Shown here one piece after another: positions 1 through 64,000 of a stretch of 64,000 bases of DNA; within the stretch, counting starts at the first letter, position 1; every line of letters begins with the position of its first letter. The position numbers and the translations under genes were made by a program. The DNA is taken from positions 2,622,981-2,686,980 of the forward strand of contig OY282494.1 in assembly GCA_958296385.1 (NCBI GenBank). Direction: 5' to 3'. The notes beneath the pieces were generated by a model, which worked only from the letters and a program-made list of their open reading frames with translations, searched no databases and was not told the origin of the DNA. The stretch comes from an uncultured Dehalococcoidia bacterium (lineage in GTDB: Bacteria; Chloroflexota; Dehalococcoidia; Lucifugimonadales; UBA3495).

Positions 1-332
1 TCGGCGCTGCGGGAGAGGCCGTTGGCGCCGCGCAGCTCGTTGCCCAGGGCCGCCAGCTGCGCTGCTTTGTCCGCAACGTCGGATACGCCAAAGGCCAAGT
101 GGTAGGGGCCGGGGCCAAAGGTGGTGAGGTACTGGCCCATGGGGGAATCCATGTCCAGCGGCTCGGTGAACTCAACGTTAGTTGGGCCTACCTTGTAAAT
201 GGCGTTTTTCATCCCGCGGGCCTCGTACACCTGAACTTTCTCCGGGGTCAGGCCGAAGTTGTCCTGGATATACTGGGCCATTGCGTCGGCATCGTGGACC
301 AGGATGCGGACGTGATGGATATAATCAAACAT
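1..332 (-). CDS. VOC/glyoxalase-family protein (methylmalonyl-CoA-epimerase-like); C-terminus runs off the left edge
   Basis: Absent from the ORF track because it is truncated. Reverse translation from ATG (332-330) gives MFDYIHHVRILVHDADAMAQYIQDNFGL...GPGPYHLAFGVSDV, a VOC-fold pattern. GGAGG lies a few nt upstream of the ATG. Confidence 0.7.
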   Translation of the reverse strand, partial: MFDYIHHVRILVHDADAMAQYIQDNFGLTPEKVQVYEARGMKNAIYKVGPTNVEFTEPLDMDSPMGQYLTTFGPGPYHLAFGVSDVADKAAQLAALGNELRGANGLSRSA

Positions 333-369
333 CTTTCCTCCAACTTGGATTAGACAGGCGGTAAGCGTA

Positions 370-1113
370 ATGACCAGCGAGAATCAATCAGATTGGAACC
401 AGTCAACATCAAGGCGGCGCATCCTGCTGGTGGGGGGGGATGAGTTTCGGGCGGCGGGGCGGGAGATGGATTGGCGTTTGCTGGCGCTGACGGGGGTGGG
501 GCGCCCGCGTGTTGCCATCATACCAACGGCGGCGGCGTTCGAGAACCCGCAGCGGGCGGCCAGCAACGGGGTAAATCATTTTGCCAGCCTGGGGGCGGAG
601 GCTATCGGGGTGGCGGTTACGGAACGGGCCGACGCCGATAATCCGGGGCTGGCCGGCCAGGTTGCCGATGCGGACGTCATCTATTTTACGGGGGGTAATC
701 CGGAGCATCTGCTGGCAACGCTGGCCGGGTCGGTGTTTCTGGAGGCGGTGCTGGCGGCTGTTGACGGAGGGGCGATACTGGCCGGTTCCAGCGCGGGGGC
801 GATGGCGCTGGGCGCAAGGATGCGGCGGCCGTCGGCACGGGGGGCGACGACGGCGGCGCTGGGGCTAATTCCGGGGGTGATGACGCTGCCGCACCACGAA
901 CGCAGCGACCCGGCGACGGTGGCATCCGAGCTGGCCGGCGGCGACACGGGCGGGCTGACGGTGCTGGGCATCGACGGGGCTACCGGGGTGCTGCTGGAAC
1001 CGGGGCGGGCAACGGCGCTGGGGGCGGGGAACGTGGCCGTCTATCGCGCCGGCGGGTGGCAGCGGTATTCTAACGGGGCGATTATTCCGGGGTTGAGCGT
1101 GGACGGGGGCTAG
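370..1113 (+). CDS. Peptidase S51 / cyanophycinase-like serine peptidase
   Basis: 247-aa ORF with YFTGGNPEHLL and AGSSAGAMALG (GxSAG nucleophile elbow), as in the S51 dipeptidase E / cyanophycinase family. Confidence 0.7.
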   Translation: MTSENQSDWNQSTSRRRILLVGGDEFRAAGREMDWRLLALTGVGRPRVAIIPTAAAFENPQRAASNGVNHFASLGAEAIGVAVTERADADNPGLAGQVADADVIYFTGGNPEHLLATLAGSVFLEAVLAAVDGGAILAGSSAGAMALGARMRRPSARGATTAALGLIPGVMTLPHHERSDPATVASELAGGDTGGLTVLGIDGATGVLLEPGRATALGAGNVAVYRAGGWQRYSNGAIIPGLSVDGG

Positions 1114-1733
1114 GCGCGGCGGGAGCGTAGTTCGTTCCATACGGCGTTGGGGGATACGCCGGCGGCGGCCATCAGGGTCAGGGTGTGGTAGAGGAGGTCG
1201 GCGATTTCGCCGGGGAGGCTGCCGGTGTCGCCGGTAGCGGCGGCGAGGGCGGTTTCGCCGGCTTCCTCAATGACCTTTTGGGCTACGCGGGCGGTGCCCT
1301 CGCTGAGCAGTTGGGCGGTGTAGCTGTCGGCGGGTTGGGCGTGCTGGCGGTCTTTGATGACGGCAAAGAGTTCGTCAAGGATGCGGGGGCCGCCGTCGGA
1401 GGGGTCGTATTCGTCGGGCAAGCCGTCCATTTTAGTGTAAAAGCAGGACACCGACCCGGTGTGGCAGGCCGGGCCGTCGGGGTCAACTTTGAGCAGGATG
1501 GTGTCGGAATCGCAGTCCACGTACCACTCGCGGAGATTGAGGTAGTTGCCGGACACTTCGCCCTTGTGCCACAAGTCCTCCTGGCTGCGGCTGTAAAACC
1601 ACACCTGGGTGCCCTCAACGGTGCGTTTCAGGGAGCCGGGGTTCATATAGCCCAGCATCAGCACCTGGCCGGTGTTGATGTCCTGGGCAATGGCCGGCAC
1701 CAGGCCCTTGTCGTCCAGTTTTACGTTGGTCAT
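1110..1733 (-). CDS. hisIE: Bifunctional phosphoribosyl-AMP cyclohydrolase / phosphoribosyl-ATP pyrophosphatase
   Basis: MTNVKLDDKGLVPAIAQD...GPACHTGSVSCF (HisI) followed by LDELFAVIKDR...SYTAQLL...EEAGE (HisE). Start ATG 1733 has GGAGG upstream. The longer track ORF (to 1943) has an implausible Pro/Cys-rich N-terminus. Confidence 0.9.
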   Translation of the reverse strand: MTNVKLDDKGLVPAIAQDINTGQVLMLGYMNPGSLKRTVEGTQVWFYSRSQEDLWHKGEVSGNYLNLREWYVDCDSDTILLKVDPDGPACHTGSVSCFYTKMDGLPDEYDPSDGGPRILDELFAVIKDRQHAQPADSYTAQLLSEGTARVAQKVIEEAGETALAAATGDTGSLPGEIADLLYHTLTLMAAAGVSPNAVWNELRSRRA

Positions 1734-1797
1734 AAGTTCCTCCGATTTGCTAACGTCATTCTCAGCGGCGCGGGGAATGACCGGGGGCGGGTGTAAG

Positions 1798-2496
1798 TCA
1801 CAGCGATTGCAGGATGGCGGGCAGTTGCAGCAGGGTTTGGATTTCGCCGTCGGGGGTGGGCAGGTCGGGATTGAGGGGGGCGCCGGCACGGTTGATCCAG
1901 ATGGCGGCCATGCCGGCGCCGTGGGCGCCCAGCACGTCCTCAAACTGCTTGTCGCCGACGTAGGCGCATTGGGACGGGTGAACTTTCAAGCGGGTGAGGG
2001 CGGCGTCAAAGAGGCGGCGGTCGGGTTTGTAGCAGCGCAGGGCTTCGGAGGATATGACGGCGGCAAAGTCGGCCGGGATGCGGGCGACGACGGGGTTGAG
2101 GTAGGAATCGTCGGCGTTGGAGATTACGGCCAGGCGGCGGTTTTGTCCGATTTGGGCCAGGGCCGGGGGCGAATCGGAAAAGAGGGGGCGTTCGCCCAGA
2201 TTGGCAATGGACTGCTGCGCGGCGGCCATAGCATCGCCAGCGAGATTCAGGCGGGCAAAGGCGGTGGCAAAAGCGCCGGCCCAGCCGTCAAGGTAGGATA
2301 TGAAAGGGGCGCCGGGGGTGGTGCGCTGCTCCCGGAAACTGCCGGCGCCGTAATCCCAGGCGTGGCGCAGGGCCTCCGGGGTGGTGTCCAGCTGCTGCGC
2401 GGCGATGATTTCGGCAAAAGTTTGACGCCAATGCTCCGGGCTGTCCTGCGCTATCGTGTTGAACATATCAAAAATTACGGTGGTGACAGCGCTCAT
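1798..2496 (-). CDS. HAD-superfamily hydrolase (subfamily IA-like)
   Basis: N-terminal VIFDMFNT (DxxxT-type motif I), ISNAD, K-x-D and YVGDKQFEDV (motif IV). Located between hisF and hisIE on the same strand. Confidence 0.75.
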   Translation of the reverse strand: MSAVTTVIFDMFNTIAQDSPEHWRQTFAEIIAAQQLDTTPEALRHAWDYGAGSFREQRTTPGAPFISYLDGWAGAFATAFARLNLAGDAMAAAQQSIANLGERPLFSDSPPALAQIGQNRRLAVISNADDSYLNPVVARIPADFAAVISSEALRCYKPDRRLFDAALTRLKVHPSQCAYVGDKQFEDVLGAHGAGMAAIWINRAGAPLNPDLPTPDGEIQTLLQLPAILQSL

Positions 2497-2526
2497 GGGC
2501 GGCCTCGCGGGGGTTGGCAGGGCGTT

Positions 2527-3351
2527 TCAGATTCGCATTGGGATGTCGCGGGCGGCCAGGTACTGCTTGGCCTCGGCGATGGAATAAGTGCCGAAATGAA
2601 AAATGCTGGCGGCAAGCACGGCGTCGGCGGCGCCGGCGATAAAGGCGTCGTAAAGATGCTCGAGGTTGCCCGCGCCGCCGCTGGCGATAACTGGGACGGA
2701 TACGGCGTGGGAGATGGCCTGGGTCAGGGCCAGGTCGTAGCCGTTGAGCTGGCCGTCCTCGTCCATGCTGGTGAGGAGGATTTCGCCGCAGCCCAGAGCG
2801 ACGGCGTGTTGGGCCCAGCGCATGGCGTCCATGCCGGTGGGGTTGCGGCCGCCGTGGGTGAAAACCTGCCAGCGGGAGTAGGGATGCAGGGCCAGCGCGG
2901 CGTTGGCGGGGGTGGGATACTGCTCGCCGGGAACGACGCGGCGGGCGTCAATGGCGACGACGATACACTGGCTGCCGAACTGGTCGGCGCCCTGGGCGAC
3001 GAGCTGCGGGGTGTTGATGGCGGCGGTGTTGATGGAAACCTTGTCGGCGCCGGCGTTGAGCAGACGGCGCACGTCGTCGATGGAACGAATCCCGCCGCCG
3101 ACGGTGAGGGGGATGAACACCTGCTCGGAAACGCGCTGCACCACGTTGACCATAGTAGCGCGGGAGTCGCTGCTGGCGGTGATGTCCAGGAACACCAGCT
3201 CATCGCCGCCGGCGGCGTCATAACGGGCGGCCAGCTCAGCCGGGTCGCCGGCGTCGCGCAGATTGACGAAACTGGCGCCCTTAACGACACGGCCCTCGTC
3301 AACGTCAAGGCAGGGGATGATACGGCGCGTCAGCAAAACAGCAGTCCACAA
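2527..3351 (-). CDS. hisF: Imidazole glycerol phosphate synthase cyclase subunit
   Basis: [17 protein letters not shown]...[11 protein letters not shown]...TVGGGIRS...[10 protein letters not shown]...ASGGAG. The start is ambiguous: GTG 3351, or TTG 3336 giving [12 protein letters not shown]. Confidence 0.92.
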
Positions 3352-3479
3352 AAAAGCAATCGCAAAGGCAGTGGCAAAATCGCCAACCAGTATAGCATCC
3401 GGGCCGGATGTTGACAGCGGCTGGGGACGGGGCTAGGCTAACGCTGGTCGGGCGATGGCCCGGGTTTATGGAGGGCGTG

Positions 3480-4148
3480 ATGTCTTTTTGTGATGATATT
3501 GAACGGGAATCGGCGGCGCAGCGGGAGGCGATGGCGGAGCATCCTTTTGTGCGGGGCATCGGTGACGGCACGCTGCCGCTAGAGCGTTTCCGGCATTTCA
3601 TCACGCAGGATTACGTGTATCTGGTGGACTTTGCCCGCTGCCTGGCGATGGGGGTGGTGAAAGCGCCCGATTTGGAGACGATGGGCTGGTTTGGCCGGGC
3701 GGTGGATTACATCCTGAATACGGAGATGGACTTGCACCGCTCGTACTGCGCCACTTTCGGCATCACCGAGGCGGAGCTGGACGCGACGCGGCACGCGCCG
3801 ACGACGTATTCGTACACCAGCTATCTGCTGCGAGTGGCGCATCAGGGGACGTTTGGCGAGCTGGCGGCGGCGCTGCTGCCGTGCATCTGGGGGTACTGGC
3901 AGGTGGGCGAGCGGCTGGCCGACCGGGGGCTGCCGGAGGATGCGCCGGGCTACGTGGAGTGGATACGGATGTACGCGGCGCCGGAGCAGCGGGCGGTGGC
4001 CGAGGAATGCCGGGCCATCTGCGACCGCGCGGCGGCAACGGCGGGGCCGGCGGAACTGGCCGCGATGAAAGAGGCGTACATCACCTGCACGCGCTACGAG
4101 CAGGCGTTTTGGGAGATGGGCTGGACGCTGGAGGACTGGCCGGTTTAG
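3480..4148 (+). CDS. tenA: TenA-family aminopyrimidine aminohydrolase (thiaminase II)
   Basis: HPFVRGIGDGTLPLERFRHFITQDYVYL...LLPCIWGYWQVG...YITCTRYEQAFW, typical of TenA/PqqC-like proteins. GGAGGG lies 4-5 nt before ATG 3480; the track ORF starts earlier, at 3408. Confidence 0.8.
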   Translation: MSFCDDIERESAAQREAMAEHPFVRGIGDGTLPLERFRHFITQDYVYLVDFARCLAMGVVKAPDLETMGWFGRAVDYILNTEMDLHRSYCATFGITEAELDATRHAPTTYSYTSYLLRVAHQGTFGELAAALLPCIWGYWQVGERLADRGLPEDAPGYVEWIRMYAAPEQRAVAEECRAICDRAAATAGPAELAAMKEAYITCTRYEQAFWEMGWTLEDWPV

Positions 4149-4193
4149 GGCGATGTTCCGGGTTCCGGCGGCGCAGGATTGGCGGCGCAAGAC

Positions 4194-4268
4194 TGGTCGG
4201 GGTGGGCAGATTCGAACTGCCGATCTCCTGCTCCCAAAGCAGGCGCCTTGCCGCTAGGCCACACCCCG
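4194..4268 (-). tRNA. tRNA-Pro (anticodon UGG), CCA encoded
   Basis: The reverse complement folds by hand: acceptor CGGGGTG/CACCCCG, D stem GCCT/AGGC, anticodon stem CCTGC/GCAGG with loop TTTGGGA, T arm GGCAG-TTCGAAT-CTGCC, then ACCA. Confidence 0.85.
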
Positions 4269-4314
4269 ACGGCGCCGGCTGGCTACTGACTACGCGCAAC
4301 GCGTCAGCGTCAAG

Positions 4315-4386
4315 TACCCCCGTGGAGATTCGAACTCCAGTCTCTGGCTCCGGAGGCCAGCACTCTATCCACTGAGCTACGGGGGC
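4315..4386 (-). tRNA. tRNA-Arg (anticodon CCG), no encoded CCA
   Basis: Reverse complement is GCCCCCGTAGCTCAGTGGATAGAGTGCTGGCCTCCGGAGCCAGAGACTGGAGTTCGAATCTCCACGGGGGTA. Anticodon stem CTGGC/GCCAG with loop CTCCGGA, T arm TGGAG-TTCGAAT-CTCCA. Confidence 0.85.
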
Positions 4387-4462
4387 ACCTTAAATCGTAA
4401 CATAACCGGGGCGGGGCCGCCAAACGAATCCGGGGCGAAAGATGGGGGACTTTGACCCCGTA

Positions 4463-5686
4463 TCAAAACAGGGGTTGCTGGGGTTCGGGGGTGGGGGTGG
4501 GGTTGATGCGGCTGATGGCTTCGTACCAGTCCTCCAGCCCGTGAAAGGTGCGGTGGTTGAAGTTGCGCAGGAAGGGGTGTTCCAGGCCGTCGTCTGTCGG
4601 GTCGGCGTACATCAGCACCGGGCGGGCCGGCTCGGCGGTGTGCGAGGCGTACAGCAGCTCGGAGTACATCCCGGTGGACAGCCGCCCGCCCATGGTGATG
4701 CGGTAGGCGGCAACGCATTGGGCCTGCTCCACCATCGTCAGGTCGCGGTGGCGAATCTGATTTTCCAGGTCGTCCCACACTTCCAGCGCCTCGCCGGGGT
4801 CAAGGGACATGGGGTAGGTGGGTGGGCGGCCCTGGCTCAGGGTGCCGGCCAGTTCCAGCGGCCAGCGGGCCTCATCCTCGTACACCGTAATCCGGTCAAC
4901 GGAATCCGCGTAGGCGGTGCGCGCTTTGTCAAAGACTTCGGGCGTCCCCTCGTCCAGCGTGAGGGGGTCAAAGACGATGAACCGGCGGTGCAGTTCGGCG
5001 CGGATGCCGTCAATCAGCGCACGCAGGCCGGTGTCGTAGCGCACGGCGGTGATGGGGAAGCTGGCATAGACGAGGGGGTACTGGCGACGGCGAAAGATGA
5101 GGCGGTACAGCATTTCGGCGGGGTGCTTCAGGCCGACGACGTAGTGGGGGATGGCGCGCATTTCGTAGAGGTTGCGGGCCAGCAGGTCGGCCATGGCGAT
5201 TTCGGCGGTGCGCCAGGCCAGGATTTCCCGCAGCCGCAGCCGGAAGTTGGTATGCTGCGCGGCGTCCCGGCGCTGCAAAGCGGCGTGAATGTCCAGCATA
5301 TCGTCCACCAGCGTGATGATGCAGTCGGGCCGCCAGCGCCGGATGGTGGGGACGTCAATGAGCGAGAACTGCCGCCCGCTGGTGTAGTAGGTGAGATGGG
5401 CGTCGATGAGGCTGTGGCGGGGGTCGATAGCCTCCAGCCGCTCGGCGATTTCCAGCCCGGCCCGCTGCCAAGCCGCCAGCTGATAACGGGGGCGGAACGA
5501 CGCCAGCGAACTGGCCAAATCGTCGCCCTGCTCAGCAATGACATCCTCAACACTGGCCACCAAAACAGCGCGGGGGTCAACCGCCGGCGCCTCAGGAACA
5601 TCCCCATGAGCCGCCAGCCGCCCCAGCAAATTAGCCACCACAACCCCCTTATCCACCCCGGAAGTACCAGCCAACAAAGCGCGCAT
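4463..5686 (-). CDS. Hypothetical protein: degenerate P-loop-kinase-like N-domain fused to a nucleoside 2-deoxyribosyltransferase-like C-domain (tentative)
   Basis: 407-aa ORF with normal composition. N-terminus LLAGTSGVDKG resembles a degraded Walker A. The C-half has LVYASFPIT...FDP and GGRLSTGMYSELLYA, reminiscent of the YxAGP / DxGTxxE motifs of the deoxyribosyltransferase fold. No clear SD sequence. Confidence 0.55.
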   Translation of the reverse strand: MRALLAGTSGVDKGVVVANLLGRLAAHGDVPEAPAVDPRAVLVASVEDVIAEQGDDLASSLASFRPRYQLAAWQRAGLEIAERLEAIDPRHSLIDAHLTYYTSGRQFSLIDVPTIRRWRPDCIITLVDDMLDIHAALQRRDAAQHTNFRLRLREILAWRTAEIAMADLLARNLYEMRAIPHYVVGLKHPAEMLYRLIFRRRQYPLVYASFPITAVRYDTGLRALIDGIRAELHRRFIVFDPLTLDEGTPEVFDKARTAYADSVDRITVYEDEARWPLELAGTLSQGRPPTYPMSLDPGEALEVWDDLENQIRHRDLTMVEQAQCVAAYRITMGGRLSTGMYSELLYASHTAEPARPVLMYADPTDDGLEHPFLRNFNHRTFHGLEDWYEAISRINPTPTPEPQQPLF

Positions 5687-5983
5687 GGGGACAGGATGGG
5701 GGCAAGCGGGGGAGATGTCAAGGGGGGGATGGATGGTAGCGTTGCGTTTCAGGTGGTTTGGTTTATGAGTCCCCGGTTTTGGAGCAGTGCCAGCAGGTTG
5801 TGGGGTATCAATACCGTGCCCATCTTTTCCCAGCCGCCAAACGACCCCAGAGCCACGCCGTTTTCATCATCGTAAAGCAATCCTATAGCAACATCCCTCT
5901 CGTTGACGGCAAAGCCGGCATTTGCAGCCATCCTGCAACCAAACCACCCAAACCGAAACGCTGCCTTTGCGTTGCCGCCGCTA

Positions 5984-6012
5984 TTGACCTTAGCCGGCTG
6001 GTGTAGTATTGT
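5984..6012 (+). promoter_or_regulatory. Candidate sigma-70-type promoter for the TPP riboswitch leader
   Basis: TTGACC (5984-5989), 17-nt spacer, TATTGT (6007-6012). The riboswitch begins about 20 nt downstream. Confidence 0.45.
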
Positions 6013-6029
6013 GCTGGCACAACCGAATA

Positions 6030-6125
6030 GTTCCGGCGGGAGCTTGGGTAGCCAGGCTGAGAGGGTGGCCGCAAAGCCATCGACCGCAATACCTGATCCG
6101 GGTAATGCCGGCGTAGGGATATGCA
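6030..6125 (+). promoter_or_regulatory. TPP (THI-box) riboswitch
   Basis: GGCGGGAGC...GGCTGAGAG...ACCTGATCCGGGTAATGCCGGCGTAGGGA matches the conserved CUGAGA and ACCUGAUCNGGNUAAUGCCNGCG cores of the thiamine pyrophosphate riboswitch. Confidence 0.85.
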
Positions 6126-6138
6126 GCGCATCTTTCGT

Positions 6139-6176
6139 ACCGCCAGAATTGAACAGCCTGGCGGTTTTGCTTTCTC
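6139..6176 (+). terminator. Intrinsic terminator (riboswitch expression platform)
   Basis: Perfect 8-bp stem ACCGCCAG / CTGGCGGT (6139-6146 / 6158-6165), followed by TTTGCTTTCTCC. Lies between the aptamer and the GGAGG + ATG 6213. Confidence 0.6.
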
Positions 6177-6212
6177 CAACGCCGCCGGCCCACATCACAA
6201 CCCGGAGGCAAA

Positions 6213-7709
6213 ATGCTGGATACCGGAGTAGGCATTGCAACGGTCGTGCTGGTCTGCGCAACCTTTCTGTTCCTCGGCGTCACCTACATCGGGCGCCGCC
6301 GCCAAAGCGTGGAGGATTACACCGTCTCACGCAACCACGCCCCGGCCAACGTGGGCATCGCCACCCTGGTGGCGTCCATGTTCGGCACCTGGGTGCTGCT
6401 CAGCCCCGGCGAAACCGGCGCCAACTTTGGCATCATCTCCCTCGTCGGCTACGCCCTGGGCATCGCCGCCATACCCGTAATGTTCATGTTCGTCGGCCCC
6501 CGCATCCGCCAGCTGATGCCTAACGGCCACTCCATAACCGAGTACGTCAAACACCGCTTTGGCCTGATTCCATTCGTCGCCATCTCGGTGGTAATCATCT
6601 TCGTAATCGGCATATTCATTACCGCCGAGATGACCGCCATCACCGCCGCCGTCAGCATCCTGACCGGCTCGCCGGCGTGGGCTACCGCCGTTGCGGTGGG
6701 CGTGGTGGTGGTGGCCTACACCGCATACGGCGGCCTGCGCGTGTCCATCTACACCGACCGCATCCAGTTCTGGGTGCTGATTCCGGTGCTGCTGCTGCTG
6801 GTCATCGTCGCGGCGGTTATAGTTACCGGCGATGGCGTCTGGGATGTGGCCGGCCAGGCCGGGCTGCTGTCGGTTTCCACGCCGGGCAGCTACTACTTTG
6901 GCATCGTGCTTATCATCGGCATCGTAGCGTCCAACGCGTTCCACCCCGGAATGTGGCAGCGGGTGTACACCGTAGAGAGCCAGCGCGCGCTCAACCGCAG
7001 CCTGCTGGGCGCGGCGGCCCTGGCGATACCGATTACGTTCCTGATGGGAATGGCCGGCATCGCGGCAGTAGGCAACGGCTCCGTCGGCCCCTTCGAGTAC
7101 CCCGCAGTTGCCGCCGCCCTGTTCACCCTGGCCTCCGACGTGTTCCCCCTGTGGATGCACTTCCTGATGCTGGTCTGTGCCCTGATGCTGGCCATGAGCA
7201 CGCTGGACACCCTGATGAACGGCCTCGCCAGCGGCATCGCGGCCGACCTGGCCGGCGCCGGCATGGGGCGCAGCATCCTGATGCTGCTGGCCCGCTCCGT
7301 AACGGTAATCGTCGCAATCCCGGCCGTCATCGTCGGCGCGCAGGGCTTCAGCGTGCTGTACGTATTCCTGATTGCCGACCTGCTGGGCGCCGCCATCGCC
7401 GTGCCGATGCTGGTGGGGCTGTACTCCCGCCGGATGCCGGGCTGGGCCGTGCTGCTGTCCGGCGGCGCCGGCATCATCATCGGCGCCCTGTTCTACCCCA
7501 AACCCGACTTGATTTCGCCCTGGGCCATCGCCGCCCCCTTCGGCGGGCAAATGTTCTTCGCCTTCGCCTCGGCAGTGGTAGTGTCATCGGCAATCGCCGC
7601 CGCAGTCATCCTGCTGCGCCGCCTGGCCGCCCCCCAGCAGCAGTACGACTTCCGCATCCTCAACACCGGCGTACAGCTGATTGACGAGCCGTCAGCCGCC
7701 GACGACTAG
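6213..7709 (+). CDS. Sodium:solute symporter (SSS) family transporter, probably thiamine or thiamine-precursor uptake (ThiV-like)
   Basis: 498-aa multi-pass hydrophobic protein with an SSS-type N-terminus (EDYTVSRNHAPANVGIATLVASMFGTWVLLSPGE). Sits directly downstream of the TPP riboswitch, with a GGAGG RBS. Confidence 0.85.
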   Translation: MLDTGVGIATVVLVCATFLFLGVTYIGRRRQSVEDYTVSRNHAPANVGIATLVASMFGTWVLLSPGETGANFGIISLVGYALGIAAIPVMFMFVGPRIRQLMPNGHSITEYVKHRFGLIPFVAISVVIIFVIGIFITAEMTAITAAVSILTGSPAWATAVAVGVVVVAYTAYGGLRVSIYTDRIQFWVLIPVLLLLVIVAAVIVTGDGVWDVAGQAGLLSVSTPGSYYFGIVLIIGIVASNAFHPGMWQRVYTVESQRALNRSLLGAAALAIPITFLMGMAGIAAVGNGSVGPFEYPAVAAALFTLASDVFPLWMHFLMLVCALMLAMSTLDTLMNGLASGIAADLAGAGMGRSILMLLARSVTVIVAIPAVIVGAQGFSVLYVFLIADLLGAAIAVPMLVGLYSRRMPGWAVLLSGGAGIIIGALFYPKPDLISPWAIAAPFGGQMFFAFASAVVVSSAIAAAVILLRRLAAPQQQYDFRILNTGVQLIDEPSAADD

Positions 7710-7732
7710 CCGCGCACAACGCAGCACAACCA

Positions 7733-7768
7733 AAGGGGCGGGCTTGTAACACCCGCCCCTTATTGCAT
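7733..7768. terminator. Bidirectional intrinsic terminator between convergent genes
   Basis: Perfect 10-bp stem AAGGGGCGGG / CCCGCCCCTT (7733-7742 / 7752-7761), with A/T-rich flanks on both sides. Confidence 0.5.
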
Positions 7769-7797
7769 TGGCCCGTCATTCGGAAGGGCAAGTTGCC

Positions 7798-8847
7798 TCA
7801 CTTAAACACGGCCAGGCACTTGGTAGAGTTAAAGATGTAGGTTTCGCACCAGTCCACAATGTCGGCCCGGTAGCCCAGTTCGTCCATAGCCCCGGCGAGG
7901 CACATCCAGTTGAGCAATTCCTGCTGCCCGGCATCCTCAATCTGCGCCGTAGCTATTCGCCCCCAAGCCTGATAGTCGCCGGCTTTCAGCTCCGCGAACC
8001 GGGCCCGGTCAGACTCAATATCGGGGTACAGCCAATGGTGCTTTTCAGTCAGGAAAGCGTGCGACCACGATGACGACGCGATGAGCGCCACCCGCCACGG
8101 CGATTCTTGCAGCGCTTGCGCCGCCGCCGCGCCCACCTGCAAACACCGCTTGGGCGATGGGCCCGGCGGGTCCGGATCCGGCGAATGCTCAAAGCTGCCG
8201 CCCCGATTGCGGATAACCCGGCTGCCGTAGCAGTTCACCAGAAACGGCACCACCGGATAGTCAAACCCCTTGCGGTCGTAGTCCAGGTACAGCAGCGTGT
8301 TCAGGATGGCGTGGCCCAGCCCCGGCTCGTGCAGCGGCTGGTAGGCGTAAGCCATGTCAACGCCCCGGTCAATCAGTCCCGACACCAGCGCGCGGGCGCC
8401 GTTCTTGTGGCCGGAGTAGCGGAACCTCGCATCCGCCGTTTCGCCCCACACGTTGCGCCGGGTAGAGCCGTCGCTGCTGGCAAAAGGCCGGCAGTCAAAG
8501 TCATCGTAGGCCAGCACGCAGAAAGGCGGAATGATGTCCTCCCGAAAGTTCTCGTACTGGTCATCGCCCCAGATGACGACAAAATCGGGATTAAAAGCGT
8601 CCAGCTCCGCCCGCAGCCGGCGAAACCCGGCAACCAAACGCTCACGCAGCCGCACCGCCGCGGTGAACCCCTCATCCTCCCCATACTCAACCCGCATCGG
8701 TTCCGGCCAGTTCAGAGGATTCTTCATCGCAGCGGGCACCAACTCATTGGTACGCAGCGTCCGCTTGAGCGACGATTCGCCGTCCTCATCAGGACGGATT
8801 AGCGACGGCGAGTGCGTCAACCCCAATCCAAGCAGTTCAGCCATCAT
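7798..8847 (-). CDS. LigB/MhpB-like class III extradiol dioxygenase family protein (paralog A)
   Basis: LGLGLTHSP..., NPDFVVIWGDDQYENFREDIIPPFCV, GLGHAI, ASSSWSH line up by eye with the LSHSP / APDHYNGFF..PPFC / VDHGF / GGLSH blocks of MhpB-type enzymes. Confidence 0.7.
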   Translation of the reverse strand: MMAELLGLGLTHSPSLIRPDEDGESSLKRTLRTNELVPAAMKNPLNWPEPMRVEYGEDEGFTAAVRLRERLVAGFRRLRAELDAFNPDFVVIWGDDQYENFREDIIPPFCVLAYDDFDCRPFASSDGSTRRNVWGETADARFRYSGHKNGARALVSGLIDRGVDMAYAYQPLHEPGLGHAILNTLLYLDYDRKGFDYPVVPFLVNCYGSRVIRNRGGSFEHSPDPDPPGPSPKRCLQVGAAAAQALQESPWRVALIASSSWSHAFLTEKHHWLYPDIESDRARFAELKAGDYQAWGRIATAQIEDAGQQELLNWMCLAGAMDELGYRADIVDWCETYIFNSTKCLAVFK

Positions 8848-8922
8848 ACCCTCCTGTGGATTTGTCTCCGGGATAGATCTCCGGAGATGTGTCTCCAGCC
8901 GGTGCGTTACATGGACTGGCGG

Positions 8923-9969
8923 CTACTTGAAAATAGCCAGGCACTTGTTGGAGTTGAACACGTAGGTTTCCACGTAGTCCAGGATTTCGGGCTTGTACTT
9001 CAGAGTGTCCATCGCCCCGGCGAGGCACATCCAGTTGAGCATCTCCTGCTGCCCGGCATCCTCAACCTGGGCGGTAGATATGCGCCCCCATGCCTGATAA
9101 TCGCCGGCTTTCAGTTCCTCAAACCGCGCCCGGTCCGAGTCCACGTCGGGCCACAGCCAGTGGTGCTTTTCCACCAGAAAGCCGTGCGACCACGATGAGG
9201 ATGCGATGACAGCAACACGCCACGGCGATTCTTGCAGGGCCTGCGCCGCCGCCGCGCCCACCTCCATGCACCGCTTGGGCGATGGGCCGGGAGGGTCCGG
9301 GTCCGGCGAGTATTCAGTGCTGCCGCCCCGGTTGCGGATGACCCGGCTGCCGTAGCAGTTCACCAGAAAAGGCACCACCGGATAATCAAAGCCCTGCCGG
9401 TCGTAGTCCAGGTAAAGCAGCGTGTTCAGGATGGCGTGGCCCAAACCCGGTTCGTGCAAAGGCCGGTAGGCGTAAGCCATGTCAACGCCCCGGTCAATCA
9501 TACCGGACACCAGCGCGCGGGCGCCGTCCTTGTGCCCTTGATAGTTAAACACCTTGTCCCCGGGCTCACCCCAAACATTGCGCCGCTCCGACCCGTCCCG
9601 CCCGACAAACGGACGGCACTCGAAGTCATCATAGGCCAGCACACAGAAAGGCGGGATGATGTCCTCCCGAAAGTTCTCATACTGATCGTCGCCCCAGATG
9701 ACCACAAAGTCAGGGTTAAAGGCGTCCAGCTCGGCGCGGATGCGGCGAAAGCCGGCAACCAGCCGGGCCCGGTGTTCCAGCGACGACGCATAGCCCTCAT
9801 CCTCGCCATACTCCACGCGCATGGCTTCAGGCCAGTTGCTGGGATTCTGCAACTCCGCCGGCACCCGGTCATTGGTACGCAGCGTCCGCTTGAGCGGGAT
9901 AAGCTTGTCCTCGTCAGGCGCAATCAGGGGCGGATAATGGGTAAGGCCAAGGCCCAGAATTTCTGCCAT
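8923..9969 (-). CDS. LigB/MhpB-like class III extradiol dioxygenase family protein (paralog B)
   Basis: Colinear with paralog A and mostly identical by eye. Start chosen at MAEILGLGLTH (ATG 9969); the track ORF extends to 10032. Confidence 0.7.
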   Translation of the reverse strand: MAEILGLGLTHYPPLIAPDEDKLIPLKRTLRTNDRVPAELQNPSNWPEAMRVEYGEDEGYASSLEHRARLVAGFRRIRAELDAFNPDFVVIWGDDQYENFREDIIPPFCVLAYDDFECRPFVGRDGSERRNVWGEPGDKVFNYQGHKDGARALVSGMIDRGVDMAYAYRPLHEPGLGHAILNTLLYLDYDRQGFDYPVVPFLVNCYGSRVIRNRGGSTEYSPDPDPPGPSPKRCMEVGAAAAQALQESPWRVAVIASSSWSHGFLVEKHHWLWPDVDSDRARFEELKAGDYQAWGRISTAQVEDAGQQEMLNWMCLAGAMDTLKYKPEILDYVETYVFNSNKCLAIFK

Positions 9970-10130
9970 ATCGTCACCATCCGTAGCCGGAGTGTCAGCG
10001 GGATAATACAGCCGCCATTGTGCGTTCACCACCCCAACCTGTCAACCGAAAAGCAGCGCCCATTCGCCAGCGCGGGATAGCACGCTATCAGATATAGATG
10101 TGAACGGTAACTGCCAGATGCGAGGCTAAA

Positions 10131-10958
10131 CTATTCCGCCGGAGAATCCGGCTCAGAAACTCCGGCTTGCTCTTTGACCCGATTACGCAGATAGCGCCTC
10201 TCGGGCTCCGCCAGATCGCGTCCAATCTTTGACCTGCCGGCGCCGATCAATCGGGAATCATGTCCAGGAGCTAGTAAATCTCTGATCGAGAGAACGGCAA
10301 TACTGTTCCGCTCCGCCTGGCTTAGCGGTGCCAAAAATCCGTCAACGACGTTGTCTAAAATCGCCGATACTTCCGGGCTGATTTGGGAAACGTCGCTATC
10401 ATCAGCCGTCCAATGGGCGATGGTTGAATTGAAACTTAAAATCGCCTCAATGTCGGCTTTGCTCCATTCGGTGGTGGTGTCGGCCTCTTGCATAAGAAGC
10501 AGGGACTGATTCCCCCGGCTGGGTTCGATGCCGATCAGATGCACGCGAACCCCAAAGCTCTGCGCTATCTGTACGCCGATTCTGAGGTCTTCGTCTCCGG
10601 CGAGCAGAACTGCGTCGGAGATTGCATGATTGCGCGCCAGTTCAATAAGGTCGGTTACAATCAGCGAATCAACGCCTTTTTGCCGTCCGTCACGTACTAC
10701 GCCAAGTCGCAGCTTTACGTCGTCCATATAAGCCAAAAATTCTTGCGCCGGCGAAGGCCGTCCACCCAGCATACCGTCGTACCAATAGATACGAAGGAGG
10801 CGAATGTTATCCGCTTGTTTGCTTGCAGTTAAGCGCAACTTTGCAACAGCTTCCGGCAGGTTCAATTGACCCGCTCTACGGGGCTGCCTGGAGCCAGTAA
10901 GAGCCCTCAATCCGCCACTGTACAGATAGCCGGCATCCACAAATACCGCAACGGACAT
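10131..10958 (-). CDS. NYN-domain (LabA/DUF88-like) putative RNase with a C-terminal extension
   Basis: MSVAVFVDAGYLY...KGVDSLIVTDLIELA...DAVLLAGDEDL matches the NYN/PIN-like acidic motif pattern. The gene is visibly more A/T-rich than its neighbours. Confidence 0.7.
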   Translation of the reverse strand: MSVAVFVDAGYLYSGGLRALTGSRQPRRAGQLNLPEAVAKLRLTASKQADNIRLLRIYWYDGMLGGRPSPAQEFLAYMDDVKLRLGVVRDGRQKGVDSLIVTDLIELARNHAISDAVLLAGDEDLRIGVQIAQSFGVRVHLIGIEPSRGNQSLLLMQEADTTTEWSKADIEAILSFNSTIAHWTADDSDVSQISPEVSAILDNVVDGFLAPLSQAERNSIAVLSIRDLLAPGHDSRLIGAGRSKIGRDLAEPERRYLRNRVKEQAGVSEPDSPAE

Positions 10959-11105
10959 CAGCACACCGTCCCTTAAAAAATAACGGGGGGCCCGCGGGTC
11001 CCCCCTATCTAGTCCACGCTCCAACACTATCTACTATCCGGGAGTCGCTGGACAATGCCATATTACCAGTCGGGCAACGGCGTGTCAACCGAAATTCAGC
11101 CCCCT

Positions 11106-13547
11106 CTACCTCAGCTGCACCACTGTCACGCCGGCGGCGTCGCTGCCTTCGCCGGGGGTGGTGGTGGATACCAGGGGGTGGCCGGTTAGGTATTCGCGGA
11201 CGGCGCGGCGCAGGGCTCCGGTGCCTTTGCCGTGTACTATTTTTAGCGATGTCATCCCCTCCAGTGCGGCGTCGTCCAGCAGGGAATCGATGACGGACAG
11301 GGCCTCGTCCACCCGGTAGCCGTGCAGGTTGACTTCCGGGCTGAGCGTGCGCTTGTTGGCGGGGCGCCGGTACACCACGCCGGCCTGCTCGGCCGCCGGA
11401 TGCACCCGGTCGGCGGGGCGATCCAGCTGGTACACCGGGATGCGCGCCCGCATACTGCCGATGACTACCTCAACTTCCCGCTGGCTGTTGGGCGCGGACA
11501 CTATCTCAACGGGACGGGATACGCCCCGAATAAACACCCGGTCGCCCACCCGCAAATCCTCGTACCAGGGCGGCGCCGCCACCGGAATGGGCTGCCAGTC
11601 GGGAGCGGCGACCTCCCGCCGGGCCTGGGTGAGACGCTGCCGTTCCTGGCGCAATTCTGATTCGGAATCATCCCGCCCGGCGGTATCCTGCCCGGCGGCA
11701 TCCCGTCCGGCAGCGGCCCGCGTTTCCTGGCGCTGGGCGGCGCGCTCGGCGTTGCGTATCCGGCTCACCACGTCGGCAATCTGTCCCGTCAAATCCCGGC
11801 GCGCTTCCTCCACCAGTTCGGCTTTGGTTTCCTCCACCGCCGCCAGTCGTTCCGCCGCCGCCTGCTCGTGCGCGCGGGCGGCCGCCAGCGTCTGCTCCAC
11901 TTCCTGGCGCAGTTCGGACACCGTTACCCGTTCCTCTTGCAATTCCTGCAACAGCCGGTCGGTTGCAACGTGGGCGGGTATGAGGTGCGATTGGGCGCCG
12001 CTGATTACCGAGTCGGGCAGCCCCAGCCGGGCGGCGATGGTGAGGGCGTAGCTGCGGCCCGGCACGCCGTGCGTGAGCTGGTAGGTGGGTTCCAGCGAGC
12101 GGGGGTTCAGGTCAACGCTGGCGTTGGCCATGCCGGGCTGTTCCTGGGCCAGGCGGGCCACGTTGCGATGATGCGTGGTGGCCACCACCATAACGTTGCG
12201 GTTGCGAAACTCGGCCAGCAGCGCCGCCGCCAGCGCCGAACCCTCCTCCGGGTCCGTGGCCGAACCCAGCTCGTCAATCAGCACCAGCGAGCGGGGCGAT
12301 GCCTCGGCCATGATGAGGCGCAGGTTGCGGATGTGGCTGCTGAACGTGGACAGCGACTCAAAGATGCTCTGCTGGTCGCCGATGTCGGCGTAGATGCCGT
12401 CCAGCAGGGGTAGTTCGGCGGCGTCGGCCGGCACTTGCAGCCCGGCGTGGGCCATCATTGACAGCAGGCCCACCGTCTTGAGCGCCACCGTCTTGCCGCC
12501 GGCGTTGGGGCCGGTAATCAGCAGGACGCACTGGCCGTCGCCGATGGAAATAGCGGTAGGCACCACGTCGCCGGTGAGCAGCGGGTGCCGGGCGCCGGTC
12601 AGCCGGAGCCGGCGCGGTTCGCCGGGGCCGCTGACGTCGGGGGTAATCGCCCGCAGCGATGCGGCGTAGCGGCCTTTGGCGGCGGCCAGGTCCAGGCGGC
12701 CCAGCAGGTGCAGCGCCAGGTTGACGTCCTCGGCGCAGCGGCCCACCAGCGACGACAGGCGGCGCAGCACCCGTTCCTCCTCCCGCTGCTCGGCCAGACG
12801 AGTCTCCCGCCAGCGATTGCCCAGGTCGATGGCCGGCATCGGTTCGATAAACACGGTAGCGCCGCTGTCGGATACGTCGTGAACGATGCCGGGCGCCTGC
12901 CCCTTGAACTCGGTCTTGATGAGCAGCACCATCCGCCCGTTGCGCTCGGTGACCAGATTTTCCTGCGTAACCCCCGCCCGCTGGTAGCGGCGCAAAGAGC
13001 GCTGCATGATGTCGTTCAGCGACGAGAACGCGCTGCGGGAATCACGCCGCAGCCGGGCCAGCTCCGGAGATGCCGAGTCCAGCACCTCGCCGGCCGGGCT
13101 GATGGCCTGGCGAATTGTGCTTTCCAGGTCGGGCAAGTCGGGGAAATTCTGAGCGAGGGAGGCCAGCAGGGGCAGGTCATCCCGCTGTCCCAGGGCCTCA
13201 CGGTTCCAGCGGGCCGCCGCCGCCAGCGCGCCAAAATTGCGCAGCTCCTCGCCGCGCAGGACGCCGCCCAGCAAAGCCCGCTGCACGGCGGGGCGCAAAT
13301 CCTCAGCGGGGCCAAGCTCCAAAGCCCCGGTAGTATCCAGCAAACGGCGGGCCTCGGCCGATTCCTGCTGCCGCATCGCCACATCCCGCCCATCGGCCGA
13401 GGGCGCCAACGCCAAAGCCGCCTCCGCGCCGATTACAGTCCGCGTAGTAGCCGCCAGCCGCTGCCGAATCTGGTCAAACTCCAGCAACCCCAAAGCCCGC
13501 TGAAACCCGTCAACCGGCGGGGCCGTCATATCATCCAATGCTGTCAT
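11106..13547 (-). CDS. mutS2: Endonuclease MutS2 (MutS domain V ATPase + C-terminal Smr domain)
   Basis: ITGPNAGGKTVALKTVGL (Walker A), LVLIDELGSATDPEEG (Walker B), and a C-terminal Smr domain: EVNLHGYRVDEAL...KIVHGKGTGALR. Confidence 0.92.
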   Translation of the reverse strand: MTALDDMTAPPVDGFQRALGLLEFDQIRQRLAATTRTVIGAEAALALAPSADGRDVAMRQQESAEARRLLDTTGALELGPAEDLRPAVQRALLGGVLRGEELRNFGALAAAARWNREALGQRDDLPLLASLAQNFPDLPDLESTIRQAISPAGEVLDSASPELARLRRDSRSAFSSLNDIMQRSLRRYQRAGVTQENLVTERNGRMVLLIKTEFKGQAPGIVHDVSDSGATVFIEPMPAIDLGNRWRETRLAEQREEERVLRRLSSLVGRCAEDVNLALHLLGRLDLAAAKGRYAASLRAITPDVSGPGEPRRLRLTGARHPLLTGDVVPTAISIGDGQCVLLITGPNAGGKTVALKTVGLLSMMAHAGLQVPADAAELPLLDGIYADIGDQQSIFESLSTFSSHIRNLRLIMAEASPRSLVLIDELGSATDPEEGSALAAALLAEFRNRNVMVVATTHHRNVARLAQEQPGMANASVDLNPRSLEPTYQLTHGVPGRSYALTIAARLGLPDSVISGAQSHLIPAHVATDRLLQELQEERVTVSELRQEVEQTLAAARAHEQAAAERLAAVEETKAELVEEARRDLTGQIADVVSRIRNAERAAQRQETRAAAGRDAAGQDTAGRDDSESELRQERQRLTQARREVAAPDWQPIPVAAPPWYEDLRVGDRVFIRGVSRPVEIVSAPNSQREVEVVIGSMRARIPVYQLDRPADRVHPAAEQAGVVYRRPANKRTLSPEVNLHGYRVDEALSVIDSLLDDAALEGMTSLKIVHGKGTGALRRAVREYLTGHPLVSTTTPGEGSDAAGVTVVQLR

Positions 13548-13752
13548 AGCTAGAGATTATAACCGCACCGGCGCAATACGCATCACCTTCAACGCCGATT
13601 TCCGGCTGTCCTGTCCCCGTCATTGTTCAGCAGGCAGTAGAATCTCAACCCGTGCAACGCACACTGCGCGGGACAATGCCGGAACCGCGCCATTTAGGGT
13701 ATTATATGGGCCTGAATCCTAGTCCGTTTCACCGTCTGCCGCGCTGAGAGCT

Positions 13753-15059
<1,307 letters not shown>

Positions 15060-15063
<4 letters not shown>

Positions 15064-16151
15064 CCCCGGCAAGCACATCAGCCGCAACCGATACGTCCGC
15101 CGCAAACAAGCCGGCATCAGGCCAGGGTGCTTTTGCCGGCCCGTGGCGCATTACGTTTGACACCAACCCCGACGATTGCAACCTGCGCTGCATTATGTGC
15201 GAGGACCACTCGCCGTACAGCAGCACGCAGCGCGACCGCCGCGCCGCCGGGCTGCCCAAGCGCCGTATGGACATCGGCCTAATCCGGCGGGTCATTGCCG
15301 ACGCCGCCGGCAGCGGCCTGCGGGAAATCATCCCGTCCACCATGGGCGAGCCGCTGCTCTATCGCCACATCGACGAAATCATTGACCTGTGCGGCGAATA
15401 CGGCGTCAAGCTGAATCTGACCACCAACGGCACCTTTCCCAGCCGGGGCGCGCGGGCTTGGGCGGAGCGTATCGTGCCGGTGGGTTCCGACGTCAAAATA
15501 TCCTGGAACGGGGCGACGAAAGCGACGCAGGAACGGGTGATGCTGGGTTCCAACTGGGAGCGGGTGGTGGAGAACGTGGGGACGTTTGTTGACGTGCGGG
15601 ACGCGCACGCGGCGGCCGGCGGCAATAGGTGCCGGGTTACTTTCCAGCTGACTTTTATGGAAACCAATCAAGTCGAGCTGCCGGACGTGGTGGAGTTGGC
15701 CGCTCAGCTGGGCGTTGACCGCGTAAAGGGGCATCATCTGTGGGTGCATACTCCGGAGATGCGCGGCCAGTCGATGCGACGCAGCCCGGAGGCCGTCGCC
15801 GGGTGGAATGCAACGGTGGCGGCGGCTTACGCGGCCGCAGAACGCCGGCGGCTGCCCGACGGACGCCGGGTGCTGCTGGAGGGCATCTTTCCGCTGGATG
15901 ATGCCGACGGCGGCGATATTGCTCAGGGCGGCGAGTGTCCCTTTCTGGGGCAAGAGGCGTGGGTGGCGTCCGACGGGCGGTTCAACCCCTGCTGCGCCCC
16001 CGACGTACTCCGCAAAACGCTGGGCGATTTTGGCAACCTCAACGAGCAGAGCCTGCGCGCAATCTGGCAAAGCGCCGGCTATCAGGATTTGCGCGCCGGC
16101 TACATGGCCAAGCCCCTCTGCCAGGGCTGCAATATGCGGCGTCCGCAATGA
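15060..16151 (+). CDS. Radical SAM enzyme with C-terminal SPASM/twitch domain
   Basis: CNLRCIMCE (CxxxCxxC). C-terminal CPFLGQEAWVASDGRFNPCC...GNLNEQSLRAIW...CQGCNMR is typical of an auxiliary-cluster SPASM domain. Coupled by ATGA overlaps at both ends. Confidence 0.85.
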
Positions 16152-17875
16152 GTCCGTCTGCAACAAATCCGGCGGGCAGCTGGCGGGAATACGCCATCGC
16201 TATTGACGGCACCCATCATCTGCATCGGGGTCGTCCGGCCTACGACCGGCGCTTTGCGGAGGTGCTGAAGTTTCACGAACCCGGCCTGGCTCCGGTCAGC
16301 GATGCCGGCGGGGCCTATCACATCAAGCCAGACGGCGGGGCCGCTTACGACGGGCGCCACCGGCGTACTTTCGGATTTTACGAGGGCTGCGCCGCCGTCC
16401 AATCGGCAGACGGCTGGCATCACATCCGGCCCGACGGCGCGCCGCTTTACGCCCAACGCTACGGCTGGTGCGGCAACTTTCAGCAGGGGCGCTGTCCGGT
16501 TCGGGATGCCGCCGGCCGCTACTTTCACATCCGGCCCGACGGAACGCCGGCTTATGCGGAACGCTACCGCTACGCCGGCGATTACCGGGATGGCTGCGCC
16601 GTCGTGCAGAACGACGCCGGCGGCCATACGCATATTGATGCTGATGGCGTGCAACTGCACGGCCGATGGTTCCGCGATTTGGACGTGTTTCACAAGGGCT
16701 ACGCCCGCGCCGCCGACGCCGGGGGCTGGCACCACGTGGACGCGGCGGGGCAGCCGTTGTACGGCGGGCGGTTCCGGATGGTGGAACCCTTTTACAACGG
16801 GCAGGCGCGGGTGGAGGGACACGACGGTGCGCTGGCGGTCATTGACGAATCGGGCCGCGAAATCGTGCGGCTCCGGGAACCGATGACTTCCTCTTTAATG
16901 GCGCTGTCCGGTTTAATGGCGCTGTCCGGCGATATGGTGGGAGTGTGGAAAACGCAGGCCATCCGCGGGGCGGTTGAGCTGGGGATTTTTGACATCCTGC
17001 CGGCCGCATCCGATGCCGTCGATGCGATATTGGGCCTGGCGCCGTCGCATGGGGCGCGGCTGCTGCGGGCGCTGCGGGAGCTGGGGCTGGTTCAGCTTGA
17101 TGCCGCCGGGATTTACCACGCCACCGGCAAGGGCGCGCATCTGCAAACCGGCCACGATTTGTCGCTGGCCGCCGCCGCTCAGCATTGGGGCGAACTTTCC
17201 AATCAGGCATGGCGCGGGCTGGCCCACTCGTTGCGCACCGGGCAGCCGGCGTCTGCGGACGGCAGCGGCAACTTTTTCGACCGGCTGTCCCGGCAACCGG
17301 ACGAACTGGCGGCTAGTCACCGGATGTACGCCGCCTACGCCCGGCACGATTACGCTGCCCTGCCTGCAATCTGGGATTTCAGCATCCACGATGCCGTGCT
17401 GGACGCCGGCGGCAGCACCGGCGAACTGGCCTTCGCCCTGCTGCGGGCCAACCCGTCAATGCAAGCCGCCGTGCTGGACCGGCCGGAGGTTGAAAGCCGG
17501 TTTGACCCGCCGGCTGACGTCAAAGGCCGCTGCCGGTTCGTGGCCGGCGATTTATTCCGGGAATGGCCGGCGCAATGCGATGCGGTGATACTGGCCCGCG
17601 TGCTGCACGACTGGCCCGATGACGACGCCCGCTGGATTCTGGCCCGTGCCAGAGAATCTATGCCCGCTGGCGGCAGTCTTTACGTAGTTGAGATGCTGTT
17701 AGATGACGACACCGGCGCCGGCGGGCTGCTCGACCTGAATATGCTGGTGATGACCGGCGGGCGGGAACGCACGGCGGCGCAGTTCCGGCAACTGCTCGCC
17801 GACGCCGGATTCCATCTGTTCGAGATACGCCCTACCGGAACGGTGAACGCCCTGCTGTGCGCGCAGGCAGAATGA
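16148..17875 (+). CDS. WG-type beta-repeat domain fused to a class I SAM-dependent O-methyltransferase (family-2 OMT with dimerisation domain)
   Basis: About seven ~30-aa repeats (Y..R[FY]....F..G.A.V....G..HI.PDG.P.Y), then LDAGGSTGELAFALL (SAM motif I), GDLF..WP, ILARVLHDW. ATG 16148 overlaps the upstream stop. Confidence 0.8.
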   Translation: MSPSATNPAGSWREYAIAIDGTHHLHRGRPAYDRRFAEVLKFHEPGLAPVSDAGGAYHIKPDGGAAYDGRHRRTFGFYEGCAAVQSADGWHHIRPDGAPLYAQRYGWCGNFQQGRCPVRDAAGRYFHIRPDGTPAYAERYRYAGDYRDGCAVVQNDAGGHTHIDADGVQLHGRWFRDLDVFHKGYARAADAGGWHHVDAAGQPLYGGRFRMVEPFYNGQARVEGHDGALAVIDESGREIVRLREPMTSSLMALSGLMALSGDMVGVWKTQAIRGAVELGIFDILPAASDAVDAILGLAPSHGARLLRALRELGLVQLDAAGIYHATGKGAHLQTGHDLSLAAAAQHWGELSNQAWRGLAHSLRTGQPASADGSGNFFDRLSRQPDELAASHRMYAAYARHDYAALPAIWDFSIHDAVLDAGGSTGELAFALLRANPSMQAAVLDRPEVESRFDPPADVKGRCRFVAGDLFREWPAQCDAVILARVLHDWPDDDARWILARARESMPAGGSLYVVEMLLDDDTGAGGLLDLNMLVMTGGRERTAAQFRQLLADAGFHLFEIRPTGTVNALLCAQAE

Positions 17876-18540
17876 CCAAGCCCGATGGCGCCGCCCGCAC
17901 GTTGGCGCTGCTGGACAGGACGCCGGCCGATTCCGCCGTTGCCATCGTGCTGCGCCACGCGGAACGAGAGGTAATCCCGCCGGGCGCTTTCGGCAACGAC
18001 GTACCGTTGACCCGGCGGGGCCAAGATTCCGCGCATCGCCTCGGTGCCGGCTTGTCGCATCGGATGGCGGCAACCGTGCAGACTAGCCCGCTGCTGCGCT
18101 GTACGCAGACTGCCGACGCCATCATCGCCGGCGCCGGATGGACGATTGACGCAATCCCCAATCAACTGCTGGGCAGCCCCGGCCCTTTCGTAACGCAGCC
18201 AGACTTGGCCGGGCAACTCATTCTGGACATCGGCATCGCGGCGGCGGTGCGCCGGCAACTGGCGGGGGGTGAACCGCCCGACGGTATGCGCGCCGCCGCT
18301 GCTGGGGTGCGGCTGGTGCTGGGCCAACTGGCCAAGGCACTGGCCGCGCCGGGCAGCATCAGCCTGTTCGTTACCCACGACGCCGTGCTTGCGGTGCTGG
18401 TGGGCAGTCTGTACGGCTTGACACCGCCGGGTTTTGGCTGGCCCGATTACCTGGACGGCCTGGTGATGTGGCCGGAATCAGGCCGGCTGCGGTTTCTCTG
18501 GCGCGGATTGGACGAGGGTTCGCACCCAATCGGCGGTTAG
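17872..18540 (+). CDS. Histidine phosphatase (phosphoglycerate-mutase-like) family protein
   Basis: AIVLRHAERE (RHG-type motif) and a downstream FVTHDAVL histidine. ATG 17872 overlaps the upstream stop (ATGA). Confidence 0.7.
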   Translation: MTKPDGAARTLALLDRTPADSAVAIVLRHAEREVIPPGAFGNDVPLTRRGQDSAHRLGAGLSHRMAATVQTSPLLRCTQTADAIIAGAGWTIDAIPNQLLGSPGPFVTQPDLAGQLILDIGIAAAVRRQLAGGEPPDGMRAAAAGVRLVLGQLAKALAAPGSISLFVTHDAVLAVLVGSLYGLTPPGFGWPDYLDGLVMWPESGRLRFLWRGLDEGSHPIGG

Positions 18541-19497
18541 ACGCACCGCCGCTTGGGGCGATACCTGGGGCGCGTGGCCCAGGATGCGGCGCGCTTTGTC
18601 GGTGCTGAACGCCTCTCGCTGTCCATCCTCGCCAGGACGGTAGCCGACGTATTCGATGGGCACGTCAGCGCCGGCGGCCTCAAGGCACCATCCGGCCAGC
18701 TCGGCGACGGTATGCTCCGCGCCGCTCCCCACAAAGAACTTCTCGCCAACGACCAACTCGTCCGGCGCCTCGATGACCCGCACCCACGCCGCGATGACGT
18801 CATCTATAAACGACAAATCCCGCGTCTGCCGCCCGCCCTCAACCACTAACGGCAGGCCGTGCAGAGCGTTCCAAAGCCACTTAAAGATGAACACTTCCCG
18901 GCGCATCTGCGGCCCAATGACCACGCCCGTGCTCAGCACCACCGCCGGGACGCCGTAGGCCCGGTGCCACGCCCACATCGCCAGTTCCGCCGCCGCTTTG
19001 GAGAACCCGTAGGGGTTGTGCGGCGTCAACGGGTGGCTTTCGTCGATGGGCAGCTGCGACGGCCTCCCTATCTCGTTGCCGGAGCCGGCGAACAGCACTT
19101 TTCCGACGCCGCCGGCGCGACGCACCGCCTCCAGCAGGGCCAGCGTGCCGTCAATGTTCTGCATTGCAGTATAGCGGGGCGAAGCAAAAGCCATCGGAGT
19201 ATCAGCCTGCGCCGCCAGATGCGCCACCACCGAATGCCCTGCCACATCCCCCGGCTGCAAGTCCTGAAGGCTCTGCCAAAGATAACGAAAATCCGGATGC
19301 TCCAACTCCCAACGCAGCAACCCCGCGTGCAGCGGCGGCACAACATCCAGCCCGGTAACCCGGTGGCCACGATTCAGCAGTTCCCGAACCAGCCGAGAAC
19401 CCCCAAACCCGGCGGCCCCGGTGACCAGCGCCGTTGCCGGAGGGCTTTCCACCGGGCCATCTTGATGTTGGTTATCCTGTAGCTGCAAGGGTAACAA
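18478..19497 (-). CDS. NAD-dependent epimerase/dehydratase (extended SDR)
   Basis: LVTGAAGFGGSRLVRELLNRGHRVTGLD Rossmann motif, with YGFSKAAAE (YxxxK). The start is ambiguous (TTG 19497 or GTG 19452). The 3' end overlaps the convergent phosphatase gene by about 60 nt. Confidence 0.85.
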   Translation of the reverse strand: MLPLQLQDNQHQDGPVESPPATALVTGAAGFGGSRLVRELLNRGHRVTGLDVVPPLHAGLLRWELEHPDFRYLWQSLQDLQPGDVAGHSVVAHLAAQADTPMAFASPRYTAMQNIDGTLALLEAVRRAGGVGKVLFAGSGNEIGRPSQLPIDESHPLTPHNPYGFSKAAAELAMWAWHRAYGVPAVVLSTGVVIGPQMRREVFIFKWLWNALHGLPLVVEGGRQTRDLSFIDDVIAAWVRVIEAPDELVVGEKFFVGSGAEHTVAELAGWCLEAAGADVPIEYVGYRPGEDGQREAFSTDKARRILGHAPQVSPQAAVRLTADWVRTLVQSAPEKPQPA

Positions 19498-19663
19498 GCC
19501 TCCCGGCGAATGTATTTACGGGGGTAAGATTGAGCCCGACAGCGCCCAGCATACCACCGGACGCGTGATTATAACTACACTAGCCCTGGCCATTATGAGC
19601 GCACGTCAGGGGGTGATAGCGCCGGCAAAAGCCCGTTATACTACGGCACACCGCACCCCGCCG

Positions 19664-21175
19664 GGTTCCAGAGGTTCAGTATGACTACCACAACCATCAC
19701 CGCCGTCAAGAAGCCGCCACCGCCACCGTTACCGTCCGCACCGGCCCCGGCCCGTTTCCGGTTCCCGGACCCGCCTGAACGTGAGATTGATGAGTCAATG
19801 ACTAACCACCGACAAATGACCTATACGGGCCACTGCCACCACTTGGCCCGGTATCTCGGCAATGAGGCTACCACCCTGGTCACCGCGGACCGTTGGATTG
19901 CGCGTGGGCCGCGCCCCGGCACTACCGGCCTGCGTCTGCCTGATTTGCTCGTGGCTTTTGACGTTGACCCGCAGGCTTACCATGCCACCCGGGGTTATCT
20001 AATCACGGAGCAGGGCAAGCCGCCGGACTTTGTGCTGGAAATAGCCTCGCCAAGCACGGGCAAGGTGGACGTTGAGGAGAAGCCGGCTGATTATGCGGGG
20101 CTGGGCATCCTGGAGTACTGGCGCTTTGACGAGACGGGGGATTCTCACGGAGTGCGGCTGGCCGGCGACCGTTTGGTGAATGGCCGGTATGAGCCTATCC
20201 CTATTGAGGAACTGCTGGATGGGTCTTTGCAGGGGTACAGCCCCGTGCTGAACGTGTACCTCCGGTGGGAGCCAGTGCAGGGGGAGCAGGGTATGTTGGG
20301 CTGGTATGACCCGGAAACGGGGCAGCACATCCCGACGTTTGACGAGGAGAGGGAGGGGCGCATCATGGAGAGGGAAGGCCGCATCATGGAACGGGAGGGG
20401 CGCCTCCGGGCCGAAGCCAGGGTTCGCGAATTGGAGGAGGAAAACCGGCGACTGCGTGGCGGCTAGCCCCCGGCGCTGCTCAAACCGTGTCCCATCAGGT
20501 TCCAGAGGTTCAGTATGACTACCACAACCATCACCGTCGTCAAAACGCCGCCACCGGCACCGTTACCGTCCGCACCGGCGCCGGCCCGTTTCCAGTTTCC
20601 GGACCCGCCTGAACGTGAGATTGATGAGGCAATGACTAACTACCGACAAATGACCTATACGGGCCAATGCCACCATCTCGTCCGGTATCTCGGCAATGAG
20701 GATACTACCCTGGTCACTGCGGACCTTTGGATTGCGCGGGGGCCGCGCCCTGGCACTAGCGGCCTGCGCCGGCCTGATTTGCTCGTCGCTTTTGACGTTG
20801 ACCCGCAGGCTTACCATGCCACCCGGGGTTATCTAATCTCGGAGCAGGGCAAGCCGCCGGACTTTGTGCTGGAAATAGCCTCGCCAAGCACGGCCAAGGT
20901 GGACGTTGAGGAGAAGCCGGCTGATTACGCGGGGCTGGGCATCCTGGAGTACTGGCGCTTTGATGAGACGGGGGATTCTCACGGAGTGCGGCTGGCCGGC
21001 GACCGTTTGGTGGATGGGCGGTATGAGCCTATTCCGATTGAGGAATTGCCGGATGGCTCGTTGCAGGGGTACAGCCCCGTGCTGAACGTGTACCTGCGGT
21101 GGGAGCCCGTGCAGGGGGAGCAGGGTATGCTGGGCTGGTATGACCCGGAAACCGGGCAGCACATCCCGACGTTTG
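19664..21175 (+). repeat. Tandem direct duplication (two ~0.67-kb copies, period 834 nt) spanning both Uma2 genes and their 17-nt leaders
   Basis: GGTTCCAGAGGTTCAGTATGACTACCACAACCATCACC occurs at 19664 and again at 20498. The copies stay colinear with scattered substitutions until the C-terminal tails diverge. Confidence 0.85.
19681..20466 (+). CDS. Uma2-family (DUF820) PD-(D/E)xK endonuclease, copy 1
   Basis: PDLLVAF...PDFVLEIASPST...EEKPADYAGLGILEYWRFD is the Uma2 D...E-x-K signature. The C-terminus carries EREGRIM tandem repeats. Confidence 0.8.
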   Translation: MTTTTITAVKKPPPPPLPSAPAPARFRFPDPPEREIDESMTNHRQMTYTGHCHHLARYLGNEATTLVTADRWIARGPRPGTTGLRLPDLLVAFDVDPQAYHATRGYLITEQGKPPDFVLEIASPSTGKVDVEEKPADYAGLGILEYWRFDETGDSHGVRLAGDRLVNGRYEPIPIEELLDGSLQGYSPVLNVYLRWEPVQGEQGMLGWYDPETGQHIPTFDEEREGRIMEREGRIMEREGRLRAEARVRELEEENRRLRGG

Positions 21176-21405
21176 ACGAGAGGCAGGAAGCCCAACTCCG
21201 AGCCGAGGCCCGCACCGAACAGGAGCGAGCCGCCCGACTCCAGGCTGAATCCCGGGCTGAACAGGAACAGGCCGCCCGACTCCAGGCTGAAACTCGCGCC
21301 GAGCAGGAGCGGTCTGCCCGCCTCCAGGCCGAGGCTCGCTCCGCGCAGGCTGAGGCGGAGGTGCGGGCTTTGCGGGAGCGGCTGCGGTTGCAGGGGGGTG
21401 GCTGA
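20515..21405 (+). CDS. Uma2-family (DUF820) PD-(D/E)xK endonuclease, copy 2
   Basis: Near-identical to copy 1 over roughly the first 220 aa. It has a different C-terminal tail made of three 14-aa R(A/T)EQE(R/Q)(A/S)ARLQAE(S/T/A) repeats. Confidence 0.8.
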   Translation: MTTTTITVVKTPPPAPLPSAPAPARFQFPDPPEREIDEAMTNYRQMTYTGQCHHLVRYLGNEDTTLVTADLWIARGPRPGTSGLRRPDLLVAFDVDPQAYHATRGYLISEQGKPPDFVLEIASPSTAKVDVEEKPADYAGLGILEYWRFDETGDSHGVRLAGDRLVDGRYEPIPIEELPDGSLQGYSPVLNVYLRWEPVQGEQGMLGWYDPETGQHIPTFDERQEAQLRAEARTEQERAARLQAESRAEQEQAARLQAETRAEQERSARLQAEARSAQAEAEVRALRERLRLQGGG

Positions 21406-21524
21406 CCCGGCCGGGGGGTGGGGGCCGTGCTTTAGTCTGGCAGCTGACCTGTAAAGGCTGAGTCAGCTGGCCGGGGTGGGGGCCGGGGGGGTTGTTTTGC
21501 TTGAAGTGGGTTTTGGGGGGGTGT

Positions 21525-21552
21525 TTGTTTGGGGGTGGGTTTGTGGTATTAT
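21525..21552 (+). promoter_or_regulatory. Candidate promoter of the giant gene (TTGTTT, 16-nt spacer, TGn-extended TATTAT)
   Basis: TGGTATTAT at 21544-21552 with TTGTTT at 21525-21530. Motif resemblance only. Confidence 0.3.
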
Positions 21553-21688
21553 GCGCTATTGTGATGTTTGCTGTTAATTTTTGCCGCTCGGCTCCCTTTG
21601 GGGGTTGGAGGGTTTGCTTATGGTAGCCGGTTGGGGACGCGCTTTGCCGGCGCTGGGTCTGGGTCTGGGTCTGGTGGGTGTGAAAGTC

Positions 21689-21708
21689 GGGGGGGGGGGG
21701 GGGGGGGG
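21689..21708 (+). repeat. Homopolymeric G20 tract at the 5' end of the giant gene
   Basis: Counted directly: 20 consecutive G, ending 7 nt before ATG 21716. Confidence 0.95.
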
Positions 21709-21715
21709 TAGTGTG

Positions 21716-24700
21716 ATGCCCCGCCTGGGCCAGCGCCAGGGCTATCGCCGTCGCTTTGGGCGCGGCCGGTTTGTGCTGGCCGGGTTGGTTGCGCTTTTGC
21801 TGCTGCTGGCGGGGCTGGCTCTGTTTGGCGGCGCCGGGGATGTGTTGGCGCAAAGCACCACCGACTACGATACCAACGACAACAACCTCATCGACATCAC
21901 CACCCTGGACCAGCTTAACGCCATCCGGCACGACCCGGACGGCGACGGCGACCCGACTTCCGGGGGAGCTACGGCTTACAACGACGCCTTTCCATCTCGC
22001 GAATCCGGCGCTACCGGGCGCATGGGCTGCCCCAATACCTGCGCCGGCTACGAGCTGCGGGCTGACCTGGACTTTGACACTACCGGCAACGACGACATCG
22101 CCGACTCGCCTTATGCCAGCTGGACGCCCATCGCGGGTTACACAAACACGTTCCGGGGCAACGGGCATACCATATCTAACCTGACCATCAACGCAACCGG
22201 CAGCTCGGGCGTCTTGTACGCCGGGTTGTTCGCCAGTATCAGCAGCGCCGTCTCCGGCGTGGGCTTGCCTAACGCCAAGATAACGTCATCCCACACCGGC
22301 AACTTCCTGCTGATGGGGCCGCTGGCCGGCAACGTGGCTACCGGCGGGACGGTAACCTCCAGCTGGGCCACCGGCAGCGTTACTTCCACCGCTACCGGCA
22401 GCGGCTTCAAGTTCATCGGCGGGCTGGTGGGTCATAACGAAGGCCCGGTGCGGGCCAGCTATTCCGGGGCATCGGTAACGGCAACGACTACGGCCACGGC
22501 GGTGAGAGTCGGCGGGCTGACCGGAGGGCTGAACCTCGCTAGTGGCACGGTGACCGCCAGCTATGCCACCGGCGCGGTATCCGGCGGCAGTGGCAACGGC
22601 TCCCACGTGGGCGGCCTGGTCGGTCAGTTCCGCTCCGACGACCCCAGCATCATCGCGTCTTACGCCACCGGAGCCGTTACCGGCGACGCCGGCGCCAAGG
22701 GCGGGCTGGTCGGCAGCGCGGGCAGCGGCACCATCACCGACAGCTATTGGGATGTTACCGCCAGCGGCGTTGCCGATGATGCCGACAGCCCGGCCGGCGA
22801 GGGCAAGACTACCAGCGAGTTGAAAACGCCCATCGCCTACGGCACCGGCGCCAGCATCTACGCCAACTGGAACGTGAACGCGGACGGCGATACTACCACC
22901 GGCGCAATGACGACCGGCAACGACGACCCCTGGCACTTTGGCACGGCCAGCCAGTACCCCATCCTGCAATTCGACCGGGATGCCGCCGCCATCGACCGGC
23001 AGTACGGCAACGCCGCCGTGAACTACGACGCCAATAACAACAATCTGATTGACGTTGCGACGCTGGCCCGGCTGGACGCCATCCGCTACGATTTGGACGG
23101 CGACGGGGTGACGGCAACCGGGGCGGACGCCGTTAAATACGCCAGTGCGTTCCCCGGCCTGACCGCCGGGATGGGCTGCATGAGTGCCTGCATTGGTTAC
23201 GAGGTGCGGGACGACCTGGACTTTGACACGGGCACGGCCGGCAATCGTGGCGATGATACTTATGCCAACGGCACTCTGGGCTGGGAACCCATCGGCAACG
23301 CTACTACCACGTTCACCGCTATCTTTGACGGCAACAGCGACGACTACACCATCTCCAATCTGTACATCAACCGCCCTACTGGGGACGGGGTGGGGCTGTT
23401 TGGGCGGACTAACGGCGCTACCCTGCGGAACATCGCCCTGGAGGACGTGGCGGTAACCGCCGCCAGTCGGACTGGCGCGCTGGTGGGCCAGGCCGACGGC
23501 GGCACTATCAGCAGCAGCCACTCCACAGGCGGCACGGTTACGGTAAGCGGCGACGTGGCCGGCGGGCTGGCGGGGCAGGTTAATGGCGCCGGCGCCATCA
23601 GCGGCAGCTACTCTACCGTCAACGTTGTCGCGTCGGGGGGCGAGGCCGGCGGGCTGGTTGGGCTGCTGATGAGGGAAAGAGTCCTGGTGAACGTCGCTAA
23701 CGTCAGGTTTGATACCGGCAGCGTTAGCGGCAGTTATGCTACCGGCACGGTTGGGGGGACGACTAACGTGGGCGGGCTGGTGGGCCGCGTCTATCTGGGC
23801 AGCATATCCGACAGCCACGCTACCGGCGCCGTCAGCTCGGCCAGCGCCGGTGCCAAAGTGGGCGGGCTGGTGGGCTATTTGCAGATCGAAGCCGAAACCG
23901 CCAGCGCGCCACCAGTGCAGGCAGCCGGCAGCATTAACGCCAGCTACGCCAACGGCGCGGTCAGCGTTACCGGCGCCAACGTCCACGCCGGCGGGCTGGT
24001 GGGAGAAAACTACGCCGGTCTGATCAAGGATGAATTCACCCAAAGCCGGGCCACCGCCAGCATCCGGGCCAGCTACGCTACCGGCGCAGTGGGGGGCACC
24101 GGCGCGGCCAACCGGCTGGGCGGGCTGGTCGGCTACAACAACGCCAACCGCACCGAGCCGAGACCGGGATTCGCCCCGCGCGGCACTGCCACCGCTGAAA
24201 TCATCGCCAGCTACTCCAACGGCCGGGTAACCGGCGCCGGCGCCGGCACCCAAAAGGGCGGCCTGGTGGGCGGAAGCCGGGGCCGACAAAGCACCCCCGG
24301 AGCCAGCGGGTACAGCGATACCGTCATTACCGACAGCTATTGGGATGTTACGGCCAGCACGGTTGCCGATGATGCTGACAGCTCGACCGGGGTGGGCAAG
24401 ACGCTCAGCGAGTTGCAGACGCCCACCGCTTACGGCACGGCTACCAGCACGCCGCCCAGCATTTACGCCAGCTGGAACCTGAACCTGGACGCCAGCGCCG
24501 GCAACGACGACCCCTGGGACTTTGGCACTAACAGCCAGTATCCCGTCCTCAAGCACAACCGCGACGCCGACGCCATCGCCCGGCAAAGGGCCGCCAACCA
24601 GGTCATCGACTACGATGCCAACAGCAACAACTTGATTGACGTTAAGACGCTGGATCAGCTGAACGCCATCCGGCACGACCTGGACGGCAACGGCGATGCG

Positions 24701-27700
24701 ACGCACGCTGATTACGTTGCCGCTTTTCCCAACGCCGTAACCGGGATGGGCTGCCCGGATACCTGTGCCGGCTACGAGCTGCTGAATGACCTGGACTTTG
24801 ACACTGACGACGATAACGACGTGGACAGCAACGACGACTACCCCAACTGGACGCCCATCGGCACCGCCGTCGCGCCGTTCACCACCACCTTTGACGGCAA
24901 CAACAACGTCATCTCCAACCTGACCATCACCAGCAACAGCAACCGCGTGGGGCTGTTCGGGCAATCCGAGGGCACGCTCTCCGGCATAGGACTGGAAAAC
25001 GTCAACGTTACCGGGAGCGCCCAATTTGGCTACATCGGCACGCTGGCCGGCCGCAACCTGGGGACGGTGATTTCCAGCTGGGCCACCGGCACCGTGGAGG
25101 GCAGTAACCGGGGCGCCCAAACCGGAGGGCTGGTGGGGCGTTCCTTCAATAGCTCCATACGCGCCAGCTATGCCGACGTGGCGGTAACCGTAGCCTCCTC
25201 AGCCCAGCAGGCAAGTTTCGGCGGCCTGGTGGGGCGGGCCTACGGAACACGGATAATCGCCAGCTACGCCACCGGCAGCGTCAGCGGCGGCTTTTCCAAC
25301 AGCTCTAACGCCGGCGGTCTGGTGGGCAATCTGGTCGTCAATTCCTCCATAGAGGAGTCTTATGCTACGGGGCGGGTTACGGTCGGCGTGGGGGTCCTCA
25401 TCGGCGGTCTGGCGGGGCGCCTCGAGAACAGCTCAACCCCCCGCAGCTATTGGGACTCCATCGCCAGCGGCCGGGGCGGGAGCGGGAGCAAAACCACTTA
25501 CGAGCTGCGCGGCCCCACCGCCTACGGTACTGCGACCAGCACGCCGCCCAGCATTTACGCCAGCTGGAACGTGAACGTTGACGGCAATGCCGCTACCGGA
25601 GATTCGACCGGCCGGGACGACCCCTGGGACTTTGGGACTGACACGCAGTATCCGGTACTGAAATTTGACGGGATGGACGTGGCGGCGCAGCAGGGCCGGC
25701 AGCCCAACATCTCTAACGACAGCAGCCTGTCGGCCCTGGCCGTGTCGGAGGTTACGCCGCTGGTGCCGGCTTTTGCCACGGGCACCGACACTTACACCGC
25801 AATGCTGCCAGTCGGCTCAGCCGCCCGGACGGTTACGGTGACGGCGACGACGACGGACATGACTCTGGCCGCCAGTGTGACTTACAGCGCCGTCGCCGGC
25901 GGCGGCAGCGCGGTTACGGCCGACGCGGACCCGGGCACGGCCGGCCATCAGGTTGTGCTGGGCGGCCCCAGCACGGTCATTACGGTTACCGGGCGGGCCC
26001 AGGACGGCTCGAGGTCGTCCTACACCGTCACCATCACCGGCATCCCGGAGAACGACTACGACACCAACAATAACGACCTGATTGACGTCATTTCGCTGGA
26101 TCAGCTGAACGCGATGCGCTACGACCTGAACGGCGACGGCACGGCGGAGAGCAACGGGGTTTTGTACGCCAACGCCTACCCGCTGCCCGCCGCCCGGATG
26201 GGCTGCCCCAATGGCTGTACCGGCTACGAACTGCGGAACGACCTGGACTTTGACACCATCAACGACGATAACGAGGCCGACGCGCCCTACGACAACTGGG
26301 TGCCCATCGGAACTGACGGGGCGCAGTTCAGCGGGGCGTTCCAGGGCAACGGGCATAGCATCTCCAACCTGAACGTCAACGCCGGTGCGAACGTCGTCAC
26401 CCTGGGCCTGTTCGGCACGGTCAGCGGCGCCATCTCCGGCGTGGGCCTGCCCAACGCCCGGATAGCCGGGGCCCGGGCGCAAGCTACCGCCATCGGCACG
26501 CTGGCCGGCACGCTGGGGGGCGGCGGAACGGCAACGTCCGTCTGGGCTACGGGCAGCGTAGCTTCCAGCGACGCCGGCGGCGGCACTAAATACATCGGCG
26601 GGCTGGTGGGCTATCAAGCCGGCACGGTGCTGGCCAGCTATTCCGGGGCGACGGTAACCGTAGATAACGCGGCCACGTCGGTGTACGCCGGCGGCCTGAC
26701 CGGACTGGTGCAGGGCTCAGTTATCGCCAGCTACGCTACCGGCGCGGTGTCGGGCGGCACCGGCGCCGGCGCTCACGTGGGCGGGCTGGCCGGACGGGTG
26801 AACGCCGCCGGGTCCCGCATCACGGCGTCTTACGCTACGGGAACGGTAACATCCGGCGGCGCCAACGTGGGCGGGCTGACCGGCAGTGTGACCAACAGCG
26901 TCAACGTCGGCAGCAGCTATTGGGACACCATCACCAGCGGCATTGCGGACGACGCCGACAACACCGCCCCGGAGGGCAAAACCACTTACGAACTGCGGAT
27001 GCCCACCGCCTACGGCAGTTCCAGCGCCGACCTCTACGCGTTCTGGAACCTAGACCTTGACAACGCGGACAACGACAACACCCTGACTACCGGCCGAGAC
27101 GACCCCTGGGAGTTTGGCACGAACGCCCAATATCCCATCCTGAAGTACGGCGGCCTGGCGTCCAGCACCCAGCGGGCCATCCTGCCGTCGCCGTCCTCCA
27201 CCGACAGCACGCTGTCCGCGCTCAGCGTGACCGGGGTTGCGCTGCGGCCGGTGGTGTTTGACGCGGCAACGCTGGCCTACACCGCAGCGCTGGGGGCCGA
27301 CTCTGACCTCAGCAGCGTTACCATCACGGCTACGCCCACCGACATGGCCAGCGTGTCCATCAGCGCGGTCATCGGCTCCGGCGCCGCCGTTACCAGCGAC
27401 GCCGACACCGTTGCCGCCGGCTATCAGGTTGCCCTGGGCAGCCCCACCACGACCGTTACGATTACCGTTGCCGCAGCGGACGGCTCCCGCACCACGTACA
27501 CCGTCACCATCACGGTTCCCCCCGCCGACTACGACGCCGACAACGACAATCTGATTGACGTCAGGACGCTGGACCAGCTGAACGCCATCCGCTACGACCT
27601 GGGCGGCAACGGCGTGGCGGACGACAGCACCGATCAGGCTACGTACAGCATGGCCTTCCCCCGGGCCGCCGCCGGGATGGGCTGCCCGTCCACCGGCTGC

Positions 27701-30700
27701 ACCGGCTACGAGCTGCTGAACGACCTGAGCTTTGACACCAACGGCGACGGCGTCATCAGCTTCCTGGACGGCGCCTACGAGCACTGGGAGCCCATCGGCA
27801 AGTCCGGTGCGCCGTACACGGCTACCTTTAAGGGCAACGGCCATACCATTGACCGGCTGAACATCGTCGCTGAGGACGTCGGGCAGGTGGGGCTGTTCGG
27901 CGCGGTTGGTGTCGCTAGGGACAGCGGCAACAATATCACCATGACGGGGGCCATTTCCGGGGTGGGCCTGCCCAATGCCAACGTAAGCACCCAAAGCACC
28001 GCCACCAACGTGGTGGGCACGCTGGTCGGATACCTCGACGGCGGGTCGGTAACCTCCAGCTGGGCGGCCGGCAAAGTGGAGGAGAAAAGCGAGGACAACA
28101 GTGGCAAACAGGTCGGCGGGCTGGTGGGCATTGCCAGCGGCGCGGTGCGGGACAGTTATGCCCGGGTGTCGGTGATGACCGACGCAAGAATCTCGGACGT
28201 GCACGCCGGCGGCCTGGTGGGGCAGCTGAACGGCGGCACGATAACCGCCAGTTATGCCACCGGCGCGGTATCCGGCGGCATCCAAAACGGCTCTTACGTC
28301 GGCGGCCTGGTCGGATGGGTGTCCAACACGGCCAGCATCACGGCCTCTTATGCTACGGGGCAGGTTAGTATTAACACCGGCGTCAACGGCGGCGGGCTGG
28401 CCGGCAATATGGCCGGCAGCATCATGAACAGCTATTGGGATGTTACCACCAGCGGCGTTGCCGATGATGCTGACAGCCCGGCCGGGGAGGGCAAAACCAC
28501 CATCGAGTTGCAGACGCCCACCGCCTACGGCGCCACCGGCATTTACTCCGCCTGGAACGTGAACGTGGATGGCGTTAGCGGCATTGACGACCCCTGGTAT
28601 TTTGGCACGTCCTCGGAATACCCCATCCTGAAACACCAGCGCAGCGTCATTAACATTGACTGGCAGCGCAACCCGACGCTGACGAAAAAGAATTACGACG
28701 ACGATGGCGACAATCTCATTGACATCACTACGCTGGCCCAGCTGGACGCCATGCGCTATGACCTGTCTGCGGGCGGCGAGGGCAGCATTGCGGAGGCCAA
28801 CCGGATTAAGTACGCGGCGGCTTTCCCCGGCCTGACTCCGGGGATGGGCTGCGACGACGGCTGCACGGGCTACGAACTGCGGCGGAACCTGGACTTTGAC
28901 ACCGACAACACCGGCGCGGTGGACAGCAGCGACGCTTACCCCAACTGGACGCCCATCGGGAGCTCCGGCTCGCCCTACGGCGGCGAATTCAAGGGCAACA
29001 ACTTCACCATATCCAACCTGACCATCAACGCCCCGGCCAGCATCCGCGAGATGGGGCTGTTCGGCGGGGCCGGCGGGGCCATCTCCGGAGTGGGCCTGCC
29101 CAACGTCAAAATTACCGGCGCCGCTGTCGCCCTCAATGCCGGCGCGCTGGCCGGCGTCCTTTCGGGGTCGGTAACGTCCAGCTGGGCCACCGGAACGCTG
29201 GAAGCCCGCAATAGCGGGCTCGGCGGCTTCAAATATGTCGGCGGGCTGGTGGGCTGGATGGTCTCTAGCGGCGACTACGTGCGCGCCAGCTGGGCCAACG
29301 TGGCGGTAACCGCCCCCACGTCCTTTGTCTCCGCCGGCGGCCTGATTGGTTTGCTCGATTCCGGCGACGTAATCGCCAGCTACGCCCTCGGCGCGGTATC
29401 CGGCGGCGAAGGCGGCCCCTCTCGCACCGGCGGGCTGGTCGGCGCTGTGACCGGCAACGGCTCCACCATCACGGCCTCTTACGCCACCGGGCCGGTTACC
29501 GGCCAAGATGGCAGCAGCGTGAGCGGCCTGTTCAACACGTTGATCAACACCCCCACCATCGCCAACAGCTATTGGGACTCCATCCGCAGCGGCATCGCCG
29601 ACGACTCTGACGACGACGCGCCGGAGGGGAGAGCGACTTACCAGCTGCGCGGCCCCACGGCCTACGGCGCCAGCACGACTACCGACCTTTACTTCGCCTG
29701 GAACGTGGACGTTGACAACGCCGACGGCGATAACGACCTGACCACCGGCACCGACGACCCCTGGGACTTTGGCACCAACCTGCTATACCCCGTGTTGCAG
29801 TACGACGGGATGGACGCCGCCGGGCAGAAAGCCGTGCAGCCCACCATCTCTACCGACAGCACGCTGTCCGGGCTCAGCGTGGCCCCGGCGAGGCTGGTGG
29901 AGACCTTTGCCGCCGGCACCGACAGCTACACGGCTACGCTGCCCGCCATGTCAACCGCCCTGTCGGTTACCGTGACCGCGACGACGACGGCCATGACCGC
30001 CCGTGGCGTGTCGTACAGCGCCGTCGCCGGCGGCGGCAGCCCCGTCACCGCCGACGCCGACACCGGCGCCGACGGACACCAGGTAACGCTCGTCGGCCCC
30101 ATGACCGACATCACCATTACCGTCATGGCCGAGGACGGCTCGACGCAAAGCTACACGGTGTCCATAACGGTGCCGGAGAACGACTACGATGACAACGACA
30201 ACGGCCTGATTGACGTCCGGACGGTGGAGCAGCTGAACGCCATTCGCTACGACCTGAACGGCGATGGCACGACGAACGCCGGCGATGCGGCCGCCTACGC
30301 CGCCGCCTACCCCTACCCGATGGCCGGGATGGGCTGCCAGGCCGTTGACCACGACAACGACGCCAATACCGCCAACCAGCCCGTCTGCACCGGCTACGAA
30401 CTGCGGCAGAACCTGGACTTTGACACTACCGGCGATGATGACACTGCCGACGCGCCCTACGAGAACTGGGTGCCCATCGGGGCCGGCAGCACGCAGTACA
30501 GCGGGGAATTCAAGGGCAACAACTTCACCATTGCCAACCTGACCATCGACGCCCCGGCCAGCATCGACGAGGTGGGGCTGTTCGGCGGGCCCGTCGGCGC
30601 CATCTCCGGGGTGGGCCTGGAAAACGTCAAAATTACCGGCGCCGCTGTCGCCCTCAAGGCCGGCGCGCTGGCCGGGGTCAGCCAGGGGTCGGTAACCTCC

Positions 30701-33700
30701 AGCTGGGCCACCGGCACGCTGGCCGCCAGCGATGGCAGCAACAGCATCAAACAGCTCGGCGGGCTGGTGGGCCGGCTGGTTAACAGCGACGTAATCGCCA
30801 GCTGGGCCAACGTGTCGGTAAGCGCCCCCGACAGCGCCATCGGCATCTACGTCGGCGGCCTGGTTGGGATCGTTAACAACAGCGACGTAATCGCCAGCTA
30901 CGCCACCGGCGCGGTATCCGGCGGCGGCGCAGGCTCTCGCATCGGCGGCCTGGCCGGCTTTATGGAGGGCGGCGGTTCCACCATCACGGCCTCTTACGCC
31001 ACCGGGCCGGTAACCGGCGGCAACGGCAGCACCCAGAGCGGCCTGCTCTCCGCGTTTGTGGGCACCATCACCAACAGCTATTGGGACGCCATCCGCAGCG
31101 GCATCCCCGACGACGCTGACGACGCGGCGCCGGAGGGGAAAACGACTTACGAGCTGCGCAGCCCCACCGCCTACGGCGCCAGCACGAGTACCGGCCTTTA
31201 CGTCGCCTGGAACGTGGACGTTGACAACGCGGACGGCGACAACAACCTGGCCACCGGCGGCGATGACCCGTGGGACTTTGGCACCAACCTGGAATACCCC
31301 GTGCTGAAGTACGACGGGGCGGACGCCGCCGGGCAGAAAACCGGCCAGCCCACCCCCTCCACCGACGGCACGCTGTCCGGGCTCAGCGTGGCCCCGGCGA
31401 TGCTGACGACGACCTTTGCCGCCGGCACCGCCAGCTACACGGCAACGCTGCCCCCCGGCGCAACCCCCCTGACGGCTACCGTGACCGCGACGACGACGGC
31501 CGCGACCGCCCGTGGCGTGTCGTACAGCGCCGTCGCCGGCAGCGGCAGCCCCGTCACCGCCGACGCCGACACCAGCGCCGACGGCCACCAGGTAACGCTC
31601 GTCGGCCCCCTGACCGTCATCACCATTACCGTCATGGCCGAGGACGGCTCGCCCCAAACCTACACCGTGTCCATAACGGTGCCGACCCACGACTACGATA
31701 CCAACAACAACGGCCTGATTGACGTCACCACGCTGGAGCGGCTGAACGCCATTCGCTACGACTTGAACGGCGATGGCACGGCGAACGCCGGCGATGCGGC
31801 CGCCTACGCCGCCGCCTACCCCTACCCGATGGCCGGGATGGGCTGCCCCTCGGCAACCTGCACCGGCTACGAACTGCGGAACGCGCTGGACTTCAACACC
31901 GGCGAGGCCAACATCCGCACCGACGATACTTATTACAACGACGGCGAGGGGTGGGCGCCCATCGGAGGGGTTACCGGCCGGTTTGCTACCGCCCCGTCGG
32001 AGACGTACACGGGCGCTTTCAACGGCAACGGATTCGCCATTTCCAACCTGCAAATTGACCGCACCGGCAGCGACAGTTCCGACGCCGACTCTTACATCGG
32101 CCTGTTTGGAGACGCATCGGGCCGCATTGAGCAGGTTGCGCTGGTTAACGCGGAGGTCAAAGGCGAGACCGTCGTTGGCACGCTGGTCGGCCGGCTGGCC
32201 AGCGGCGGCAGCATCGTCGCCTCCTACGTCCAGGGCGGCCTGGTCGAAGGCCACAGCTATATTGGCGGGCTGGTGGGCATTAACCAACCCAACGCCAGCA
32301 TCACCGCCAGCTATACCGACATCCGGGTCAACAACACGTACACGGGCAGCATCTTTGGCGGCACCGGCTATGCTACCGGCGGCATCGCCGGCATCCACGC
32401 CGGCCGCATTATCGCCAGCTACGCCATGGGTTCGGTAGAGCGCCAGCCCCTCACCGGCACCCGGGCCTCCACCGGCGGCCTGTCGGGATTCACCGGCAGC
32501 AATTCCCCCGCGCAGGCAACCACCAACAGCTATTGGGATACCGTCCGCACCGGGCAGGCTACCGAATTCGGCTTCCCACGCACCACCGCCGGCGGCAAAG
32601 CGACTTACGAACTCCGCACGCCCACCAACGCCGGCGGCTATGCCGGCATCTACGCCAACTGGAATCTGAACATTGACGGCGATACCGGCACCGGCACGCC
32701 GACCACCGGGCTGGACAACCCCTGGGACTTTGGCACCGGGATGCAGTACCCGGCCCTGCGCTACGGCGGACATTCGGCGGCGGCCCAGTTCGCCCGCCAG
32801 CCGGATATTGGCACCAACGACGAGCTTTCGTCGCTCACGGTGGCCCCGGCTACGCTGGCGCCGGACTTTAGCGCGAGCGTCATTGAGTACACCGCAACGC
32901 TGCCGGACTCCAACCCCGCCGCGCTCACCGTTGCCGGGGTTACGGCTACCACCACCGACGTATCCATCAGCGCGGTCATCGGCAGCGGGGCCGCCGTTAC
33001 CACCGACGCCGACGCCGTTGCCGCCGGCTATCAGGTTACCCTGGGCAGCCCCAACACGGTGATTACCGTTACCGCCACCGCCCCGGACGGCTCCACCACC
33101 ACCTACACCGTCACCATCAGCATACCCGCCAACGACTACGATGCCGACGACGACGGGCTGATTGACATTACCACCCTGGCGCAGCTGAACGCCGTCCGCT
33201 ACGACCTGGACGGCGATGGGGCGGTGAGCTCCGGCGATGCCGCCAACTACGCCAGCGCCTTCTACTACCCGGCCGCCGGGATGGGCTGCGCGGCCGTTGA
33301 CCACGACAACGACGCCAACACTGCCGACCAGCCCGTCTGCACCGGCTACGAGCTGATGGCCGACCTGGACTTTGACACCGACGACAGCGGCGGCGTGGAC
33401 AGCAGCGACACTTACCCCAACTGGGCGCCCATCGGCAGTGTTAGCTCGTCGTTCACCGGCGATTTCGAGGGCAACGGACATACCATCGCCAACCTGACCA
33501 TCAACAACACGTCGGGCTCGGGCGCCCTGCGGCTGGGGCTGTTTGGCAATATCGGCGGCAGCGTTTCCGGGGTGGGCCTGCCGGACGCCAGCATCAGCTC
33601 GTCGTATAGCGGCACTCTCCTGATGGGGCCGCTGGCCGGCAACGTGATCGGCAATGGGACGGTAACTTCCAGCTGGGCCACCGGCAGCGTGGAATCCACC

Positions 33701-36700
33701 GACACCGGCGGCGCCAAGTTCATCGGCGGGCTGTTGGGCCATAGCGAGCGGCCGGTGCGGGCCAGCTATTCCGGGGCATCGGTAACTGCACCCAATACGG
33801 CCACGGGAGTGAGCGCCGGCGGCCTGGCCGGAGCGCTGTTCAGCACTAGCACAGTCACCGCCAGCTATGCCACCGGCGCGGTATCCGGCGGCACGGGCAG
33901 TGGCTCCCATGTCGGCGGCCTGGTCGGCCAGTTCCGCTCCAGCACCGCCAGCATCATCGCGTCTTACGCTACGGGAGCGGTAACCGGCGGCGGCACCGGC
34001 GCCAACGTGGGCGGCTTGGTCGGCAGTGCGGGCACCGCCACCATCACCAACAGCTATTGGGATGTTACCGCCAGCGGTGTTGCCGATGATGCTAACAGCC
34101 CGGCCGGGGTGGGCCAGACTACTACTGCCCTGCAAACACCCACCGGCACCACCGGCATCTACTCCGGCTGGGACGTGAACGTTGACGGGGAAAGCGGCAA
34201 CGACGACCCCTGGCACTTTGGCACGGCCAGCCAGTACCCCATCCTGCAATTCGACCGGGACGTCATCGCCATCGAACGGCAGTACAGCAACGTTGGCAAG
34301 GATTACGACGACGACAACGACAATCTGATTGACGTTACGACGCTGGCCCAGCTGGACGCTATCCGCTATGACTTGAACGGCGATGGCGCCGGGTGGGCCA
34401 AGGGGAGCGCCAGCGCCCGGTACGCAACGGCGTTCCCCGGCCTGTCCGCCGGCATGGGCTGCCCGGACGGGTGCGCGGGCTACGAGCTGCTGGCCGACCT
34501 GGACTTTGACAGCAACGACGACGGCGAGGTGAACAGCAGCGACGCGTATCCCAACTGGACGCCCATCGGCACCGCCGCCGCGCCGTACACCGCTACTTTC
34601 AACGGCAACCACCGCACCATCGCCAACCTCACGGTCAACGCGGCCGCCAGCGTTGGGCGGGTGGGGCTGTTTGGCGAGGCCAGCGGCGCCATCTCCCGCG
34701 TGGGCCTGCCCGACGTCAGCATTAGCGCGGCCGCCGCCGGACTCCTGGCCGGCGCGCTGGTCGGCTTCCTGGACGAGGATGGGACGGTAACCTCCAGCTG
34801 GGCCACGGGCAGCGTGACGGCCACCGATACCGGCAGCGACGCCCAATCCATCGGCGGGCTGGTGGGCGAGACCAGCGGCGCGGTGCGGGGCAGCTATGCC
34901 GGCGTGTCGGTAACCGCCCCCAATACTGCTACGAACGTGCGCGCCGGCGGCCTGGTCGGATACTCCGCCGTGGTGACGGCCAGCTATGCCACCGGCGCGG
35001 TAGCCGGCGGCGCCGGCAACGACTCTGACACCGGCGGCCTGGTCGGTCTGTCGGGCGCCACCGGCGCCGGCTCAGCCGTCGCAACGGCGTCTTATGCAAC
35101 GGGAGCGGTTACGTCCGGCATTGGCGCCAACGTGGGCGGGCTGGCCGGGCGTTCGGTATTCATGTCGATCCCTACGGTCAACAGCTATTGGGACACCGAA
35201 AAGAGCGGCATCGCCGCCGGGGCCAGCAGCTACGGCGTGGGCAAGACTACCAGCGAACTGCAAACCCCCACCGCCTACGGCGACATCTACGCCATGTGGA
35301 ACGTGGACGTTACCGACACTGGCAACATCGACGACCCCTGGGACTTTGGCCTCAACTCGCAGTACCCGGCATTGAAGTACGACGGCATGGACGTGCTGCG
35401 GCAGGGCCGGAACACCATCCTGTTCTCCACCGACGCGCTGGACGTGACGGAGGAGGACAGCGCCGGCGCAAATTACACCGTGCGGCTGGGCGGCGCGCCC
35501 AAAGCGGGGACGACGGTAACCGTAGCCATCACCAGCCCCGCCGACGACGACGTAACCATCGCCACCGACGGCACTTTCAGCGACAGCGCAACGCTGCGCT
35601 TTACCGACGCTGACTACACGACGGGGCAGACGGTAACCGTCAAGGCGGGCGGCGATGCCAACCTGGCCAACGAAAGCCTCACCCTGACGCACACCGCCAG
35701 CGGCGCCGGCAGCGGCTTTGCGGACGCTACGGCCGACCTGACCGTAACCGTCATCGACAACGACACCGGCGCCATCCTGCTGCGGCAAAGCGGCAGCGAC
35801 ATCACCGCGCTAACCATCACCGAGGAGGCCAGCAGCGACACTGAGTACCAGGTGTCCCTGGACCAGCCCCCGCTGGCCAGCGTAAGCATCACCATCACCA
35901 GCAGCGATGCCGACGCCGTTAGAATCCACGACGGCAGCAGCACTTTCACTGACTCCGACTTCGGCAGCAGCCACACGCTGACTTTTGCCGCCGGCACCAC
36001 TACGGCGCAGACGGTAACCATCCGGGCGCCGCATGACAGCGACGGCAACGAAGGCAGCGCCACGCTCACCCACACCGCCGCCGGCACGGGCCACGGCTAC
36101 AACAACGCCAGCACTACCCTGTCCGTAACCGTCACCGACGACGACACGCCGGCCGTCCTGCTGTGGGAGGCGGCGGCCGAGACCGCCAGCTCCACGCTGA
36201 CCGTAGCCGAGGAGGGCAGCGGCAGCTACCGCGTGCGCCTGCAAACCCAACCCACCGCCGACGTAACCGTAACCGTAACCGCATCCGGCGACTTGACCAT
36301 CGACGACAGCACCGGCAACGACTTTGCCACTACCAAAACGCTGACCTTTACCGGCGGCAGCGGCGGCAACTGGGAAACGGCGCAGACGATACGGGTCAGA
36401 GCGGCGGCCGACGTCAACCTGGCTAACGAAACCCTCACGATTACCCACGCCGTCACCAGCACTGACCCCGCCTACACCGGCCTCAGCGACGTATCCCTGA
36501 CCGTAACCGTTGAGGACGACGACACCAACGCCGCCGCCATCATCCTGAAGCAGAACGGCACCGCTACCAGCACGCTGTCCCTAATCGAGGGCGCCGCCGC
36601 CGCCGAGTACACCGTAGAGCTGAGCCACGAGCCGTCCCACGACGTGGAGGTAACCGTAACCGCCGCCGGCGACGTAACCATCGACGGCCCCGACGTCCCC

Positions 36701-39700
36701 ACCACGCTCACCGTCAGCGAAACGCTGACCTTTACCGCCGGCAGCTATGGGCCGCAAATCATCCGGGCGCAAGCCGCCTCCGACAGCGACCTGTTCGACG
36801 ACACCCTCACCATTACCCACGCCGCCGCCGACGCAACGAGCGGCATGGCCAGCGGCTACGCCGGCGTCAGCAAAGACCTGGCCGTAACCGTTGCGGACGA
36901 CGACCAGGGCGAAATCCGCGTAACCTCGGGCGGCTCGGTAGTCGAGCTGGGCGTAACCGAGGAACACAGCGGCACCGTAACTTATGACGTGGAGCTGGTG
37001 CAGACCCCGCTGGCCAACGTAACCGTAACCGTAGCCGTCCCCAGCGACTACACCGACGTCCTGGAAATCGACGGCCCCGACGCCGGCCTAACGTTCAGCA
37101 GCAGCGAAACGATAAACTTCACCCCCACGGACCATGGGAAAAAGACGATAACCCTGCGGGCGAAAGCCGACGACGACGACGACGGCGCCACTTTCTCCCT
37201 GACGCACACCGCCGCCGACGCAACGTCCACGGCCAGCGGCTATGACGGCGTGACCAAAGACCAGCTCGTCAGGGTAACCGACAACGACGTACCCGGCATC
37301 ACGCTGTCCGTAACCACCGCACTGGCCGTACGCGAGGAAAACGCCAGCCCCGTAACCTACACCGTCGTGCTGGACACCAAGCCCGGAGCCGACGTAATCG
37401 TAACCGTAACCGCCGGCACCAACCTGGAAATCGACGACAGCGCCGGCGACGATTTTGGCGGCAGCGAAACGCTCACTTTCACGTCCATGGACTGGAACAC
37501 GGCGCAAACCATCCGGGTCAACGCGCTGGCCGACGACAACGTGGTCCACGAAACCACGGCGATTACCCACGTCGTCACCAGCACGGACACCGCCTACAAC
37601 GCCGTCGGCGACGAATCCCTCGCCGTCAACGTAACCGACAGCGACACCGCCGCCATCGTGCTGGCCACCACCACCCTGATGATTACCGAGGGCGGCAGCG
37701 ACACCTACACCGTCAAGCTGAGCAACGAACCGTCCGCCGAAGTAACCGTAACCATCACCAGCCCCGCCGACGACGACGTAACCATCGCCACCGACGGCAG
37801 CACTTTCAGCGACAGCGAAACGCTCACCTTTGATGCGGACTGGAATACCGGCAAGACGGTAACGGTCCAAACGGCCGAGGACGACGACGACCTGGGCAAC
37901 GACACCGCCATCCTGACCCACACCGCCAGCGGCGTCGGCAGCGGCTACGAAAGCGCCAGCACCACCGCCCTGACGGTAACCGTGGAGGACAACGACAGCG
38001 GCGACATCCTGCTGCGGCAAAGTGGCGCCGACATAGCCACGCTAACCATCGACGAGGAGGCCAGCGACACTACTTACCAGGTGTCCCTGGCCCAGGCCCC
38101 GCTGGCCGACGTAAGCATCACCATTACCAGCAGCGATGCCGACGCCGTTAGAATCCACGACGGCGGCAGTACTTCCACCGACGCCGATTTCGGCAGCAGC
38201 CGCACGCTGACTTTTGACGCCGGCGTCACTACGGCGCAGGATGTAACCATCCGGGCGCCGCATGACCACGACGGCATCCCCGGAAGCTCCACCCTCACCC
38301 ATGCCGCCGTCGGCACGGGCCACGGCTACAACAACGCCCGCGCTACCCTGGACGTAACCGTCAACGACAACGACACGCCGGCCGTGCTGCTGTGGGAGGC
38401 AACGGACGATAGCGCCAGCTCCACGCTGACCGTAGCCGAGGAGGGCAGCGCCAGCTACCGCGTGCGCCTGCAAACCCAACCCTCCGCCGACGTAACCATC
38501 GACGTAACCGCCGCCGGCGACTTGACTATTGACGACGGCGACGGCACTTTCGGAACCACCGAAGAGCTGACTTTCACGTCCGGCAGCTCCGGCAACTGGA
38601 ATACGCCGCAGACCATCACGGTAAGAGCGGCGGCCGACAACAACCTGGCCGACGAAACCCCGGCGATTACCCACGCCGTCACCAGCACGGATACCAACTA
38701 CGGCAGCCTCAGCGACGTATCCCTGACCGTAACCGTTAAGGATAACGACACCGGCAGCATCGTGCTGACCGACAGCAGCAACGACCCGCTAACCGCGCTA
38801 ACCATTGACGAGGGCGCGGCCCCCATCACCTACAAAGTAGCCCTGAGCCATAAGCCGTTGGCCGACGTAACCGTCACCTTTAACCGGACCAGCGGCAACG
38901 TGACCATCGACACCAACAACGACAATACTTTCGCCGCCACCGGCGAAACGCTGACCTTTACTACCACCAACTGGAATGTGGCGCAGCCGGTACGGGTGCA
39001 GGCGGGGGACGACTTCAACCTGGCCGACGACAGCGGCAGCATCAACCACGTCGCCAGCAACGCCGCAACGGGCGTGGCCAGCGGCTACGCCGGCATCAGC
39101 AAAGCCCTGTCGCTAACCGAAACCGACACCGACACGCCCACCATCAAGCTGACCCATGCCACCACCGGCAACGCCATCACCGAGCTGACCGTAACTGAGG
39201 GCAACGACGTTGAATATAAGGTGGAGCTGAGCCATCAGCCCCTGCACCCGGTAACCGTAACCGTCACCAGCAACGATAGCGACGCCGCAATCATTGAGGG
39301 CCCTGACTCCGGCAGCGACTTCAGCGACAGCGAAACGGTGCTGTTCACCGTCAGCAACTGGAATACGGCGCAGACGGTAACCGTCCGGGCGCCGCAGGAC
39401 AACGACGACGATAACGAAAGCCCCACCCTGACGCACACTCCCACCGACACCACGTCCGGCTCGGAAAGCGGCTACGCGGGCATCACCGCCGTAACCCTGC
39501 CCGTAACCGTTATGGACGACGACCTGCCCGGCATCCTGCTGTGGGAGGCCGCGGCCGATACCGCCAGCTCCACGCTGACCGTAGCCGAGGAGGGCAGCGC
39601 CAGCTACCGCGTGCGCCTGCAAACCCAACCCTCCGCCGCCGTAACCGTAACGATAACCGCCGGAACCAACCTGGAAATCGACGACAACAATGACAATGAC

Positions 39701-42700
39701 TTTGGCACCACCGAAACGCTGACTTTCACGGTCATGAACTGGAACACGGCGCAAACCGTCCGGGTGAACGCGCTGGCCGACGACAACCTGGCCGACGAAA
39801 CCCCGGCGCTTACCCACGACATCGCCAGCATCTCGGACACCGCCTACAACGCCGTCAGCAACGTAACCCTGACCGTAACCGTTAAGGACAACGACGACGC
39901 CGCCATCATCATCAAGCAAAGCGGCTCGGAGATAACCGCGCTGTCCCTCACCGAGGCCGCCGCCGCCAGCAGCTACACCGTAGAGCTGAGCAATCAGCCG
40001 TCGGCTAACGTGACCGTGCTCGTTACCGCAACCGACGACGTAACCATCGACGACAACAGCGGCACCGATTTTGACACCACCGAAACGCTAACCTTTACCG
40101 CCAACACCTGGGACGATCCGCAGACCATCCGGGCGCGCGCGGCCACCGACCCCGACCTGTCCGACGACGACACCACCATTACCCACGTCGCCTCGGACGC
40201 AACGGTGGGCAGCGTCAGCGGCTACGCCGGCGTCAGAAAGACCCTGGACGTAACCGAAACCGACTCCACCACGCCCACCGTCGTCCTGACCGATTCCGGC
40301 GGCGACGCCATAACCACGCTGGACGTAACCGAGGACGCCGGCAACGTCACTTACAATGTCGGGCTGAGCAACCCGCCGCTGGCCGCCGTAACCGTAGTCA
40401 TCACCAGCGGCGATGCCGACGCCGTGCAAATTGACGATGGCGGCACTTTTGGCACCAGCCGCACGCTGAATTTCGCCATTGGGGCCACTGCGGCGCAGCC
40501 GGTAACCGTCAAGGCGCCCCACGACAACGACGACGATAACGAAAGCGTCACCATCAGCCACAACCCCGACGGCGCCGGCAGCGGCGGCTACGAGACCATC
40601 GCCAGCCAGGACCTGACCGTAGCCGTTGACGACGACGACGACCCGGCCATCGCGCTGTACCACGCCACCGATCTTACCGCCACCACCACGCTAACCGTAA
40701 CCGAGGAGGCTACCGCCACCTACCGGGTGCGCTTGGCCAGCCAGCCCACGCAGAGCGTAACCGTAACCATCACCCCGTCCGCCGGCCTGCAAGTTGACGA
40801 CGGCGGCGGCACTTTCGCCAACAGTGGAACGCTGACTTTCCCGGCCTCTGATTGGGATGACCTGCAAACGGTAACCGTGCAGGCCGCCGAGGACGTCGAC
40901 CTCACCGATACCACCATCACGATTGCCCACAGCACCGACAGCACCGACACCGACTACGCCCGCGCCGCCGGCCTGAGCGCAACCCTCACCGTAACCGTTG
41001 AGGACAACGACACCGCCAGCATCATCCTGTCCGAAACCGGCACGCTGGCCCTCACCGAGCAGGCCGCCGCCGTCAACTACACCGTAAAGCTGAGCCACCA
41101 GCCGGCGGCCAGCGTAACCGTAACCGTAACCTCCGCCGGCGCCGTAACCATTGACGACAATACCGGCACCGATTTCAGCACCAGCGAAACGCTGACCTTT
41201 ACCGGCGGCGGCAGCGGCAACTGGAACACGCCGCAAACCATCCGGGTGCAAGCCGGGGACGACAGCAACCTGGAGGCCGAAACCAGCACGATTACCCACG
41301 CCATCGCCAGCACCGGCGACGCCAACTACAACGCCCTCGAGGACGTATCCCTGTCCGTATCCATCGCCGACAACGACACCGGCGATATTGAGCTGACGCA
41401 AAGCGGCTCGGCCATAGCCGCCAACACGCTGGCCATCAACGAGGAGGCCAGCAACACTACCTACAGCGTAGGGCTGAGCGAGGCGCCGCTGGCCCAGGTA
41501 ACCGTAACCATAACCAGCGGCGACGCCGACGCCTTGCAAATCCACGACGGCGGCTCCGATTTCAACGACGCCGATTTCAGCGGCAGCCGCACGCTCACCT
41601 TTGCCTCCGGGGTCACGACGGCGCAGGAGGTAACCATCCGCGCGCCCCATGACGGCAACTCCATCAGCGAAAGGGTCACCATCACCCACGTCGCCGGCGG
41701 CACGAACAACGGCTACGTCGGCGTCAGCAAGTCCCTGACCGTGAACGTCGCCGACAACGACACGCCGGGCATCGCCCTGGTAATAAGCGAGCTAACCGTA
41801 ACCGAGGAGAACACCTCTGGCGGCACCTACGACGTAGCCTTGCAAACCCAACCCAACGCCGACGTAACCGTAACCGTAACCGCGCCCGACGGCCTGACTA
41901 TCGACGGCCCCGCCGCCGGTACTAATTTCACCAGCAGCGTTACGCTGGACTTCACTACCATCAACTGGGAAACGGGGCAGACTATCGCGGTCAGAGCGGC
42001 GGCCGACGACAACCTCTCCCACGACACCCATCAGATTAGCCACGTCGCTGCCGACGCCACGAGCACCGCCAGCCTCTACGCCGGCCTCAGCAAAGACCTG
42101 GCCGTAACCGTTGAGGACAACGACAACCCAACCATCATCGTAGCCACCAGCACCCTGACGGTTATGGAAGGCGACACGGAAACCTACACCGTCCGGCTCA
42201 GCCACCAGCCGGCCCACGGCGTAACCGTAACCATCGCCAGCGGCGCATCCGATGGCGTAGAAATCGACGGCCCCGACAACGGCGCAACGTTCAGCAACAG
42301 CGAAACGCTGTTCTTTACGAACTCCGCCTCCAGCTGGCAGACGCCGCAAACGGTAACGGTGCGGGGCCTCAGCGACGCCGACCTGTCCGACAGCACGGGC
42401 AACACGCTAACGCACACCGCCAGCAATACGGTGTCCAGCCAGGACAGCCTGTTCACCTCCGCGCCCGCCGTCACGCTGACCTTTACCGTTGACGACGACG
42501 ACACCGGCGACATCCTGCTCACGCAAAACAGCGCGGCCATAACCTCGCTGACCATCAACGAGGAACACGCCACCGACACCACCTATCAGGTAGCGCTCAG
42601 CGAGGCGCCGCTGGCCGACGTAACCATAACCGTCACCACCGACGACAACGACGCCGTGACCATCGACGGCCCCGACGGCAATTCCGATTTCACCAACAGC

Positions 42701-45700
42701 GAAGCGTTGCTGACTTTCAACTCGACGAACTATGCAACGCCGCAAACGGTTACCATCAAGGCGCCGGCGGACAACGACCCGGACAACGAAAGCGTCACGC
42801 TGACCCACACCGCCAGCGGCGGCACGAACAACGGCTACGGCGGCGTCAGCAAAGACCTGTCCATAACCGTAAGCGACGACGACTCGCCCAACATCGCGCT
42901 GTCAGTTTCCGCGCTAACCGTAGCCGAGGAAAACACCAGCCCCGCAACCTACACGGTGGTACTGGCTACCCAGCCCACTGCCGACGTAACCGTAACCGTA
43001 ACCGCATCGGGCGATTTGGAAATCGACAACAACACCGGAAACGACTTCGGTTCCAGCGAAACGCTGACCTTTACCGGCGGCGCTACCGGCAACTGGGAGA
43101 CGGCGCAGACCATCCGGGTGAACGCAACGGGGGACAACGACCTCAAGGACGACACCCCCACGATTACCCACAACCCGTCCAGCACGGACAACGACTACAA
43201 CGTCCTCGACAACAAAACCCTGAACGTAACGATTACCGACGACGACACCGGCAGCATCGTCCTGGAGCAAGGCGGCTCGGCCCTGACCACGCTGGCCCTC
43301 AGCGAGGGCGGCTCCACCGTCAACTACACCGTAGAACTGAGCCACCAGCCCACCGCCAACGTGGACGTCACCCTGACCGCAACCGACGACGTAACCATCG
43401 ACAACGCCAGCGGCAACGACTTTGACACCACCGAAACGCTGCGTTTCACTCCCGGTAACTGGCAGACGGCGCAGACAATCCGGGCGCGCGCGGCCAACGA
43501 CAACGACCTGGGCAACGACACCACCACCATTACCCACGTTGCCGCCGATGCCGCAACGGGCGTAACCAGCGACTACGCCAGCGTCAGCAACACCCTGGAC
43601 GTAACCGTAACCGACACCACCACGCCCACCGTCGTCCTGACCGATTCCGGCGGCGACACCATAACCGCGCTGGCCGTCGACGAGGAGGGCAGCAACGTCA
43701 CCTACGACGTGGCGTTGAGCAACCGGCCTCTGGATTCGGTAACCGTAACCGTCACCAGCGGCAACGTCGCCGTAACCGTCGACGATGGCGATGGCACTTT
43801 CGGCAGCAGCGATGCGCTGACTTTCACCACCACGAACTGGTCAACGGCGCAACCGATAACCGTCAAGGCGCTGGCCGACGACAACTCCACCAACGAAAGC
43901 GTCACCCTCACCCACGCCGCCGCCGACGCAACGAGCGGCATGACCAGCGGCTACGCCGGCATCAGCGACGTAACCCTGACCGTGAACGTTGACGACGACG
44001 ACGACCCGGAAATCCTGCTGTGGCACCCCACCGACGACACCGCCACTACCTCCCTAACCGTAACCGAGGAGGGCACCCAATCCTATCGCATACGCCTGAA
44101 CACTGAACCCAGGGCGGCGGTGAACGTAACCGTCAGCGCGAGGGCCGGCCTGGAAATCGATAACGGCAGCGGCACCTACGGCAGCAGCCGCACGCTGAAC
44201 TTCTCAACGACTAACTGGAACTCGCCGCAAACGGTAACGATACGCGCCACGGCCGACGACGACCTGGCTGTCGGCAGCGGCACCCTGTCCCACGCCGCCC
44301 GCAACGCCGGCAGCACGGCCAGCGACTACCACGGCCTCAGCAAGTCCCTGCCCGTAACGATTACGGACAACGACACGCCAACCATCATCATCTCCGAAAC
44401 CGGCACCCTGTCGGTGGACGAGGGCGGCAACACCACCTACACCGTCTGGCTGAGCAACCGCCCGGCCGCCGGCGTAACCATCACCATCACCAGCAGCGCA
44501 ACCGACGACGTGGAAATCGCAACCGACGGCACTTTCGGCGACAGCGCGACGCTGCGTTTCTCGACCGGGGACTGGAACAGTAGGAAAACGGTAAGGGTGC
44601 AGGGCTTGCCCGACAACGACCTGTCTAACGACCTCAACAACACCCTGACCCACGCCGCCAGCAACACGACGGCCGCCGACAGCCTGTTCGCCAGCGCCGC
44701 CGACGCCGAGCTGTCCGTAACGGTAACCGACACCACCACGCCGAGTATCGTGCTGACCCAAAGCGGCGCGGCCATCAGCGGCGCGCTGGGCATCAACGAG
44801 GAGGGCGGCAACGTCACTTACGGCGTGGGCCTGAGCAACGCGCCGCTGGCTCCCGTAACCGTCACCATCACCAGCGGCAACGCCGCCGTGGAAATCCACG
44901 ATGGCAGCAGCGCTTACAACGACGCCAATTTCAGCAGCAGCCGCACGCTGACTTTCGCCACCGGGGCCACCGCGGCGCAGATGGTAACGCTCCGGGCGCC
45001 CAACGACCCCGGCCCCGACCACGAAACCGTCACGCTAACCCACGCCGGCAGCGGCTCGCTCAGCGGCTACGAAAGCGTCAGCGACGCAACCCTCACCGTG
45101 AACGTTACTGACAACGACACGCCCGCCCTCCTGCTAACTCCAACCGTGCTGACCGTAACCGAGGAGGACAGCGCCGGCGAGAGCTACACCGTAAGCCTGA
45201 CCACCCAACCCTCGGCTGACGTAACCGTAGCCGTAACCGCGCCCGCCGGCCTGACCATCGACGGCCCCGACGACGCTACCGATTTCACCAGTAGCGAAAC
45301 GCTGACTTTCACCAACGCGAACTACGCGGCAAAGACGATAACGGTAAAAGCGGATGCGGACGATAACCTCATCGCCAACAACTTCACGATTACCCACAAC
45401 CCATCCAGCACGGATAGCAACTACAACGCCCTCCCCAACTCATCCCTGTCCGTAACGGTTACGGACGACGACACCGGCAGCCTAATCCTGTCCGAAACCT
45501 CCCGCACCGTAATTGAGGGCGAAACCACCGGCCAGACCTACACCGTCAAGCTGAGCCACCGGCCCAATGCGGCAGTAACCGTAACCATCACCAGCACCGG
45601 CAAAGCCGCCGCAACCCCGGCATCCCTGACCTTTAACACCAGCACCTGGGATAGGGAGCAGACGGTAACCGTCAAAGCGGTAGCCGACGTCAACATTATC

Positions 45701-47317
45701 GACGACATCGACACGCTAACGCACACGCCCAGCGCCGGCGGCTACCTGGCCACCGCAGCCGCTACGGTATCCGTAATCGCGCGGGACACCACCGCGCCGG
45801 TCATCACTTTGACCCCGGCCAGCCTGCCGTCCCTGAATGAGAACTCCACCGACGACTACACCGTGCGACTGGCGTCTGAGCCGGCGGCTACTACCACCGT
45901 CGCCATCGCCAGCAGCAACGCCGGCGTCACCGTTTCACCGAACTCCCTGAGCTTCACCACTGCCAACTTTGGCACTGCCCGGCCGGTAACGGTAACCAGT
46001 ACCACCGACAGCGACGCGGTGCACAACGCGTTCGGGATAACGCACACGCCCACCATCCGGGGCATCGCCAGCCCGGCCACGCCGCTGCCCCTGCTGTTCC
46101 TGGAGCCGGTTCCCCCCGGCGGCGGCGCCACGACGACTCCCATCGAATTCCTGGCGCCGACGCCCGGCAACACCGCAAGGTACGCCGTTGACGCCTCAAC
46201 GACGCACACGATAACCACCGACGCCGGCGTCCCCGAGGGCGTAATCATCCGGTCAGTAGGCGGCGTGGGCCTGGCCTCGAGCACCACCATAACCATCGGC
46301 ATCGCGGCGCCCGCCCCCCCAATCACACATCCCGGCTACACCCTGGACCCGGATACACTGGTGGACATCACCGTAACGCCGGTGCCAACAGTCGGCCTGC
46401 AAGTCTGCCTGCCCCTGCCCCAGGCCGGCGGCCCCGGCGGCCCCCGGATGCTGCACTACGATGGCAGCCGCTGGCGGCTCGTGTCGGGCTCCCGGCAAAT
46501 CGGCAGCCAAGTCTGCGGCACCGCAACCGACTTCTCCCCCTACATCGCCGGCCGCCTCGCCCAACCCATCGCTGAGCCGTTGCCTCCGTCCGATGGCGGT
46601 GGCGGCGGCGGTGGCGGCGCTGGCGGTGGCAGCTTCGGCGGCGGTGCACCGGCCCCGACAGCCACGCCGGCCCCAACGCCTACGCCCACGCCAACTCCGG
46701 CCGCACCGGCGCCAACCCCGACGCCGGTAACGCCCACGCCGGCCCCCGAGCGGCCCACGCCCACGCCGGCCCCCACACCCACGCCAGCGCCGCCGCCGGC
46801 CGCATCCCCCACGCCAACGCCGGCCGCCCCGCCAACAGCGGCCCCGCCGCCGCCGCCCCCGGTAGCCGCCGCTATCCAGCAGCCGGCCATCATCGGAGAT
46901 ATAACCTTCAGCAACGACAGCCCCGAACCGGGCAGCGGAATACTGGTAAGGTTCCCCGTAACCAACCCCGGAACCATCACCGCGGAGTACCAGCTAATCC
47001 TCGAAGTAGCCGGCGAAACCGTCCAGCGCCAAACGGTAACCATCCCGCCCGGCGCAACCCAGGATTTGCGCCTGCCCATCATCGCCCCGGACGCCCGCGC
47101 TGCGGTAATCGTCAGGGTGGACGAGCAATCCCGGACGGTAATCCTGACGCCAGCCCGCCCAGCAACCGGAACGGGAACCGGCACCGGCGCCGGAACCGCC
47201 GCGCCTGTCGACGAACCGGCCGGCGGCGCGCCCTGGCTGCTAATCGGCATAATCGCCGTAATCGCACTGGCCATCATCGGCGGCGGCATCGCCCTGCTGA
47301 TGCGTAGGCGCGGCTGA
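21716..47317 (+). CDS. Giant (~8,500 aa) secreted, C-terminally membrane-anchored modular surface protein (GLUG beta-helix modules, cadherin-like and Calx-beta-like beta-sandwich arrays, CARDB-like domain)
   Basis: One uninterrupted frame (the track gives 21581-47317, 8578 codons). ATG 21716 yields MPRLGQRQGYRRRFGRGRFVLAGLVALLLLLAGLALFGGAGDVLA/QS, a classical signal peptide. The protein sequence is coherent and repetitive but not degenerate throughout. It ends with PWLLIGIIAVIALAIIGGGIALLMRRRG. Confidence 0.9.
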   Translation: MPRLGQRQGYRRRFGRGRFVLAGLVALLLLLAGLALFGGAGDVLAQSTTDYDTNDNNLIDITTLDQLNAIRHDPDGDGDPTSGGATAYNDAFPSRESGATGRMGCPNTCAGYELRADLDFDTTGNDDIADSPYASWTPIAGYTNTFRGNGHTISNLTINATGSSGVLYAGLFASISSAVSGVGLPNAKITSSHTGNFLLMGPLAGNVATGGTVTSSWATGSVTSTATGSGFKFIGGLVGHNEGPVRASYSGASVTATTTATAVRVGGLTGGLNLASGTVTASYATGAVSGGSGNGSHVGGLVGQFRSDDPSIIASYATGAVTGDAGAKGGLVGSAGSGTITDSYWDVTASGVADDADSPAGEGKTTSELKTPIAYGTGASIYANWNVNADGDTTTGAMTTGNDDPWHFGTASQYPILQFDRDAAAIDRQYGNAAVNYDANNNNLIDVATLARLDAIRYDLDGDGVTATGADAVKYASAFPGLTAGMGCMSACIGYEVRDDLDFDTGTAGNRGDDTYANGTLGWEPIGNATTTFTAIFDGNSDDYTISNLYINRPTGDGVGLFGRTNGATLRNIALEDVAVTAASRTGALVGQADGGTISSSHSTGGTVTVSGDVAGGLAGQVNGAGAISGSYSTVNVVASGGEAGGLVGLLMRERVLVNVANVRFDTGSVSGSYATGTVGGTTNVGGLVGRVYLGSISDSHATGAVSSASAGAKVGGLVGYLQIEAETASAPPVQAAGSINASYANGAVSVTGANVHAGGLVGENYAGLIKDEFTQSRATASIRASYATGAVGGTGAANRLGGLVGYNNANRTEPRPGFAPRGTATAEIIASYSNGRVTGAGAGTQKGGLVGGSRGRQSTPGASGYSDTVITDSYWDVTASTVADDADSSTGVGKTLSELQTPTAYGTATSTPPSIYASWNLNLDASAGNDDPWDFGTNSQYPVLKHNRDADAIARQRAANQVIDYDANSNNLIDVKTLDQLNAIRHDLDGNGDATHADYVAAFPNAVTGMGCPDTCAGYELLNDLDFDTDDDNDVDSNDDYPNWTPIGTAVAPFTTTFDGNNNVISNLTITSNSNRVGLFGQSEGTLSGIGLENVNVTGSAQFGYIGTLAGRNLGTVISSWATGTVEGSNRGAQTGGLVGRSFNSSIRASYADVAVTVASSAQQASFGGLVGRAYGTRIIASYATGSVSGGFSNSSNAGGLVGNLVVNSSIEESYATGRVTVGVGVLIGGLAGRLENSSTPRSYWDSIASGRGGSGSKTTYELRGPTAYGTATSTPPSIYASWNVNVDGNAATGDSTGRDDPWDFGTDTQYPVLKFDGMDVAAQQGRQPNISNDSSLSALAVSEVTPLVPAFATGTDTYTAMLPVGSAARTVTVTATTTDMTLAASVTYSAVAGGGSAVTADADPGTAGHQVVLGGPSTVITVTGRAQDGSRSSYTVTITGIPENDYDTNNNDLIDVISLDQLNAMRYDLNGDGTAESNGVLYANAYPLPAARMGCPNGCTGYELRNDLDFDTINDDNEADAPYDNWVPIGTDGAQFSGAFQGNGHSISNLNVNAGANVVTLGLFGTVSGAISGVGLPNARIAGARAQATAIGTLAGTLGGGGTATSVWATGSVASSDAGGGTKYIGGLVGYQAGTVLASYSGATVTVDNAATSVYAGGLTGLVQGSVIASYATGAVSGGTGAGAHVGGLAGRVNAAGSRITASYATGTVTSGGANVGGLTGSVTNSVNVGSSYWDTITSGIADDADNTAPEGKTTYELRMPTAYGSSSADLYAFWNLDLDNADNDNTLTTGRDDPWEFGTNAQYPILKYGGLASSTQRAILPSPSSTDSTLSALSVTGVALRPVVFDAATLAYTAALGADSDLSSVTITATPTDMASVSISAVIGSGAAVTSDADTVAAGYQVALGSPTTTVTITVAAADGSRTTYTVTITVPPADYDADNDNLIDVRTLDQLNAIRYDLGGNGVADDSTDQATYSMAFPRAAAGMGCPSTGCTGYELLNDLSFDTNGDGVISFLDGAYEHWEPIGKSGAPYTATFKGNGHTIDRLNIVAEDVGQVGLFGAVGVARDSGNNITMTGAISGVGLPNANVSTQSTATNVVGTLVGYLDGGSVTSSWAAGKVEEKSEDNSGKQVGGLVGIASGAVRDSYARVSVMTDARISDVHAGGLVGQLNGGTITASYATGAVSGGIQNGSYVGGLVGWVSNTASITASYATGQVSINTGVNGGGLAGNMAGSIMNSYWDVTTSGVADDADSPAGEGKTTIELQTPTAYGATGIYSAWNVNVDGVSGIDDPWYFGTSSEYPILKHQRSVINIDWQRNPTLTKKNYDDDGDNLIDITTLAQLDAMRYDLSAGGEGSIAEANRIKYAAAFPGLTPGMGCDDGCTGYELRRNLDFDTDNTGAVDSSDAYPNWTPIGSSGSPYGGEFKGNNFTISNLTINAPASIREMGLFGGAGGAISGVGLPNVKITGAAVALNAGALAGVLSGSVTSSWATGTLEARNSGLGGFKYVGGLVGWMVSSGDYVRASWANVAVTAPTSFVSAGGLIGLLDSGDVIASYALGAVSGGEGGPSRTGGLVGAVTGNGSTITASYATGPVTGQDGSSVSGLFNTLINTPTIANSYWDSIRSGIADDSDDDAPEGRATYQLRGPTAYGASTTTDLYFAWNVDVDNADGDNDLTTGTDDPWDFGTNLLYPVLQYDGMDAAGQKAVQPTISTDSTLSGLSVAPARLVETFAAGTDSYTATLPAMSTALSVTVTATTTAMTARGVSYSAVAGGGSPVTADADTGADGHQVTLVGPMTDITITVMAEDGSTQSYTVSITVPENDYDDNDNGLIDVRTVEQLNAIRYDLNGDGTTNAGDAAAYAAAYPYPMAGMGCQAVDHDNDANTANQPVCTGYELRQNLDFDTTGDDDTADAPYENWVPIGAGSTQYSGEFKGNNFTIANLTIDAPASIDEVGLFGGPVGAISGVGLENVKITGAAVALKAGALAGVSQGSVTSSWATGTLAASDGSNSIKQLGGLVGRLVNSDVIASWANVSVSAPDSAIGIYVGGLVGIVNNSDVIASYATGAVSGGGAGSRIGGLAGFMEGGGSTITASYATGPVTGGNGSTQSGLLSAFVGTITNSYWDAIRSGIPDDADDAAPEGKTTYELRSPTAYGASTSTGLYVAWNVDVDNADGDNNLATGGDDPWDFGTNLEYPVLKYDGADAAGQKTGQPTPSTDGTLSGLSVAPAMLTTTFAAGTASYTATLPPGATPLTATVTATTTAATARGVSYSAVAGSGSPVTADADTSADGHQVTLVGPLTVITITVMAEDGSPQTYTVSITVPTHDYDTNNNGLIDVTTLERLNAIRYDLNGDGTANAGDAAAYAAAYPYPMAGMGCPSATCTGYELRNALDFNTGEANIRTDDTYYNDGEGWAPIGGVTGRFATAPSETYTGAFNGNGFAISNLQIDRTGSDSSDADSYIGLFGDASGRIEQVALVNAEVKGETVVGTLVGRLASGGSIVASYVQGGLVEGHSYIGGLVGINQPNASITASYTDIRVNNTYTGSIFGGTGYATGGIAGIHAGRIIASYAMGSVERQPLTGTRASTGGLSGFTGSNSPAQATTNSYWDTVRTGQATEFGFPRTTAGGKATYELRTPTNAGGYAGIYANWNLNIDGDTGTGTPTTGLDNPWDFGTGMQYPALRYGGHSAAAQFARQPDIGTNDELSSLTVAPATLAPDFSASVIEYTATLPDSNPAALTVAGVTATTTDVSISAVIGSGAAVTTDADAVAAGYQVTLGSPNTVITVTATAPDGSTTTYTVTISIPANDYDADDDGLIDITTLAQLNAVRYDLDGDGAVSSGDAANYASAFYYPAAGMGCAAVDHDNDANTADQPVCTGYELMADLDFDTDDSGGVDSSDTYPNWAPIGSVSSSFTGDFEGNGHTIANLTINNTSGSGALRLGLFGNIGGSVSGVGLPDASISSSYSGTLLMGPLAGNVIGNGTVTSSWATGSVESTDTGGAKFIGGLLGHSERPVRASYSGASVTAPNTATGVSAGGLAGALFSTSTVTASYATGAVSGGTGSGSHVGGLVGQFRSSTASIIASYATGAVTGGGTGANVGGLVGSAGTATITNSYWDVTASGVADDANSPAGVGQTTTALQTPTGTTGIYSGWDVNVDGESGNDDPWHFGTASQYPILQFDRDVIAIERQYSNVGKDYDDDNDNLIDVTTLAQLDAIRYDLNGDGAGWAKGSASARYATAFPGLSAGMGCPDGCAGYELLADLDFDSNDDGEVNSSDAYPNWTPIGTAAAPYTATFNGNHRTIANLTVNAAASVGRVGLFGEASGAISRVGLPDVSISAAAAGLLAGALVGFLDEDGTVTSSWATGSVTATDTGSDAQSIGGLVGETSGAVRGSYAGVSVTAPNTATNVRAGGLVGYSAVVTASYATGAVAGGAGNDSDTGGLVGLSGATGAGSAVATASYATGAVTSGIGANVGGLAGRSVFMSIPTVNSYWDTEKSGIAAGASSYGVGKTTSELQTPTAYGDIYAMWNVDVTDTGNIDDPWDFGLNSQYPALKYDGMDVLRQGRNTILFSTDALDVTEEDSAGANYTVRLGGAPKAGTTVTVAITSPADDDVTIATDGTFSDSATLRFTDADYTTGQTVTVKAGGDANLANESLTLTHTASGAGSGFADATADLTVTVIDNDTGAILLRQSGSDITALTITEEASSDTEYQVSLDQPPLASVSITITSSDADAVRIHDGSSTFTDSDFGSSHTLTFAAGTTTAQTVTIRAPHDSDGNEGSATLTHTAAGTGHGYNNASTTLSVTVTDDDTPAVLLWEAAAETASSTLTVAEEGSGSYRVRLQTQPTADVTVTVTASGDLTIDDSTGNDFATTKTLTFTGGSGGNWETAQTIRVRAAADVNLANETLTITHAVTSTDPAYTGLSDVSLTVTVEDDDTNAAAIILKQNGTATSTLSLIEGAAAAEYTVELSHEPSHDVEVTVTAAGDVTIDGPDVPTTLTVSETLTFTAGSYGPQIIRAQAASDSDLFDDTLTITHAAADATSGMASGYAGVSKDLAVTVADDDQGEIRVTSGGSVVELGVTEEHSGTVTYDVELVQTPLANVTVTVAVPSDYTDVLEIDGPDAGLTFSSSETINFTPTDHGKKTITLRAKADDDDDGATFSLTHTAADATSTASGYDGVTKDQLVRVTDNDVPGITLSVTTALAVREENASPVTYTVVLDTKPGADVIVTVTAGTNLEIDDSAGDDFGGSETLTFTSMDWNTAQTIRVNALADDNVVHETTAITHVVTSTDTAYNAVGDESLAVNVTDSDTAAIVLATTTLMITEGGSDTYTVKLSNEPSAEVTVTITSPADDDVTIATDGSTFSDSETLTFDADWNTGKTVTVQTAEDDDDLGNDTAILTHTASGVGSGYESASTTALTVTVEDNDSGDILLRQSGADIATLTIDEEASDTTYQVSLAQAPLADVSITITSSDADAVRIHDGGSTSTDADFGSSRTLTFDAGVTTAQDVTIRAPHDHDGIPGSSTLTHAAVGTGHGYNNARATLDVTVNDNDTPAVLLWEATDDSASSTLTVAEEGSASYRVRLQTQPSADVTIDVTAAGDLTIDDGDGTFGTTEELTFTSGSSGNWNTPQTITVRAAADNNLADETPAITHAVTSTDTNYGSLSDVSLTVTVKDNDTGSIVLTDSSNDPLTALTIDEGAAPITYKVALSHKPLADVTVTFNRTSGNVTIDTNNDNTFAATGETLTFTTTNWNVAQPVRVQAGDDFNLADDSGSINHVASNAATGVASGYAGISKALSLTETDTDTPTIKLTHATTGNAITELTVTEGNDVEYKVELSHQPLHPVTVTVTSNDSDAAIIEGPDSGSDFSDSETVLFTVSNWNTAQTVTVRAPQDNDDDNESPTLTHTPTDTTSGSESGYAGITAVTLPVTVMDDDLPGILLWEAAADTASSTLTVAEEGSASYRVRLQTQPSAAVTVTITAGTNLEIDDNNDNDFGTTETLTFTVMNWNTAQTVRVNALADDNLADETPALTHDIASISDTAYNAVSNVTLTVTVKDNDDAAIIIKQSGSEITALSLTEAAAASSYTVELSNQPSANVTVLVTATDDVTIDDNSGTDFDTTETLTFTANTWDDPQTIRARAATDPDLSDDDTTITHVASDATVGSVSGYAGVRKTLDVTETDSTTPTVVLTDSGGDAITTLDVTEDAGNVTYNVGLSNPPLAAVTVVITSGDADAVQIDDGGTFGTSRTLNFAIGATAAQPVTVKAPHDNDDDNESVTISHNPDGAGSGGYETIASQDLTVAVDDDDDPAIALYHATDLTATTTLTVTEEATATYRVRLASQPTQSVTVTITPSAGLQVDDGGGTFANSGTLTFPASDWDDLQTVTVQAAEDVDLTDTTITIAHSTDSTDTDYARAAGLSATLTVTVEDNDTASIILSETGTLALTEQAAAVNYTVKLSHQPAASVTVTVTSAGAVTIDDNTGTDFSTSETLTFTGGGSGNWNTPQTIRVQAGDDSNLEAETSTITHAIASTGDANYNALEDVSLSVSIADNDTGDIELTQSGSAIAANTLAINEEASNTTYSVGLSEAPLAQVTVTITSGDADALQIHDGGSDFNDADFSGSRTLTFASGVTTAQEVTIRAPHDGNSISERVTITHVAGGTNNGYVGVSKSLTVNVADNDTPGIALVISELTVTEENTSGGTYDVALQTQPNADVTVTVTAPDGLTIDGPAAGTNFTSSVTLDFTTINWETGQTIAVRAAADDNLSHDTHQISHVAADATSTASLYAGLSKDLAVTVEDNDNPTIIVATSTLTVMEGDTETYTVRLSHQPAHGVTVTIASGASDGVEIDGPDNGATFSNSETLFFTNSASSWQTPQTVTVRGLSDADLSDSTGNTLTHTASNTVSSQDSLFTSAPAVTLTFTVDDDDTGDILLTQNSAAITSLTINEEHATDTTYQVALSEAPLADVTITVTTDDNDAVTIDGPDGNSDFTNSEALLTFNSTNYATPQTVTIKAPADNDPDNESVTLTHTASGGTNNGYGGVSKDLSITVSDDDSPNIALSVSALTVAEENTSPATYTVVLATQPTADVTVTVTASGDLEIDNNTGNDFGSSETLTFTGGATGNWETAQTIRVNATGDNDLKDDTPTITHNPSSTDNDYNVLDNKTLNVTITDDDTGSIVLEQGGSALTTLALSEGGSTVNYTVELSHQPTANVDVTLTATDDVTIDNASGNDFDTTETLRFTPGNWQTAQTIRARAANDNDLGNDTTTITHVAADAATGVTSDYASVSNTLDVTVTDTTTPTVVLTDSGGDTITALAVDEEGSNVTYDVALSNRPLDSVTVTVTSGNVAVTVDDGDGTFGSSDALTFTTTNWSTAQPITVKALADDNSTNESVTLTHAAADATSGMTSGYAGISDVTLTVNVDDDDDPEILLWHPTDDTATTSLTVTEEGTQSYRIRLNTEPRAAVNVTVSARAGLEIDNGSGTYGSSRTLNFSTTNWNSPQTVTIRATADDDLAVGSGTLSHAARNAGSTASDYHGLSKSLPVTITDNDTPTIIISETGTLSVDEGGNTTYTVWLSNRPAAGVTITITSSATDDVEIATDGTFGDSATLRFSTGDWNSRKTVRVQGLPDNDLSNDLNNTLTHAASNTTAADSLFASAADAELSVTVTDTTTPSIVLTQSGAAISGALGINEEGGNVTYGVGLSNAPLAPVTVTITSGNAAVEIHDGSSAYNDANFSSSRTLTFATGATAAQMVTLRAPNDPGPDHETVTLTHAGSGSLSGYESVSDATLTVNVTDNDTPALLLTPTVLTVTEEDSAGESYTVSLTTQPSADVTVAVTAPAGLTIDGPDDATDFTSSETLTFTNANYAAKTITVKADADDNLIANNFTITHNPSSTDSNYNALPNSSLSVTVTDDDTGSLILSETSRTVIEGETTGQTYTVKLSHRPNAAVTVTITSTGKAAATPASLTFNTSTWDREQTVTVKAVADVNIIDDIDTLTHTPSAGGYLATAAATVSVIARDTTAPVITLTPASLPSLNENSTDDYTVRLASEPAATTTVAIASSNAGVTVSPNSLSFTTANFGTARPVTVTSTTDSDAVHNAFGITHTPTIRGIASPATPLPLLFLEPVPPGGGATTTPIEFLAPTPGNTARYAVDASTTHTITTDAGVPEGVIIRSVGGVGLASSTTITIGIAAPAPPITHPGYTLDPDTLVDITVTPVPTVGLQVCLPLPQAGGPGGPRMLHYDGSRWRLVSGSRQIGSQVCGTATDFSPYIAGRLAQPIAEPLPPSDGGGGGGGGAGGGSFGGGAPAPTATPAPTPTPTPTPAAPAPTPTPVTPTPAPERPTPTPAPTPTPAPPPAASPTPTPAAPPTAAPPPPPPVAAAIQQPAIIGDITFSNDSPEPGSGILVRFPVTNPGTITAEYQLILEVAGETVQRQTVTIPPGATQDLRLPIIAPDARAAVIVRVDEQSRTVILTPARPATGTGTGTGAGTAAPVDEPAGGAPWLLIGIIAVIALAIIGGGIALLMRRRG
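21863..35400 (+). repeat. Ten tandem coding modules (1.1-1.6 kb each) of the GLUG type
   Basis: Module starts ((D/N)YDxNxNxLID) at 21863, 23021, 24608, 26054, 27527, 28691, 30182, 31691, 33134 and 34301. Each module contains GNGHTISNL, many GGLVG repeats, and a SYWD...DDPWDFGT..QYP.L end. Confidence 0.85.
35411..46108 (+). repeat. About 29 tandem coding units (~105-128 aa) of a Calx-beta/cadherin-like beta-sandwich, including a 6-unit super-repeat
   Basis: Each unit has the pattern LTV.E....Y.V.L...P.A.VTVT.T......ID.......LTFT..NW.T.QT..V.A..D.D...E...I.H........L.VTV.D(N/D)D. Units 1-6 (35411-37654) are colinear paralogs of units 7-12 (37655-39904). Confidence 0.8.
46595..46862 (+). repeat. 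Low-complexity Gly run followed by a Pro/Thr/Ala linker (coding)
   Basis: GGGGGGGGAGGGSFGGGAPAPTATPAPTPTPTPTPAAPAPTPTPVTPTPAPERPTPTPAPTPTPAPPPAASPTPTPAAPPTAAPPPPPP. Confidence 0.9.
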
Positions 47318-47339
47318 TAGCGGCCGACATCAGACGGCA

Positions 47340-47386
47340 AATCGCCGGGCCTGGTTCGTAATCAGGCCCGGCGATTCCTCTTTAAC
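47340..47386. terminator. Intrinsic terminator after the giant gene
   Basis: Perfect 14-bp stem AATCGCCGGGCCTG / CAGGCCCGGCGATT (47340-47353 / 47363-47376) with a 9-nt loop, followed by CCTCTTTAAC. Confidence 0.7.
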
Positions 47387-47412
47387 AGGCCGCACACAGC
47401 GGCATAACAGCG

Positions 47413-47441
47413 TTGACAGCCGACGGCCTTGCCGATAGACT
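47413..47441 (+). promoter_or_regulatory. Candidate promoter for the iron ABC operon
   Basis: TTGACA (47413-47418), 17-nt spacer, TAGACT (47436-47441), about 50 nt upstream of ATG 47491. Confidence 0.4.
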
Positions 47442-47490
47442 GATTTGCGTTTTCTGATAGCCTTATCCCGGTTGCCAATGCACACGTCAA

Positions 47491-48618
47491 ATGCAGTTCG
47501 TACCGTCTAAAAACCGCGTACAACCCGCCGGCAGCCCGGCTGTATCGGATGGCTGCGCCCTCCGGTTGTCGGGGTTGTGCAAGTCCTTTCGCGATGTTGC
47601 GGCGGTTGATAGCGTGGACCTGGACTTGGCCCACGGCGAGATTCTCTGCCTGCTGGGCCCCAGCGGCTGCGGCAAGACTACCACGCTGCGCCTGATTGCC
47701 GGGTTTGACCAGCCTGACGCTGGCACCGTCCGTATTCGCGACCGGATGGTGTGCGGCTCCGGGGTGAACGTGGCCCCGGAGAAACGGCGGGTGGGCATGG
47801 TTTTCCAGGAGGGCGCGCTGTTCCCCCATCTCACGGTGGCGCAAAACCTGGCCTTCGGACTGAAAAAGGGACGCCAGCGCAAGCAGCAGGTGGCCGAGGC
47901 CCTGCATCTGGTCAACCTATCTGATTGCGCCGCCCGCTATCCCCACCAGCTTTCCGGCGGCCAGCAGCAGCGCGTCGCCCTGGCCCGCGCCCTGGCCCCG
48001 GCGCCGGACTTGATGCTGATGGACGAACCCTTCTCCGGCCTTGAACCCGGCCTGCGTGGGCAGCTGCGCGCGGAAGTGCGGGCCATATTAAAGGAACGCG
48101 GCGCCACCGTGGTCTGCGTAACCCACGACCAGGATGAGGCGATGCAGTTGGCCGACCGGGTGGCCGTGATGAACCAGGGCCGCATCGAGCAGCTGGGCTC
48201 GCCGGAGCAGGTGTTCAGCCACCCCAACACCCGGTTTGCCGCCGAGTTCTTTGGCACCGCCGACTTTCTACCCGCCTGGCAGGACGGCGCTTATCTGGCC
48301 AGCGAGGTCGGACGGGTGCCCTGGTCTGCATCGTGGGCGACGCCCCCCCGTCAAAATGGCGAGCTGCTGGTAATGCTGCGCCCCGACTGCCTTGACCTGG
48401 AATCCGATCCGGAGAGCAACGGGGCCGAAAGCAACGGCGCAGTCGTCCGGCGGGAGTTTCTCGGCGGGTTCAACCTGTACTCAGTAGAGCTGGACTCCGG
48501 GAACCGGGTACAGGTAATACAGTCGCACTTGACGCGTTTTGATGCGGGTATGCGGGTCAGAACGTTCCTGCGCGCCGGCCACCAGCTGCTGCCGTTCCGC
48601 GACGGGCGCGCGCTGTAA
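47491..48618 (+). CDS. ABC transporter ATP-binding protein (Fe3+/polyamine-import type, FbpC/PotA-like)
   Basis: LLGPSGCGKTTTLRLIAGF (Walker A), LSGGQQQRVALARAL (signature), LMLMDEPFSGLE (Walker B), plus a C-terminal TOBE-like extension. Confidence 0.85.
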   Translation: MQFVPSKNRVQPAGSPAVSDGCALRLSGLCKSFRDVAAVDSVDLDLAHGEILCLLGPSGCGKTTTLRLIAGFDQPDAGTVRIRDRMVCGSGVNVAPEKRRVGMVFQEGALFPHLTVAQNLAFGLKKGRQRKQQVAEALHLVNLSDCAARYPHQLSGGQQQRVALARALAPAPDLMLMDEPFSGLEPGLRGQLRAEVRAILKERGATVVCVTHDQDEAMQLADRVAVMNQGRIEQLGSPEQVFSHPNTRFAAEFFGTADFLPAWQDGAYLASEVGRVPWSASWATPPRQNGELLVMLRPDCLDLESDPESNGAESNGAVVRREFLGGFNLYSVELDSGNRVQVIQSHLTRFDAGMRVRTFLRAGHQLLPFRDGRAL

Positions 48619-48707
48619 GCAGGCCGCGCGGCGGTGTGGCGCCGGTTCCGTTGGGGTATAATCTGGCAACAACCTTGCGTCCCCAACGCGTCCCCACTGG
48701 ATATGCC

Positions 48708-49475
48708 ATGCCACGCCCCCGCCAATCCACCGCCGCCACCACCACCGCAGCATCGGCCCGCACGCCGCCGCCCAACGGCTCCGAGCGCCTGTCGCCCGTA
48801 ACCGAGAACTACCTGCTGTCCCTCTACAAAATGTGGGAAGTCGCGGAATCGCCCACCCTGACCCAACTCACCGAGGCGCTGCGCCAGCTGCCGCCTACCG
48901 AGGGCTTGGGAACGTCGGTGCCGTCGGTTGCCGGGATGCTGCGCCGGATGGAGAAGCAGGGACTGGTCGCCGTCGGCAGCGACAAGCGCATCCGGATGAC
49001 CGACCGGGGCAAGCAGGAGGGCGAGAACATCGCCCGCCGGCACCGCCTGGCCGAGTGGCTGGTCGTGCGCCTGCTGGGAATGGAACTCCACCAGGCCCAT
49101 ATCGAGGCCCACCAGCTGGAACACGGAATGTCCTCCGCCCTGGTAACCCGTCTGGTCGAGCAGCTGGACAATCCGACACATTCGCCCTTCGGCTGGCCCA
49201 TCCCCGGCAGCGGCGCAGCGTCGGCAACGCCGGGCGCCGTCACGCTGGACAACGCCGCCAGCGGCGCACCCTACGTGGTTGACCGGGTGCCGGAGGAGAA
49301 CAGCGAACTGCTGCGGTTCCTGGACGGCGCGCGGCTGGTGCCGGGCTGCCGGATGACGCTGCTGGAAGTGATGCCCTACCTGGGCGTGCTGCGGGTGGAA
49401 ACGGGCGTTGACCAGGTATCTATCGGCTACGACGTGGCCAAACAGATTGTAGTACGACCCGCCGAGGCCGAGTGA
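48708..49475 (+). CDS. DtxR/MntR-family metal-dependent transcriptional regulator with C-terminal FeoA/SH3-like domain
   Basis: TENYLLSLYKMWE...VAGMLRRMEKQGLV (wHTH), RHRLAEWLVV...HIEAHQLEHGMS (metal-site helix pattern). The C-terminal APYVVDRVPEE...LVPGCRMTLLEV is FeoA-like. Confidence 0.8.
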   Translation: MPRPRQSTAATTTAASARTPPPNGSERLSPVTENYLLSLYKMWEVAESPTLTQLTEALRQLPPTEGLGTSVPSVAGMLRRMEKQGLVAVGSDKRIRMTDRGKQEGENIARRHRLAEWLVVRLLGMELHQAHIEAHQLEHGMSSALVTRLVEQLDNPTHSPFGWPIPGSGAASATPGAVTLDNAASGAPYVVDRVPEENSELLRFLDGARLVPGCRMTLLEVMPYLGVLRVETGVDQVSIGYDVAKQIVVRPAEAE

Positions 49476-51112
49476 CTTCGGGAGACCGCTTCGGGTTAAT
49501 CCCCCGCGCTCCGTTGGAGTGGCTGTTTGAGGGACAAGCCCGCCCGCCCGTAGTCGTGTGGGCGCCGGCCGCCGTAGTTGCCGCCCTCCTGCTGACCGCC
49601 CCGCTGTACCTGGCCATCCGCACGCTGGGCGCCGGCCCGGACGCCGCCGACCTGATATTCCGCGCCCGCACCCTCTGGGTGGTTGTGCGAACCATAGCGC
49701 TGATGGCAACCGTAATGGCCGGCTGCATCGCCATCGCCGCGCCGCTGGCCTGGCTTACCGTCCGCACCGACTTGCCGGGGCGCGGTTTCTGGCGCGTCGC
49801 CACCATGCTGCCGCTGGCGCTACCGTCCTACATCGTCGGCTTCACCGTCGCCGTCGGCCTGGGGCCGCGCGGCATCCTGCAAGGCTGGCTGGAGGCCGCC
49901 TTTGGAATAGAGAGCATCCCCAGCATCTACGGTTTCCCCGGCGCCGCCTTTACCCTCATCATCATCAGCTTTCCCTACGTACTGCTCCCCGTCCGCGCCG
50001 CCCTCTGGAATCTGGACGTTTCGCTGGAGGAATCCGCCCGCGCTTTGGGACGGGATCGCTGGCAGACTTTCCGCAGCGTTACGCTGCCGATGCTGCGGCC
50101 GGCGATTCTGGCCGGCGGCTTGCTGACCGCCCTGTACGCGCTCAGCGACTTCGGCGCGGTGGCCATTATGCGCTACGAAACCTTCACCTGGAGCATATTC
50201 GTCCAGTACGGCGCCGCGCTGAACCGCACGCTGGCCGCCGCCTGGTCGCTGGCGCTCATCGTGCTGGCCCTGGGCGTGGTCTGGGGTGAGAACGCCGCCC
50301 GCAACACCGGCGGCGGCCGCTACTACCGCAGTCGGGGCGGGGCGACGCAGCGGACGGCGCCGGTTCCTCTGGGACGCTGGCGCTGGCCCGCCCTGGCCTA
50401 CTGCGCCAGCATCGTCCTGCTGGCGCTGGGCCTGCCCCTGGCCGTGCTGCTCTACTGGACGATACGCGGCGTCACCGCCGGCGAGCCGCTGGAACTGCTC
50501 TGGCGCGCGGCGGCCAACTCCATGGGCGTATCGGCGCTGGCGGCCATCCTCACCGTGATTTGCGGCGCCCCCATCGCGGTGCTGGCGGTGCGCTACCCCG
50601 GCCGGTTCAGCCGCTGGCTGGAGCGTCTGGGCTTCGTCGGTTTCGCGCTGCCCGGCATCGTCATTGCCCTCGGCCTGGTGTACCTCGGCGTCAACTACGC
50701 GCCCTGGCTGTACCAGTCGCTGGCCATGCTCGCCATCGCTTATGTAACGTTATTCCTGCCCGCCGCCGTCGGCTCCCTGCGCGCGTCGCTGGTGCAGGTG
50801 CGCCCGGAGTTCGAGGACGCCGCCCGCAGCCTGGGCCGGCGCCCCTGGCAAGTGCTGCTCACCATCACCCTGCCGTTAGTCCGCCCCGGCATCCTGACCG
50901 GCGCCGCCCTGGTATTCCTGCTCACGATGAAAGAGCTGCCGGCCACCCTCATATTAAGCCCCATCGGATTCACCACGCTGGCCTCATCCATCTGGGCCGC
51001 CGCCGAGGAAGCCTACTTCGCCCGCGCCGCCGCCCCCGCCCTGCTGCTGGTAGCAATCTCCTCCATCCCCCTAGCCTGCATAACCGCCCGCGAGGAACGC
51101 CGCCAGGAATAA
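49472..51112 (+). CDS. ABC transporter permease, duplicated BPD-type (iron(III) FbpB-like)
   Basis: 546-aa protein with two homologous halves, each carrying an EESARALG / EDAARSLG (EAA loop) motif. The GTG start overlaps the regulator stop (GTGA). Confidence 0.85.
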   Translation: MTSGDRFGLIPRAPLEWLFEGQARPPVVVWAPAAVVAALLLTAPLYLAIRTLGAGPDAADLIFRARTLWVVVRTIALMATVMAGCIAIAAPLAWLTVRTDLPGRGFWRVATMLPLALPSYIVGFTVAVGLGPRGILQGWLEAAFGIESIPSIYGFPGAAFTLIIISFPYVLLPVRAALWNLDVSLEESARALGRDRWQTFRSVTLPMLRPAILAGGLLTALYALSDFGAVAIMRYETFTWSIFVQYGAALNRTLAAAWSLALIVLALGVVWGENAARNTGGGRYYRSRGGATQRTAPVPLGRWRWPALAYCASIVLLALGLPLAVLLYWTIRGVTAGEPLELLWRAAANSMGVSALAAILTVICGAPIAVLAVRYPGRFSRWLERLGFVGFALPGIVIALGLVYLGVNYAPWLYQSLAMLAIAYVTLFLPAAVGSLRASLVQVRPEFEDAARSLGRRPWQVLLTITLPLVRPGILTGAALVFLLTMKELPATLILSPIGFTTLASSIWAAAEEAYFARAAAPALLLVAISSIPLACITAREERRQE

Positions 51113-51159
51113 CCCAACCGGACAGCGTTGCTGGAATGACCGTGCGGGATAAGCACGGG

Positions 51160-53427
51160 TTAGTTGCCGGCCGCAAAGGGGAACTCTGCTTCCCAGAGGT
51201 GCCCCTGTCCAGGGGCGTACTGGCCGGTTTTGATTGCGGAAATGTCGTATTCCGGGAGCGGTATGCTCGCCAGGCATTTGCCGCTGAATATCGTGCCGTG
51301 CCCGGAGAAGGCGAAGTCAAGGTTGTCAAAGCCGTATCGCTTGCGGTCGTCGGGGAGAGTATTCGGATCAGTGGGGATGACGTGCAGAAAGAACCGCGCT
51401 TCCGTGTCGGCGCGGACGCACGGCGCTTTGGCGTAGGTCAGCGTGTTCTCGCTGAGATAGACGTCAAAGGTGGCGCGGATTACGGGTTCTCCGGATACGA
51501 ACGTCTCGTAGTCGGAGCGGGCCGTCGCAACGCCGAACTCTTTAATCGCTTTGCCGTTGGCAATCAGAAAGACGCTGAGTCTTCCGCCGCTATAGACCTG
51601 CTCAGCCGAAACTTGCTCGCCCAGCTGTCCTATCCCCACTAGCGGGCTGATGGCGTCCGTCTGAACCCGATGCGTTGTGCCGTTCTTTTCGTAGGACACA
51701 TAGGCGCGCAGGAACTTGCCCGTGTCTGCGCCGGTTGGGGTGTACCGGTATTTGCGAGCATCAGCGATGTCCGTCCAGGTGGCGTCGTCGGGCGTATTAG
51801 GGACGCCGGGCCGGGCGTCGGCCCGCTGCCAGCGCCAGCGACTTGCCGGGTTGTCGTCAACCCGGTGCGGCTCGTCGTTAACCAGGTAGGCGATAAAGTT
51901 GGCGCCCTCTCTACGCCACTGCGCCTCGTTCGCGCCAGCAGCCCCGGCATTGTCGGGCGGTATCGTCCCTATTAAGTCGGATGGGTACACCAGAAAGATT
52001 CTATTTGGGACATTGGGGAGCGAGTCGACCAAGTTGACCATCTCCCGGTTACACGGTTCATAGGTGTCCCAACATTCTGTCTTTCCATAGAGGTAGTTGC
52101 CCGGTTTTGCATCTTGGTAGAACTGCATAGCAGCGACGGCACGGCTGGTTACGAAAACAACGTCGTCGTCTGCAACGCGTTCATCCAGAAAAGAAATAAC
52201 GGCCTTAGCGTTTTCCCGCGTCTTATAGGGACTGTCTAGCCGGATGTCGACCACTCCGGCCAGCGCAATTGCGCCGGCGGCGGCAACAGCCAACGCCGGA
52301 ACCGTCCAAGCCCGCCGCAACAGTCCGGCCAGGCTAACCGCCGTCCAATGGATGGCAACGCCGGCGGCCAGAAAGATGACCGGCCCCAGATAGAGGTTGG
52401 GCCGAAACTTGCCCAGCGGATAAACCGTCAGCAGGGCGGCGATGATGGCGATGCCCACGGCCAGCAGGGCCAGCGTTGCAATAGCGTCCAGTCGCTGCCG
52501 CCGCCATAGCGATACCAGCAGCATCAGCGCAAACGCCCCCACCGCCGCCACCGCAACGGCCGGCGGCAGGTGCCAGTTCAACATCATCCAGGTGCGCGAA
52601 ACCGCAAATCCCAGAATGTCGGCAACGTCAAACCCGCCTTGATAGTAGAAGCGCTCATAGCCGTCCCAACCCCCGGCCCGCCACTGGTAAATCACCGTAA
52701 CCGCGCCACTGATAACGCACCCCGCCAGCAAACACCCCGCCGGCCAGACCAGTGCGATGCGCTGTCCGAACCAATTACGAATCCGGCTGCGGTACGAATC
52801 CGATTCCGATTCTGGCCCGGCCAAAGTCGGGGCGGGCAAAATCAGAGCGGCGCCCATCACGGCGATGCCGAACAGGACCAAACCGTACTGGAGCAGCGGC
52901 GCCACGAACAGCGCCGCACAGAGCAGCCCCTTGCGCCCGTCCCGCAAATACCACAGCAGCCCGACTATTAGCAGCGTAGCCAGCAGTGCATCAATGGAAT
53001 ACTCCCGCGCATCCTGGGCGTGCTTTATCGCGGCAACCGAAAGCGTCGCCAGCAGAGCCGCCAGAAACGCCGCCCACCGGCTCACCCCAAAGCGCGGCAG
53101 CAGAAAGAGCATCACCCCCACCGTCAACACGCTGGCTATCGCCGGCAAGATGCGGATGCTGAAAGCCGAGACATCCACCTTCTGCACCGCCCACAGCGCC
53201 AGTGGGTACAGTATCGGCGATGAGTTCCGCGCGCGGGTATTGGAGACTACCTCCGCGAGTGAGCCCTTGGAATTAGCGGCGGCAACCGCCTCGTCATACC
53301 ATACGGAGTTCCCCGTCAGGTCGTAAAACCGCAGCCCCGCCGCCACCAGCAGCAGGCACACCAACGCCGCCAGCGCCAGCCGTTCCCGGGTAATTCGGAT
53401 GGAGAAAGATGGGATGGGGATGCTCAT
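51160..53427 (-). CDS. ArnT/PMT-family (GT39/GT83-like) membrane glycosyltransferase with a large C-terminal extracytoplasmic domain
   Basis: N-terminal LRFYDLTGNSVWYDEAVAAA...SPILYPLALW (the DE motif in the first loop) followed by many TM segments. The C-terminal ~300 aa are soluble. Confidence 0.75.
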   Translation of the reverse strand: MSIPIPSFSIRITRERLALAALVCLLLVAAGLRFYDLTGNSVWYDEAVAAANSKGSLAEVVSNTRARNSSPILYPLALWAVQKVDVSAFSIRILPAIASVLTVGVMLFLLPRFGVSRWAAFLAALLATLSVAAIKHAQDAREYSIDALLATLLIVGLLWYLRDGRKGLLCAALFVAPLLQYGLVLFGIAVMGAALILPAPTLAGPESESDSYRSRIRNWFGQRIALVWPAGCLLAGCVISGAVTVIYQWRAGGWDGYERFYYQGGFDVADILGFAVSRTWMMLNWHLPPAVAVAAVGAFALMLLVSLWRRQRLDAIATLALLAVGIAIIAALLTVYPLGKFRPNLYLGPVIFLAAGVAIHWTAVSLAGLLRRAWTVPALAVAAAGAIALAGVVDIRLDSPYKTRENAKAVISFLDERVADDDVVFVTSRAVAAMQFYQDAKPGNYLYGKTECWDTYEPCNREMVNLVDSLPNVPNRIFLVYPSDLIGTIPPDNAGAAGANEAQWRREGANFIAYLVNDEPHRVDDNPASRWRWQRADARPGVPNTPDDATWTDIADARKYRYTPTGADTGKFLRAYVSYEKNGTTHRVQTDAISPLVGIGQLGEQVSAEQVYSGGRLSVFLIANGKAIKEFGVATARSDYETFVSGEPVIRATFDVYLSENTLTYAKAPCVRADTEARFFLHVIPTDPNTLPDDRKRYGFDNLDFAFSGHGTIFSGKCLASIPLPEYDISAIKTGQYAPGQGHLWEAEFPFAAGN

Positions 53428-53578
53428 TCGCGTTCTATCAAGGGAATGTCCGTTTTGGGCCTAGCCATTCTACCATTCCCCCCGGTCATTCTGCGCTGCG
53501 CTCCGGCGATAAATCATGCCTGGCGCGGCACGGCAAACCCGGGTTAACGGGCCGGCGTAAATTGCGCTATGTCGGCTA

Positions 53579-53609
53579 TTGACAAAATGATTAGGCTATA
53601 CTAATTTAT
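53579..53609 (+). promoter_or_regulatory. Candidate promoter (TTGACA) overlapped by a DtxR/IdeR-box-like sequence
   Basis: TTGACA at 53579-53584. TTAGGCTATACTAATTTAT (53591-53609) matches 13 of 19 positions of the TTAGGTTAGGCTAACCTAA iron-box consensus as I recall it. Lies in an A/T-rich divergent intergenic region. Confidence 0.35.
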
Positions 53610-53615
53610 AGTAGG

Positions 53616-53653
53616 CATATCAGCGATACCAGAGATTACGGTATGCTGATATG
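53616..53653 (+). promoter_or_regulatory. 14-bp inverted repeat / hairpin in the leader of the iron-binding-protein gene
   Basis: CATATCAGC(G)ATACC - AGAGATTAC - GGTATGCTGATATG: perfect pairing apart from one bulged G. Confidence 0.5.
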
Positions 53654-53789
53654 AAAACAATCGGGGGGTTGCTATAGCGGCAGTAGCCCTCCGATAACCC
53701 GCCCAATCCCGGGCAACCGGCCTTGTCGGACCCTCCTCCCGGCAAGGCCGGAATCAGCAGGCCGCCGAACCGTCAAACGGGAGAATCCA

Positions 53790-54962
53790 ATGGAGAATCC
53801 AATAATGAATAGCATATCGCCCCGCAGCCTCCGGGCTGTCCGGTTGCCGGTCGTACTGGCGCTGTCGCTGTTGGCGCTGTCGCTGATTGGATGCAGTGGA
53901 GCCGGTTCGCCGCCGGCGCCGGCGCCCGCCCCAACGTCGGTTCCGCCCACGCCCGCGGCGGAACGGGAGCCCACCATGCCGGCGCCCACCAGCACCCCGG
54001 TTCCGCCCACGCCCACGGCGGAACGGGAGCGCACCCTCATCGTGTACTCCGGCCGTTCGCAAACCCTCGTTGACCCGCTGCTGGAATCCTTTGGCGCGCA
54101 GACCGGCGTCACCGTTCGGGTCAAGTATGCCGGCAGCGCGGCCACGGCGGCGACGCTGCTGGAGGAGGGCGACAAAACCCCGGCCGACGTGGTGTTTATG
54201 CAAGACCCCGGCTCGCTGGGCATCCTGGCCGACGCCGGGATGTTTGCCCCGCTGCCGTCGGCAACGCTGGACAAGGTTGACCCCAGGTTCCGTTCTCCGG
54301 CCGGCCTGTGGGTCGGCACGTCGGGCCGCGCCCGCACCGTCGTCTATAACACCGACGCCATCAACCCGGCAACCGACCTCCCGCCGTCCATCCTGGACTT
54401 CACCAAGCCGGAGTGGAATGGCCGGGTCGGTTGGGCGCCGCGCAACGGTTCCTTTCAGGCTTTCGTAACCGGCCTGCGCGCGCAGCTGGGCGAGGACGCC
54501 GCCCGCGCGTGGCTGGTGGGAATGCGGGACAACGGCGCAGTGGAATACCCCAAGAACACCCCCATCGTGGCCGCCACCGCCGCCGGCGAGGTGGACGTGG
54601 GCTTCGTGAACCACTATTACCTGGAACGGTTCCTGGCCGAGCAGGGGCCCGGTTTCGGCGCGCGCAACTACTTCATCGGCAACGGCGACCCCGGCGCGCT
54701 GGTGCTGGTGGCCGGCGTGGGCATCCTGTCCGCATCGGATAACCGGGATGTCGCCGCGGAGTTCGTGGACTTCATGCTGTCGGCCACGGCCCAACAATAC
54801 TTCGCCTCGGAAATCAGAGAGTACCCGGTAGCGGCCGGCATAGCCCCCGCCGGCGAGCTGCCCCCCCTGGAATCCCTGAACCCGCCCAACGTTGACCTGG
54901 GCAGTCTGAGCGACCTGGAGGGCACCCTGAAACTGCTGCAAGAAACCGGCGTACTCCCGTAA
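53790..54962 (+). CDS. ABC transporter substrate-binding lipoprotein (iron(III) FbpA/AfuA-like, family 1 SBP)
   Basis: Signal peptide with lipobox LSLIGC, a duplicated PT linker (PTPAAEREPT / PTPTAERERT), then LIVYSGRSQTLVDPLL...VVFMQDPG..., typical of ferric SBPs. Confidence 0.85.
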   Translation: MENPIMNSISPRSLRAVRLPVVLALSLLALSLIGCSGAGSPPAPAPAPTSVPPTPAAEREPTMPAPTSTPVPPTPTAERERTLIVYSGRSQTLVDPLLESFGAQTGVTVRVKYAGSAATAATLLEEGDKTPADVVFMQDPGSLGILADAGMFAPLPSATLDKVDPRFRSPAGLWVGTSGRARTVVYNTDAINPATDLPPSILDFTKPEWNGRVGWAPRNGSFQAFVTGLRAQLGEDAARAWLVGMRDNGAVEYPKNTPIVAATAAGEVDVGFVNHYYLERFLAEQGPGFGARNYFIGNGDPGALVLVAGVGILSASDNRDVAAEFVDFMLSATAQQYFASEIREYPVAAGIAPAGELPPLESLNPPNVDLGSLSDLEGTLKLLQETGVLP

Positions 54963-55136
54963 CGTCCGGCAACGGCGCGGGCGCACGCAACTACGGATAA
55001 AGCGCCGATGACGTCCGCAGTGAATACGCCCGCTGTCGTAAATAAGTGTTGACACAGCATCCGCTTAAGAATATCCTGACGGCAGGATGCTATGCGAGCG
55101 GATACCGGGTTTGCGGATACCGGATTGGGGGAGCTG

Positions 55137-55361
55137 ATGTTTCTGTGCGTGTGCAAGGCGGTACGGGTTTCCGAGGCGGTCGCGGCGGCCAAAGCCGGCA
55201 TCGATTCGCCGGAATCAATACGGGATTTTTTCGGCTTTGACGACGACGAATGCTGCGGCCGCTGCGCCGTTCACATCGAGTCGGTAGCCGCCCGCGTCCA
55301 GGTCGAGTTGAGCAAATCCGACAGCATCGTGAGCCCATCCCTGGCGCTGGGCCGCGTCTAG
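55137..55361 (+). CDS. bfd: Bacterioferritin-associated ferredoxin (BFD-like [2Fe-2S] domain)
   Basis: MFLCVCKAV...ECCGRCAVHI gives the CxC...CxxC ligand pattern. GGGGGAG RBS before ATG 55137. Lies immediately upstream of bfr. Confidence 0.8.
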   Translation: MFLCVCKAVRVSEAVAAAKAGIDSPESIRDFFGFDDDECCGRCAVHIESVAARVQVELSKSDSIVSPSLALGRV

Positions 55362-55457
55362 TCCGGCGCTAGCGTCCGGCGCATCGCATCCCCGTAGGGC
55401 CAGCGGCGGCGTGTTACCATTAAAGTAGCCGCCAAATGACCCGAGGAGGAACCTGCG

Positions 55458-55931
55458 ATGAAAGCCAAAGCCGGGGTTGTTGACCACCTGAACAACCTGC
55501 TGACCATTGAACTTACCGCCATCAACCAGTATTTTGTCCAGGCCGAGATGTGCAAAAACTGGGGCTTTGAGCGCCTCTACCAGCGGTTCCACGCCACCAG
55601 CATGGAGGAGATGGAGGACGCCCAGCACCTAATCCGGCACATCCTCTACCTGGAGGGCGTCCCCAACCTGCAACGCCTCAACCAGGTAATGGTAGGCGAA
55701 ACCGTGCCGGAAGACCTGGAACTGAACCTGCAAGCCGAACTAAACGCAGTCAACGCCCTGGTCAACGCCATCACCCACTGCGAACAAGTGCAAGACTACA
55801 CCACCCGCGGCATCCTCCAAGAGATGATTCGCTCCGAGGAGGAGCACGTCGACTGGCTGGAAACCCAACTCGAAACCATAAAAATCATCGGCCTGGAACT
55901 CTACCTCAACCAGCAAATACACGCAGATTGA
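55458..55931 (+). CDS. bfr: Bacterioferritin
   Basis: MKAKAGVVDHLNNLLTIELTAINQYFVQAEMCKNWGF...SMEEMEDAQHLI...EEEHVDWLETQL: ferroxidase-centre E/H residues and the Met heme-ligand context. Confidence 0.92.
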   Translation: MKAKAGVVDHLNNLLTIELTAINQYFVQAEMCKNWGFERLYQRFHATSMEEMEDAQHLIRHILYLEGVPNLQRLNQVMVGETVPEDLELNLQAELNAVNALVNAITHCEQVQDYTTRGILQEMIRSEEEHVDWLETQLETIKIIGLELYLNQQIHAD

Positions 55932-55954
55932 TTACCGCACCACTGAGGCTTTGC

Positions 55955-55992
55955 ACGCCGGCGCCGGAAACGCGCCGGCGTTTGCATTTTGC
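55955..55992 (+). terminator. Intrinsic terminator after bfr
   Basis: Perfect 10-bp stem ACGCCGGCGC / GCGCCGGCGT with a 7-nt loop, followed by TTGCATTTTGCG. Confidence 0.65.
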
Positions 55993-56068
55993 GAATCGCC
56001 GGCTTGACGTGGTGCCGCCCGCAATCCCAGACGTGCGGTCTGGCAGTTCCTGCGCCGGCCGACCTTTG

Positions 56069-56461
56069 CTAGGCTCCCTTCTGCTCCGCTATGGCGTCCA
56101 ACTCGGCGTTAATTCGTTTCCATTTCCACGGGATGGGCTTTCCATGATGGGATAGCCCGTTATAAGTCCGGCCTTGCGGCCTGATTTGGATGATGGGCTT
56201 CCGAAAGCTGTCAGCCATGTCCGTTTCTATTTTGACTCCAGGGGCATTGTGCGTGTCCTGACCAATCAGGACGACTACAACGCCACACGAGCGTATGGCG
56301 TTCCGCGCTTTGGCTTTCCACTCATCATTGGGATACGATTCACGGAGCGAACAATTGCGAATGCGATGATTGGTTTCGGTTTTGGCCTGCCCGAAAAAAT
56401 CGGCCCTGAGCTTGTTGTCTTTGTCGAACTCGAAACTCACAAAGATGTTGAGCGTAGCCAT
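56069..56461 (-). CDS. TIR-like domain protein (DUF1863 / ThsB-like), stand-alone
   Basis: MATLNIFVSFEFDKDN...SCGVVVVLIGQDTHNAPGVKIETDMA...KPIIQI follows the beta-alpha pattern of MTH538/ThsB-type TIR-like domains. AAGGAGA RBS 5 nt before ATG 56461. The gene is visibly A/T-richer than its surroundings. Confidence 0.65.
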   Translation of the reverse strand: MATLNIFVSFEFDKDNKLRADFFGQAKTETNHRIRNCSLRESYPNDEWKAKARNAIRSCGVVVVLIGQDTHNAPGVKIETDMADSFRKPIIQIRPQGRTYNGLSHHGKPIPWKWKRINAELDAIAEQKGA

Positions 56462-56543
56462 TGGTTCTCCTTTCGGTTTCCGCAAAGCGAACCGCCGCTT
56501 TGGTGACATTTGCCGGTGGACAGCGGCCCGTTGGGGGTGGTAG

Positions 56544-57878
56544 TTGTTGGGGGGGTGGTTTGTGGTGACTAATCGTAATCATAGCGGAGAAACGCCGGCG
56601 CCGGCGGCCCGGCCCGGCGATATTGCGCCGATTTCCGAGCGGCAGCTGGCTTTGTTGTGGGAGCGGCGGGCCAGCCGGAGCCGGGCGCTGCGCACGGACC
56701 AGGGCGCGCGGGTTCGGGTGCTGTATCCGGGCCGCCCCGGCGTTACGGCTGGGCCCGATTTCCGCGATGCCGTGCTGCTGGTGGAGGGCGCCGGCCTGGT
56801 GCAGGGCGATGTCGAAGTGCACCTGCGCCAGCGCGATTGGCTGGCCCACGGCCACCAGCGCGACCCCAACTACAACGGCGTGGCCCTGCACGTCGCCCTG
56901 GAACCCGACGCAACGCCGGCGGTTACCGTCAGCGGCGTCATCCCGCCGGTAGTAGCCCTGCGCGCGCTGGTCGATGCCGCAAACGATGACGCCGCTGAAC
57001 CATCCGACGCAACCCGATGCCAACTGTGGCGGATGCTGGCCACTCACGGCTACCGTCAACCGCAGTCGGCATCGGAAATGCGAACTTTGCTGAACCGGGC
57101 CGGCGATGACCGTTTCCTATCCCGCAGCCGGCTGGCCGCAGACTGGCTCGCCGGGCATCCAATCGACCAGCTGCTCTGGGAGGCAATCTGCCAGGCGTTG
57201 GGCTACCGGCACAATCAGCACCCGATGCTGCTGCTGGCGGCCAGTATGCCCATCGCAGCGTTATGTCCGGCCGTGCGACGGTTTCCATCCGAACAGCGAC
57301 CGCCGGCCCTGGCAGCATGGCTCACCGCCTGGGCCGGATTCGGCACGGATTACCGCTGGATGGAACGCTGGCCGCCGCCGGCCGGATTGGGCCTGCCGCT
57401 GGAAACCGGGCAGTGGCGGCTGTTTCGGGTACGCCCGGCGAACCACCCCCGCCGCCGGCTGTTGGGCGCCGCCGCCATCGTCGCGCGGCACTGCGCTGGC
57501 GGGCTGGCCGCCGGACTGTACCGCCGCGCGCTGTCCGGTCGGCCCAAAGAACTAACCGACGCATTGGCCGTGCCGGATGCGTCAGATGGCCTAACCGCCC
57601 CCATCGGCGCCGGCCGGGCCCGGGACATCGCCGTCAACGCCGTGCTGCCGAATCTGCACGCGTGGCGTCTGGCCAGCAATGACCCGCGCGGCGCCGGCGC
57701 GCTGCTGGAACTCTACCGGGCCTACGGCGCGCTGCCGGCCAACGAAATCACCCGGCAGATGACGCAATCGTTGCAGCCGCACGATTGGGGCCGTCCAGCC
57801 AGCAATGCCCGCCGCCAGCAGGGACTGCTGCACCTGCAACGCCTGCTGGCCGGCCAATCCCGCCCGGAGCCGATTTAG
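56544..57878 (+). CDS. DUF2851-family protein
   Basis: ERQLALLWE...LRTDQGARVRVLYPGRPGVTAGPDFRDAVLLVEG...GDVEVHLRQRDWLAHGHQRDPNYNGVALHV matches the conserved N-terminal DUF2851 pattern (G.N...GPDF, VE(I/V)H...SDW..H.H). The start is uncertain: TTG 56544 lies inside a G-rich motif. Confidence 0.7.
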   Translation: MLGGWFVVTNRNHSGETPAPAARPGDIAPISERQLALLWERRASRSRALRTDQGARVRVLYPGRPGVTAGPDFRDAVLLVEGAGLVQGDVEVHLRQRDWLAHGHQRDPNYNGVALHVALEPDATPAVTVSGVIPPVVALRALVDAANDDAAEPSDATRCQLWRMLATHGYRQPQSASEMRTLLNRAGDDRFLSRSRLAADWLAGHPIDQLLWEAICQALGYRHNQHPMLLLAASMPIAALCPAVRRFPSEQRPPALAAWLTAWAGFGTDYRWMERWPPPAGLGLPLETGQWRLFRVRPANHPRRRLLGAAAIVARHCAGGLAAGLYRRALSGRPKELTDALAVPDASDGLTAPIGAGRARDIAVNAVLPNLHAWRLASNDPRGAGALLELYRAYGALPANEITRQMTQSLQPHDWGRPASNARRQQGLLHLQRLLAGQSRPEPI

Positions 57879-57913
57879 CCGGAACCGCTTTACCGGATCT
57901 GCTTCATCCGGGA

Positions 57914-58246
57914 CTACTTCAGCGGAACGGCCAGCGAGATGCGGGCCTCCTCGCCGGTGTTGCGGATGATGTGGCCGTGTCCGGTCAGGTCTTCGGCAAC
58001 CAGCACGTCGCCGGGGCCAAACTGCCGCTTGGAACCGTCGGCAACCTCAATCTCCGCGCCGCCCGACATAAACACCACGTACTGATGACGCGGCGCAGTG
58101 TGGTAATCCTGCCACCAGCCCGCCGGACGCTGCCCAACGGTAATATCGCCGGGGCCAACGTCATTGGCAATCTCGGCAAACTCATCCGCCGTAACATCCT
58201 GAAAATGCGACTCCCCATCATCGCCAGCGTAAATGCGAACAATCAT
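57914..58246 (-). CDS. Cupin-domain protein (paralog 1)
   Basis: 110 aa. GESHF...HTAPRHQYVVFMSGGAEIEV.DGS...GPGDVLVAEDLTGHGH. GGGGGAGAG RBS. Confidence 0.7.
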   Translation of the reverse strand: MIVRIYAGDDGESHFQDVTADEFAEIANDVGPGDITVGQRPAGWWQDYHTAPRHQYVVFMSGGAEIEVADGSKRQFGPGDVLVAEDLTGHGHIIRNTGEEARISLAVPLK

Positions 58247-58290
58247 ACTCTCCCCCGTATCCGAATGACTGCGAACCCGGCCTTGACCGG

Positions 58291-58635
58291 CTAACCCTCG
58301 GCCAGCGGCACGGCCAGGGACACGCGGAACTCGTCGCCGATGCTGCGGGCGATGTGGCCGTGTCCGGTCAGGTCTTCGGCAACCAGCACGTCGCCGGGGA
58401 ACATCCGCACCGTAGTGCCGTCCGCCACCTCAAACTCGGCAATGCCGTTCATGTTGACCACGTACTGCCGGCGCGGCGCATTGTGGTAGTCGGAAAAGCT
58501 GGGCGACTCCCGCCGGTTCACGTTGATGTCGCCGGGGCCAACGTTATTGGCAATGTCGGCAAACTGGTCCGCCGTCAAATGCTCAAAATGGCTCTCCCCG
58601 TCGCTCCCGGTATAAACCCGTACAATCTGTCCCAT
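58291..58635 (-). CDS. Cupin-domain protein (paralog 2)
   Basis: MGQIVRVYTGSDGESHFEHL... is colinear with paralog 1. GGGAGG RBS before ATG 58635; the track ORF extends to 58722. Confidence 0.7.
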   Translation of the reverse strand: MGQIVRVYTGSDGESHFEHLTADQFADIANNVGPGDINVNRRESPSFSDYHNAPRRQYVVNMNGIAEFEVADGTTVRMFPGDVLVAEDLTGHGHIARSIGDEFRVSLAVPLAEG

Positions 58636-58760
58636 AATATGCCTCCCATTAGGCGTGGCGTGGATGTAAATGCAGATGCGGTTTCTCCGCCGATGCCCAT
58701 TATGCCACAAGTACCGCCCCAACCGGCGCCGACGATTGCCTGCGATTAGCAGGTTGGCGC

Positions 58761-59087
58761 TTACGGCTCGGGCAGTCCGAGAAAGTCACCGGAAACGACA
58801 AACAAGTACTCGCCCCAGCAGGCAACGCTGCCGTCGGCCTTGATACCGCAAGCGTGGATTGTTCCGGCGCTGATTTGACGAAAATTTCCTCCCGGCGGGT
58901 TGGCTTGTCCCAATTCATTACTACCCCAACAGGCAACGCTGCCGTCAGTCTTCACCCCGCAAGTGTAATCATTCGAGGAGCTAACTTGACTAAAACTCCC
59001 TTCCGGCGGATTAGCCTGTCCAAACTCATCACTGCCCCAGCAGGAAACGCTGGCGTTGGTCTGCTGGAACCGATGGGTCAAATCCAA
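58761..59087 (-). pseudogene. RCC1-like repeat fragment (about 2.5 blades); possible gene remnant or small ORF
   Basis: SVSCWGSDEFGQANPPEGSFSQVSSSNDYTCGVKTDG / SVACWGSNELGQANPPGGNFRQISAGTIHACGIKADG / SVACWGEY. Too short for a 7-bladed propeller, no signal peptide, and lower GC. Confidence 0.45.
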
Positions 59088-59314
59088 CTTCAGCGCAAGT
59101 TGAGAATACCGCCTGGGGGGTGGGGTTGCTTTTTTGGGGGTGGTGTGTATGATTGGTTTGTTTGACGCTGTGCTGGAGGTGGCTGGGTTTGCGGCTGCCG
59201 GAAGGCTTGGCGATTGATTGAGCTGATGCTGCTGATTCAGATGCGGCGGCGGATGCGATTCGGGGTGTATTTACAGTGACGTTGCTAGGTTCGTTCCGCG
59301 CTTTGCTATCATCT

Positions 59315-59336
59315 CCCCCCCCCCCCCCCCCCCCCC
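59315..59336 (+). repeat. Homopolymeric C22 tract upstream of the LRR surface-protein gene
   Basis: Counted directly: 22 consecutive C. They are in frame (Pro7) with the downstream KRR-hydrophobic signal sequence. Confidence 0.95.
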
Positions 59337-59393
59337 GCACTTGACCCGGTAAAAAGGCGTCTTATTGCGACGGCGGCGCTGCTGGCCGTCGTT

Positions 59394-61868
59394 TTGGCGG
59401 GGATTGGGGTTGCGCTCATGATGGATGGGCGGTCGGCGTCGGCGCAGTCGGCGCCTTGTACTGCGACCAGCCCGGCGCTGAGTACGTGGCTTAGTACGAC
59501 ACCGGCGCCGTCGACTACTACGACGGCCGCGCTGATTGCCGACTGCAACACGCTGCTGGGCCTGGAGGGCACCCTGGCCGGCACCACCCTGGATAGCATG
59601 GGCCAGCCCGTGGATAGCATGGGCAACGCCGCGGATAGGCTGGGTTGGGACCAAGTAGTGTCTTTGGATATGTGGCGGGGCATAACGGTAGAGGCTTCGC
59701 CGACGCCCGCCACCGGCGCTTACCGGGTTACCAAAGTGAATTTGGAATGGAGGTCGAGCACCAACTCGGCGAGGCAGCGTCTGCAAGGGCAGATTCCGGC
59801 GGCGCTGGCGAATTTGCCGGGGTTGAAGGAGCTGGATCTGTCAAGGAACCAGCTGACGGGGGGCATACCCACGGAATTGAGTACGCTGGCCCATTTGGAA
59901 ACGCTGAATTTGGATCGGAACACCGGTCTCACCGGGGGGATACCGGCGGAGCTGGGCAGCCTGACCGCGCTTAAGGAACTGGACTTGACGTTTATCCCGC
60001 TGACGGGCAGCATACCCGTCGAGCTGGGGAACCTGTCTAACCTGGAGCGGCTGGCATTGGTGCAAAATTCGCGTGTTTCCCAACGACTTTCCGGCACCCT
60101 GCCCACCCAATTAGGTAACTTGGGCAACCTGAAGCACCTGCTTATAATCAACACCGACATCACCGGAAACATCCCCGTCGAGCTGGGCAACCTGTCGAAT
60201 CTGGTGACCTTGCAGCTTTGTAATAATGATCTCACCGGGACGATTCCGAAAGAGCTGGGGCGGCTGTCTAATCTGGAGAACCTCTGTCTGCGGGGCAACC
60301 GGCTGACGGGGAGTATTCCGAAAGAGCTGGGGAGCCTGTCGAACCTGGAAACGCTGTCGCTGAACGAGAACCGGCTGACGGGGAGCATCCCCAAGGAGCT
60401 GGGGAGCCTGTCGAACCTGGAACGGCTGTATCTGTACGACAACCGGCTGACGGGGAGCATCCCCAAGGAGCTGGGGCAGCTGTCCAGGCTGGTGTATCTG
60501 TTTCTGAGGGATAACAGGCTGTCCGGGGCAATTCCGCCGGAAGTGACTGGGCTGACCGGCCTCGCAGGTTTGGGTCTCACAGGCAACTCACTGGAAAGCC
60601 GGGTTGCGCTAACGCTGTCCAGGACCGAAATCGGCGAGGGGGACGGGGCGACGGACGTGGTGGTGACGGTTAATCCGGCCGGCAGTGATACATGGGGGGC
60701 GAACCGTATCGGGGGGAACGTTGCCAGCGGGGTGACAATCCGGGCGGCGGCCAGCGGTGGGGCGAACGTCGTTACTTTTGCGGTGAATGAACCGGCGGCC
60801 TTCGATATACCCAGGGCGGCGACGACGACGGAGCGCAGCGTTACCCTGCGGATAACGCCCAATGACAACACCGTAATCAATGCTGACGAGACGATTACGG
60901 TAACGGTAAGCGGCACGGGGGCGCCGGGCGCGGCGAACACCGCGCTGAGAGCGGCGGCCGATTACGAGATTACGCTTACGGATGACGACCAGCCGGTGGT
61001 TGCCGACCCGACGCCGACGCCGACGCCAGCACCGACGCAGGCTCCGGCGCCGGCTCCGACTCCGGTGAATGATGATGACGATGACGATGATGACCCGCCG
61101 CTGACGCCAACGGCTACGGCAACACCGACGATGCCGGCCGCAACGCCGGCACCGACGACGCCGGCCGCGACGCCGGAGCGGGAGCCGGCCGCTACGGTGG
61201 CACCGACGGCGCCGGCCGCAACGCCTACTCCGACGGCGGCGCCTACTGTGGGGGCACCGACGGCGCCGGCGGCAAGGCGCACGGCGGCGCCGGCAGTTAC
61301 GGCAACGCCGCCGCCGCCCATGCCAACAGCGGCGCCGCCGGCGGATTCGCCTACGCCAACGCCGGCAGCGCCACCAACGGCGGCGCCACCGACGGAGCCG
61401 CCGCCGGCCGCGTCCGTCATCCAGTCGCCGGCGGTGATTGGTGAGATTACGTTCAGCAACCCCAGCCCGGCGCCGGGGAGTTCGGTGCTGGTGGAGGTTG
61501 CGGTGAGCAACCCCGGAACCGGGCCGGCCGGGTACCTGCTGGAAATCACCGTAGCCGGCGAGGTAGTGCAGCGGCAGACGGTGACGGTGGAGGCCGGGGA
61601 AACGGAGCAAGTGCGGCTGCCGGTGGTGTCCCCGGACGTGCCAGCTGAGGTGGTGGTTCGGGTACGGGATCAGTCGCAAACGGTGACGCTGACGCCGGCT
61701 ACGGACGGGAGCGGCGGGGGAGGCGGAACCGGCGGCGGAGGGGCGACGGGCGACGTGGAAACGGTCGGGGGGCCGCCGTGGCTGCTGATGGGGGTTCTGG
61801 CGGGGGCAGCGGCGGTAGTCCTGGGAGGGTTCGTCGTCCTGCTCCGGAGGCGGGGGCGGGCCGGCTGA
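59394..61868 (+). CDS. Leucine-rich-repeat surface protein (24-residue LRRs) with one Calx-like unit, a PT linker, a CARDB-like domain and a C-terminal TM anchor
   Basis: About 11 repeats of LxxLxxLxLxxNxLTGSIPxELGxLSN. The tail ...PPWLLMGVLAGAAAVVLGGFVVLLRRRGRAG matches the giant protein's. The annotated TTG 59394 cuts into the signal peptide (KRRLIATAALLAVVLAGIGVALMMDGRSASA/QS), so the true start is unresolved. Confidence 0.85.
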   Translation: MAGIGVALMMDGRSASAQSAPCTATSPALSTWLSTTPAPSTTTTAALIADCNTLLGLEGTLAGTTLDSMGQPVDSMGNAADRLGWDQVVSLDMWRGITVEASPTPATGAYRVTKVNLEWRSSTNSARQRLQGQIPAALANLPGLKELDLSRNQLTGGIPTELSTLAHLETLNLDRNTGLTGGIPAELGSLTALKELDLTFIPLTGSIPVELGNLSNLERLALVQNSRVSQRLSGTLPTQLGNLGNLKHLLIINTDITGNIPVELGNLSNLVTLQLCNNDLTGTIPKELGRLSNLENLCLRGNRLTGSIPKELGSLSNLETLSLNENRLTGSIPKELGSLSNLERLYLYDNRLTGSIPKELGQLSRLVYLFLRDNRLSGAIPPEVTGLTGLAGLGLTGNSLESRVALTLSRTEIGEGDGATDVVVTVNPAGSDTWGANRIGGNVASGVTIRAAASGGANVVTFAVNEPAAFDIPRAATTTERSVTLRITPNDNTVINADETITVTVSGTGAPGAANTALRAAADYEITLTDDDQPVVADPTPTPTPAPTQAPAPAPTPVNDDDDDDDDPPLTPTATATPTMPAATPAPTTPAATPEREPAATVAPTAPAATPTPTAAPTVGAPTAPAARRTAAPAVTATPPPPMPTAAPPADSPTPTPAAPPTAAPPTEPPPAASVIQSPAVIGEITFSNPSPAPGSSVLVEVAVSNPGTGPAGYLLEITVAGEVVQRQTVTVEAGETEQVRLPVVSPDVPAEVVVRVRDQSQTVTLTPATDGSGGGGGTGGGGATGDVETVGGPPWLLMGVLAGAAAVVLGGFVVLLRRRGRAG
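59781..60598 (+). repeat. LRR coding array with near-identical 72-nt repeats
   Basis: NRLTGSIPKELGSLSNLE(T/R)L occurs three times in succession between about 60290 and 60500. Confidence 0.85.
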
Positions 61869-62031
61869 CGCCGGGCGGCATTGGCTGACCCCCGCCGTAA
61901 TTCCCCTGCCCCCAACGGCGTTGCCCCCAAGCGTGCACCCACCGTTGCGCCCCGTGCGGTGACGTGGCAAACTCGCATATCCATCAGCCATCCATCCGCA
62001 GCGCCAACCGGCCCGCTGCAACGAGGACTTT

Positions 62032-62892
62032 ATGACCCAGCAGTTACCCCCTGAGGTTCTGAACCTCATCGACGCCGCCCTCACCGAGGACCAGGTGTTC
62101 AACGACCCCACGACGCAGACCCTGGTGCCCGACGCCATCGTCGGCAGCGGTATGCTGCGGGCCAAGGCCGACGGCGTGCTGGCCGGCGGCCCCGTTGCCG
62201 CCGCCGTGTTCCGCCGCATCGACCCGTCCCTTGACGTCGCGCTACTGCTGGATGATGGCGCACCGCTGGCCCCCGGACAGGACATCGCCAGCGTGTCCGG
62301 CCCGGCCGCCTCCATCCTGCGGGCCGAGCGCACCGCCCTCAACTTTATGCAGCGCATGAGCGGCATCGCCACCGCCACCAGCCACTACGTGCAGGCCATC
62401 GCCGGCACCGGCGCCCGCATCGTGGACACCCGCAAAACCGCACCCGGCCATCGCTACCTGGACAAGTACAGCGTCCGCATGGGCGGCGGCCACAACCACC
62501 GCCTCAACCTCGCCGACGGCATCCTCATTAAAGACAACCACATCGAAGCCAGAGCCTGGCTCGAGGAACGCCTCGGCGACGTAGTACGCCGCGCCATATC
62601 CCAGGCATCCCACACCATCCGCGTTGAGGTGGAAGTGGAATCCCTCGAGCAGGTGCAGGAGGCCGTGAACGCCGGCGCTCACATCATAATGCTGGACAAT
62701 ATGCCCGTCCCCCTAATGCAGCAAGCCGTCAACATCATCGCCGGCCGCGCCTCCGTAGAGGCATCCGGCGGCATCACCCTGCAAACCGTCCGCGCCGTAG
62801 CCGAAACCGGCGTCAACCTAATCAGCATCGGTAACCTAACCCACTCCCCAGACGCCCTGGACATATCCCTCGACCTGGAATTCCCTAGATAA
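62032..62892 (+). CDS. nadC: Nicotinate-nucleotide pyrophosphorylase (carboxylating) / quinolinate phosphoribosyltransferase
   Basis: ERTALNFMQRMSGIATAT...VDTRKTAPGHRYLDKYSVRMGGGHNHRLNLADGILIKDNHI...IMLDNM...EASGGI. Confidence 0.92.
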   Translation: MTQQLPPEVLNLIDAALTEDQVFNDPTTQTLVPDAIVGSGMLRAKADGVLAGGPVAAAVFRRIDPSLDVALLLDDGAPLAPGQDIASVSGPAASILRAERTALNFMQRMSGIATATSHYVQAIAGTGARIVDTRKTAPGHRYLDKYSVRMGGGHNHRLNLADGILIKDNHIEARAWLEERLGDVVRRAISQASHTIRVEVEVESLEQVQEAVNAGAHIIMLDNMPVPLMQQAVNIIAGRASVEASGGITLQTVRAVAETGVNLISIGNLTHSPDALDISLDLEFPR

Positions 62893-62914
62893 ACAGCGCA
62901 CCCGCACCCCGGCC

Positions 62915-64000
62915 TCACTCCCCCAGCGGCGGTTTCTCCCCGCCAAACAGCTGCGGCCGGGCCGCAATCTCCGCCTTGATACCGACGCCGTTCCCGTCCC
63001 GAACGCTAACGTCCAGCACGTTCCCAATCTCCGCGGCAACGGTTCGCACGTACCCCAACCCCACGATGCCATCGCCATCCGCCCCCGGCAGCCGGGCCAC
63101 CGACGTAACCAGCCCCATCGCCTTACCCGCACCATCCACCAACTGCGCCCCGGCCAACCCGTCCGGGCCATCAGAGCCACCATCATCAGAACCGCCGTCA
63201 ATCTGAAAGCGCAGCGCAACCAGATACTTCTGCACCTTTTCGTAGGTATCCAGCCGGGCGATGACTTCCTGCCCGATGTAACACCCCTTATGAAAGTCGA
63301 TGGCCCCGATAAGGCCCGCCTCCAGCGGATTGTAGGTATCGCTCATCTCGGCGCCGTAGCGGGGCCGCCGCCGGGCAATGCGCAGCGCCTCGGCGGTAGC
63401 ATCGCTGATACGGACGGCGCCGGCCGATTCCAAAGCCGCCACCGTCGTTGCCGCATCATCTCCGTCGGCCAGCAGATAAAACTCCGCACCATCACCGTCC
63501 GGGTGTGCCGGCGGAACAATCAGCCGGATTGGAACAGCGTCATCGCCCCCGGAAATAGTGCAGATTCCGGGGACGGTCAAATCGTCAACAACCGGCAGCG
63601 CGCGCCGCAGGACATCCCCGGCCGCCGGCCCGGTCACCGTGAACATCGCCAGCGCCCCGGACACGTCCTCCACCTCCAGGTCTTCCATTATGGTGTACTT
63701 GTCCAGAAACTCGATAACCGCCGCCTGCTGGCCGGGGCTGGTCAGCAGCAGCTGGCAATCCCCGCAGTGCGCAACGTACACCAGGTCAACAATCCGCCCC
63801 CGGTCGCTGGTCAGCACGGTAACGTCCACGCTGCCCGGCGCCGCATCCGGGTCAATCAGATTAGTGGACAGCCGGTTCAGCAAGTCGCGCGCATCCACGC
63901 CAACCAGCCGCAGCCGGCCGGCCGGAGATGCAAAGACGGCGGCCCCGTCAACGGCGGCCCGGTATTCATCGGCCCGGTATCCGGCATCGGCAAAGGCGGT
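62915..64000 (-). CDS. Folate-binding YgfZ/GcvT-family (aminomethyltransferase-like) protein; N-terminus runs off the right edge
   Basis: FHKGCYIGQEVIARLDTYEKVQK (the KGCYxGQE motif). The frame stays open from 63898 to the window edge (…AAVFASPAGRLRLVGVDARDLLNRL), so the track's M at 63898 is an internal GTG. Confidence 0.8.
   Translation of the reverse strand, partial: TAFADAGYRADEYRAAVDGAAVFASPAGRLRLVGVDARDLLNRLSTNLIDPDAAPGSVDVTVLTSDRGRIVDLVYVAHCGDCQLLLTSPGQQAAVIEFLDKYTIMEDLEVEDVSGALAMFTVTGPAAGDVLRRALPVVDDLTVPGICTISGGDDAVPIRLIVPPAHPDGDGAEFYLLADGDDAATTVAALESAGAVRISDATAEALRIARRRPRYGAEMSDTYNPLEAGLIGAIDFHKGCYIGQEVIARLDTYEKVQKYLVALRFQIDGGSDDGGSDGPDGLAGAQLVDGAGKAMGLVTSVARLPGADGDGIVGLGYVRTVAAEIGNVLDVSVRDGNGVGIKAEIAARPQLFGGEKPPLGE

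What the first reader, a model, noticed from the sequence alone, without database searches (positions are those of the whole stretch)
21581..47317. Single ~25.7-kb ORF encoding an ~8,500-aa tail-anchored modular surface protein with an unassigned architecture
One open frame of 8578 codons covers 40% of the window, and its translation is coherent and domain-like from end to end. Read directly from the translation:
(i) ATG 21716 opens a textbook signal peptide (MPRLGQRQGYRRRFGRGRFVLAGLVALLLLLAGLALFGGAGDVLA/QS).
(ii) Ten 390-530-aa modules follow. Each has an EF-hand/dockerin-like Ca-loop pair (DYDxNxNxLIDxxTLxQLNAIRYDLxGDG), a Cys pair (MGCPxxCxGYEL), FxGNGHTISNL with many GGLVG (GLUG-type beta-helix) turns, and a SYWD...GKTTxELxxPTxY...DDPWDFGTxxQYPxL cap. 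Five modules are followed by a cadherin-like beta-sandwich (S(T/N)DSxLSxLSV...VTVTATTTD...YTVTIT).
(iii) About 29 consecutive acidic beta-sandwich units with D(N/D)D boundaries.
(iv) A unique ~160-aa two-Cys domain (46109-46590).
(v) A Gly run and Pro/Thr linker, a CARDB-like domain, then a TM helix plus RRRG.
The composition is Thr/Ala/Gly/Asp/Val-rich and Lys-poor, consistent with a Ca-stabilised extracellular fibre. I cannot match this domain order to a characterised adhesin, RTX, S-layer or T1SS/T5SS substrate family. No secretion or assembly genes flank it.
Basis: partly seen in the sequence, partly recalled or inferred. Interest (0 to 1): 0.85.

Follow-up and report, generated by a model that had tools for sequence, protein, structure and literature searches.

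The report
Giant tail-anchored GLUG-module surface protein
A real 25.6-kb gene of an uncultured marine Dehalococcoidia bacterium encodes an 8,533-residue membrane-anchored surface fibre, probably an adhesin, that is the largest member seen here of an unstudied but recurrent protein family built from known domain types.

Summary
One ORF (21581-47317; likely start ATG 21716, 8,533 aa) encodes a signal peptide, 10 GLUG beta-helix modules, 5 cadherin-like domains and 29 acidic Ig-fold repeats. It ends in a two-Cys domain, a Gly/Pro-Thr linker, a small Ig-like domain and a TM helix plus RRRG.

The architecture is not unprecedented. The same domain order, with fewer copies, occurs in related Dehalococcoidia proteins. 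These include a 2,606-aa positional ortholog, so the window gene is a roughly 3.3-fold internal expansion. The "unique" two-Cys domain has 45 representative homologs. The module matches PDB 3N6Z and the beta-helix domain of pneumococcal IgA1 protease. The acidic repeats weakly match Pfam LapA. Calx-beta, dockerin, RTX, LPXTG and CTERM-sorting models do not hit, and CARDB hits only at E 0.29.

Best reading: a Sec-exported, C-terminally anchored fibrillar adhesin, functionally comparable to Ebh or LapA but not a member of either family.

Three further points emerged:
- The anchor cassette recurs on an LRR protein in the same window.
- Both genes are preceded by 20-22-nt poly-G/C tracts, and similar tracts sit at the 5' ends of relatives in two phyla, which suggests hypermutable expression control.
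- A GT-C-like glycosyltransferase is a syntenic neighbour.

Function and expression are untested.

The parts
21689..21708 (+). Poly-G tract (G20) ending 7 nt before ATG 21716. It may act as a Shine-Dalgarno-like leader and as a hypermutable tract.
   Evidence: It is identical (G20) in two further contigs, L088 and L089. About 2e-5 runs of 20 nt or more are expected in the window.
21716..21850 (+). Signal peptide (aa 1-45; MPRLGQRQGYRRRFGRGRF + hydrophobic core + GDVLA/QS)
   Evidence: Read. The hydrophobic core and the ...GGAGD(V/T)xAQS end are conserved in L012 and P0256. No signal-peptide predictor was run.
21860..22972 (+). GLUG beta-helix module 1
23018..24556 (+). GLUG beta-helix module 2 (513 aa, extra GLUG turns)
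24605..25666 (+). GLUG beta-helix module 3
25667..26050 (+). Cadherin-like beta-sandwich 1 (PF12733)
26051..27148 (+). GLUG beta-helix module 4 (the one modelled)
   Evidence: AF2 pLDDT 94.2, pTM 0.92. Foldseek best hit 3N6Z, E 6e-8, TM 0.61/0.65; IgA1 protease 6XJA/6XJB next.
27149..27523 (+). Cadherin-like beta-sandwich 2
27524..29803 (+). GLUG modules 5 and 6 (27524-28636 and 28688-29803)
29804..30178 (+). Cadherin-like beta-sandwich 3
30179..31312 (+). GLUG module 7
31313..31687 (+). Cadherin-like beta-sandwich 4
31688..32764 (+). GLUG module 8
32765..33130 (+). Cadherin-like beta-sandwich 5
33131..35380 (+). GLUG modules 9 and 10 (33131-34252 and 34298-35380)
35402..46078 (+). 29 acidic Ig-fold repeats of about 120 aa (consensus LTVxEE..TYxVxLS..P.A.VTVTV...TLTFT...W.TAQTVTV.A..D.DL....TITH......L.VTV.D.D)
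   Evidence: Pfam LapA PF20579 matches 14 of 29 units, best E 4e-7. Two-repeat AF2 model: pLDDT 93.8, all-beta. Foldseek returns generic tandem Ig-like hits.
46079..46600 (+). Two-Cys domain (aa 8122-8295)
   Evidence: No Pfam or NCBIfam hit. Homologs in L007, L008, L011 and L012 at E 1e-24 to 1e-28. 45 representative proteins at E<=1e-3 among 1.84e9.
46601..46900 (+). Gly run plus Pro/Thr-rich linker (about 100 aa)
46901..47155 (+). Small Ig-like ('CARDB-like') domain of the anchor cassette
   Evidence: Pfam CARDB only E 0.29 here and E 0.002 in the LRR paralog copy. Conserved in P0254-P0257, P0259, L001 and the LRR protein.
47234..47314 (+). TM helix WLLIGIIAVIALAIIGGGIALLM preceded by GGAP, then RRRG (cytoplasmic tail)
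   Evidence: No CTERM-sorting model hit.
59315..59336 (+). Poly-C tract (C22) upstream of the LRR surface-protein gene
   Evidence: It is C23 in the 99.9%-identical contig L086, and this is the only gap in 10.5 kb.
59394..61868 (+). LRR protein carrying the same Pro/Thr linker, Ig-like domain and GGPPW-TM-RRR anchor cassette
51160..53427 (-). Multi-pass membrane protein, possibly a GT-C-type glycosyltransferase. It is a syntenic neighbour of the giant gene in the window and of its ortholog in L080.
   Evidence: PMT E 4e-4, below cut-off; Agl23 E 8.5e-5, far below cut-off
19681..21405 (+). Two Uma2-family genes directly upstream. A Uma2 gene is also upstream of the ortholog in L080, and Uma2 genes lie upstream in L012.

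Best explanation
The gene encodes a giant fibrillar surface protein of a Dehalococcoidia (Chloroflexota) bacterium that is probably marine and host-associated.

**Shown**
- The ORF is intact and has the genome's own codon usage.
- The order of parts is: signal peptide; 10 GLUG right-handed beta-helix modules, five of them followed by cadherin-like sandwiches; 29 acidic Ig-fold repeats; a two-Cys domain; a Gly/Pro-Thr linker; a small Ig-like domain; a TM helix; RRRG.
- Orthologs and paralogs share this order of parts with different copy numbers.

**Inferred**
- Export: Sec threads the chain outward. The C-terminal helix acts as a stop-transfer anchor, with the Arg cluster inside (positive-inside rule). 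Chloroflexota are generally regarded as monoderm (my knowledge), so the protein would stay attached to the cytoplasmic membrane.
- Geometry: the Pro/Thr linker and small Ig domain span the envelope layer. The 29 repeats form a long stalk, possibly stiffened by Ca2+ through the D-rich boundaries. By generic domain dimensions the whole fibre would be roughly 0.2-0.3 um long (my estimate).
- Function: the 10 beta-helix heads at the far end would offer multivalent binding to host matrix, glycans or other cells.
- Evolution and control: copy number changes quickly by internal duplication. Expression may be modulated by the hypermutable poly-G tract at the start codon. The Thr/Ser-rich chain may be glycosylated by the neighbouring GT-C-like enzyme.
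For: **Real gene.**

**Domains.**
- Pfam GLUG and Cadherin-like hit at about E 1e-27.
- The module model is confident (pLDDT 94). Its best structural neighbours are 3N6Z and the IgA1 protease beta-helix domain.
- The repeats are Ig-fold and weakly match the Pfam LapA domain.

**Topology.** The signal peptide and the TM plus RRRG are read. Both are conserved in relatives.

**Family.**
- The same order of parts occurs in P0254-P0261 and L007-L013.
- P0256 is the positional ortholog. It is flanked by a Uma2 gene (79% identity) and by the homolog of the 755-aa membrane protein.
- The module family is large: more than 2,282 proteins and 571 confirmed genome loci. Of the 73 loci returned, 61 are Dehalococcoidia, 2 other Chloroflexota, 6 Latescibacterota, 2 Acidobacteriota, 1 Acidimicrobiales and 1 Gammaproteobacteria.

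**Anchor cassette.** It is shared with an LRR protein in the same window.

**Context.**
- One related locus comes from a MAG named COS3_bin_17. I take COS to stand for the sponge Coscinoderma; this is my inference, not checked.
- Sponge MAGs are reported to be enriched in cadherin, Fn3 and LRR genes that have been exchanged between phyla (PMC8163846).
- Giant bacterial proteins are generally linked to adhesion (bioRxiv 10.1101/2023.11.21.568195).
Against: - There is no expression, localisation or binding evidence of any kind.
- GLUG beta-helices have no demonstrated ligand. In IgA1 protease the homologous domain belongs to a protease, not an adhesin.
- Ca2+ binding by the module cap and by the repeat boundaries is only inferred from sequence. 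EF-hand, dockerin and Calx-beta HMMs do not hit.
- The habitat (sponge or other host) is inferred from record titles and from which taxa co-occur, not from sample metadata.
- The strong conservation of the GG(A/P)PW-TM-RRR tail could mean it is a processed sorting signal rather than a permanent anchor.
Confidence: 0.6

Rival explanations
1. It is an envelope or coat protein. The fibre would be mainly structural: a spacer, glycocalyx-like or S-layer-like coat, possibly heavily O-glycosylated. Such a coat could protect the cell or mask it from host phagocytosis or phage, rather than bind a specific partner.
For: - The composition is extremely Thr/Ser/Ala/Gly-rich.
- Glycosylation-type genes lie nearby: GT4, an epimerase/dehydratase, an O-methyltransferase, a radical SAM/SPASM protein, and a syntenic GT-C-like membrane protein.
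- Many paralogs occur per genome: at least 13 module loci in OY282456.1.
Against: - No SLH or S-layer family hit was found.
- A single TM-anchored fibre with distal beta-helix heads is the usual adhesin layout.
- The GT-C assignment falls below both curated cut-offs.
Confidence: 0.2
2. It is a cell-bound array of polysaccharide-active modules. The ten beta-helix modules would be catalytic or carbohydrate-processing units (lyase, hydrolase or epimerase-like), held on a stalk in the way a cellulosome-like scaffold holds its enzymes. Their substrate would be host or algal glycans.
For: - The right-handed beta-helix is the fold of pectate lyases, GH28 enzymes and tailspikes, which appear far down the Foldseek list.
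- Some single-module relatives carry true dockerin domains: P0074 has Dockerin_1 at E 9e-7 in its C-terminal part.
- The C-terminus of the L040 ORF contains a duplicated DVDGDG... segment that looks dockerin-like by eye.
Against: - Only 3N6Z and the IgA1-protease beta-helix domain are significant neighbours. All lyase and hydrolase hits have E of about 1 or more and TM below 0.3.
- No CAZy-type Pfam family hits.
- No invariant catalytic-looking acidic or basic residues stand out beyond structural Gly, Leu and aromatic positions.
Confidence: 0.1
3. It is an assembly artefact or a decaying pseudogene. Repeat mis-assembly would have inflated the gene, or it would no longer be expressed.
For: - The gene is highly repetitive at the protein level.
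- The positional ortholog is only 2,606 aa.
- No expression data exist.
Against: - DNA copies are at most 84% identical and mostly 65-76%. The longest exact repeat is 77 nt.
- The ORF is intact over 25.7 kb with uniform GC3.
- An independent 28-kb contig carries at least 8,180 residues of the same gene.
- ORFs longer than 7,100 aa with the same modules exist in other genomes.
Confidence: 0.03

Closest known systems
GLUG beta-helix domain of PDB 3N6Z (Bacteroides ovatus BACOVA_03286, 'putative IgA1 protease') and of the Streptococcus pneumoniae IgA1 protease / ZmpA family (6XJA, 6XJB)
   Same: The whole 366-aa module superposes on 3N6Z (E 6e-8, TM 0.61/0.65) and on the IgA1P beta-helix domain. 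Pfam GLUG and NCBIfam ZmpA both give local hits.
   Different: There is no M26 metalloprotease domain. The hit to Peptidase_M26_N is E 0.007, below its cut-off, and the ZmpA score is 46 bits against a 3000-bit cut-off. Here the module is repeated ten times in series and carries its own Asp-rich helical cap, a Cys pair and an SYWD...DPWDFG...YPxL cap.
LapA / MpIBP / SiiE-type giant RTX adhesins of Gram-negative bacteria
   Same: These also have a long run of roughly 100-120-aa acidic Ig-fold 'extender' repeats that hold binding domains away from the cell. Pfam LapA domain matches 14 of the 29 repeats.
   Different: - There are no RTX nonapeptide repeats: only one GGxGxD match in 8,533 aa.
- There is no T1SS signal and no neighbouring T1SS genes. 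The downstream ABC ATPase has a TOBE_2 domain and sits with a permease, a solute-binding protein and a DtxR-type regulator, so it looks like an importer.
- No outer-membrane retention module was identified, and a LapG site was not searched for.
- Polarity is reversed: the anchor is C-terminal and the heads are N-terminal.
- Export is by an N-terminal signal peptide.
Ebh (Staphylococcus aureus) / Embp (S. epidermidis) giant surface proteins
   Same: From my knowledge: about 10,000 aa, an N-terminal signal peptide, hundreds of nanometres of tandem repeats, and a C-terminal membrane-spanning segment with a basic tail in a monoderm envelope. That is the same topology and scale.
   Different: The domain families are unrelated: all-alpha FIVAR/GA repeats there, beta-helix and Ig-fold repeats here. 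No sequence similarity was detected.
Promoter or 5' homopolymer tracts of phase-variable surface genes (Bordetella fim poly-C, Neisseria opc/porA poly-C/G, Campylobacter poly-G contingency genes)
   Same: From my knowledge these use long G/C homopolymers directly upstream of, or at the start of, surface-protein genes. Here tract length differs between otherwise near-identical sequences.
   Different: The tracts here are longer (12-24 nt). They sit 7-35 nt upstream of the start codon, just downstream of -10-like hexamers. They occur in uncultured Dehalococcoidia and Latescibacterota. No ON/OFF phenotype or read-level heterogeneity has been shown.

Membership tests
GLUG-motif proteins (Pfam PF07581) | GLUG motif HMM above the gathering score | tested here: met
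   94.2 bits against a cut-off of 20.5, E 1.8e-27. The beta-helix fold is confirmed by the AF2 model and Foldseek.
Cadherin-like beta sandwich (Pfam PF12733) | HMM above the gathering score | tested here: met
   96.6 bits against a cut-off of 24.2, with 5 stretches.
M26 IgA1 protease / ZmpA family | M26 zinc-metalloprotease catalytic domain; full-length ZmpA model | tested here: not met
   Peptidase_M26_N scores 16 bits (cut-off 27.7). No catalytic domain hit. ZmpA scores 45.8 bits (cut-off 3000).
LapA-type repeat (Pfam PF20579) | HMM match of the repeat unit | tested here: inconclusive
   14 of 29 units match at E<=10, best E 4.2e-7. The whole-protein scan did not list the family at E<=0.01.
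RTX / T1SS giant adhesins (LapA, MpIBP, SiiE, FrhA) | C-terminal RTX nonapeptide repeats and a T1SS secretion signal | tested here: not met
   One GGxGxD match in 8,533 aa, and it is not C-terminal. No HemolysinCabind hit. The C-terminus is a TM helix.
RTX / T1SS giant adhesins | Adjacent T1SS genes (ABC exporter, MFP, TolC) | tested here: not met
   The flanking ABC ATPase carries a TOBE_2 domain and sits with a BPD_transp_1 permease, a solute-binding protein and a DtxR-type regulator, which is an importer set.
Sortase substrates (LPXTG) | LPXTG motif, then a hydrophobic segment, then a basic tail at the C-terminus | tested here: not met
   The hydrophobic segment and RRRG are present but there is no LPXTG. 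The only LPx[TSA]G is at aa 8234, inside the two-Cys domain. No NCBIfam LPXTG model hit.
Exosortase / archaeosortase / rhombosortase CTERM sorting domains (PEP-CTERM, PGF-CTERM, GlyGly-CTERM and others) | Match to a curated CTERM model; a cognate sorting enzyme in the genome | tested here: not met
   No NCBIfam family at E<=10 for the last 64 aa. No such enzyme among the 28 window ORFs scanned against Pfam. The rest of the genome could not be examined.
Calx-beta (PF03160) / CARDB (PF07705) | HMM above the gathering score | tested here: not met
   Calx-beta is absent from the hits of all 29 repeats. CARDB reaches E 0.29 and 11.8 bits (cut-off 22.7) on the tail domain.
   No family at E<=10 on aa 49-195. 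The model shows a loop-helix-loop-helix cap, so an EF-hand-like Ca2+ site remains possible but unproven. The dockerin hit in relative P0074 lies in a different, C-terminal region.
Autotransporters (T5SS) | C-terminal beta-barrel translocator | tested here: not met
   No autotransporter family hit. The C-terminus is a single TM helix.
Uncharacterised Dehalococcoidia 'GLUG modules - acidic repeats - two-Cys domain - anchor cassette' family (defined here) | Same order of the four part types, plus a conserved GG(A/P)PW-TM-RRR tail | tested here: met
   Architecture strings from local HMMs; tail alignment; positional orthology with P0256.

The most novel reading that the evidence does not exclude
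The giant would be the extreme member of a cross-phylum set of GLUG-module surface proteins in co-resident marine, probably sponge-associated, bacteria. Three features would define this set:
- Expression would be switched or tuned by hypermutable 12-24-nt poly-C/G tracts placed at the transcription or translation start.
- In this Dehalococcoidia lineage, the proteins would be displayed through a previously undescribed C-terminal anchor or sorting cassette (Pro/Thr linker, small Ig domain, GG(A/P)PW, TM helix, RRR). Unrelated passengers such as an LRR protein share this cassette.
- The proteins might be O-glycosylated by a syntenic GT-C enzyme.

Together this would be a contingency-locus system for host interaction in uncultured symbionts.
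Probability: 0.3. Interest if true: 0.75.

Novelty: new variant of a known kind. Interest (0 to 1): 0.5.

Why it matters
Giant repetitive surface proteins are the main tools bacteria use to hold on to hosts and to each other. Almost all that have been studied come from cultured pathogens.

This locus gives a clean, complete example from an uncultured Dehalococcoidia lineage. The genome is a 3.3-Mb contig and the gene shows no signs of repeat collapse. The protein combines tandem GLUG beta-helices, whose function is still unknown, with a LapA-like stalk in the reverse polarity to RTX adhesins.

The family offers three natural experiments:
- Copy number varies from 2 to at least 10 modules and from 2 to 29 stalk repeats.
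- One anchor cassette is reused on different passengers.
- Homopolymer tracts are placed where phase-variation switches sit in pathogens.

If the tracts really vary within populations, on/off variation of surface proteins in symbionts of marine animals would become directly testable from existing long-read data.

Tried and rejected
**Searches that found nothing useful**
- A scan of genome contigs with the C-terminal 412 aa found no relative. The source genome is evidently not among the species representatives.
- The search for homologous proteins with the same 412 aa returned only four junk hits, because the Pro/Thr low-complexity region swamped the word index. The question was answered instead by a full HMMER scan of the two-Cys domain alone.
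- The listing of cluster members on ten module homologs returned no names or accessions.
- Exact look-ups of the window's ABC ATPase, of the 100%-identical MutS2 P0130, and of the LRR protein from ATG 59418 were not on record.
- A scan of metagenome contigs with the anchor-cassette alignment gave two weak partial hits. The cassette is rare outside this lineage, at least in JGI data.

**Tests that were uninformative**
- I tried to test tract-length variation with the multi-contig GLUG proteins P0074 and P0005. Those genes, from lower-GC organisms, have no tract.
- Rfam found nothing near the gene: only two tRNAs and a TPP riboswitch elsewhere.
- The terminator scan after the stop codon found none.
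- The profile of the acidic repeats against PDB sequences gave only insignificant antibody hits.

**Literature**
- Searches for GLUG proteins or homopolymer phase variation in sponge symbionts found no description.

**Readings rejected**
- An RTX/T1SS adhesin, an LPXTG protein, an autotransporter, an S-layer (SLH) protein and an IgA1 protease. The membership table gives the reasons.
- A Tat substrate. The RRRF in the n-region resembles the Tat motif, but export of a folded 8.5-kaa protein is implausible. This is my inference and was not tested.
Full report
**1.

- The ORF listing gives one ORF at 21581..47317 (+) of 8,578 codons. The next longest ORFs are antisense shadows of at most 1,631 codons inside it.
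- The translation has no stop. From ATG 21716 the product is 8,533 aa.
- GC3 is 0.84 for the ORF as a whole (0.81-0.86 in successive 1,000-codon blocks). Six other genes of the window have 0.74-0.87. The gene is therefore native coding sequence, not a chance open frame.

**2. Anatomy**

After the signal peptide (aa 1-45, ending GDVLA/QS) come ten modules of 354-513 aa.

- Each module starts with (D/N)YDxxxxxLID...L(N/D)A(I/M)R(Y/H)D(L/P)xGxG.
- Each has a Cys pair (MGC-x3-16-C-xGYE(L/V)), a run of GGL(V/A)G turns, and an SYWD...DPW.FG...YPxL(K/Q/R) cap.
- Modules 3, 4, 6, 7 and 8 are each followed by a roughly 125-aa domain that Pfam calls Cadherin-like (PF12733, five stretches, E 1e-27). Pfam GLUG (PF07581) hits at E 2e-27.

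An AlphaFold2 model of module 4, built on 46 aligned sequences, is confident (pLDDT 94.2, pTM 0.92).

- It shows a short three-helix cap, a long parallel beta-helix and a small C-terminal cap.
- Foldseek against the PDB finds three matches at E<=1e-3. The best is 3N6Z, a structural-genomics protein from Bacteroides ovatus annotated as a putative IgA1 protease (E 6e-8, TM 0.61/0.65), which covers the whole module. The others are pneumococcal IgA1 protease entries. Weaker matches from the same family follow: 7UVL and 7JGJ (E about 3e-3) and G. haemolysans IgA1 protease (E 0.012).
- Pectate lyases and tailspikes appear only at E of about 1 or more.
- A sequence search of the PDB agrees: 6XJA at E 0.009.

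Residues 4563-8121 are 29 tandem acidic repeats of about 120 aa.

- An HMM built iteratively from one unit finds 27 strong copies and two weaker terminal ones.
- Calx-beta does not hit. Pfam's LapA domain (PF20579) matches 14 of the 29 units, best E 4e-7.
- A two-repeat model (pLDDT 93.8) is all-beta. It retrieves generic tandem Ig-like structures such as CfaB pilin fusions and NCX1 CBD1-2, all with TM of 0.50 or less.

The C-terminal region has five parts.

- A 174-aa two-Cys domain with no Pfam or NCBIfam match.
- A Gly run and a roughly 90-aa Pro/Thr linker.
- An 85-aa Ig-like domain that reaches only E 0.29 against CARDB.
- A short Gly/Thr spacer.
- The sequence GGAP-WLLIGIIAVIALAIIGGGIALLM-RRRG.

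**3. Assembly**

- DNA copies inside the gene are old. The best pair is 84% identical over 1.5 kb, most pairs are 65-76% identical, and the longest exact direct repeat is 77 nt.
- Two other contigs of metagenome ERZ19489113 carry the upstream genes and the 5' end with 100% identity over 5.9 kb. On one of them, a 28-kb contig, the gene was called for 8,180 residues until the contig ends.
- Repeat collapse or inflation is therefore unlikely. Only read mapping can settle it.

**4. Whose gene it is**

- The window's MutS2 is 100% identical to a protein on a 3,298,084-bp contig held by NCBI and ENA. Its relatives are 74-81% identical and occur in many MAGs.
- Scanning one genome per species with the module alignment gave 571 confirmed loci. 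The 73 distinct loci returned break down as follows:
  - 61 titled Dehalococcoidia
  - 2 other Chloroflexota, one of them COS3_bin_17
  - 6 Latescibacterota
  - 2 Acidobacteriota (Ca. Versatilivoraceae)
  - 1 Acidimicrobiales
  - 1 Gammaproteobacteria (Ca. Azotimanducaceae)
- This taxon mix, the LRR protein in the window and the MAG name COS3_bin_17 point to a marine sponge or similar host. I read COS as the sponge Coscinoderma, which I did not check. Sponge MAGs are reported to be enriched in cadherin, Fn3 and LRR genes exchanged between phyla (PMC8163846). I could not see sample metadata, so the habitat remains an inference.

**5. The architecture recurs**

The word-index protein search returned more than 2,282 module homologs. 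All of the 120 best-scoring ones listed are 854 aa or shorter and unnamed. The genome loci and the full HMMER scan show the long forms.

- Open frames through the module matches reach 4,000-7,100 aa. Five are cut off by both ends of the fetched locus, four of them at about 7,100 aa.
It also has matches at E 1e-24 to 1e-28 in four proteins of the closest genome, OY282456.1.

I annotated these proteins with local HMMs for five part types: module (G), cadherin-like domain (c), acidic repeat (a), two-Cys domain (Y) and anchor cassette (T).

| Protein | Length | Architecture |
|---|---|---|
| Window gene | 8,533 aa | GG GcGcGGcGcGcGG a29 Y T |
| P0256 | 2,606 aa | GcGGG a5 Y T |
| P0259 | 1,566 aa | GG aa Y T |
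| P0257 | 4,238 aa | modules and repeats interleaved, then T |
| P0254, P0255 | N-truncated | end in a12 Y T and a5 Y T |
| L012 / P0260 | about 3,380 aa | GGaG a14 Y a (no anchor) |

- The HMM annotation of P0257 missed the two-Cys domain, but the full scan found it at aa 3837-4001.
- P0256 is the positional ortholog. It lies downstream of a Uma2 gene (79% identity to the window's) and upstream of the homolog of the window's 755-aa membrane protein. Its first 1.2 kb and last 2.9 kb align to the two ends of the window gene.
- The window gene is thus a roughly 3.3-fold internal expansion of a conserved locus, and the largest complete member I saw.

**6. The anchor cassette is a reusable unit**

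- The last 138 aa are 67-72% identical in the tails of P0254, P0255, P0256 and P0259 and of the 367-aa gene in L001. P0257 carries the same tail. The helix is almost invariant.
- The LRR protein at 59394-61868 in the same window ends in the same succession: Pro/Thr linker, Ig-like domain (54% identity, tblastn E 1e-31), Gly run, and GGPPWLLMGVLAGAAAVVLGGFVVLLRRRGRAG. A 367-aa protein next to another GLUG gene in L001/L002 does the same.
- Invariant across all copies are GG-x-PWLL-x-G, a mid-helix GG and the RRR.
- No curated CTERM-sorting or LPXTG model matches.
- I read it as a stop-transfer membrane anchor with an envelope-spanning linker. A processed sorting signal cannot be excluded.

**7. 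How it most likely works**

Shown: the parts and their order, their folds, the conservation of the two termini, and the absence of dedicated secretion genes among the 28 flanking ORFs scanned against Pfam.

Inferred:
- Sec exports the chain and the C-terminal helix holds it in the cytoplasmic membrane of a monoderm-type Chloroflexota envelope.
- The 29 Ig-fold repeats form a stalk. Their D-rich boundaries (VTVxDND) may bind Ca2+.
- The ten beta-helix heads, with cadherin-like spacers, form the distal multivalent binding part.

This works like Ebh/Embp in topology and scale, and like LapA, MpIBP or SiiE in having an extender stalk. It is a member of neither family:
- RTX repeats, a T1SS signal and T1SS genes are absent.
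- The polarity is reversed relative to RTX adhesins.

The ligand is unknown, and no GLUG domain has an established binding partner.

Rivals:
- A structural or glycosylated coat (0.2).
- An array of polysaccharide-active modules (0.1). The support is the beta-helix fold and the true dockerins in some single-module relatives. Against it, there are no catalytic-family hits.
- An artefact or pseudogene (0.03).

**8. Seen in passing: homopolymer tracts**

The window has only two homopolymer runs of 10 nt or more.

- G20 at 21689-21708 ends 7 nt before the giant's ATG.
- C22 at 59315-59336 lies just upstream of the LRR gene that shares the anchor cassette.
- The chance expectation for a run of 20 nt or more in the window is 2e-5.

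Across the 1.6 Mb examined (the related loci plus the window), 31 C/G runs of 12 nt or more were found.

- 25 of them lie 100-165 nt upstream of the first module motif on the same strand. The distance is about 500 nt where an extra N-terminal domain intervenes. The random expectation is 12.5%.
- In 17 related loci, and at the giant itself, the run ends 7-35 nt before a Met followed by a signal peptide.
- This holds in Dehalococcoidia and in Latescibacterota. In Latescibacterota, TACAATgta precedes the tract and GAGAGGAG plus 6 nt plus ATG follows it.

Tract length changes faster than its surroundings.

- Orthologous loci with nearly identical flanks carry 13, 14, 15, 17 or 18 C.
- A contig that is 99.885% identical to the window over 10.5 kb differs by a single gap, which is C23 against C22.
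- The giant's own tract is G20 in all three copies available.
- P0256 and L012 have no tract.

This is the pattern of contingency loci such as Bordetella fim, Neisseria opc/porA and Campylobacter (my knowledge). Homopolymer sequencing error has not been excluded, and no expression effect has been shown.

**9. Seen in passing: a possible glycosyltransferase neighbour**

- The syntenic 755-aa neighbour is a multi-pass membrane protein. It has sub-threshold similarity to protein O-mannosyltransferase (PMT, E 4e-4) and to Agl23 (E 8.5e-5).
- Another GLUG gene sits next to a TMEM260_N protein.
- Upstream of the giant lie a GT4 glycosyltransferase, a radical SAM/SPASM protein, an O-methyltransferase and an epimerase/dehydratase.
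- Glycosylation of the Thr/Ser-rich fibre is a reasonable but untested idea.

**10. Verdict**

This is a real and well-assembled giant gene. It is a new, very large variant within an uncharacterised family of GLUG-module surface proteins that is abundant in Dehalococcoidia MAGs. Its parts belong to known fold classes and its likely role, adhesion, is what giant bacterial proteins usually do (bioRxiv 10.1101/2023.11.21.568195).

Three things make it more than routine:
- the tandem GLUG array on a reversed-polarity LapA-like stalk;
- the reusable anchor cassette;
- the poly-G/C tracts.

I score interest at 0.5.

Noticed in passing
window 21689-21708 and 59315-59336; L007, L008, L016-L019, L023, L026, L027, L031, L032, L035, L039, L051, L052, L068, L076 (tract coordinates): Poly-G/C tracts of 12-24 nt sit 7-35 nt upstream of the start codons of GLUG-module and anchor-cassette surface-protein genes, in Dehalococcoidia and Latescibacterota. 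In total 25 of 31 tracts are at such 5' ends, against 12.5% expected at random. Orthologous loci with conserved flanks differ in tract length. One near-identical contig (L086) differs from the window only by C23 against C22. This suggests hypermutable (phase-variable) or reiterative-transcription control. Sequencing error has not been excluded.
   Followed up: partly
window 59394-61868 (+); L001 5025-6128; L002 3078-4181: An LRR protein, and a 367-aa protein next to another GLUG gene, end in the same cassette as the giant: Pro/Thr linker, small Ig-like domain, and GG(A/P)PW-TM-RRR. This is a lineage-specific anchor or sorting cassette on unrelated passengers. As assembled, the LRR gene has no canonical start codon in front of its signal-peptide-like segment (KRRLIATAALLAVVLAGIGVAL). 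An upstream GTG would come into frame with C21 or C24 (my reading).
   Followed up: partly
window 51160-53427 (-); L080 20291-23648; L083 1-1412: The 755-aa multi-pass membrane protein next to the giant is also next to its ortholog in L080, where it is interrupted. It has sub-threshold similarity to PMT and Agl23, which are GT-C glycosyltransferases. Another GLUG gene (P0074) neighbours a TMEM260_N protein. This may indicate O-glycosylation of these Thr-rich proteins. Its C-terminal roughly 110-aa domain recurs in tandem in L009, L058, L067 and L074.
   Followed up: partly
window 19681-20466 and 20515-21405 (+); L080 9061-9816; L012 1271-4231; L029 3657-5635: Uma2-family (putative restriction endonuclease-like) genes, often duplicated, lie upstream of the giant, its ortholog P0256, and the GLUG-family genes in L012 and L029; in L012 they are on the opposite strand. 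The two window copies are 94% identical over 683 nt.
   Followed up: no
window 13753-19497: A cluster upstream of the giant encodes a GT4 glycosyltransferase, a radical SAM/SPASM protein, an O-methyltransferase fused to a long N-terminal region, a histidine phosphatase and an NAD-dependent epimerase/dehydratase. It may be a sugar or peptide modification locus. Any link to the giant is untested.
   Followed up: no
window 6026-6138 (+), 4194-4386 (-), 3408-4148 (+): A TPP riboswitch lies upstream of a sodium:solute symporter-family gene (6213-7709). A TenA/THI-4 family gene is nearby, and tRNA-Pro(TGG) and tRNA-Arg(CCG) lie at 4194-4386.
   Followed up: no
window 7798-10032 (-): Two adjacent LigB-family (aromatic ring-opening dioxygenase-like) genes.
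   Followed up: no
window 21406-21715: The 310-nt region upstream of the giant gene is unusually G/T-rich, with several G5-G7 runs in addition to G20. The gene callers behind the public contigs chose ATG 21620 as the start, which would put the G20 tract inside the coding sequence as a Gly7 stretch.
   Followed up: partly
P0263, P0264, P0266, P0272, P0276, P0278, P0297: Distant homologs of the two-Cys domain occur in proteins whose C-termini look like autotransporter beta-barrel ends (...RW or ...RF). The domain is therefore also used by surface proteins of diderm bacteria.
   Followed up: no

Follow-up and report, generated by a model that had tools for sequence, protein, structure and literature searches.

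Two long homopolymers and the genes behind them

The window, by which we mean the whole 64 kb stretch of Dehalococcoidia DNA analysed here, holds two very long G/C homopolymers on its forward (+) strand, a run of 20 G at positions 21689-21708 and a run of 22 C at 59315-59336. Both had been pointed out in a preliminary description of this DNA, and both are confirmed; the G20 tract is followed by the seven nucleotides TAGTGTG and then by ATG 21716. The census of G/C runs in the window gives 26 runs of length 6, seven of length 7 (a G7 at 21485-21491 among them) and one of length 8, the G8 at 432-439, a decay that is geometric up to length 8, and the next lengths are 20 and 22. In this window of a genome with 65% GC, chance would be expected to produce 3.7e-6 G runs of 20 or more and 2e-7 to 1.7e-6 C runs of 22 or more. 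Both tracts exceed the threshold of about 8-9 nt or more that we used for hypermutability of G/C homopolymers.

The G20 tract lies at the 5' end of a giant surface-protein gene (+ strand), which spans 21620-47317 in its fused form and comprises 8,565 codons counted from ATG 21620 or 8,533 counted from ATG 21716. The signal peptide encoded at 21716-21850 (+ strand; MPRLGQRQGYRRRFGRGRFVLAGLVALLLLLAGLALFGGAGDVLA, followed by QS) is predicted to be cleaved before QS, leaving a mature N-terminus that begins QSTTDYDTNDNN, a position placed by eye and by alignment with the N-termini of homologues. The protein contains GLUG repeats and cadherin-like domains (Pfam Glug and Cadherin-like), a PT-rich linker and a C-terminal domain with a transmembrane anchor (46868-47314, + strand). 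The C22 tract precedes an LRR surface-protein ORF (59337-61868, + strand, with matches to LRR families), whose signal peptide (ALDPVKRRLIATAALLAVVLAGIGVALMMDGRSASA, again followed by QS) begins directly after the tract and whose C-terminal anchor (61413-61835, + strand) is homologous to that of the giant protein. As the preliminary description had stated, this anchor is common to the two genes (55% identity over 149 aa), and a tblastn search of the window gave no further copy. Each gene combines a signal peptide and the common anchor with adhesin-type repeats, of the GLUG and cadherin-like kinds in one and LRR in the other, and, judged from these predicted products, both are of a surface-protein class that fits contingency loci.

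Upstream of the G20 tract, a candidate extended -10 element (TGGTATTAT, 21544-21552, + strand), already noted in the preliminary description, follows a weak -35-like TTTGTT (21524-21529, + strand). A strict sigma-70 scan calls no + strand site in this promoter region, where the -35 is poor. The -10 element, which presumably acts as a promoter, is conserved in the paralogues of another species as TTTGTG[G/C]TA[T/A][T/A]AT, a block that is invariant across the alignment of the window with the paralogues of contig OY282456.1.

A perfect Shine-Dalgarno (SD) sequence, GGAGG (21607-21611, + strand), lies 8 nt before ATG 21620. It is among the best SD matches of the 18 start-codon contexts that we inspected in the window, where the canonical motif is GGAG(G), and the gene caller used for the public contigs also opens the giant gene at this ATG (on L001 at position 4106, which is window position 21620). 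The leader ORF, or N-terminal extension, that runs from this ATG to the tract (21620-21688, + strand) encodes MVAGWGRALPALGLGLGLVGVKV; at G20 it is in frame with the main ORF, and the tract is read as Gly7. The upstream frame proposed previously, that of TTG 21581, does open after a stop codon at 21575-21577 and cross the tract into an ORF of 8,578 codons ending at 47317, and its arithmetic is correct in that neither G19 nor G21 reads through.

The preliminary description had missed the block that follows the tract, TAGTGTGATG (21709-21718, + strand), in which TAG (21709-21711), TGA (21714-21716) and ATG (21716-21718) are packed together: the TGA overlaps the second start as UGAUG, and both non-fused frames meet a stop codon right at ATG 21716. 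From the computed frames, G17, G20 and G23 join the leader to the signal-peptide ORF in one fused frame. At G18, G21 and G24 it stops at the TAG that begins 7 nt before ATG 21716 and ends 4 nt upstream of it, and at G16, G19, G22 and G25 it stops at the TGA that overlaps this ATG.

The start codons upstream of the LRR signal peptide (GTG 59276, TTG 59282 and TTG 59303) all lie in one frame, to which the canonical starts are confined. The candidate leader (VTLLGSFRALLSS, 59276-59314, + strand) probably opens at GTG 59276, which is overlapped by the TGA of a small upstream ORF (MLLIQMRRRMRFGVYLQ, 59226-59279, + strand). The tract would encode poly-Pro, and as assembled it leaves the leader out of frame, ending in a 22-residue peptide, VTLLGSFRALLSSPPPPPPPRT. 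After C22 no canonical start occurs until TTG 59394, inside the hydrophobic core, and at this length the gene has no usable start codon, which had also been overlooked. Because only C18, C21, C24 and C27 join a start codon to the signal peptide in the computed frames, the LRR gene as assembled is, judging by its reading frames, OFF.

A weak candidate promoter for this gene was read from the sequence (TTGCTT and, after 16 nt, TATGAT preceded by TG; 59126-59153, + strand) and may serve it; the strict promoter scan did not call it. A TATCAT hexamer ending 2 nt before C22 resembles the -10 of the loci on OZ241860.1, and we did not adopt it as a promoter element, since no start codon for the signal peptide would be available on a transcript begun at that point. 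Rfam covariance models gave no match at G20 or C22; the matches in the window are confined to two tRNAs and a TPP riboswitch at 6026-6138.

Homologous tracts and their lengths

We compared the window with 27 related loci, 270 kb in total. All 16 G/C runs of 9 or more in this set, ranging over G9-G22 and C14-C28, lie downstream of a start codon and immediately 5' of the signal-peptide coding region of family genes, and 16 of the 19 family 5' ends carry such a run. As a negative control we used the distant GLUG proteins that alone were returned by a scan of metagenome contigs: 236 kb around 80 of these genes from other habitats contain one run of 9 or more. The comparison with related genomes bears out the earlier reading, in that at least four further assemblies have homologous genes with a G or C run in the matching place. 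Its argument that the pairing of G20 with C22 is no coincidence also holds, given the same-position runs in homologues and the differing lengths at near-identical loci. Protein searches gave one fragment, at a contig end, for the C-terminal anchor, no match for the LRR N-terminus and no match longer than 616 aa for the giant N-terminus; neither the giant nor the LRR protein was recovered by them.

In the paralogues of OY282456.1, a co-resident Dehalococcoidia genome, the -10 block, the TTGGAGG-N8-ATG block, the G tract and the TGATG motif all align with the window. The TTGGAGG-N8-ATG block and TGATG are kept in L004, L022 and L023, in which the homologous tract (G11 in the first two, G9 in the third) is followed by CAGA before the second ATG. 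The leader start signal is conserved in relatives, whereas the sequence of the leader peptide is not. Six paralogues on OZ241860.1 have in common TATCAT, ACGGAGCC-N8-ATGCT[G/A]AA and a poly-C tract, with the leader in frame in two of them and out of frame in four.

No stop codon interrupts the leader ORF before the tract in any of the 13 loci having an SD-bearing ATG. Five of these 13 leaders are in frame with the ATG, which is the chance level, and an untranslated tract would give the same picture. On the other hand, seven loci have no start codon between tract and signal peptide (L009, L011, L012, L014, L027, L028 and the LRR gene of the window; L026-L028 are from contigs of 3-5x coverage), and the tract must therefore be translated there; in two of them, L009 (C15) and L012 (C18), the leader ATG is in frame. 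Tracts that are read through also appear in public gene calls: for 14 of 121 homologues, poly-Pro or poly-Gly immediately precedes the signal peptide.

Loci with and without a second start differ by a single ATG to ACG change in the conserved context GCAAAA[T/C]G. The second ATG is preceded by GGGGTGG and then CAAA in L005, L006, L010 and L026, and a short G-rich run lies 3-4 nt 5' of it in most other loci having one; in L111 and L112 there is only GGG, 5 nt upstream. The leader of L010 ends at an ATGA overlap. Short runs occupy the homologous site in L005 (C6) and L112 (C7), and L013 has no run of 7 or more near its start.

Tract lengths differ between loci that are otherwise nearly identical. 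L022 and L023, which are strain-variant HiFi contigs of one sample, carry G11 and G9, and the frame flips between them; L111 and L112, with flanks about 97% identical, carry C14 and C7. The C22 tract of the window corresponds to C23 in L024 (contig_39, from another sample), the sole indel in 5.4 kb next to one SNP, a difference to be read knowing that the consensus length of homopolymers of 20-28 nt is uncertain by about 1 nt even with HiFi reads. Paralogues within one genome have C15, C18, C18, C23, C23 and C28. The other G20 copies (L001, L002, L029 and L030), hifiasm contigs of PacBio HiFi reads in ENA assembly ERZ19489113, match the window at 100% identity over 5-8 kb and show no length difference; as identical contigs from a single assembly they add no independent evidence of length. 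Two neighbour-gene look-ups for the G20 locus returned only contigs identical to the window, and a NadC look-up returned a contig that begins after the C tract.

A translated leader as the proposed switch, and its rivals

The homologous runs and their length differences make a slipped-strand expression switch on a surface-protein gene, as put forward in the preliminary description, the best reading. We consider it probable that G20 is a simple-sequence phase or "volume" switch in a translated leader of the giant gene, and we judge with similar confidence that it is one of a set of contingency loci spread across this gene family in these uncultured Dehalococcoidia. Where our reading departs from the earlier one is the mechanism given first there, in which the tract serves as SD sequence or spacer of ATG 21716: the 7-nt position stands, but this mechanism is less supported than the N-terminal extension offered alongside it, for which the perfect GGAGG, the conserved SD and ATG and the seven loci without a later start all argue.

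Transcription would begin downstream of the extended -10 (21544-21552), and ribosomes, presumably using ATG 21620, would load at its GGAGG and translate 23 codons into the G run. Slipped-strand mispairing during replication, at rates that we presume to be useful in the population, would alter the length of the run and with it the frame of the leader, so that expression would follow the state of the tract. At G17, G20 or G23 the strong upstream start would drive the gene, yielding a pre-protein extended by 32 residues at its N-terminus. When the leader is not fused, the giant ORF would be reached only by re-initiation, as expected from the predicted translational coupling of leader and giant ORF, or by independent initiation at ATG 21716, for which the G run may play an SD-like role; output would presumably be lower. 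Because ATG 21716 would still allow output in these non-fused states, the switch of the giant gene is more likely high/low than strictly ON/OFF. In the LRR gene the C22 tract would act by the same mechanism without a back-up start.

If instead the giant gene starts at ATG 21716, the upstream ATG is incidental and the G run lies untranslated in the 5'-UTR, where its GGGGG would pair with the anti-SD CCUCC (with one G.U pair) or its length would tune ribosome loading or mRNA structure. The position of the tract 7 nt before this ATG, the alignment of the ATG with the M(T)PR start of the second-ATG loci and the chance-level fraction of in-frame leaders agree with this, as does the G-rich run just 5' of the second ATG in other loci, though L111 and L112 have only GGG. 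We nevertheless find it unlikely, since the SD and ATG at 21607-21622 are, across species, among the best-conserved upstream parts and the SD is better than that of most genes in the window, while the homologous tract is coding in seven family loci without a start after it. On the LRR mRNA the tract reads as poly-C, which rules it out as an SD, and the length-dependent spacing suggested earlier fails because run length leaves the distance from the 3' end of the run to the ATG unchanged. Predicted RNA structures at the tract are also no stabler than shuffled controls.

Three related roles were tried and rejected. A G20 spacer between -35 and -10, of the Bordetella fim or Neisseria opc type, does not agree with a conserved -10 that lies 137 nt upstream, and the promoter scan found no -10/-35 pair flanking G20. 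A hairpin hiding the second ATG or its SD was rejected on minimum-free-energy folds, with z-scores of -1.2 to +1.4 against shuffled sequences. G20 could form a G-quadruplex, but the homologous G9-G11 tracts could not, and this structure was rejected as the common mechanism. The folds contain candidate pairings of the G run with CCCCGCC and of the poly-C run with GGGGTGG, a role for which we regard as speculative.

Another explanation accepts a translated tract and denies that its DNA length matters. Ribosomes are known to slip by +1 on CCC-C. With the 9-bp RNA:DNA hybrid wholly within the run, and with tRNA-Pro or tRNA-Gly slipping on CCC-C or GGG-G, RNA polymerase and tRNA slippage would yield all frames, and the tract would be a constant, frame-agnostic attenuator that lets a fraction of initiations yield the costly giant protein, length variation in the DNA being a tolerated by-product. 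Lengths of 14-28 reach or pass the top of the 9-21 range of Neisseria, the in-frame fraction is at chance, and the stops and back-up ATG make all three frames of the giant gene productive; the second ATG and the stops in both frames could be read equally well as buffering expression against changes in tract length. That bacterial RNA polymerase slips on homopolymers is established (PMC1088944, PMC5009743), and on tracts this long slippage of RNA polymerase and ribosome could blur the DNA-encoded state. Such transcriptional slippage is documented mainly for A/T runs, however, and the shorter homologous tracts (G9, G11, C7 and C14) are in the range where DNA length sets the frame. As a constant throttle would also leave the confinement of the runs to surface-protein genes unexplained, we hold this explanation to be improbable.

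A non-adaptive hot spot is very unlikely. Here slippage, as might happen where a lineage has weak mismatch repair, would have lengthened a short run within a dispensable leader where it is harmless; the unconserved leader peptide, the absence of frame bias and the family 5' ends with short runs (C6 in L005, C7 in L112) or no run of 7 or more (L013) would suit such an origin. Yet no run of 9 or more occurs elsewhere in the roughly 270 kb, including other intergenic and leader regions, and long runs arose or persisted in at least three clades, as G and as C. Moreover, the two unrelated passenger types (the GLUG giant and the LRR protein) have only export signals and the anchor in common, and in loci lacking a back-up start two of the three frames silence the gene, so that the run cannot be called harmless there.

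That the real tract is much shorter, or the contig chimeric at the run, is scarcely credible: long-read consensus is at its weakest in the length of homopolymers, and 20 and 22 may be off by about 1, but the window matches hifiasm contigs of HiFi reads that also carry G20, which excludes the poly-G artefact of two-colour Illumina sequencing, both flanks are colinear with the homologous architecture in other genomes, the C tract recurs in the assembly of a second sample at C23, and equivalent tracts are present in at least five assemblies.

Known phase-variable systems and the biology of the lineage

Phase variation through homopolymers is textbook knowledge for mucosal pathogens, and our literature search found no description of it for Chloroflexota or for sponge-type symbiont communities. 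In Neisseria, pilC, pglA and lgtA vary in phase through genic G/C tracts of 9-21 nt, with G9-20 recorded for pilC, and opa does so through pentamer repeats (PMC5953494). The giant gene resembles pilC as an adhesin gene with an in-frame G/C homopolymer near its 5' end and a frameshift switch; opa has a pentamer repeat instead, with the same frameshift logic, and as a multigene family with independent tracts, most of them out of frame at once, it resembles the OZ241860.1 paralogues. In both pilC and opa the repeat reportedly lies in the signal-peptide-coding part of the gene. The Dehalococcoidia tract, unlike these, is placed in an unconserved leader ahead of the signal peptide and reaches lengths of up to 28, its host is a metagenomic Chloroflexota, probably a symbiont, rather than a proteobacterial pathogen, and the second ATG and stops of the giant gene imply a fused/coupled switch rather than a simple ON/OFF one.

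The C22 gene has a counterpart in inlA of Listeria monocytogenes, where a 5' homopolymer inactivates the LRR surface protein InlA by a truncation that is reversible through slippage (Orsi et al. 2010, PMC2831843). In both, the homopolymer sits at the extreme 5' end, and an out-of-frame length leaves a very short peptide. Listeria is a low-GC Firmicute and its inlA tract a poly(A) of about 7 nt, whereas the LRR tract is a poly-C of 22-23 nt in a genome of 65% GC and is part of a family-wide pattern.

For Campylobacter jejuni and Helicobacter pylori, two papers describe a "phasome" in which many G/C homopolymers, both intragenic and intergenic, concentrate in genes for surface structures, and populations that mix tract lengths (PMC8355987, PMC8437040). 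The targets there are glycosyltransferases, while those in Dehalococcoidia are giant adhesin-like proteins. Tracts in these two pathogens are typically 8-13 nt long, and their genomes are low in GC and lack MutS/MutL mismatch repair.

In two of three frames the leader of the giant gene ends at or 4 nt before ATG 21716, as in translational coupling of the UGAUG or AUGA kind. Unlike in fixed coupling, a mutable homopolymer would set the relation of the upstream ORF to the gene, as fusion, coupled pair or overrun (L004, L023). We know of no described case with exactly such a three-state leader arrangement.

More tentatively, the translated-leader switch may be one member of a large phasome: Dehalococcoidia that, from the kinds of MAGs having this family, are probably sponge-associated might run many surface-protein genes with G/C runs, each cell expressing a stochastic, heritable subset. 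Such a phasome would take in dozens of paralogous genes for giant adhesin-like and eukaryotic-like (LRR) proteins with conserved SD-ATG leaders, and in the genes with a second ATG the run would toggle the leader between fused, stop-start coupled and overrunning the start.

At present, gene callers mis-start, truncate or extend the genes of this family according to tract length; many database homologues begin inside a truncated signal peptide, and others have poly-Pro or poly-Gly N-termini. If the phasome reading is true, combinatorial surface variation of the pathogen type would operate in a mutualistic symbiont lineage, with host phagocytosis or recognition, or phage, as the likely selective agents. 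Confirmation would mean that stochastic switching diversifies the largest surface proteins of stable symbionts, an LRR "eukaryotic-like" protein among them, which would bear on how symbionts escape host phagocytosis or phage.

Homopolymer tracts at the 5' ends of the gene family

The giant gene carries near its 5' end a run of twenty G (G20; 21689–21708, + strand), followed by TAGTGTG and ATG 21716, and the LRR surface-protein gene a C22 run (59315–59336, + strand). In the giant protein, a signal peptide is accompanied by GLUG repeats and cadherin-like domains, and the C-terminal domain and TM anchor share 55% identity with the C-terminus of the LRR protein. As the preliminary description held, G20 ends 7 nt before ATG 21716 and C22 precedes the only other gene with this anchor; no third copy was found in the 64-kb window. 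In the window, G/C runs become geometrically rarer with length as far as 8; the next lengths present are 20 and 22, and about 4e-6 G runs of at least 20 are expected by chance. Contigs of ENA assembly ERZ19489113, built with hifiasm from PacBio HiFi data, match the window without a difference and also have G20, so that a two-colour Illumina poly-G artefact is excluded. These contigs are not independent of the window, so the exact G20 length represents one consensus; a search for an independent copy of the locus returned only contigs identical to the window.

Scanning genome contigs, we found relatives only in Dehalococcoidia/Chloroflexota MAGs and a few MAGs of other phyla. Across 270 kb (the window and 27 related loci), G/C runs of at least 9 number 16, and each stands immediately before the part of a family gene that encodes the signal peptide; of 19 family 5' ends in this set, 16 have such a run. 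The contrast set, 80 distant GLUG genes of other habitats with their surroundings (236 kb), contains one. The suggestion that the link to C22 is no coincidence is thereby borne out.

Six paralogous giant genes of OZ241860.1 have an alignable upstream region consisting of a promoter block (TTGCCG, 18 nt, TATCAT), a start block (ACGGAGCC-N8-ATG CT[G/A] AA; MLNPNRR in most copies), poly-C of 15, 18, 18, 23, 23 or 28, and GCAAC[A/T]GGGG... before the signal peptide. Judged by its sequence, the leader of this second clade is built alike, except that the run is C and not G. Other assemblies contain C24, G22 and C28 (L026–L028) and C14 versus C7 (L111/L112). Among public gene calls for 121 homologues, 14 N-termini read through at least 4 consecutive Pro or Gly just 5' of the signal peptide, and many others start within a truncated signal peptide.

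Immediately upstream of the giant gene stand two Uma2-family genes in tandem (putative restriction endonucleases; 19681–20466 and 20515–21405), 94% identical over 683 nt; the OZ241860.1 paralogues are preceded instead by one to three tandem PaREP1-family genes. An 8-bp hairpin (CAGCTGAC...GTCAGCTG) between two copies of GGCCGGGG(GG)TGGGGGCCG at 21405–21491 may be a Uma2 gene terminator or a promoter-upstream element. The regions upstream of the giant gene (21393–21521) and the LRR gene (59109–59145) have a strongly G/T-rich coding strand with repeated GGGGGGTGGGGG-type motifs. Ordinary features include a TPP riboswitch (6026–6138, + strand) and tRNA-Pro(TGG) and tRNA-Arg(CCG) (4194–4386, − strand). 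In L075, an unrelated contig of 37% GC, a flagellin-like gene whose product was also hit by the GLUG query has G11 (805–815) some 55 nt upstream, possibly an independent intergenic phase-variation tract.

Length variation between near-identical loci

Of two strain-variant HiFi contigs from one sample, L022 has G11 and is in frame, and L023 has G9 and is out of frame; besides the 2 nt of the tract, a few SNPs, an indel in a CAAT repeat and two indels of one base set them apart. The CAAT repeat (x3 in L022, about 1455–1466, versus x2 in L023) is a second simple-sequence repeat (SSR) difference of this OY282456.1 paralogue, between the −10 and the Shine-Dalgarno (SD) sequence. Over 54914–60380, the window (C22) and L024 (contig_39 of ERZ19489098; C23) differ by one SNP and the tract indel only; all other homopolymers there agree in length, which speaks against a general homopolymer error. 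The flanks of L111 (C14) and L112 (C7) are about 97% identical. We consider it highly probable that the giant gene's tract is a genuine hypermutable SSR specific to this family.

Outside the C tract, the sites that distinguish the window from L024 are clustered in the latter half of the LRR gene (60384–61192), mostly in the PT-rich linker, where the indels (6, 3 and 12 nt) are all multiples of three; this linker is hypervariable between samples. The LRR gene, its promoter region and the C tract form a presence/absence polymorphism: L025 (contig_1 of ERZ19488967) shares 96% identity with the window as far as about 59039 and then has a complete 657-aa RCC1-repeat gene, in place of which the window has a 108-aa RCC1 remnant (58761–59087, − strand) followed by the LRR cassette. 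L001 and L002 (ptg019824l, ptg019201l) match the window identically at the 5' end, and both hifiasm contigs break off within the giant gene, where their called products, of 2,604 and 8,180 residues, are cut by the contig end. This points to variation between strains or to tangles of the assembly graph in the internal repeats of the gene.

Start signals and probable translation through the tract

The frame opening after the stop at 21575–21577 continues through G20 into an 8,578-codon ORF ending at 47317, confirming the continuity described earlier. ATG 21620, in frame with this ORF at G20, follows a perfect GGAGG (21607–21611, + strand) by 8 nt and is the gene caller's chosen start in public contigs. 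We aligned the window with L004, L022 and the strain variant L023 (OY282456.1 = ptg000330c of the same sample, a co-resident Dehalococcoidia genome). Four blocks align: an extended −10, TTTGTG[G/C]TA[T/A][T/A]AT; TTGGAGG-N8-ATG; the G run (G11, G11 and G9 in L004, L022 and L023); and [T/C]AGnnTGATG followed by (G/C)CCCGCC. From the ATG to the G run, the leader codons vary in both sequence and number. Thus, the start signals are conserved and the leader peptide is not. The candidate TGn-extended −10 proposed earlier, TGGTATTAT, lies at 21544–21552 (+ strand) and is kept in L004, L022 and L023. The sole consensus sigma-70-like site upstream of the giant gene is on the − strand (21548–21577; TTAACA, 18 nt, CATAAT). 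Its position overlaps TATTAT of the + strand, of which it is probably the mirror image within an A/T-rich patch.

An ATG with an SD is present in 13 loci, and in every one the leader ORF is open as far as the tract. In seven loci (L009, L011, L012, L014, L027, L028 and the window's LRR gene), ATG, GTG and TTG are all absent from the stretch that separates the tract from the signal-peptide hydrophobic core, so that the signal peptide can be made only by translating through the run; in L009 (C15) and L012 (C18) it is in frame from the leader ATG. A second ATG, like ATG 21716, is present in the window's giant gene, L004, L005, L006, L010, L022/23, L026 and L111/112, and what distinguishes these loci from the seven is one ATG/ACG substitution within a conserved GCAAAA[T/C]G. 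It therefore seems that the family starts primarily at the leader ATG and that the second ATG is dispensable. Of the 13 leaders, five are in frame, as expected by chance, which speaks neither for nor against a switch.

Consequences of tract length and alternative readings

Computed from ATG 21620, G17/20/23 gives a fusion with a 32-residue extension before MPRLGQ..., G18/21/24 a stop at TAG 21709, 7 nt before ATG 21716, and G16/19/22/25 a stop at TGA 21714, overlapping ATG 21716 as UGAUG; the earlier statement that 19 or 21 G abolish read-through thus holds. In L004 and L023 one non-fused leader frame crosses the second ATG for about 50 codons, and in L010 the leader ends in an ATGA overlap. 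Every length state would leave some route to the giant ORF and only the fused state would use the strong upstream start directly, so a high/low switch would be expected rather than strict ON/OFF. We regard this switch model as somewhat favoured for the giant gene.

Canonical starts of the LRR gene (GTG 59276, TTG 59282, TTG 59303) are joined to the signal peptide only at C18/21/24/27. The product at C22 is VTLLGSFRALLSSPPPPPPPRT*, with an early stop at C23 too; since C22 is not a joining length, the gene is predicted to be OFF as assembled, with GTG 59276 a candidate start only. A small upstream ORF (59226–59279; MLLIQMRRRMRFGVYLQ) has a TGA stop overlapping this GTG (GTGA), a possible further translational-coupling layer.

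A serious rival to DNA-encoded switching is that tracts of such length may also slip in transcription and decoding, blurring the encoded states (PMC1088944, PMC5009743). That the G run acts as an SD or 5'-UTR element of the second ATG has some support, as a G-rich run stands just before that ATG in most loci having one; it leaves unexplained the loci without a second ATG and the LRR gene's poly-C. Of the expression switch first proposed at the SD site, the switch is supported by tract-length differences and family-wide tracts, and the SD role is less well supported than a translated tract. Neutral expansion is hard to square with the runs' exclusive location. A promoter-spacer role fails for G20: the conserved −10 (21544–21552) lies 137 nt upstream of the tract, and no −35/−10 pair flanks the run. 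RNA around the tracts folds no better than shuffles, and Rfam gave no match there.

Literature searches turned up no description of comparable tract loci from Chloroflexota or from sponge symbionts. By analogy, the tracts appear to match classical SSR contingency loci in function and architecture. As in Neisseria pilC, pglA and lgtA, with genic G/C tracts of 9–21 nt, and the multi-locus opa family (PMC5953494), the tracts are genic and several family loci carry them; as in the LRR surface protein InlA, with its 5' homopolymer (PMC2831843), C22 lies at the 5' end of an LRR surface-protein gene. Unlike the classical loci, these belong to a probably host-associated Chloroflexota lineage and a different gene family, with tracts of up to 28 placed before the signal peptide, within a leader that is not conserved, and, where a second ATG exists, what would be a mutable fusion/coupling arrangement.

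Follow-up and report, generated by a model that had tools for sequence, protein, structure and literature searches.

A C-terminal cassette common to two dissimilar surface proteins in an uncultured Dehalococcoidia bacterium

The window analysed here (64,000 nucleotides from an uncultured, sponge-associated Dehalococcoidia bacterium of SAR202 type) encodes two very different surface proteins that end in a common, colinear cassette; all features described lie on the forward strand. The first is a giant protein (ORF 21581..47317, 8578 aa as listed) containing GLUG and cadherin-like repeats and many Calx-beta-like TVTVxDDD modules. Its likely true start is the ATG at 21716, which opens a signal-peptide-like sequence, MPRLGQRQGYRRRF, with VLA/QS. 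The second is an LRR protein (ORF 59394..61868, 824 aa counted from its first canonical start, with the LRRs at about 59781-60593), for which a signal-peptide-like sequence (KRRLIATAALLAVVLAGIGVALMMDGRSASA/QS) starts ahead of the TTG at about 59349.

The shared module comprises ~170 residues, running from a linker end through a small Ig-like domain, a flexible spacer and a membrane helix to an arginine cluster. In the giant protein, a linker that is Gly-rich and then rich in Pro/Thr/Ala (46595..46873) ends in ~23 conserved residues (SPTPTPAAPPTAAPPPPPPPVAAA, 46805-46873) that mark the cassette's 5' edge. There follow a 94-aa CARDB-like Ig-fold beta-sandwich domain (46874..47155), a hypervariable 22-aa Gly/Thr/Ala spacer predicted to be disordered (47156..47221), the invariant juxtamembrane motif GGAPWLLIG (47222..47248), a predicted TM helix with a conserved mid-helix GG (WLLIGIIAVIALAIIGGGIALLM, 47234..47302), and the basic cluster RRRG with the stop codon (47303..47317). 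The LRR protein has an equal layout: a Pro/Thr/Ala linker with a poly-Asp run (61002..61418; the sequence-only reading placed the start at 61003, out of frame by one base), its conserved end (61347-61418), the 94-aa CARDB-like Ig-fold domain (61419..61700), a 22-aa Gly-rich spacer (61701..61766), the motif GGPPWLLMG (61767..61793), a TM helix (WLLMGVLAGAAAVVLGGFVVLL, 61779..61844), and RRRGRAG with the stop codon (61845..61868). Both tails are tripartite, as had been proposed: GG(A/P)PWLL(I/M)G comes first, then ~22 hydrophobic residues, and RRR stands at the extreme C-terminus.

Residues 8432-8578 of the giant protein (46874-47314) and 676-824 of the LRR protein (61419-61865) are 54% identical (BLASTP with composition-based statistics, E 1e-30), confirming that the colinear cassette is real, and tblastn found no further copy in the window. 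In correction of the sequence-only reading, homology starts only in the linker end (PTAxPPTxPPPVAA), about 20 residues ahead of the Ig domain. The linkers share an identical 15-mer, SPTPTPAAPPTAAPP, at 46805-46849 in the giant protein and 61347-61391 in the LRR protein; the longest substring common to the two linkers was at most 10 in all 2000 composition-preserving shuffles. The two copies of the 15-mer differ in 8 of 15 codons, and only 35 of the cassette's 82 identical residues share a codon (nucleotide identity 63%). Because synonymous divergence is high (NG86 dS: Ig domain 1.2, tail 1.5), recent copying is excluded. The earlier view of a module conserved at the protein level on otherwise unrelated surface proteins is upheld.

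AlphaFold models the Ig domain with pLDDT >90; the label "CARDB-like" suits its predicted beta-sandwich fold but not its best Pfam score (18.6 bits, below the gathering threshold of 22.7). A profile search run exhaustively over 1.84 billion representative proteins extended the cassette beyond the two proteins to seven other full carriers (seven clusters), and a tandem neighbour outside the search matches is one more. The passengers are of at least three types (GLUG/Calx-like giants, LRR and FG-GAP/fn3), and the two large contigs from a single metagenome assembly hold at least five of the carriers. The seven further carriers and the tandem neighbour all come from close relatives, an extremely narrow distribution, and a pattern-based scan of 185,579 GTDB species genomes found none. 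In every carrier found, the tail comes with the 94-aa Ig domain, so the carriers are not homologous in the tail alone.

An anchoring role is well supported: the cassette most likely tethers both surface proteins to the cell membrane. The sequence-only reading had also raised an undescribed sorting signal, and the cassette indeed matches no curated NCBIfam or Pfam model at threshold (the best curated sorting-signal HMM, GVDTG_CTERM, reached 13-23 bits against a cutoff of 29). A true, enzyme-dependent signal retains some probability because conservation in the cassette peaks at the motif, where 7 of 9 columns are invariant (27 of 94 in the Ig domain), but we consider it unlikely. Nothing found here shows enzymatic processing; no candidate processing enzyme lies in the window or beside five other carrier loci, and ~185 kb read around carriers contains no sortase, exosortase or rhomboid. 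The constant Ig domain and the narrow spread lend no support to a dedicated signal either, and neither does the nearest outgroup family, which keeps Ig, TM and RRRR without the PW motif. In unrelated proteins, too, C-terminal anchors that come after CARDB-like domains commonly carry a juxtamembrane Trp, in some cases as Pro-Trp, which likewise gives a dedicated signal no support. We lean towards a stalk-and-anchor module that is uncleaved and specific to this peptidoglycan-less lineage.

Two surface proteins encoded on the same strand of the window share a colinear C-terminus. Residues 8432–8578 of a giant protein (ORF 21581–47317 (+), 8578 aa) align with residues 676–821 of a protein with plant-type leucine-rich repeats (LRR protein; ORF 59394–61868 (+), 824 aa) encoded 12 kb downstream, with 54% identity and an E-value of 1e-30 (BLASTP, composition-based statistics). 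Only these two copies were detected in the window with tblastn. In both proteins, a long Pro/Thr/Ala linker with a conserved end (last ~20 residues, PTAxPPTxPPPVAA) is followed by a 94-aa Ig domain, a 22-aa spacer of Gly, Thr and Ala, the motif GG(A/P)PWLL(I/M)G, a ~22-residue hydrophobic stretch that has a conserved GG in mid-helix, and RRRG or RRRGRAG immediately before the stop codon. This layout is identical to the residue in the two proteins. We refer to the region from the end of the linker to the Arg cluster as the cassette, and to the motif, transmembrane (TM) helix and Arg cluster as the tail. The sequence-only reading had placed the shared region at 46595–47317 in the giant gene, which is in frame, and from position 61003 in the LRR gene, which is one base out of frame, the linker codons running from 61002. 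The identical linker peptide that it had pointed out, SPTPTPAAPPTAAPP, is encoded at 46805–46849 and 61347–61391, with 8 of the 15 codons differing.

The linkers are low-complexity Pro/Thr/Ala sequence and the two genes lie less than 15 kb apart on one strand, so the resemblance could be an artefact, either of low-complexity similarity or of recent duplication or gene conversion. We give hardly any credence to this explanation, which is ruled out by dS, codon usage, cassette grouping and linker shuffles. The BLASTP match extends over the non-repetitive Ig domain, and linkers shuffled at the same composition shared at most 10 consecutive residues in 2000 trials, versus the 15 observed. The same codon is used at 35 of the 82 identical residues of the cassette, and the NG86 estimates of dS between the giant and the LRR protein are 1.2 for the Ig domain and 1.5 for the tail. 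These codon differences and dS values exclude a recent copy or gene conversion, and indicate purifying selection at the protein level, as the sequence-only reading had argued. The LRR copy is also the most divergent of the ten cassettes that we describe here (51–61% identity), and Ig-domain identity groups the cassettes by passenger type rather than by genome, indicating that the module has long been inherited together with each gene.

We searched 1.84 billion representative proteins exhaustively with HMMER using a cassette profile. Among the 510 matches, the best 150 of which were listed, the whole cassette including the motif was found in only seven (P0001–P0007; E-values of 1e-50 to 1e-73): a contig-end fragment (P0001), five GLUG/Calx-like giants related to the window giant (P0002–P0006), and an FG-GAP/fn3 protein (P0007). 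A tenth carrier, encoded in tandem with P0007 (14217–18623 in its locus, L004), emerged when our own tail and Ig HMMs were run on fetched loci. Hence, the scan for further carriers that had been suggested from the sequence added eight proteins, and the cassette is not confined to the two in the window. It is joined to three types of passenger, namely giants with GLUG, cadherin-like and Calx-like repeats, LRR proteins and FG-GAP/fn3 proteins, and the combination with leucine-rich repeats was met only in this window. At least five carriers belong to a single assembly, ERZ19488967, where they are dispersed over its two large contigs.

Upstream of the cassette (21581–46594), the first part of the window giant consists of repeated units in which a DxDxDG-type segment (NNNLIDVxTLxQLNAIRYDLDGDG) is combined with GLUG (PF07581) and cadherin-like beta-sandwich domains (PF12733). 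The second part consists of dozens of ~100-aa repeats that end in TVTVxDDD; these are not recognised by Pfam and look Calx-beta-like by eye. A run of eight Asp residues (DDDDDDDD; 61074–61097) breaks up the Pro/Thr linker of the LRR protein, and Asp/Glu runs likewise occur before the linker in three of the giants (P0003, P0004 and P0006). The two tandem FG-GAP/fn3 proteins (L004 10001–18623; 1363 and 1468 aa) each have two CARDB-like domains and a full cassette. Their whole architecture is shared with a family of more distant relatives (P0012, P0014 and P0037), the tails of which are without PW.

The cassette was not found in a pattern-based scan of 185,579 GTDB species representatives, in which diverged copies would be missed. 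A scan of JGI metagenomes returned only two soil-metagenome proteins (L002 and L003), which have only the nine-residue motif in common with the cassette. The motif GG(A/P)PWLLIG precedes a TM helix in both; by a rough estimate ~15 chance matches are expected in such a collection, and we regard these two as chance or generic. L002 (857–1048), L003 (993–1085) and two further proteins, P0170 and P0171, have no CARDB-like domain, and their C-terminal TM helix begins with GG(A/P)PWLLIG or TPWLLIG. This group of unrelated proteins comes from soil and other metagenomes and includes one protein that is NlpC/P60-like by eye and some short fragments; its motif may reflect chance or a generic solution to starting a helix. 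Word-indexed protein searches with the cassette, a nine-sequence cassette alignment and a tail-only alignment recovered P0001 only, or three short weak fragments. Because the word-indexed search missed carriers that are present in its collection, its negatives weigh little, and the exhaustive HMMER search is the reliable one. The MutS2 protein of the window is 72–83% identical to those of 54 GTDB metagenome-assembled genomes labelled Dehalococcoidia, SAR202 or Chloroflexota, several of which we take to be from sponges, going by their isolate names. On sequence grounds, the host clade is SAR202-type Dehalococcoidia.

AlphaFold2, run with a three-sequence alignment, predicted a six-to-seven-strand beta-sandwich for the Ig domain (pLDDT ~92–95 over residues 10–95), then a disordered spacer and, at the C-terminus, a helix. 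A Foldseek search of the PDB with the predicted domain returned Ig-like accessory domains: the GH3 Fn3-like domain, LacZ domain 4, and the CARDB domain of Pyrococcus PF1109 (3idu and 2kl6; probability 1.0, TM-score on target 0.64–0.68), with the GH3 and LacZ domains matching as well as or better than 3idu and 2kl6. CARDB matches at E < 1 were obtained for seven of nine family members (best E-value 6e-4) and LacZ_4 matches for all nine, every one of them below the gathering threshold. The sequence-only reading had called the domain CARDB-like; this description is sound at the level of fold and as a distant sequence relation, but does not extend to a Pfam-level match, since the best score of a window copy to CARDB (PF07705) is 18.6 bits (E = 0.002, LRR copy) versus a gathering threshold of 22.7 bits. 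Consistent with a distant relation, the cassette profile pulls out hundreds of proteins with several tandem matching stretches.

It is common for a CARDB-like domain to lie next to the membrane and to be joined to a TM anchor, as judged from the best 150 of the 510 profile matches: 76 of these have a CARDB-like domain with a C-terminal TM helix, and seven of the 76 are the cassette family itself. In the other 69, at least two Arg/Lys residues directly follow the TM helix in 53, a Trp lies at the junction in 18, and Pro-Trp is present in 4. Aromatic residues are enriched at membrane interfaces. The nearest outgroup consists of four relatives (P0012, P0014, P0016 and P0019; E-values of 1e-16 to 1e-20) in which a clearly homologous Ig domain is accompanied by a TM helix and RRRR, and the PW motif is missing. 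With P0037, this family resembles other CARDB-like surface proteins and the cassette in having an Ig domain, a short spacer, a single TM helix and an Arg/Lys cluster; it also resembles the cassette in its upstream Pro/Thr linker and, in the case of P0007, in the whole FG-GAP/fn3 and helical-domain architecture. By contrast, (G/S)N(T/A)G(L/V)I(V/I)G takes the place of GGxPWLL in the outgroup, and GG(A/P)PWLL(I/M)G and the conserved end of the linker occur only in the narrow clade of the cassette. Thus, the combination of CARDB-like domain, TM anchor and basic cluster is widespread, and what is new here is a narrow family with an undescribed, conserved juxtamembrane motif.

We judge it moderately probable that the cassette is a lineage-specific, uncleaved stalk-and-anchor unit that tethers large, adhesin-like ectodomains to the cytoplasmic membrane of sponge-associated, SAR202-type Dehalococcoidia. 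The precursor would be exported through Sec by means of its N-terminal signal peptide, and the C-terminal hydrophobic helix would act as a stop-transfer anchor, with the Arg cluster fixing an N-out/C-in topology according to the positive-inside rule. The Pro-Trp of the motif would then sit at the outer membrane–water interface, where Pro could cap or break the helix and Trp could serve as an interfacial anchor. The short Gly/Thr spacer would provide flexibility and the CARDB-like Ig domain a pedestal close to the membrane, from which the long and perhaps O-glycosylated Pro/Thr linker would rise as an extended stalk, holding the passenger domains outward. A comparable arrangement is that of the haloarchaeal S-layer glycoprotein, which has a Thr-rich, probably glycosylated stretch near its membrane anchor, in an envelope that is wall-less or peptidoglycan-less. 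Sponge SAR202 genomes have been reported to be without peptidoglycan synthesis genes (PMC6306507); if there is no peptidoglycan, proteins cannot be attached covalently to a wall, and tethering them in the membrane is the simple solution.

The motif is the most conserved element of the cassette. Over the ten sequences, 7 of the 9 motif columns are invariant, as compared with 27 of 94 in the Ig domain (Fisher p = 0.006), 4 of 18 in the remaining TM-helix columns (p = 0.011) and 0 of 22 in the adjacent, hypervariable spacer. All ten carriers end in GG(A/P)PWLL(I/M)G, a hydrophobic stretch of ~22 aa with an invariant Gly at helix position 4 and an invariant mid-helix GG, and RRR(G/A/R) 3–7 residues from the end; as in known sorting signals, the predicted cytoplasmic tail is always only these 3–7 residues. 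The likeness that had been drawn to the PEP-CTERM, PGF-CTERM and GlyGly-CTERM class of layouts therefore holds for all ten carriers, by the criteria set out in PMC3237569. An alternative to the stalk-and-anchor reading is that the tail is an undescribed sorting signal ('GGxPW-CTERM'): a dedicated membrane enzyme would read GG(A/P)PWLL at the outer end of the helix and remove the TM/Arg segment, so that the protein would be released or re-attached to a lipid or an envelope polymer. Candidate enzymes would be a rhombosortase-like protease, an exosortase/archaeosortase-like enzyme, or the partner of GVDTG-CTERM. We regard this as possible, if rather unlikely. It would account for the tripartite layout at the extreme C-terminus, for the conservation of the motif beside a hypervariable spacer, which is stronger than a generic helix start needs, and for the retention of the motif on passengers of three types and in cassette lineages separated by dS >1. 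The strength of this conservation and the shortness of the cytoplasmic tail count against the stalk-and-anchor reading. The dispersed carriers of ERZ19488967 are consistent with the many-to-one pattern of a sorting system.

Helix-destabilising features such as Gly and Pro are typical of rhomboid substrates, and the Gly/Pro at the start of the cassette helix and its mid-helix GG could be read in this way. Such features are discussed in PMC3237569.

However, several observations on the family speak against a sorting signal. Carriers of a sorting signal are homologous only in the tail, whereas the cassette tail is always joined to the same Ig domain and linker end, such that homology among the carriers is ~170 residues long. 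When scored against the query (A1) profile, the last 40 aa of independent carriers reached 45–60 bits and the last 33 aa reached 37–48 bits, indicating that most tail-only carriers would rank among the 150 listed matches, which extend down to 46.6 bits. No match confined to the tail was found among these best 150 of the 510 matches (≥46.6 bits), and no tail without the Ig domain was found in the loci read. The narrow distribution, with seven clusters in 1.84 billion representatives and none in the pattern-based scan of GTDB representatives, and the outgroup without the motif also argue against a sorting signal.

No NCBIfam or Pfam C-terminal sorting model matched at its cutoff, whether whole tails or the last 39–46 aa were used. 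The best scores of family tails were 10.1 bits for LPXTG (TIGR01167; cutoff 15.9), 8.4 bits for PEP-CTERM (TIGR02595; cutoff 16) and 6.9 bits for MYXO-CTERM (TIGR03901; cutoff 20). GlyGly-CTERM (TIGR03501) and PGF-CTERM (TIGR04126) gave no match to family tails at E ≤ 10, the sole listed match to TIGR04126 being an unrelated tail, that of P0058 (11.5 bits versus a cutoff of 24.5). For every tail tested, the best curated model was NF058571 (GVDTG_CTERM), which scored 13.2–23.2 bits across nine natural tails versus a cutoff of 29. We substituted residues in the giant tail and rescored it with this model. Replacing RRR with AAA cost 13.2 bits, VDEP with AAAA 8.0 bits and PW with AA 5.9 bits; by contrast, replacing the mid-helix GGG with AAA cost 0.8 bits and replacing the invariant GG with AA cost nothing (0 bits). 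Grafting in GVDTG raised the score only to 25.6–26.4 bits. The GVDTG signature is absent before the TM helix, where the family is hypervariable (PVDEPA, GDVETV, PAAEPA, PAVEQT and others). The losses at RRR, at the upstream VDEP and at PW indicate that the resemblance is partial and that the model seems to favour a PW-like position.

The cassette family thus resembles GVDTG_CTERM in its TM helix, its Arg cluster and, seemingly, its PW-like position, but differs in that it scores below 29 bits, has no GVDTG, and has an invariant GG that adds nothing to the score. We treat GVDTG_CTERM as a lead, not a membership. That the model weakly matches every tail tested, in part through PW, appears to count against the stalk-and-anchor reading and for a processing site, whereas the scores below every curated cutoff and the lack of any contribution from the GG count against processing. 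A literature search found no paper on GVDTG-CTERM. The 'GNTG' tails of the outgroup were ruled out as what the model describes, as they do not match it at all. In its fullest form, the sorting reading would make GG(A/P)PWLL-TM-RRR a new sorting signal of peptidoglycan-less sponge SAR202 Dehalococcoidia, maybe a divergent relative of GVDTG-CTERM, cleaved by a membrane enzyme that releases or lipid-anchors host-contact giant adhesins and eukaryote-like LRR proteins; we consider this unlikely. We know of no sorting system in Chloroflexota. If GGxPW were a processing site, a sorting system would be added in that phylum.

In the GlyGly-CTERM/rhombosortase system (TIGR03501; PMC3237569 and PMC6219818), as in the cassette, a motif containing Gly marks the outer end of the TM helix and basic residues close the protein. 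The GlyGly-CTERM tail occurs on unrelated secreted proteins, with several per genome (PMC3237569). However, GlyGly proteins are homologous over ~22 residues only, as compared with ~170 for the cassette. The system is largely proteobacterial, whereas the cassette is found in Dehalococcoidia reported to be without peptidoglycan genes, and no rhomboid gene was found in the neighbourhoods read. Of the 69 distant CARDB-like matches, 14 have haloarchaeal PGF-TM-basic tails where the cassette has GGxPW. By analogy, these haloarchaeal members of the CARDB-like superfamily, which bear a genuine PGF-CTERM sorting signal, argue against the stalk-and-anchor reading. The cassette family differs from PGF-CTERM/archaeosortase A in that it has no PGF motif and is bacterial, with no archaeosortase or exosortase in the neighbourhoods read. 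Among known sorting signals, to our knowledge only the C-terminal domain (CTD) of type IX secretion (T9SS) substrates folds as an Ig-like beta-sandwich (~80–100 aa, C-terminal, on diverse passengers). This Por secretion tail differs from the cassette in having no TM helix and no Arg cluster and in working in diderm Bacteroidota, and profile scans of the cassette sequences gave no Por_Secre_tail match and thus no sequence similarity. The Por signal is also named as architecturally different in PMC3237569.

We scanned the window ORFs for a partner enzyme and searched the flanks of other carriers (L001, L004, L005, L060, L061 and L062) using the precomputed Pfam annotation of their genes. No sortase, exosortase/archaeosortase, rhomboid or CPBP protein was found in these ~185 kb. 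This is a weak argument against processing, since the genes for such enzymes usually lie at a distance from those of the many proteins that they process (PMC3237569). The carrier neighbourhoods read also contain no partner gene conserved beside the carriers, which bears on a further alternative to the stalk-and-anchor reading, namely that the motif and TM helix form an interaction surface through which carriers oligomerise laterally or dock to a shared membrane or S-layer partner, clustering adhesins. The specific conservation of the motif and of the small helix residues (Gly at position 4 and the mid-helix GG) is consistent with such a surface, as is the presence of the same cassette on functionally different ectodomains in two large contigs of one assembly. 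Nevertheless, elsewhere in the TM helix the LRR protein shares little with the other carriers (53% tail identity), and we consider this alternative quite improbable.

Under the stalk-and-anchor reading, ectodomains of at least three kinds share a single anchoring module. Sponge SAR202 Dehalococcoidia are abundant and uncultured, and would use the cassette to display huge adhesins and eukaryote-like repeat proteins that are thought to mediate contact with the host. The cassette is in addition a sequence marker: its profiles recover carriers cleanly and can flag membrane-tethered surface proteins in the clade.

The N-terminus of the giant, from a likely ATG at 21716, is signal-peptide-like (MPRLGQRQGYRRRFGRGRFVLAGLVALLLLLAGLALFGGAGDVLA/QS; judged by eye). 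Seven nucleotides upstream of this ATG is a tract of 20 G (21689–21708), one of only two homopolymer runs of at least 9 nt in the window, each of which lies just 5' of a carrier gene. The other, a tract of 22 C (59315–59336), separates the signal-peptide coding sequence of the LRR gene from the only canonical start codons upstream of it. Tracts of 10 G (L060 9981–9990) and 13 G (L005 10056–10068) occupy the corresponding position at two related giant genes of ERZ19488967, whereas 238 kb of other SAR202 loci contain one such run. The tracts could reflect slipped-strand phase variation of surface-protein genes, or homopolymer-length error. The LRR ORF has no in-frame ATG, GTG or TTG between the upstream stop codon (~59286) and TTG 59394, and a signal-peptide-like sequence, KRRLIATAALLAVVLAGIGVALMMDGRSASA/QS, is encoded from ~59349, upstream of that TTG. 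Two TTG codons (~59282 and ~59299) lie in another frame, and a tract of 21 or 24 C would bring them into that of the LRR ORF. Hence, the assembled sequence may show the LRR gene in an 'off' phase; alternatively, the length of the tract may be wrong by one base.

Several other features of the window were observed. Two genes of the Uma2 family (PF05685, putative restriction-endonuclease-like; 19681–20466 and 20515–21405) lie immediately upstream of the giant gene, and Uma2-family genes likewise lie immediately upstream of related giant genes at L060 8905–9801 and L061 9061–9816. Thus, a Uma2 gene precedes the giant gene in all three loci with an annotatable 5' flank (the window, L060 and L061); none was called in L005, and several further copies are scattered in L060. 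Between the two carriers is a gene for a polytopic 755-aa protein (51160–53427 (−)) resembling GT-C/PMT-like membrane glycosyltransferases (Pfam PMT, E = 4e-4; TIGR03663, Agl23-like, E = 8.5e-5; both below cutoff). It is a matter of speculation that this protein glycosylates the Pro/Thr linkers. Near the start of the window, an ORF at 1672–3414 (+) was rejected as spurious, since HisF is encoded on the opposite strand (2527–3351), and two tRNA genes are located at 4197–4268 and 4315–4386, both on the reverse strand. A TPP riboswitch (6026–6138 (+); 57 bits, above the gathering threshold) lies upstream of a sodium:solute symporter-family gene (6213–7709), and a TenA/THI-4 family gene is found at 3408–4148; together, the riboswitch, symporter and TenA/THI-4 genes probably form a unit for salvage or uptake of thiamine precursors.
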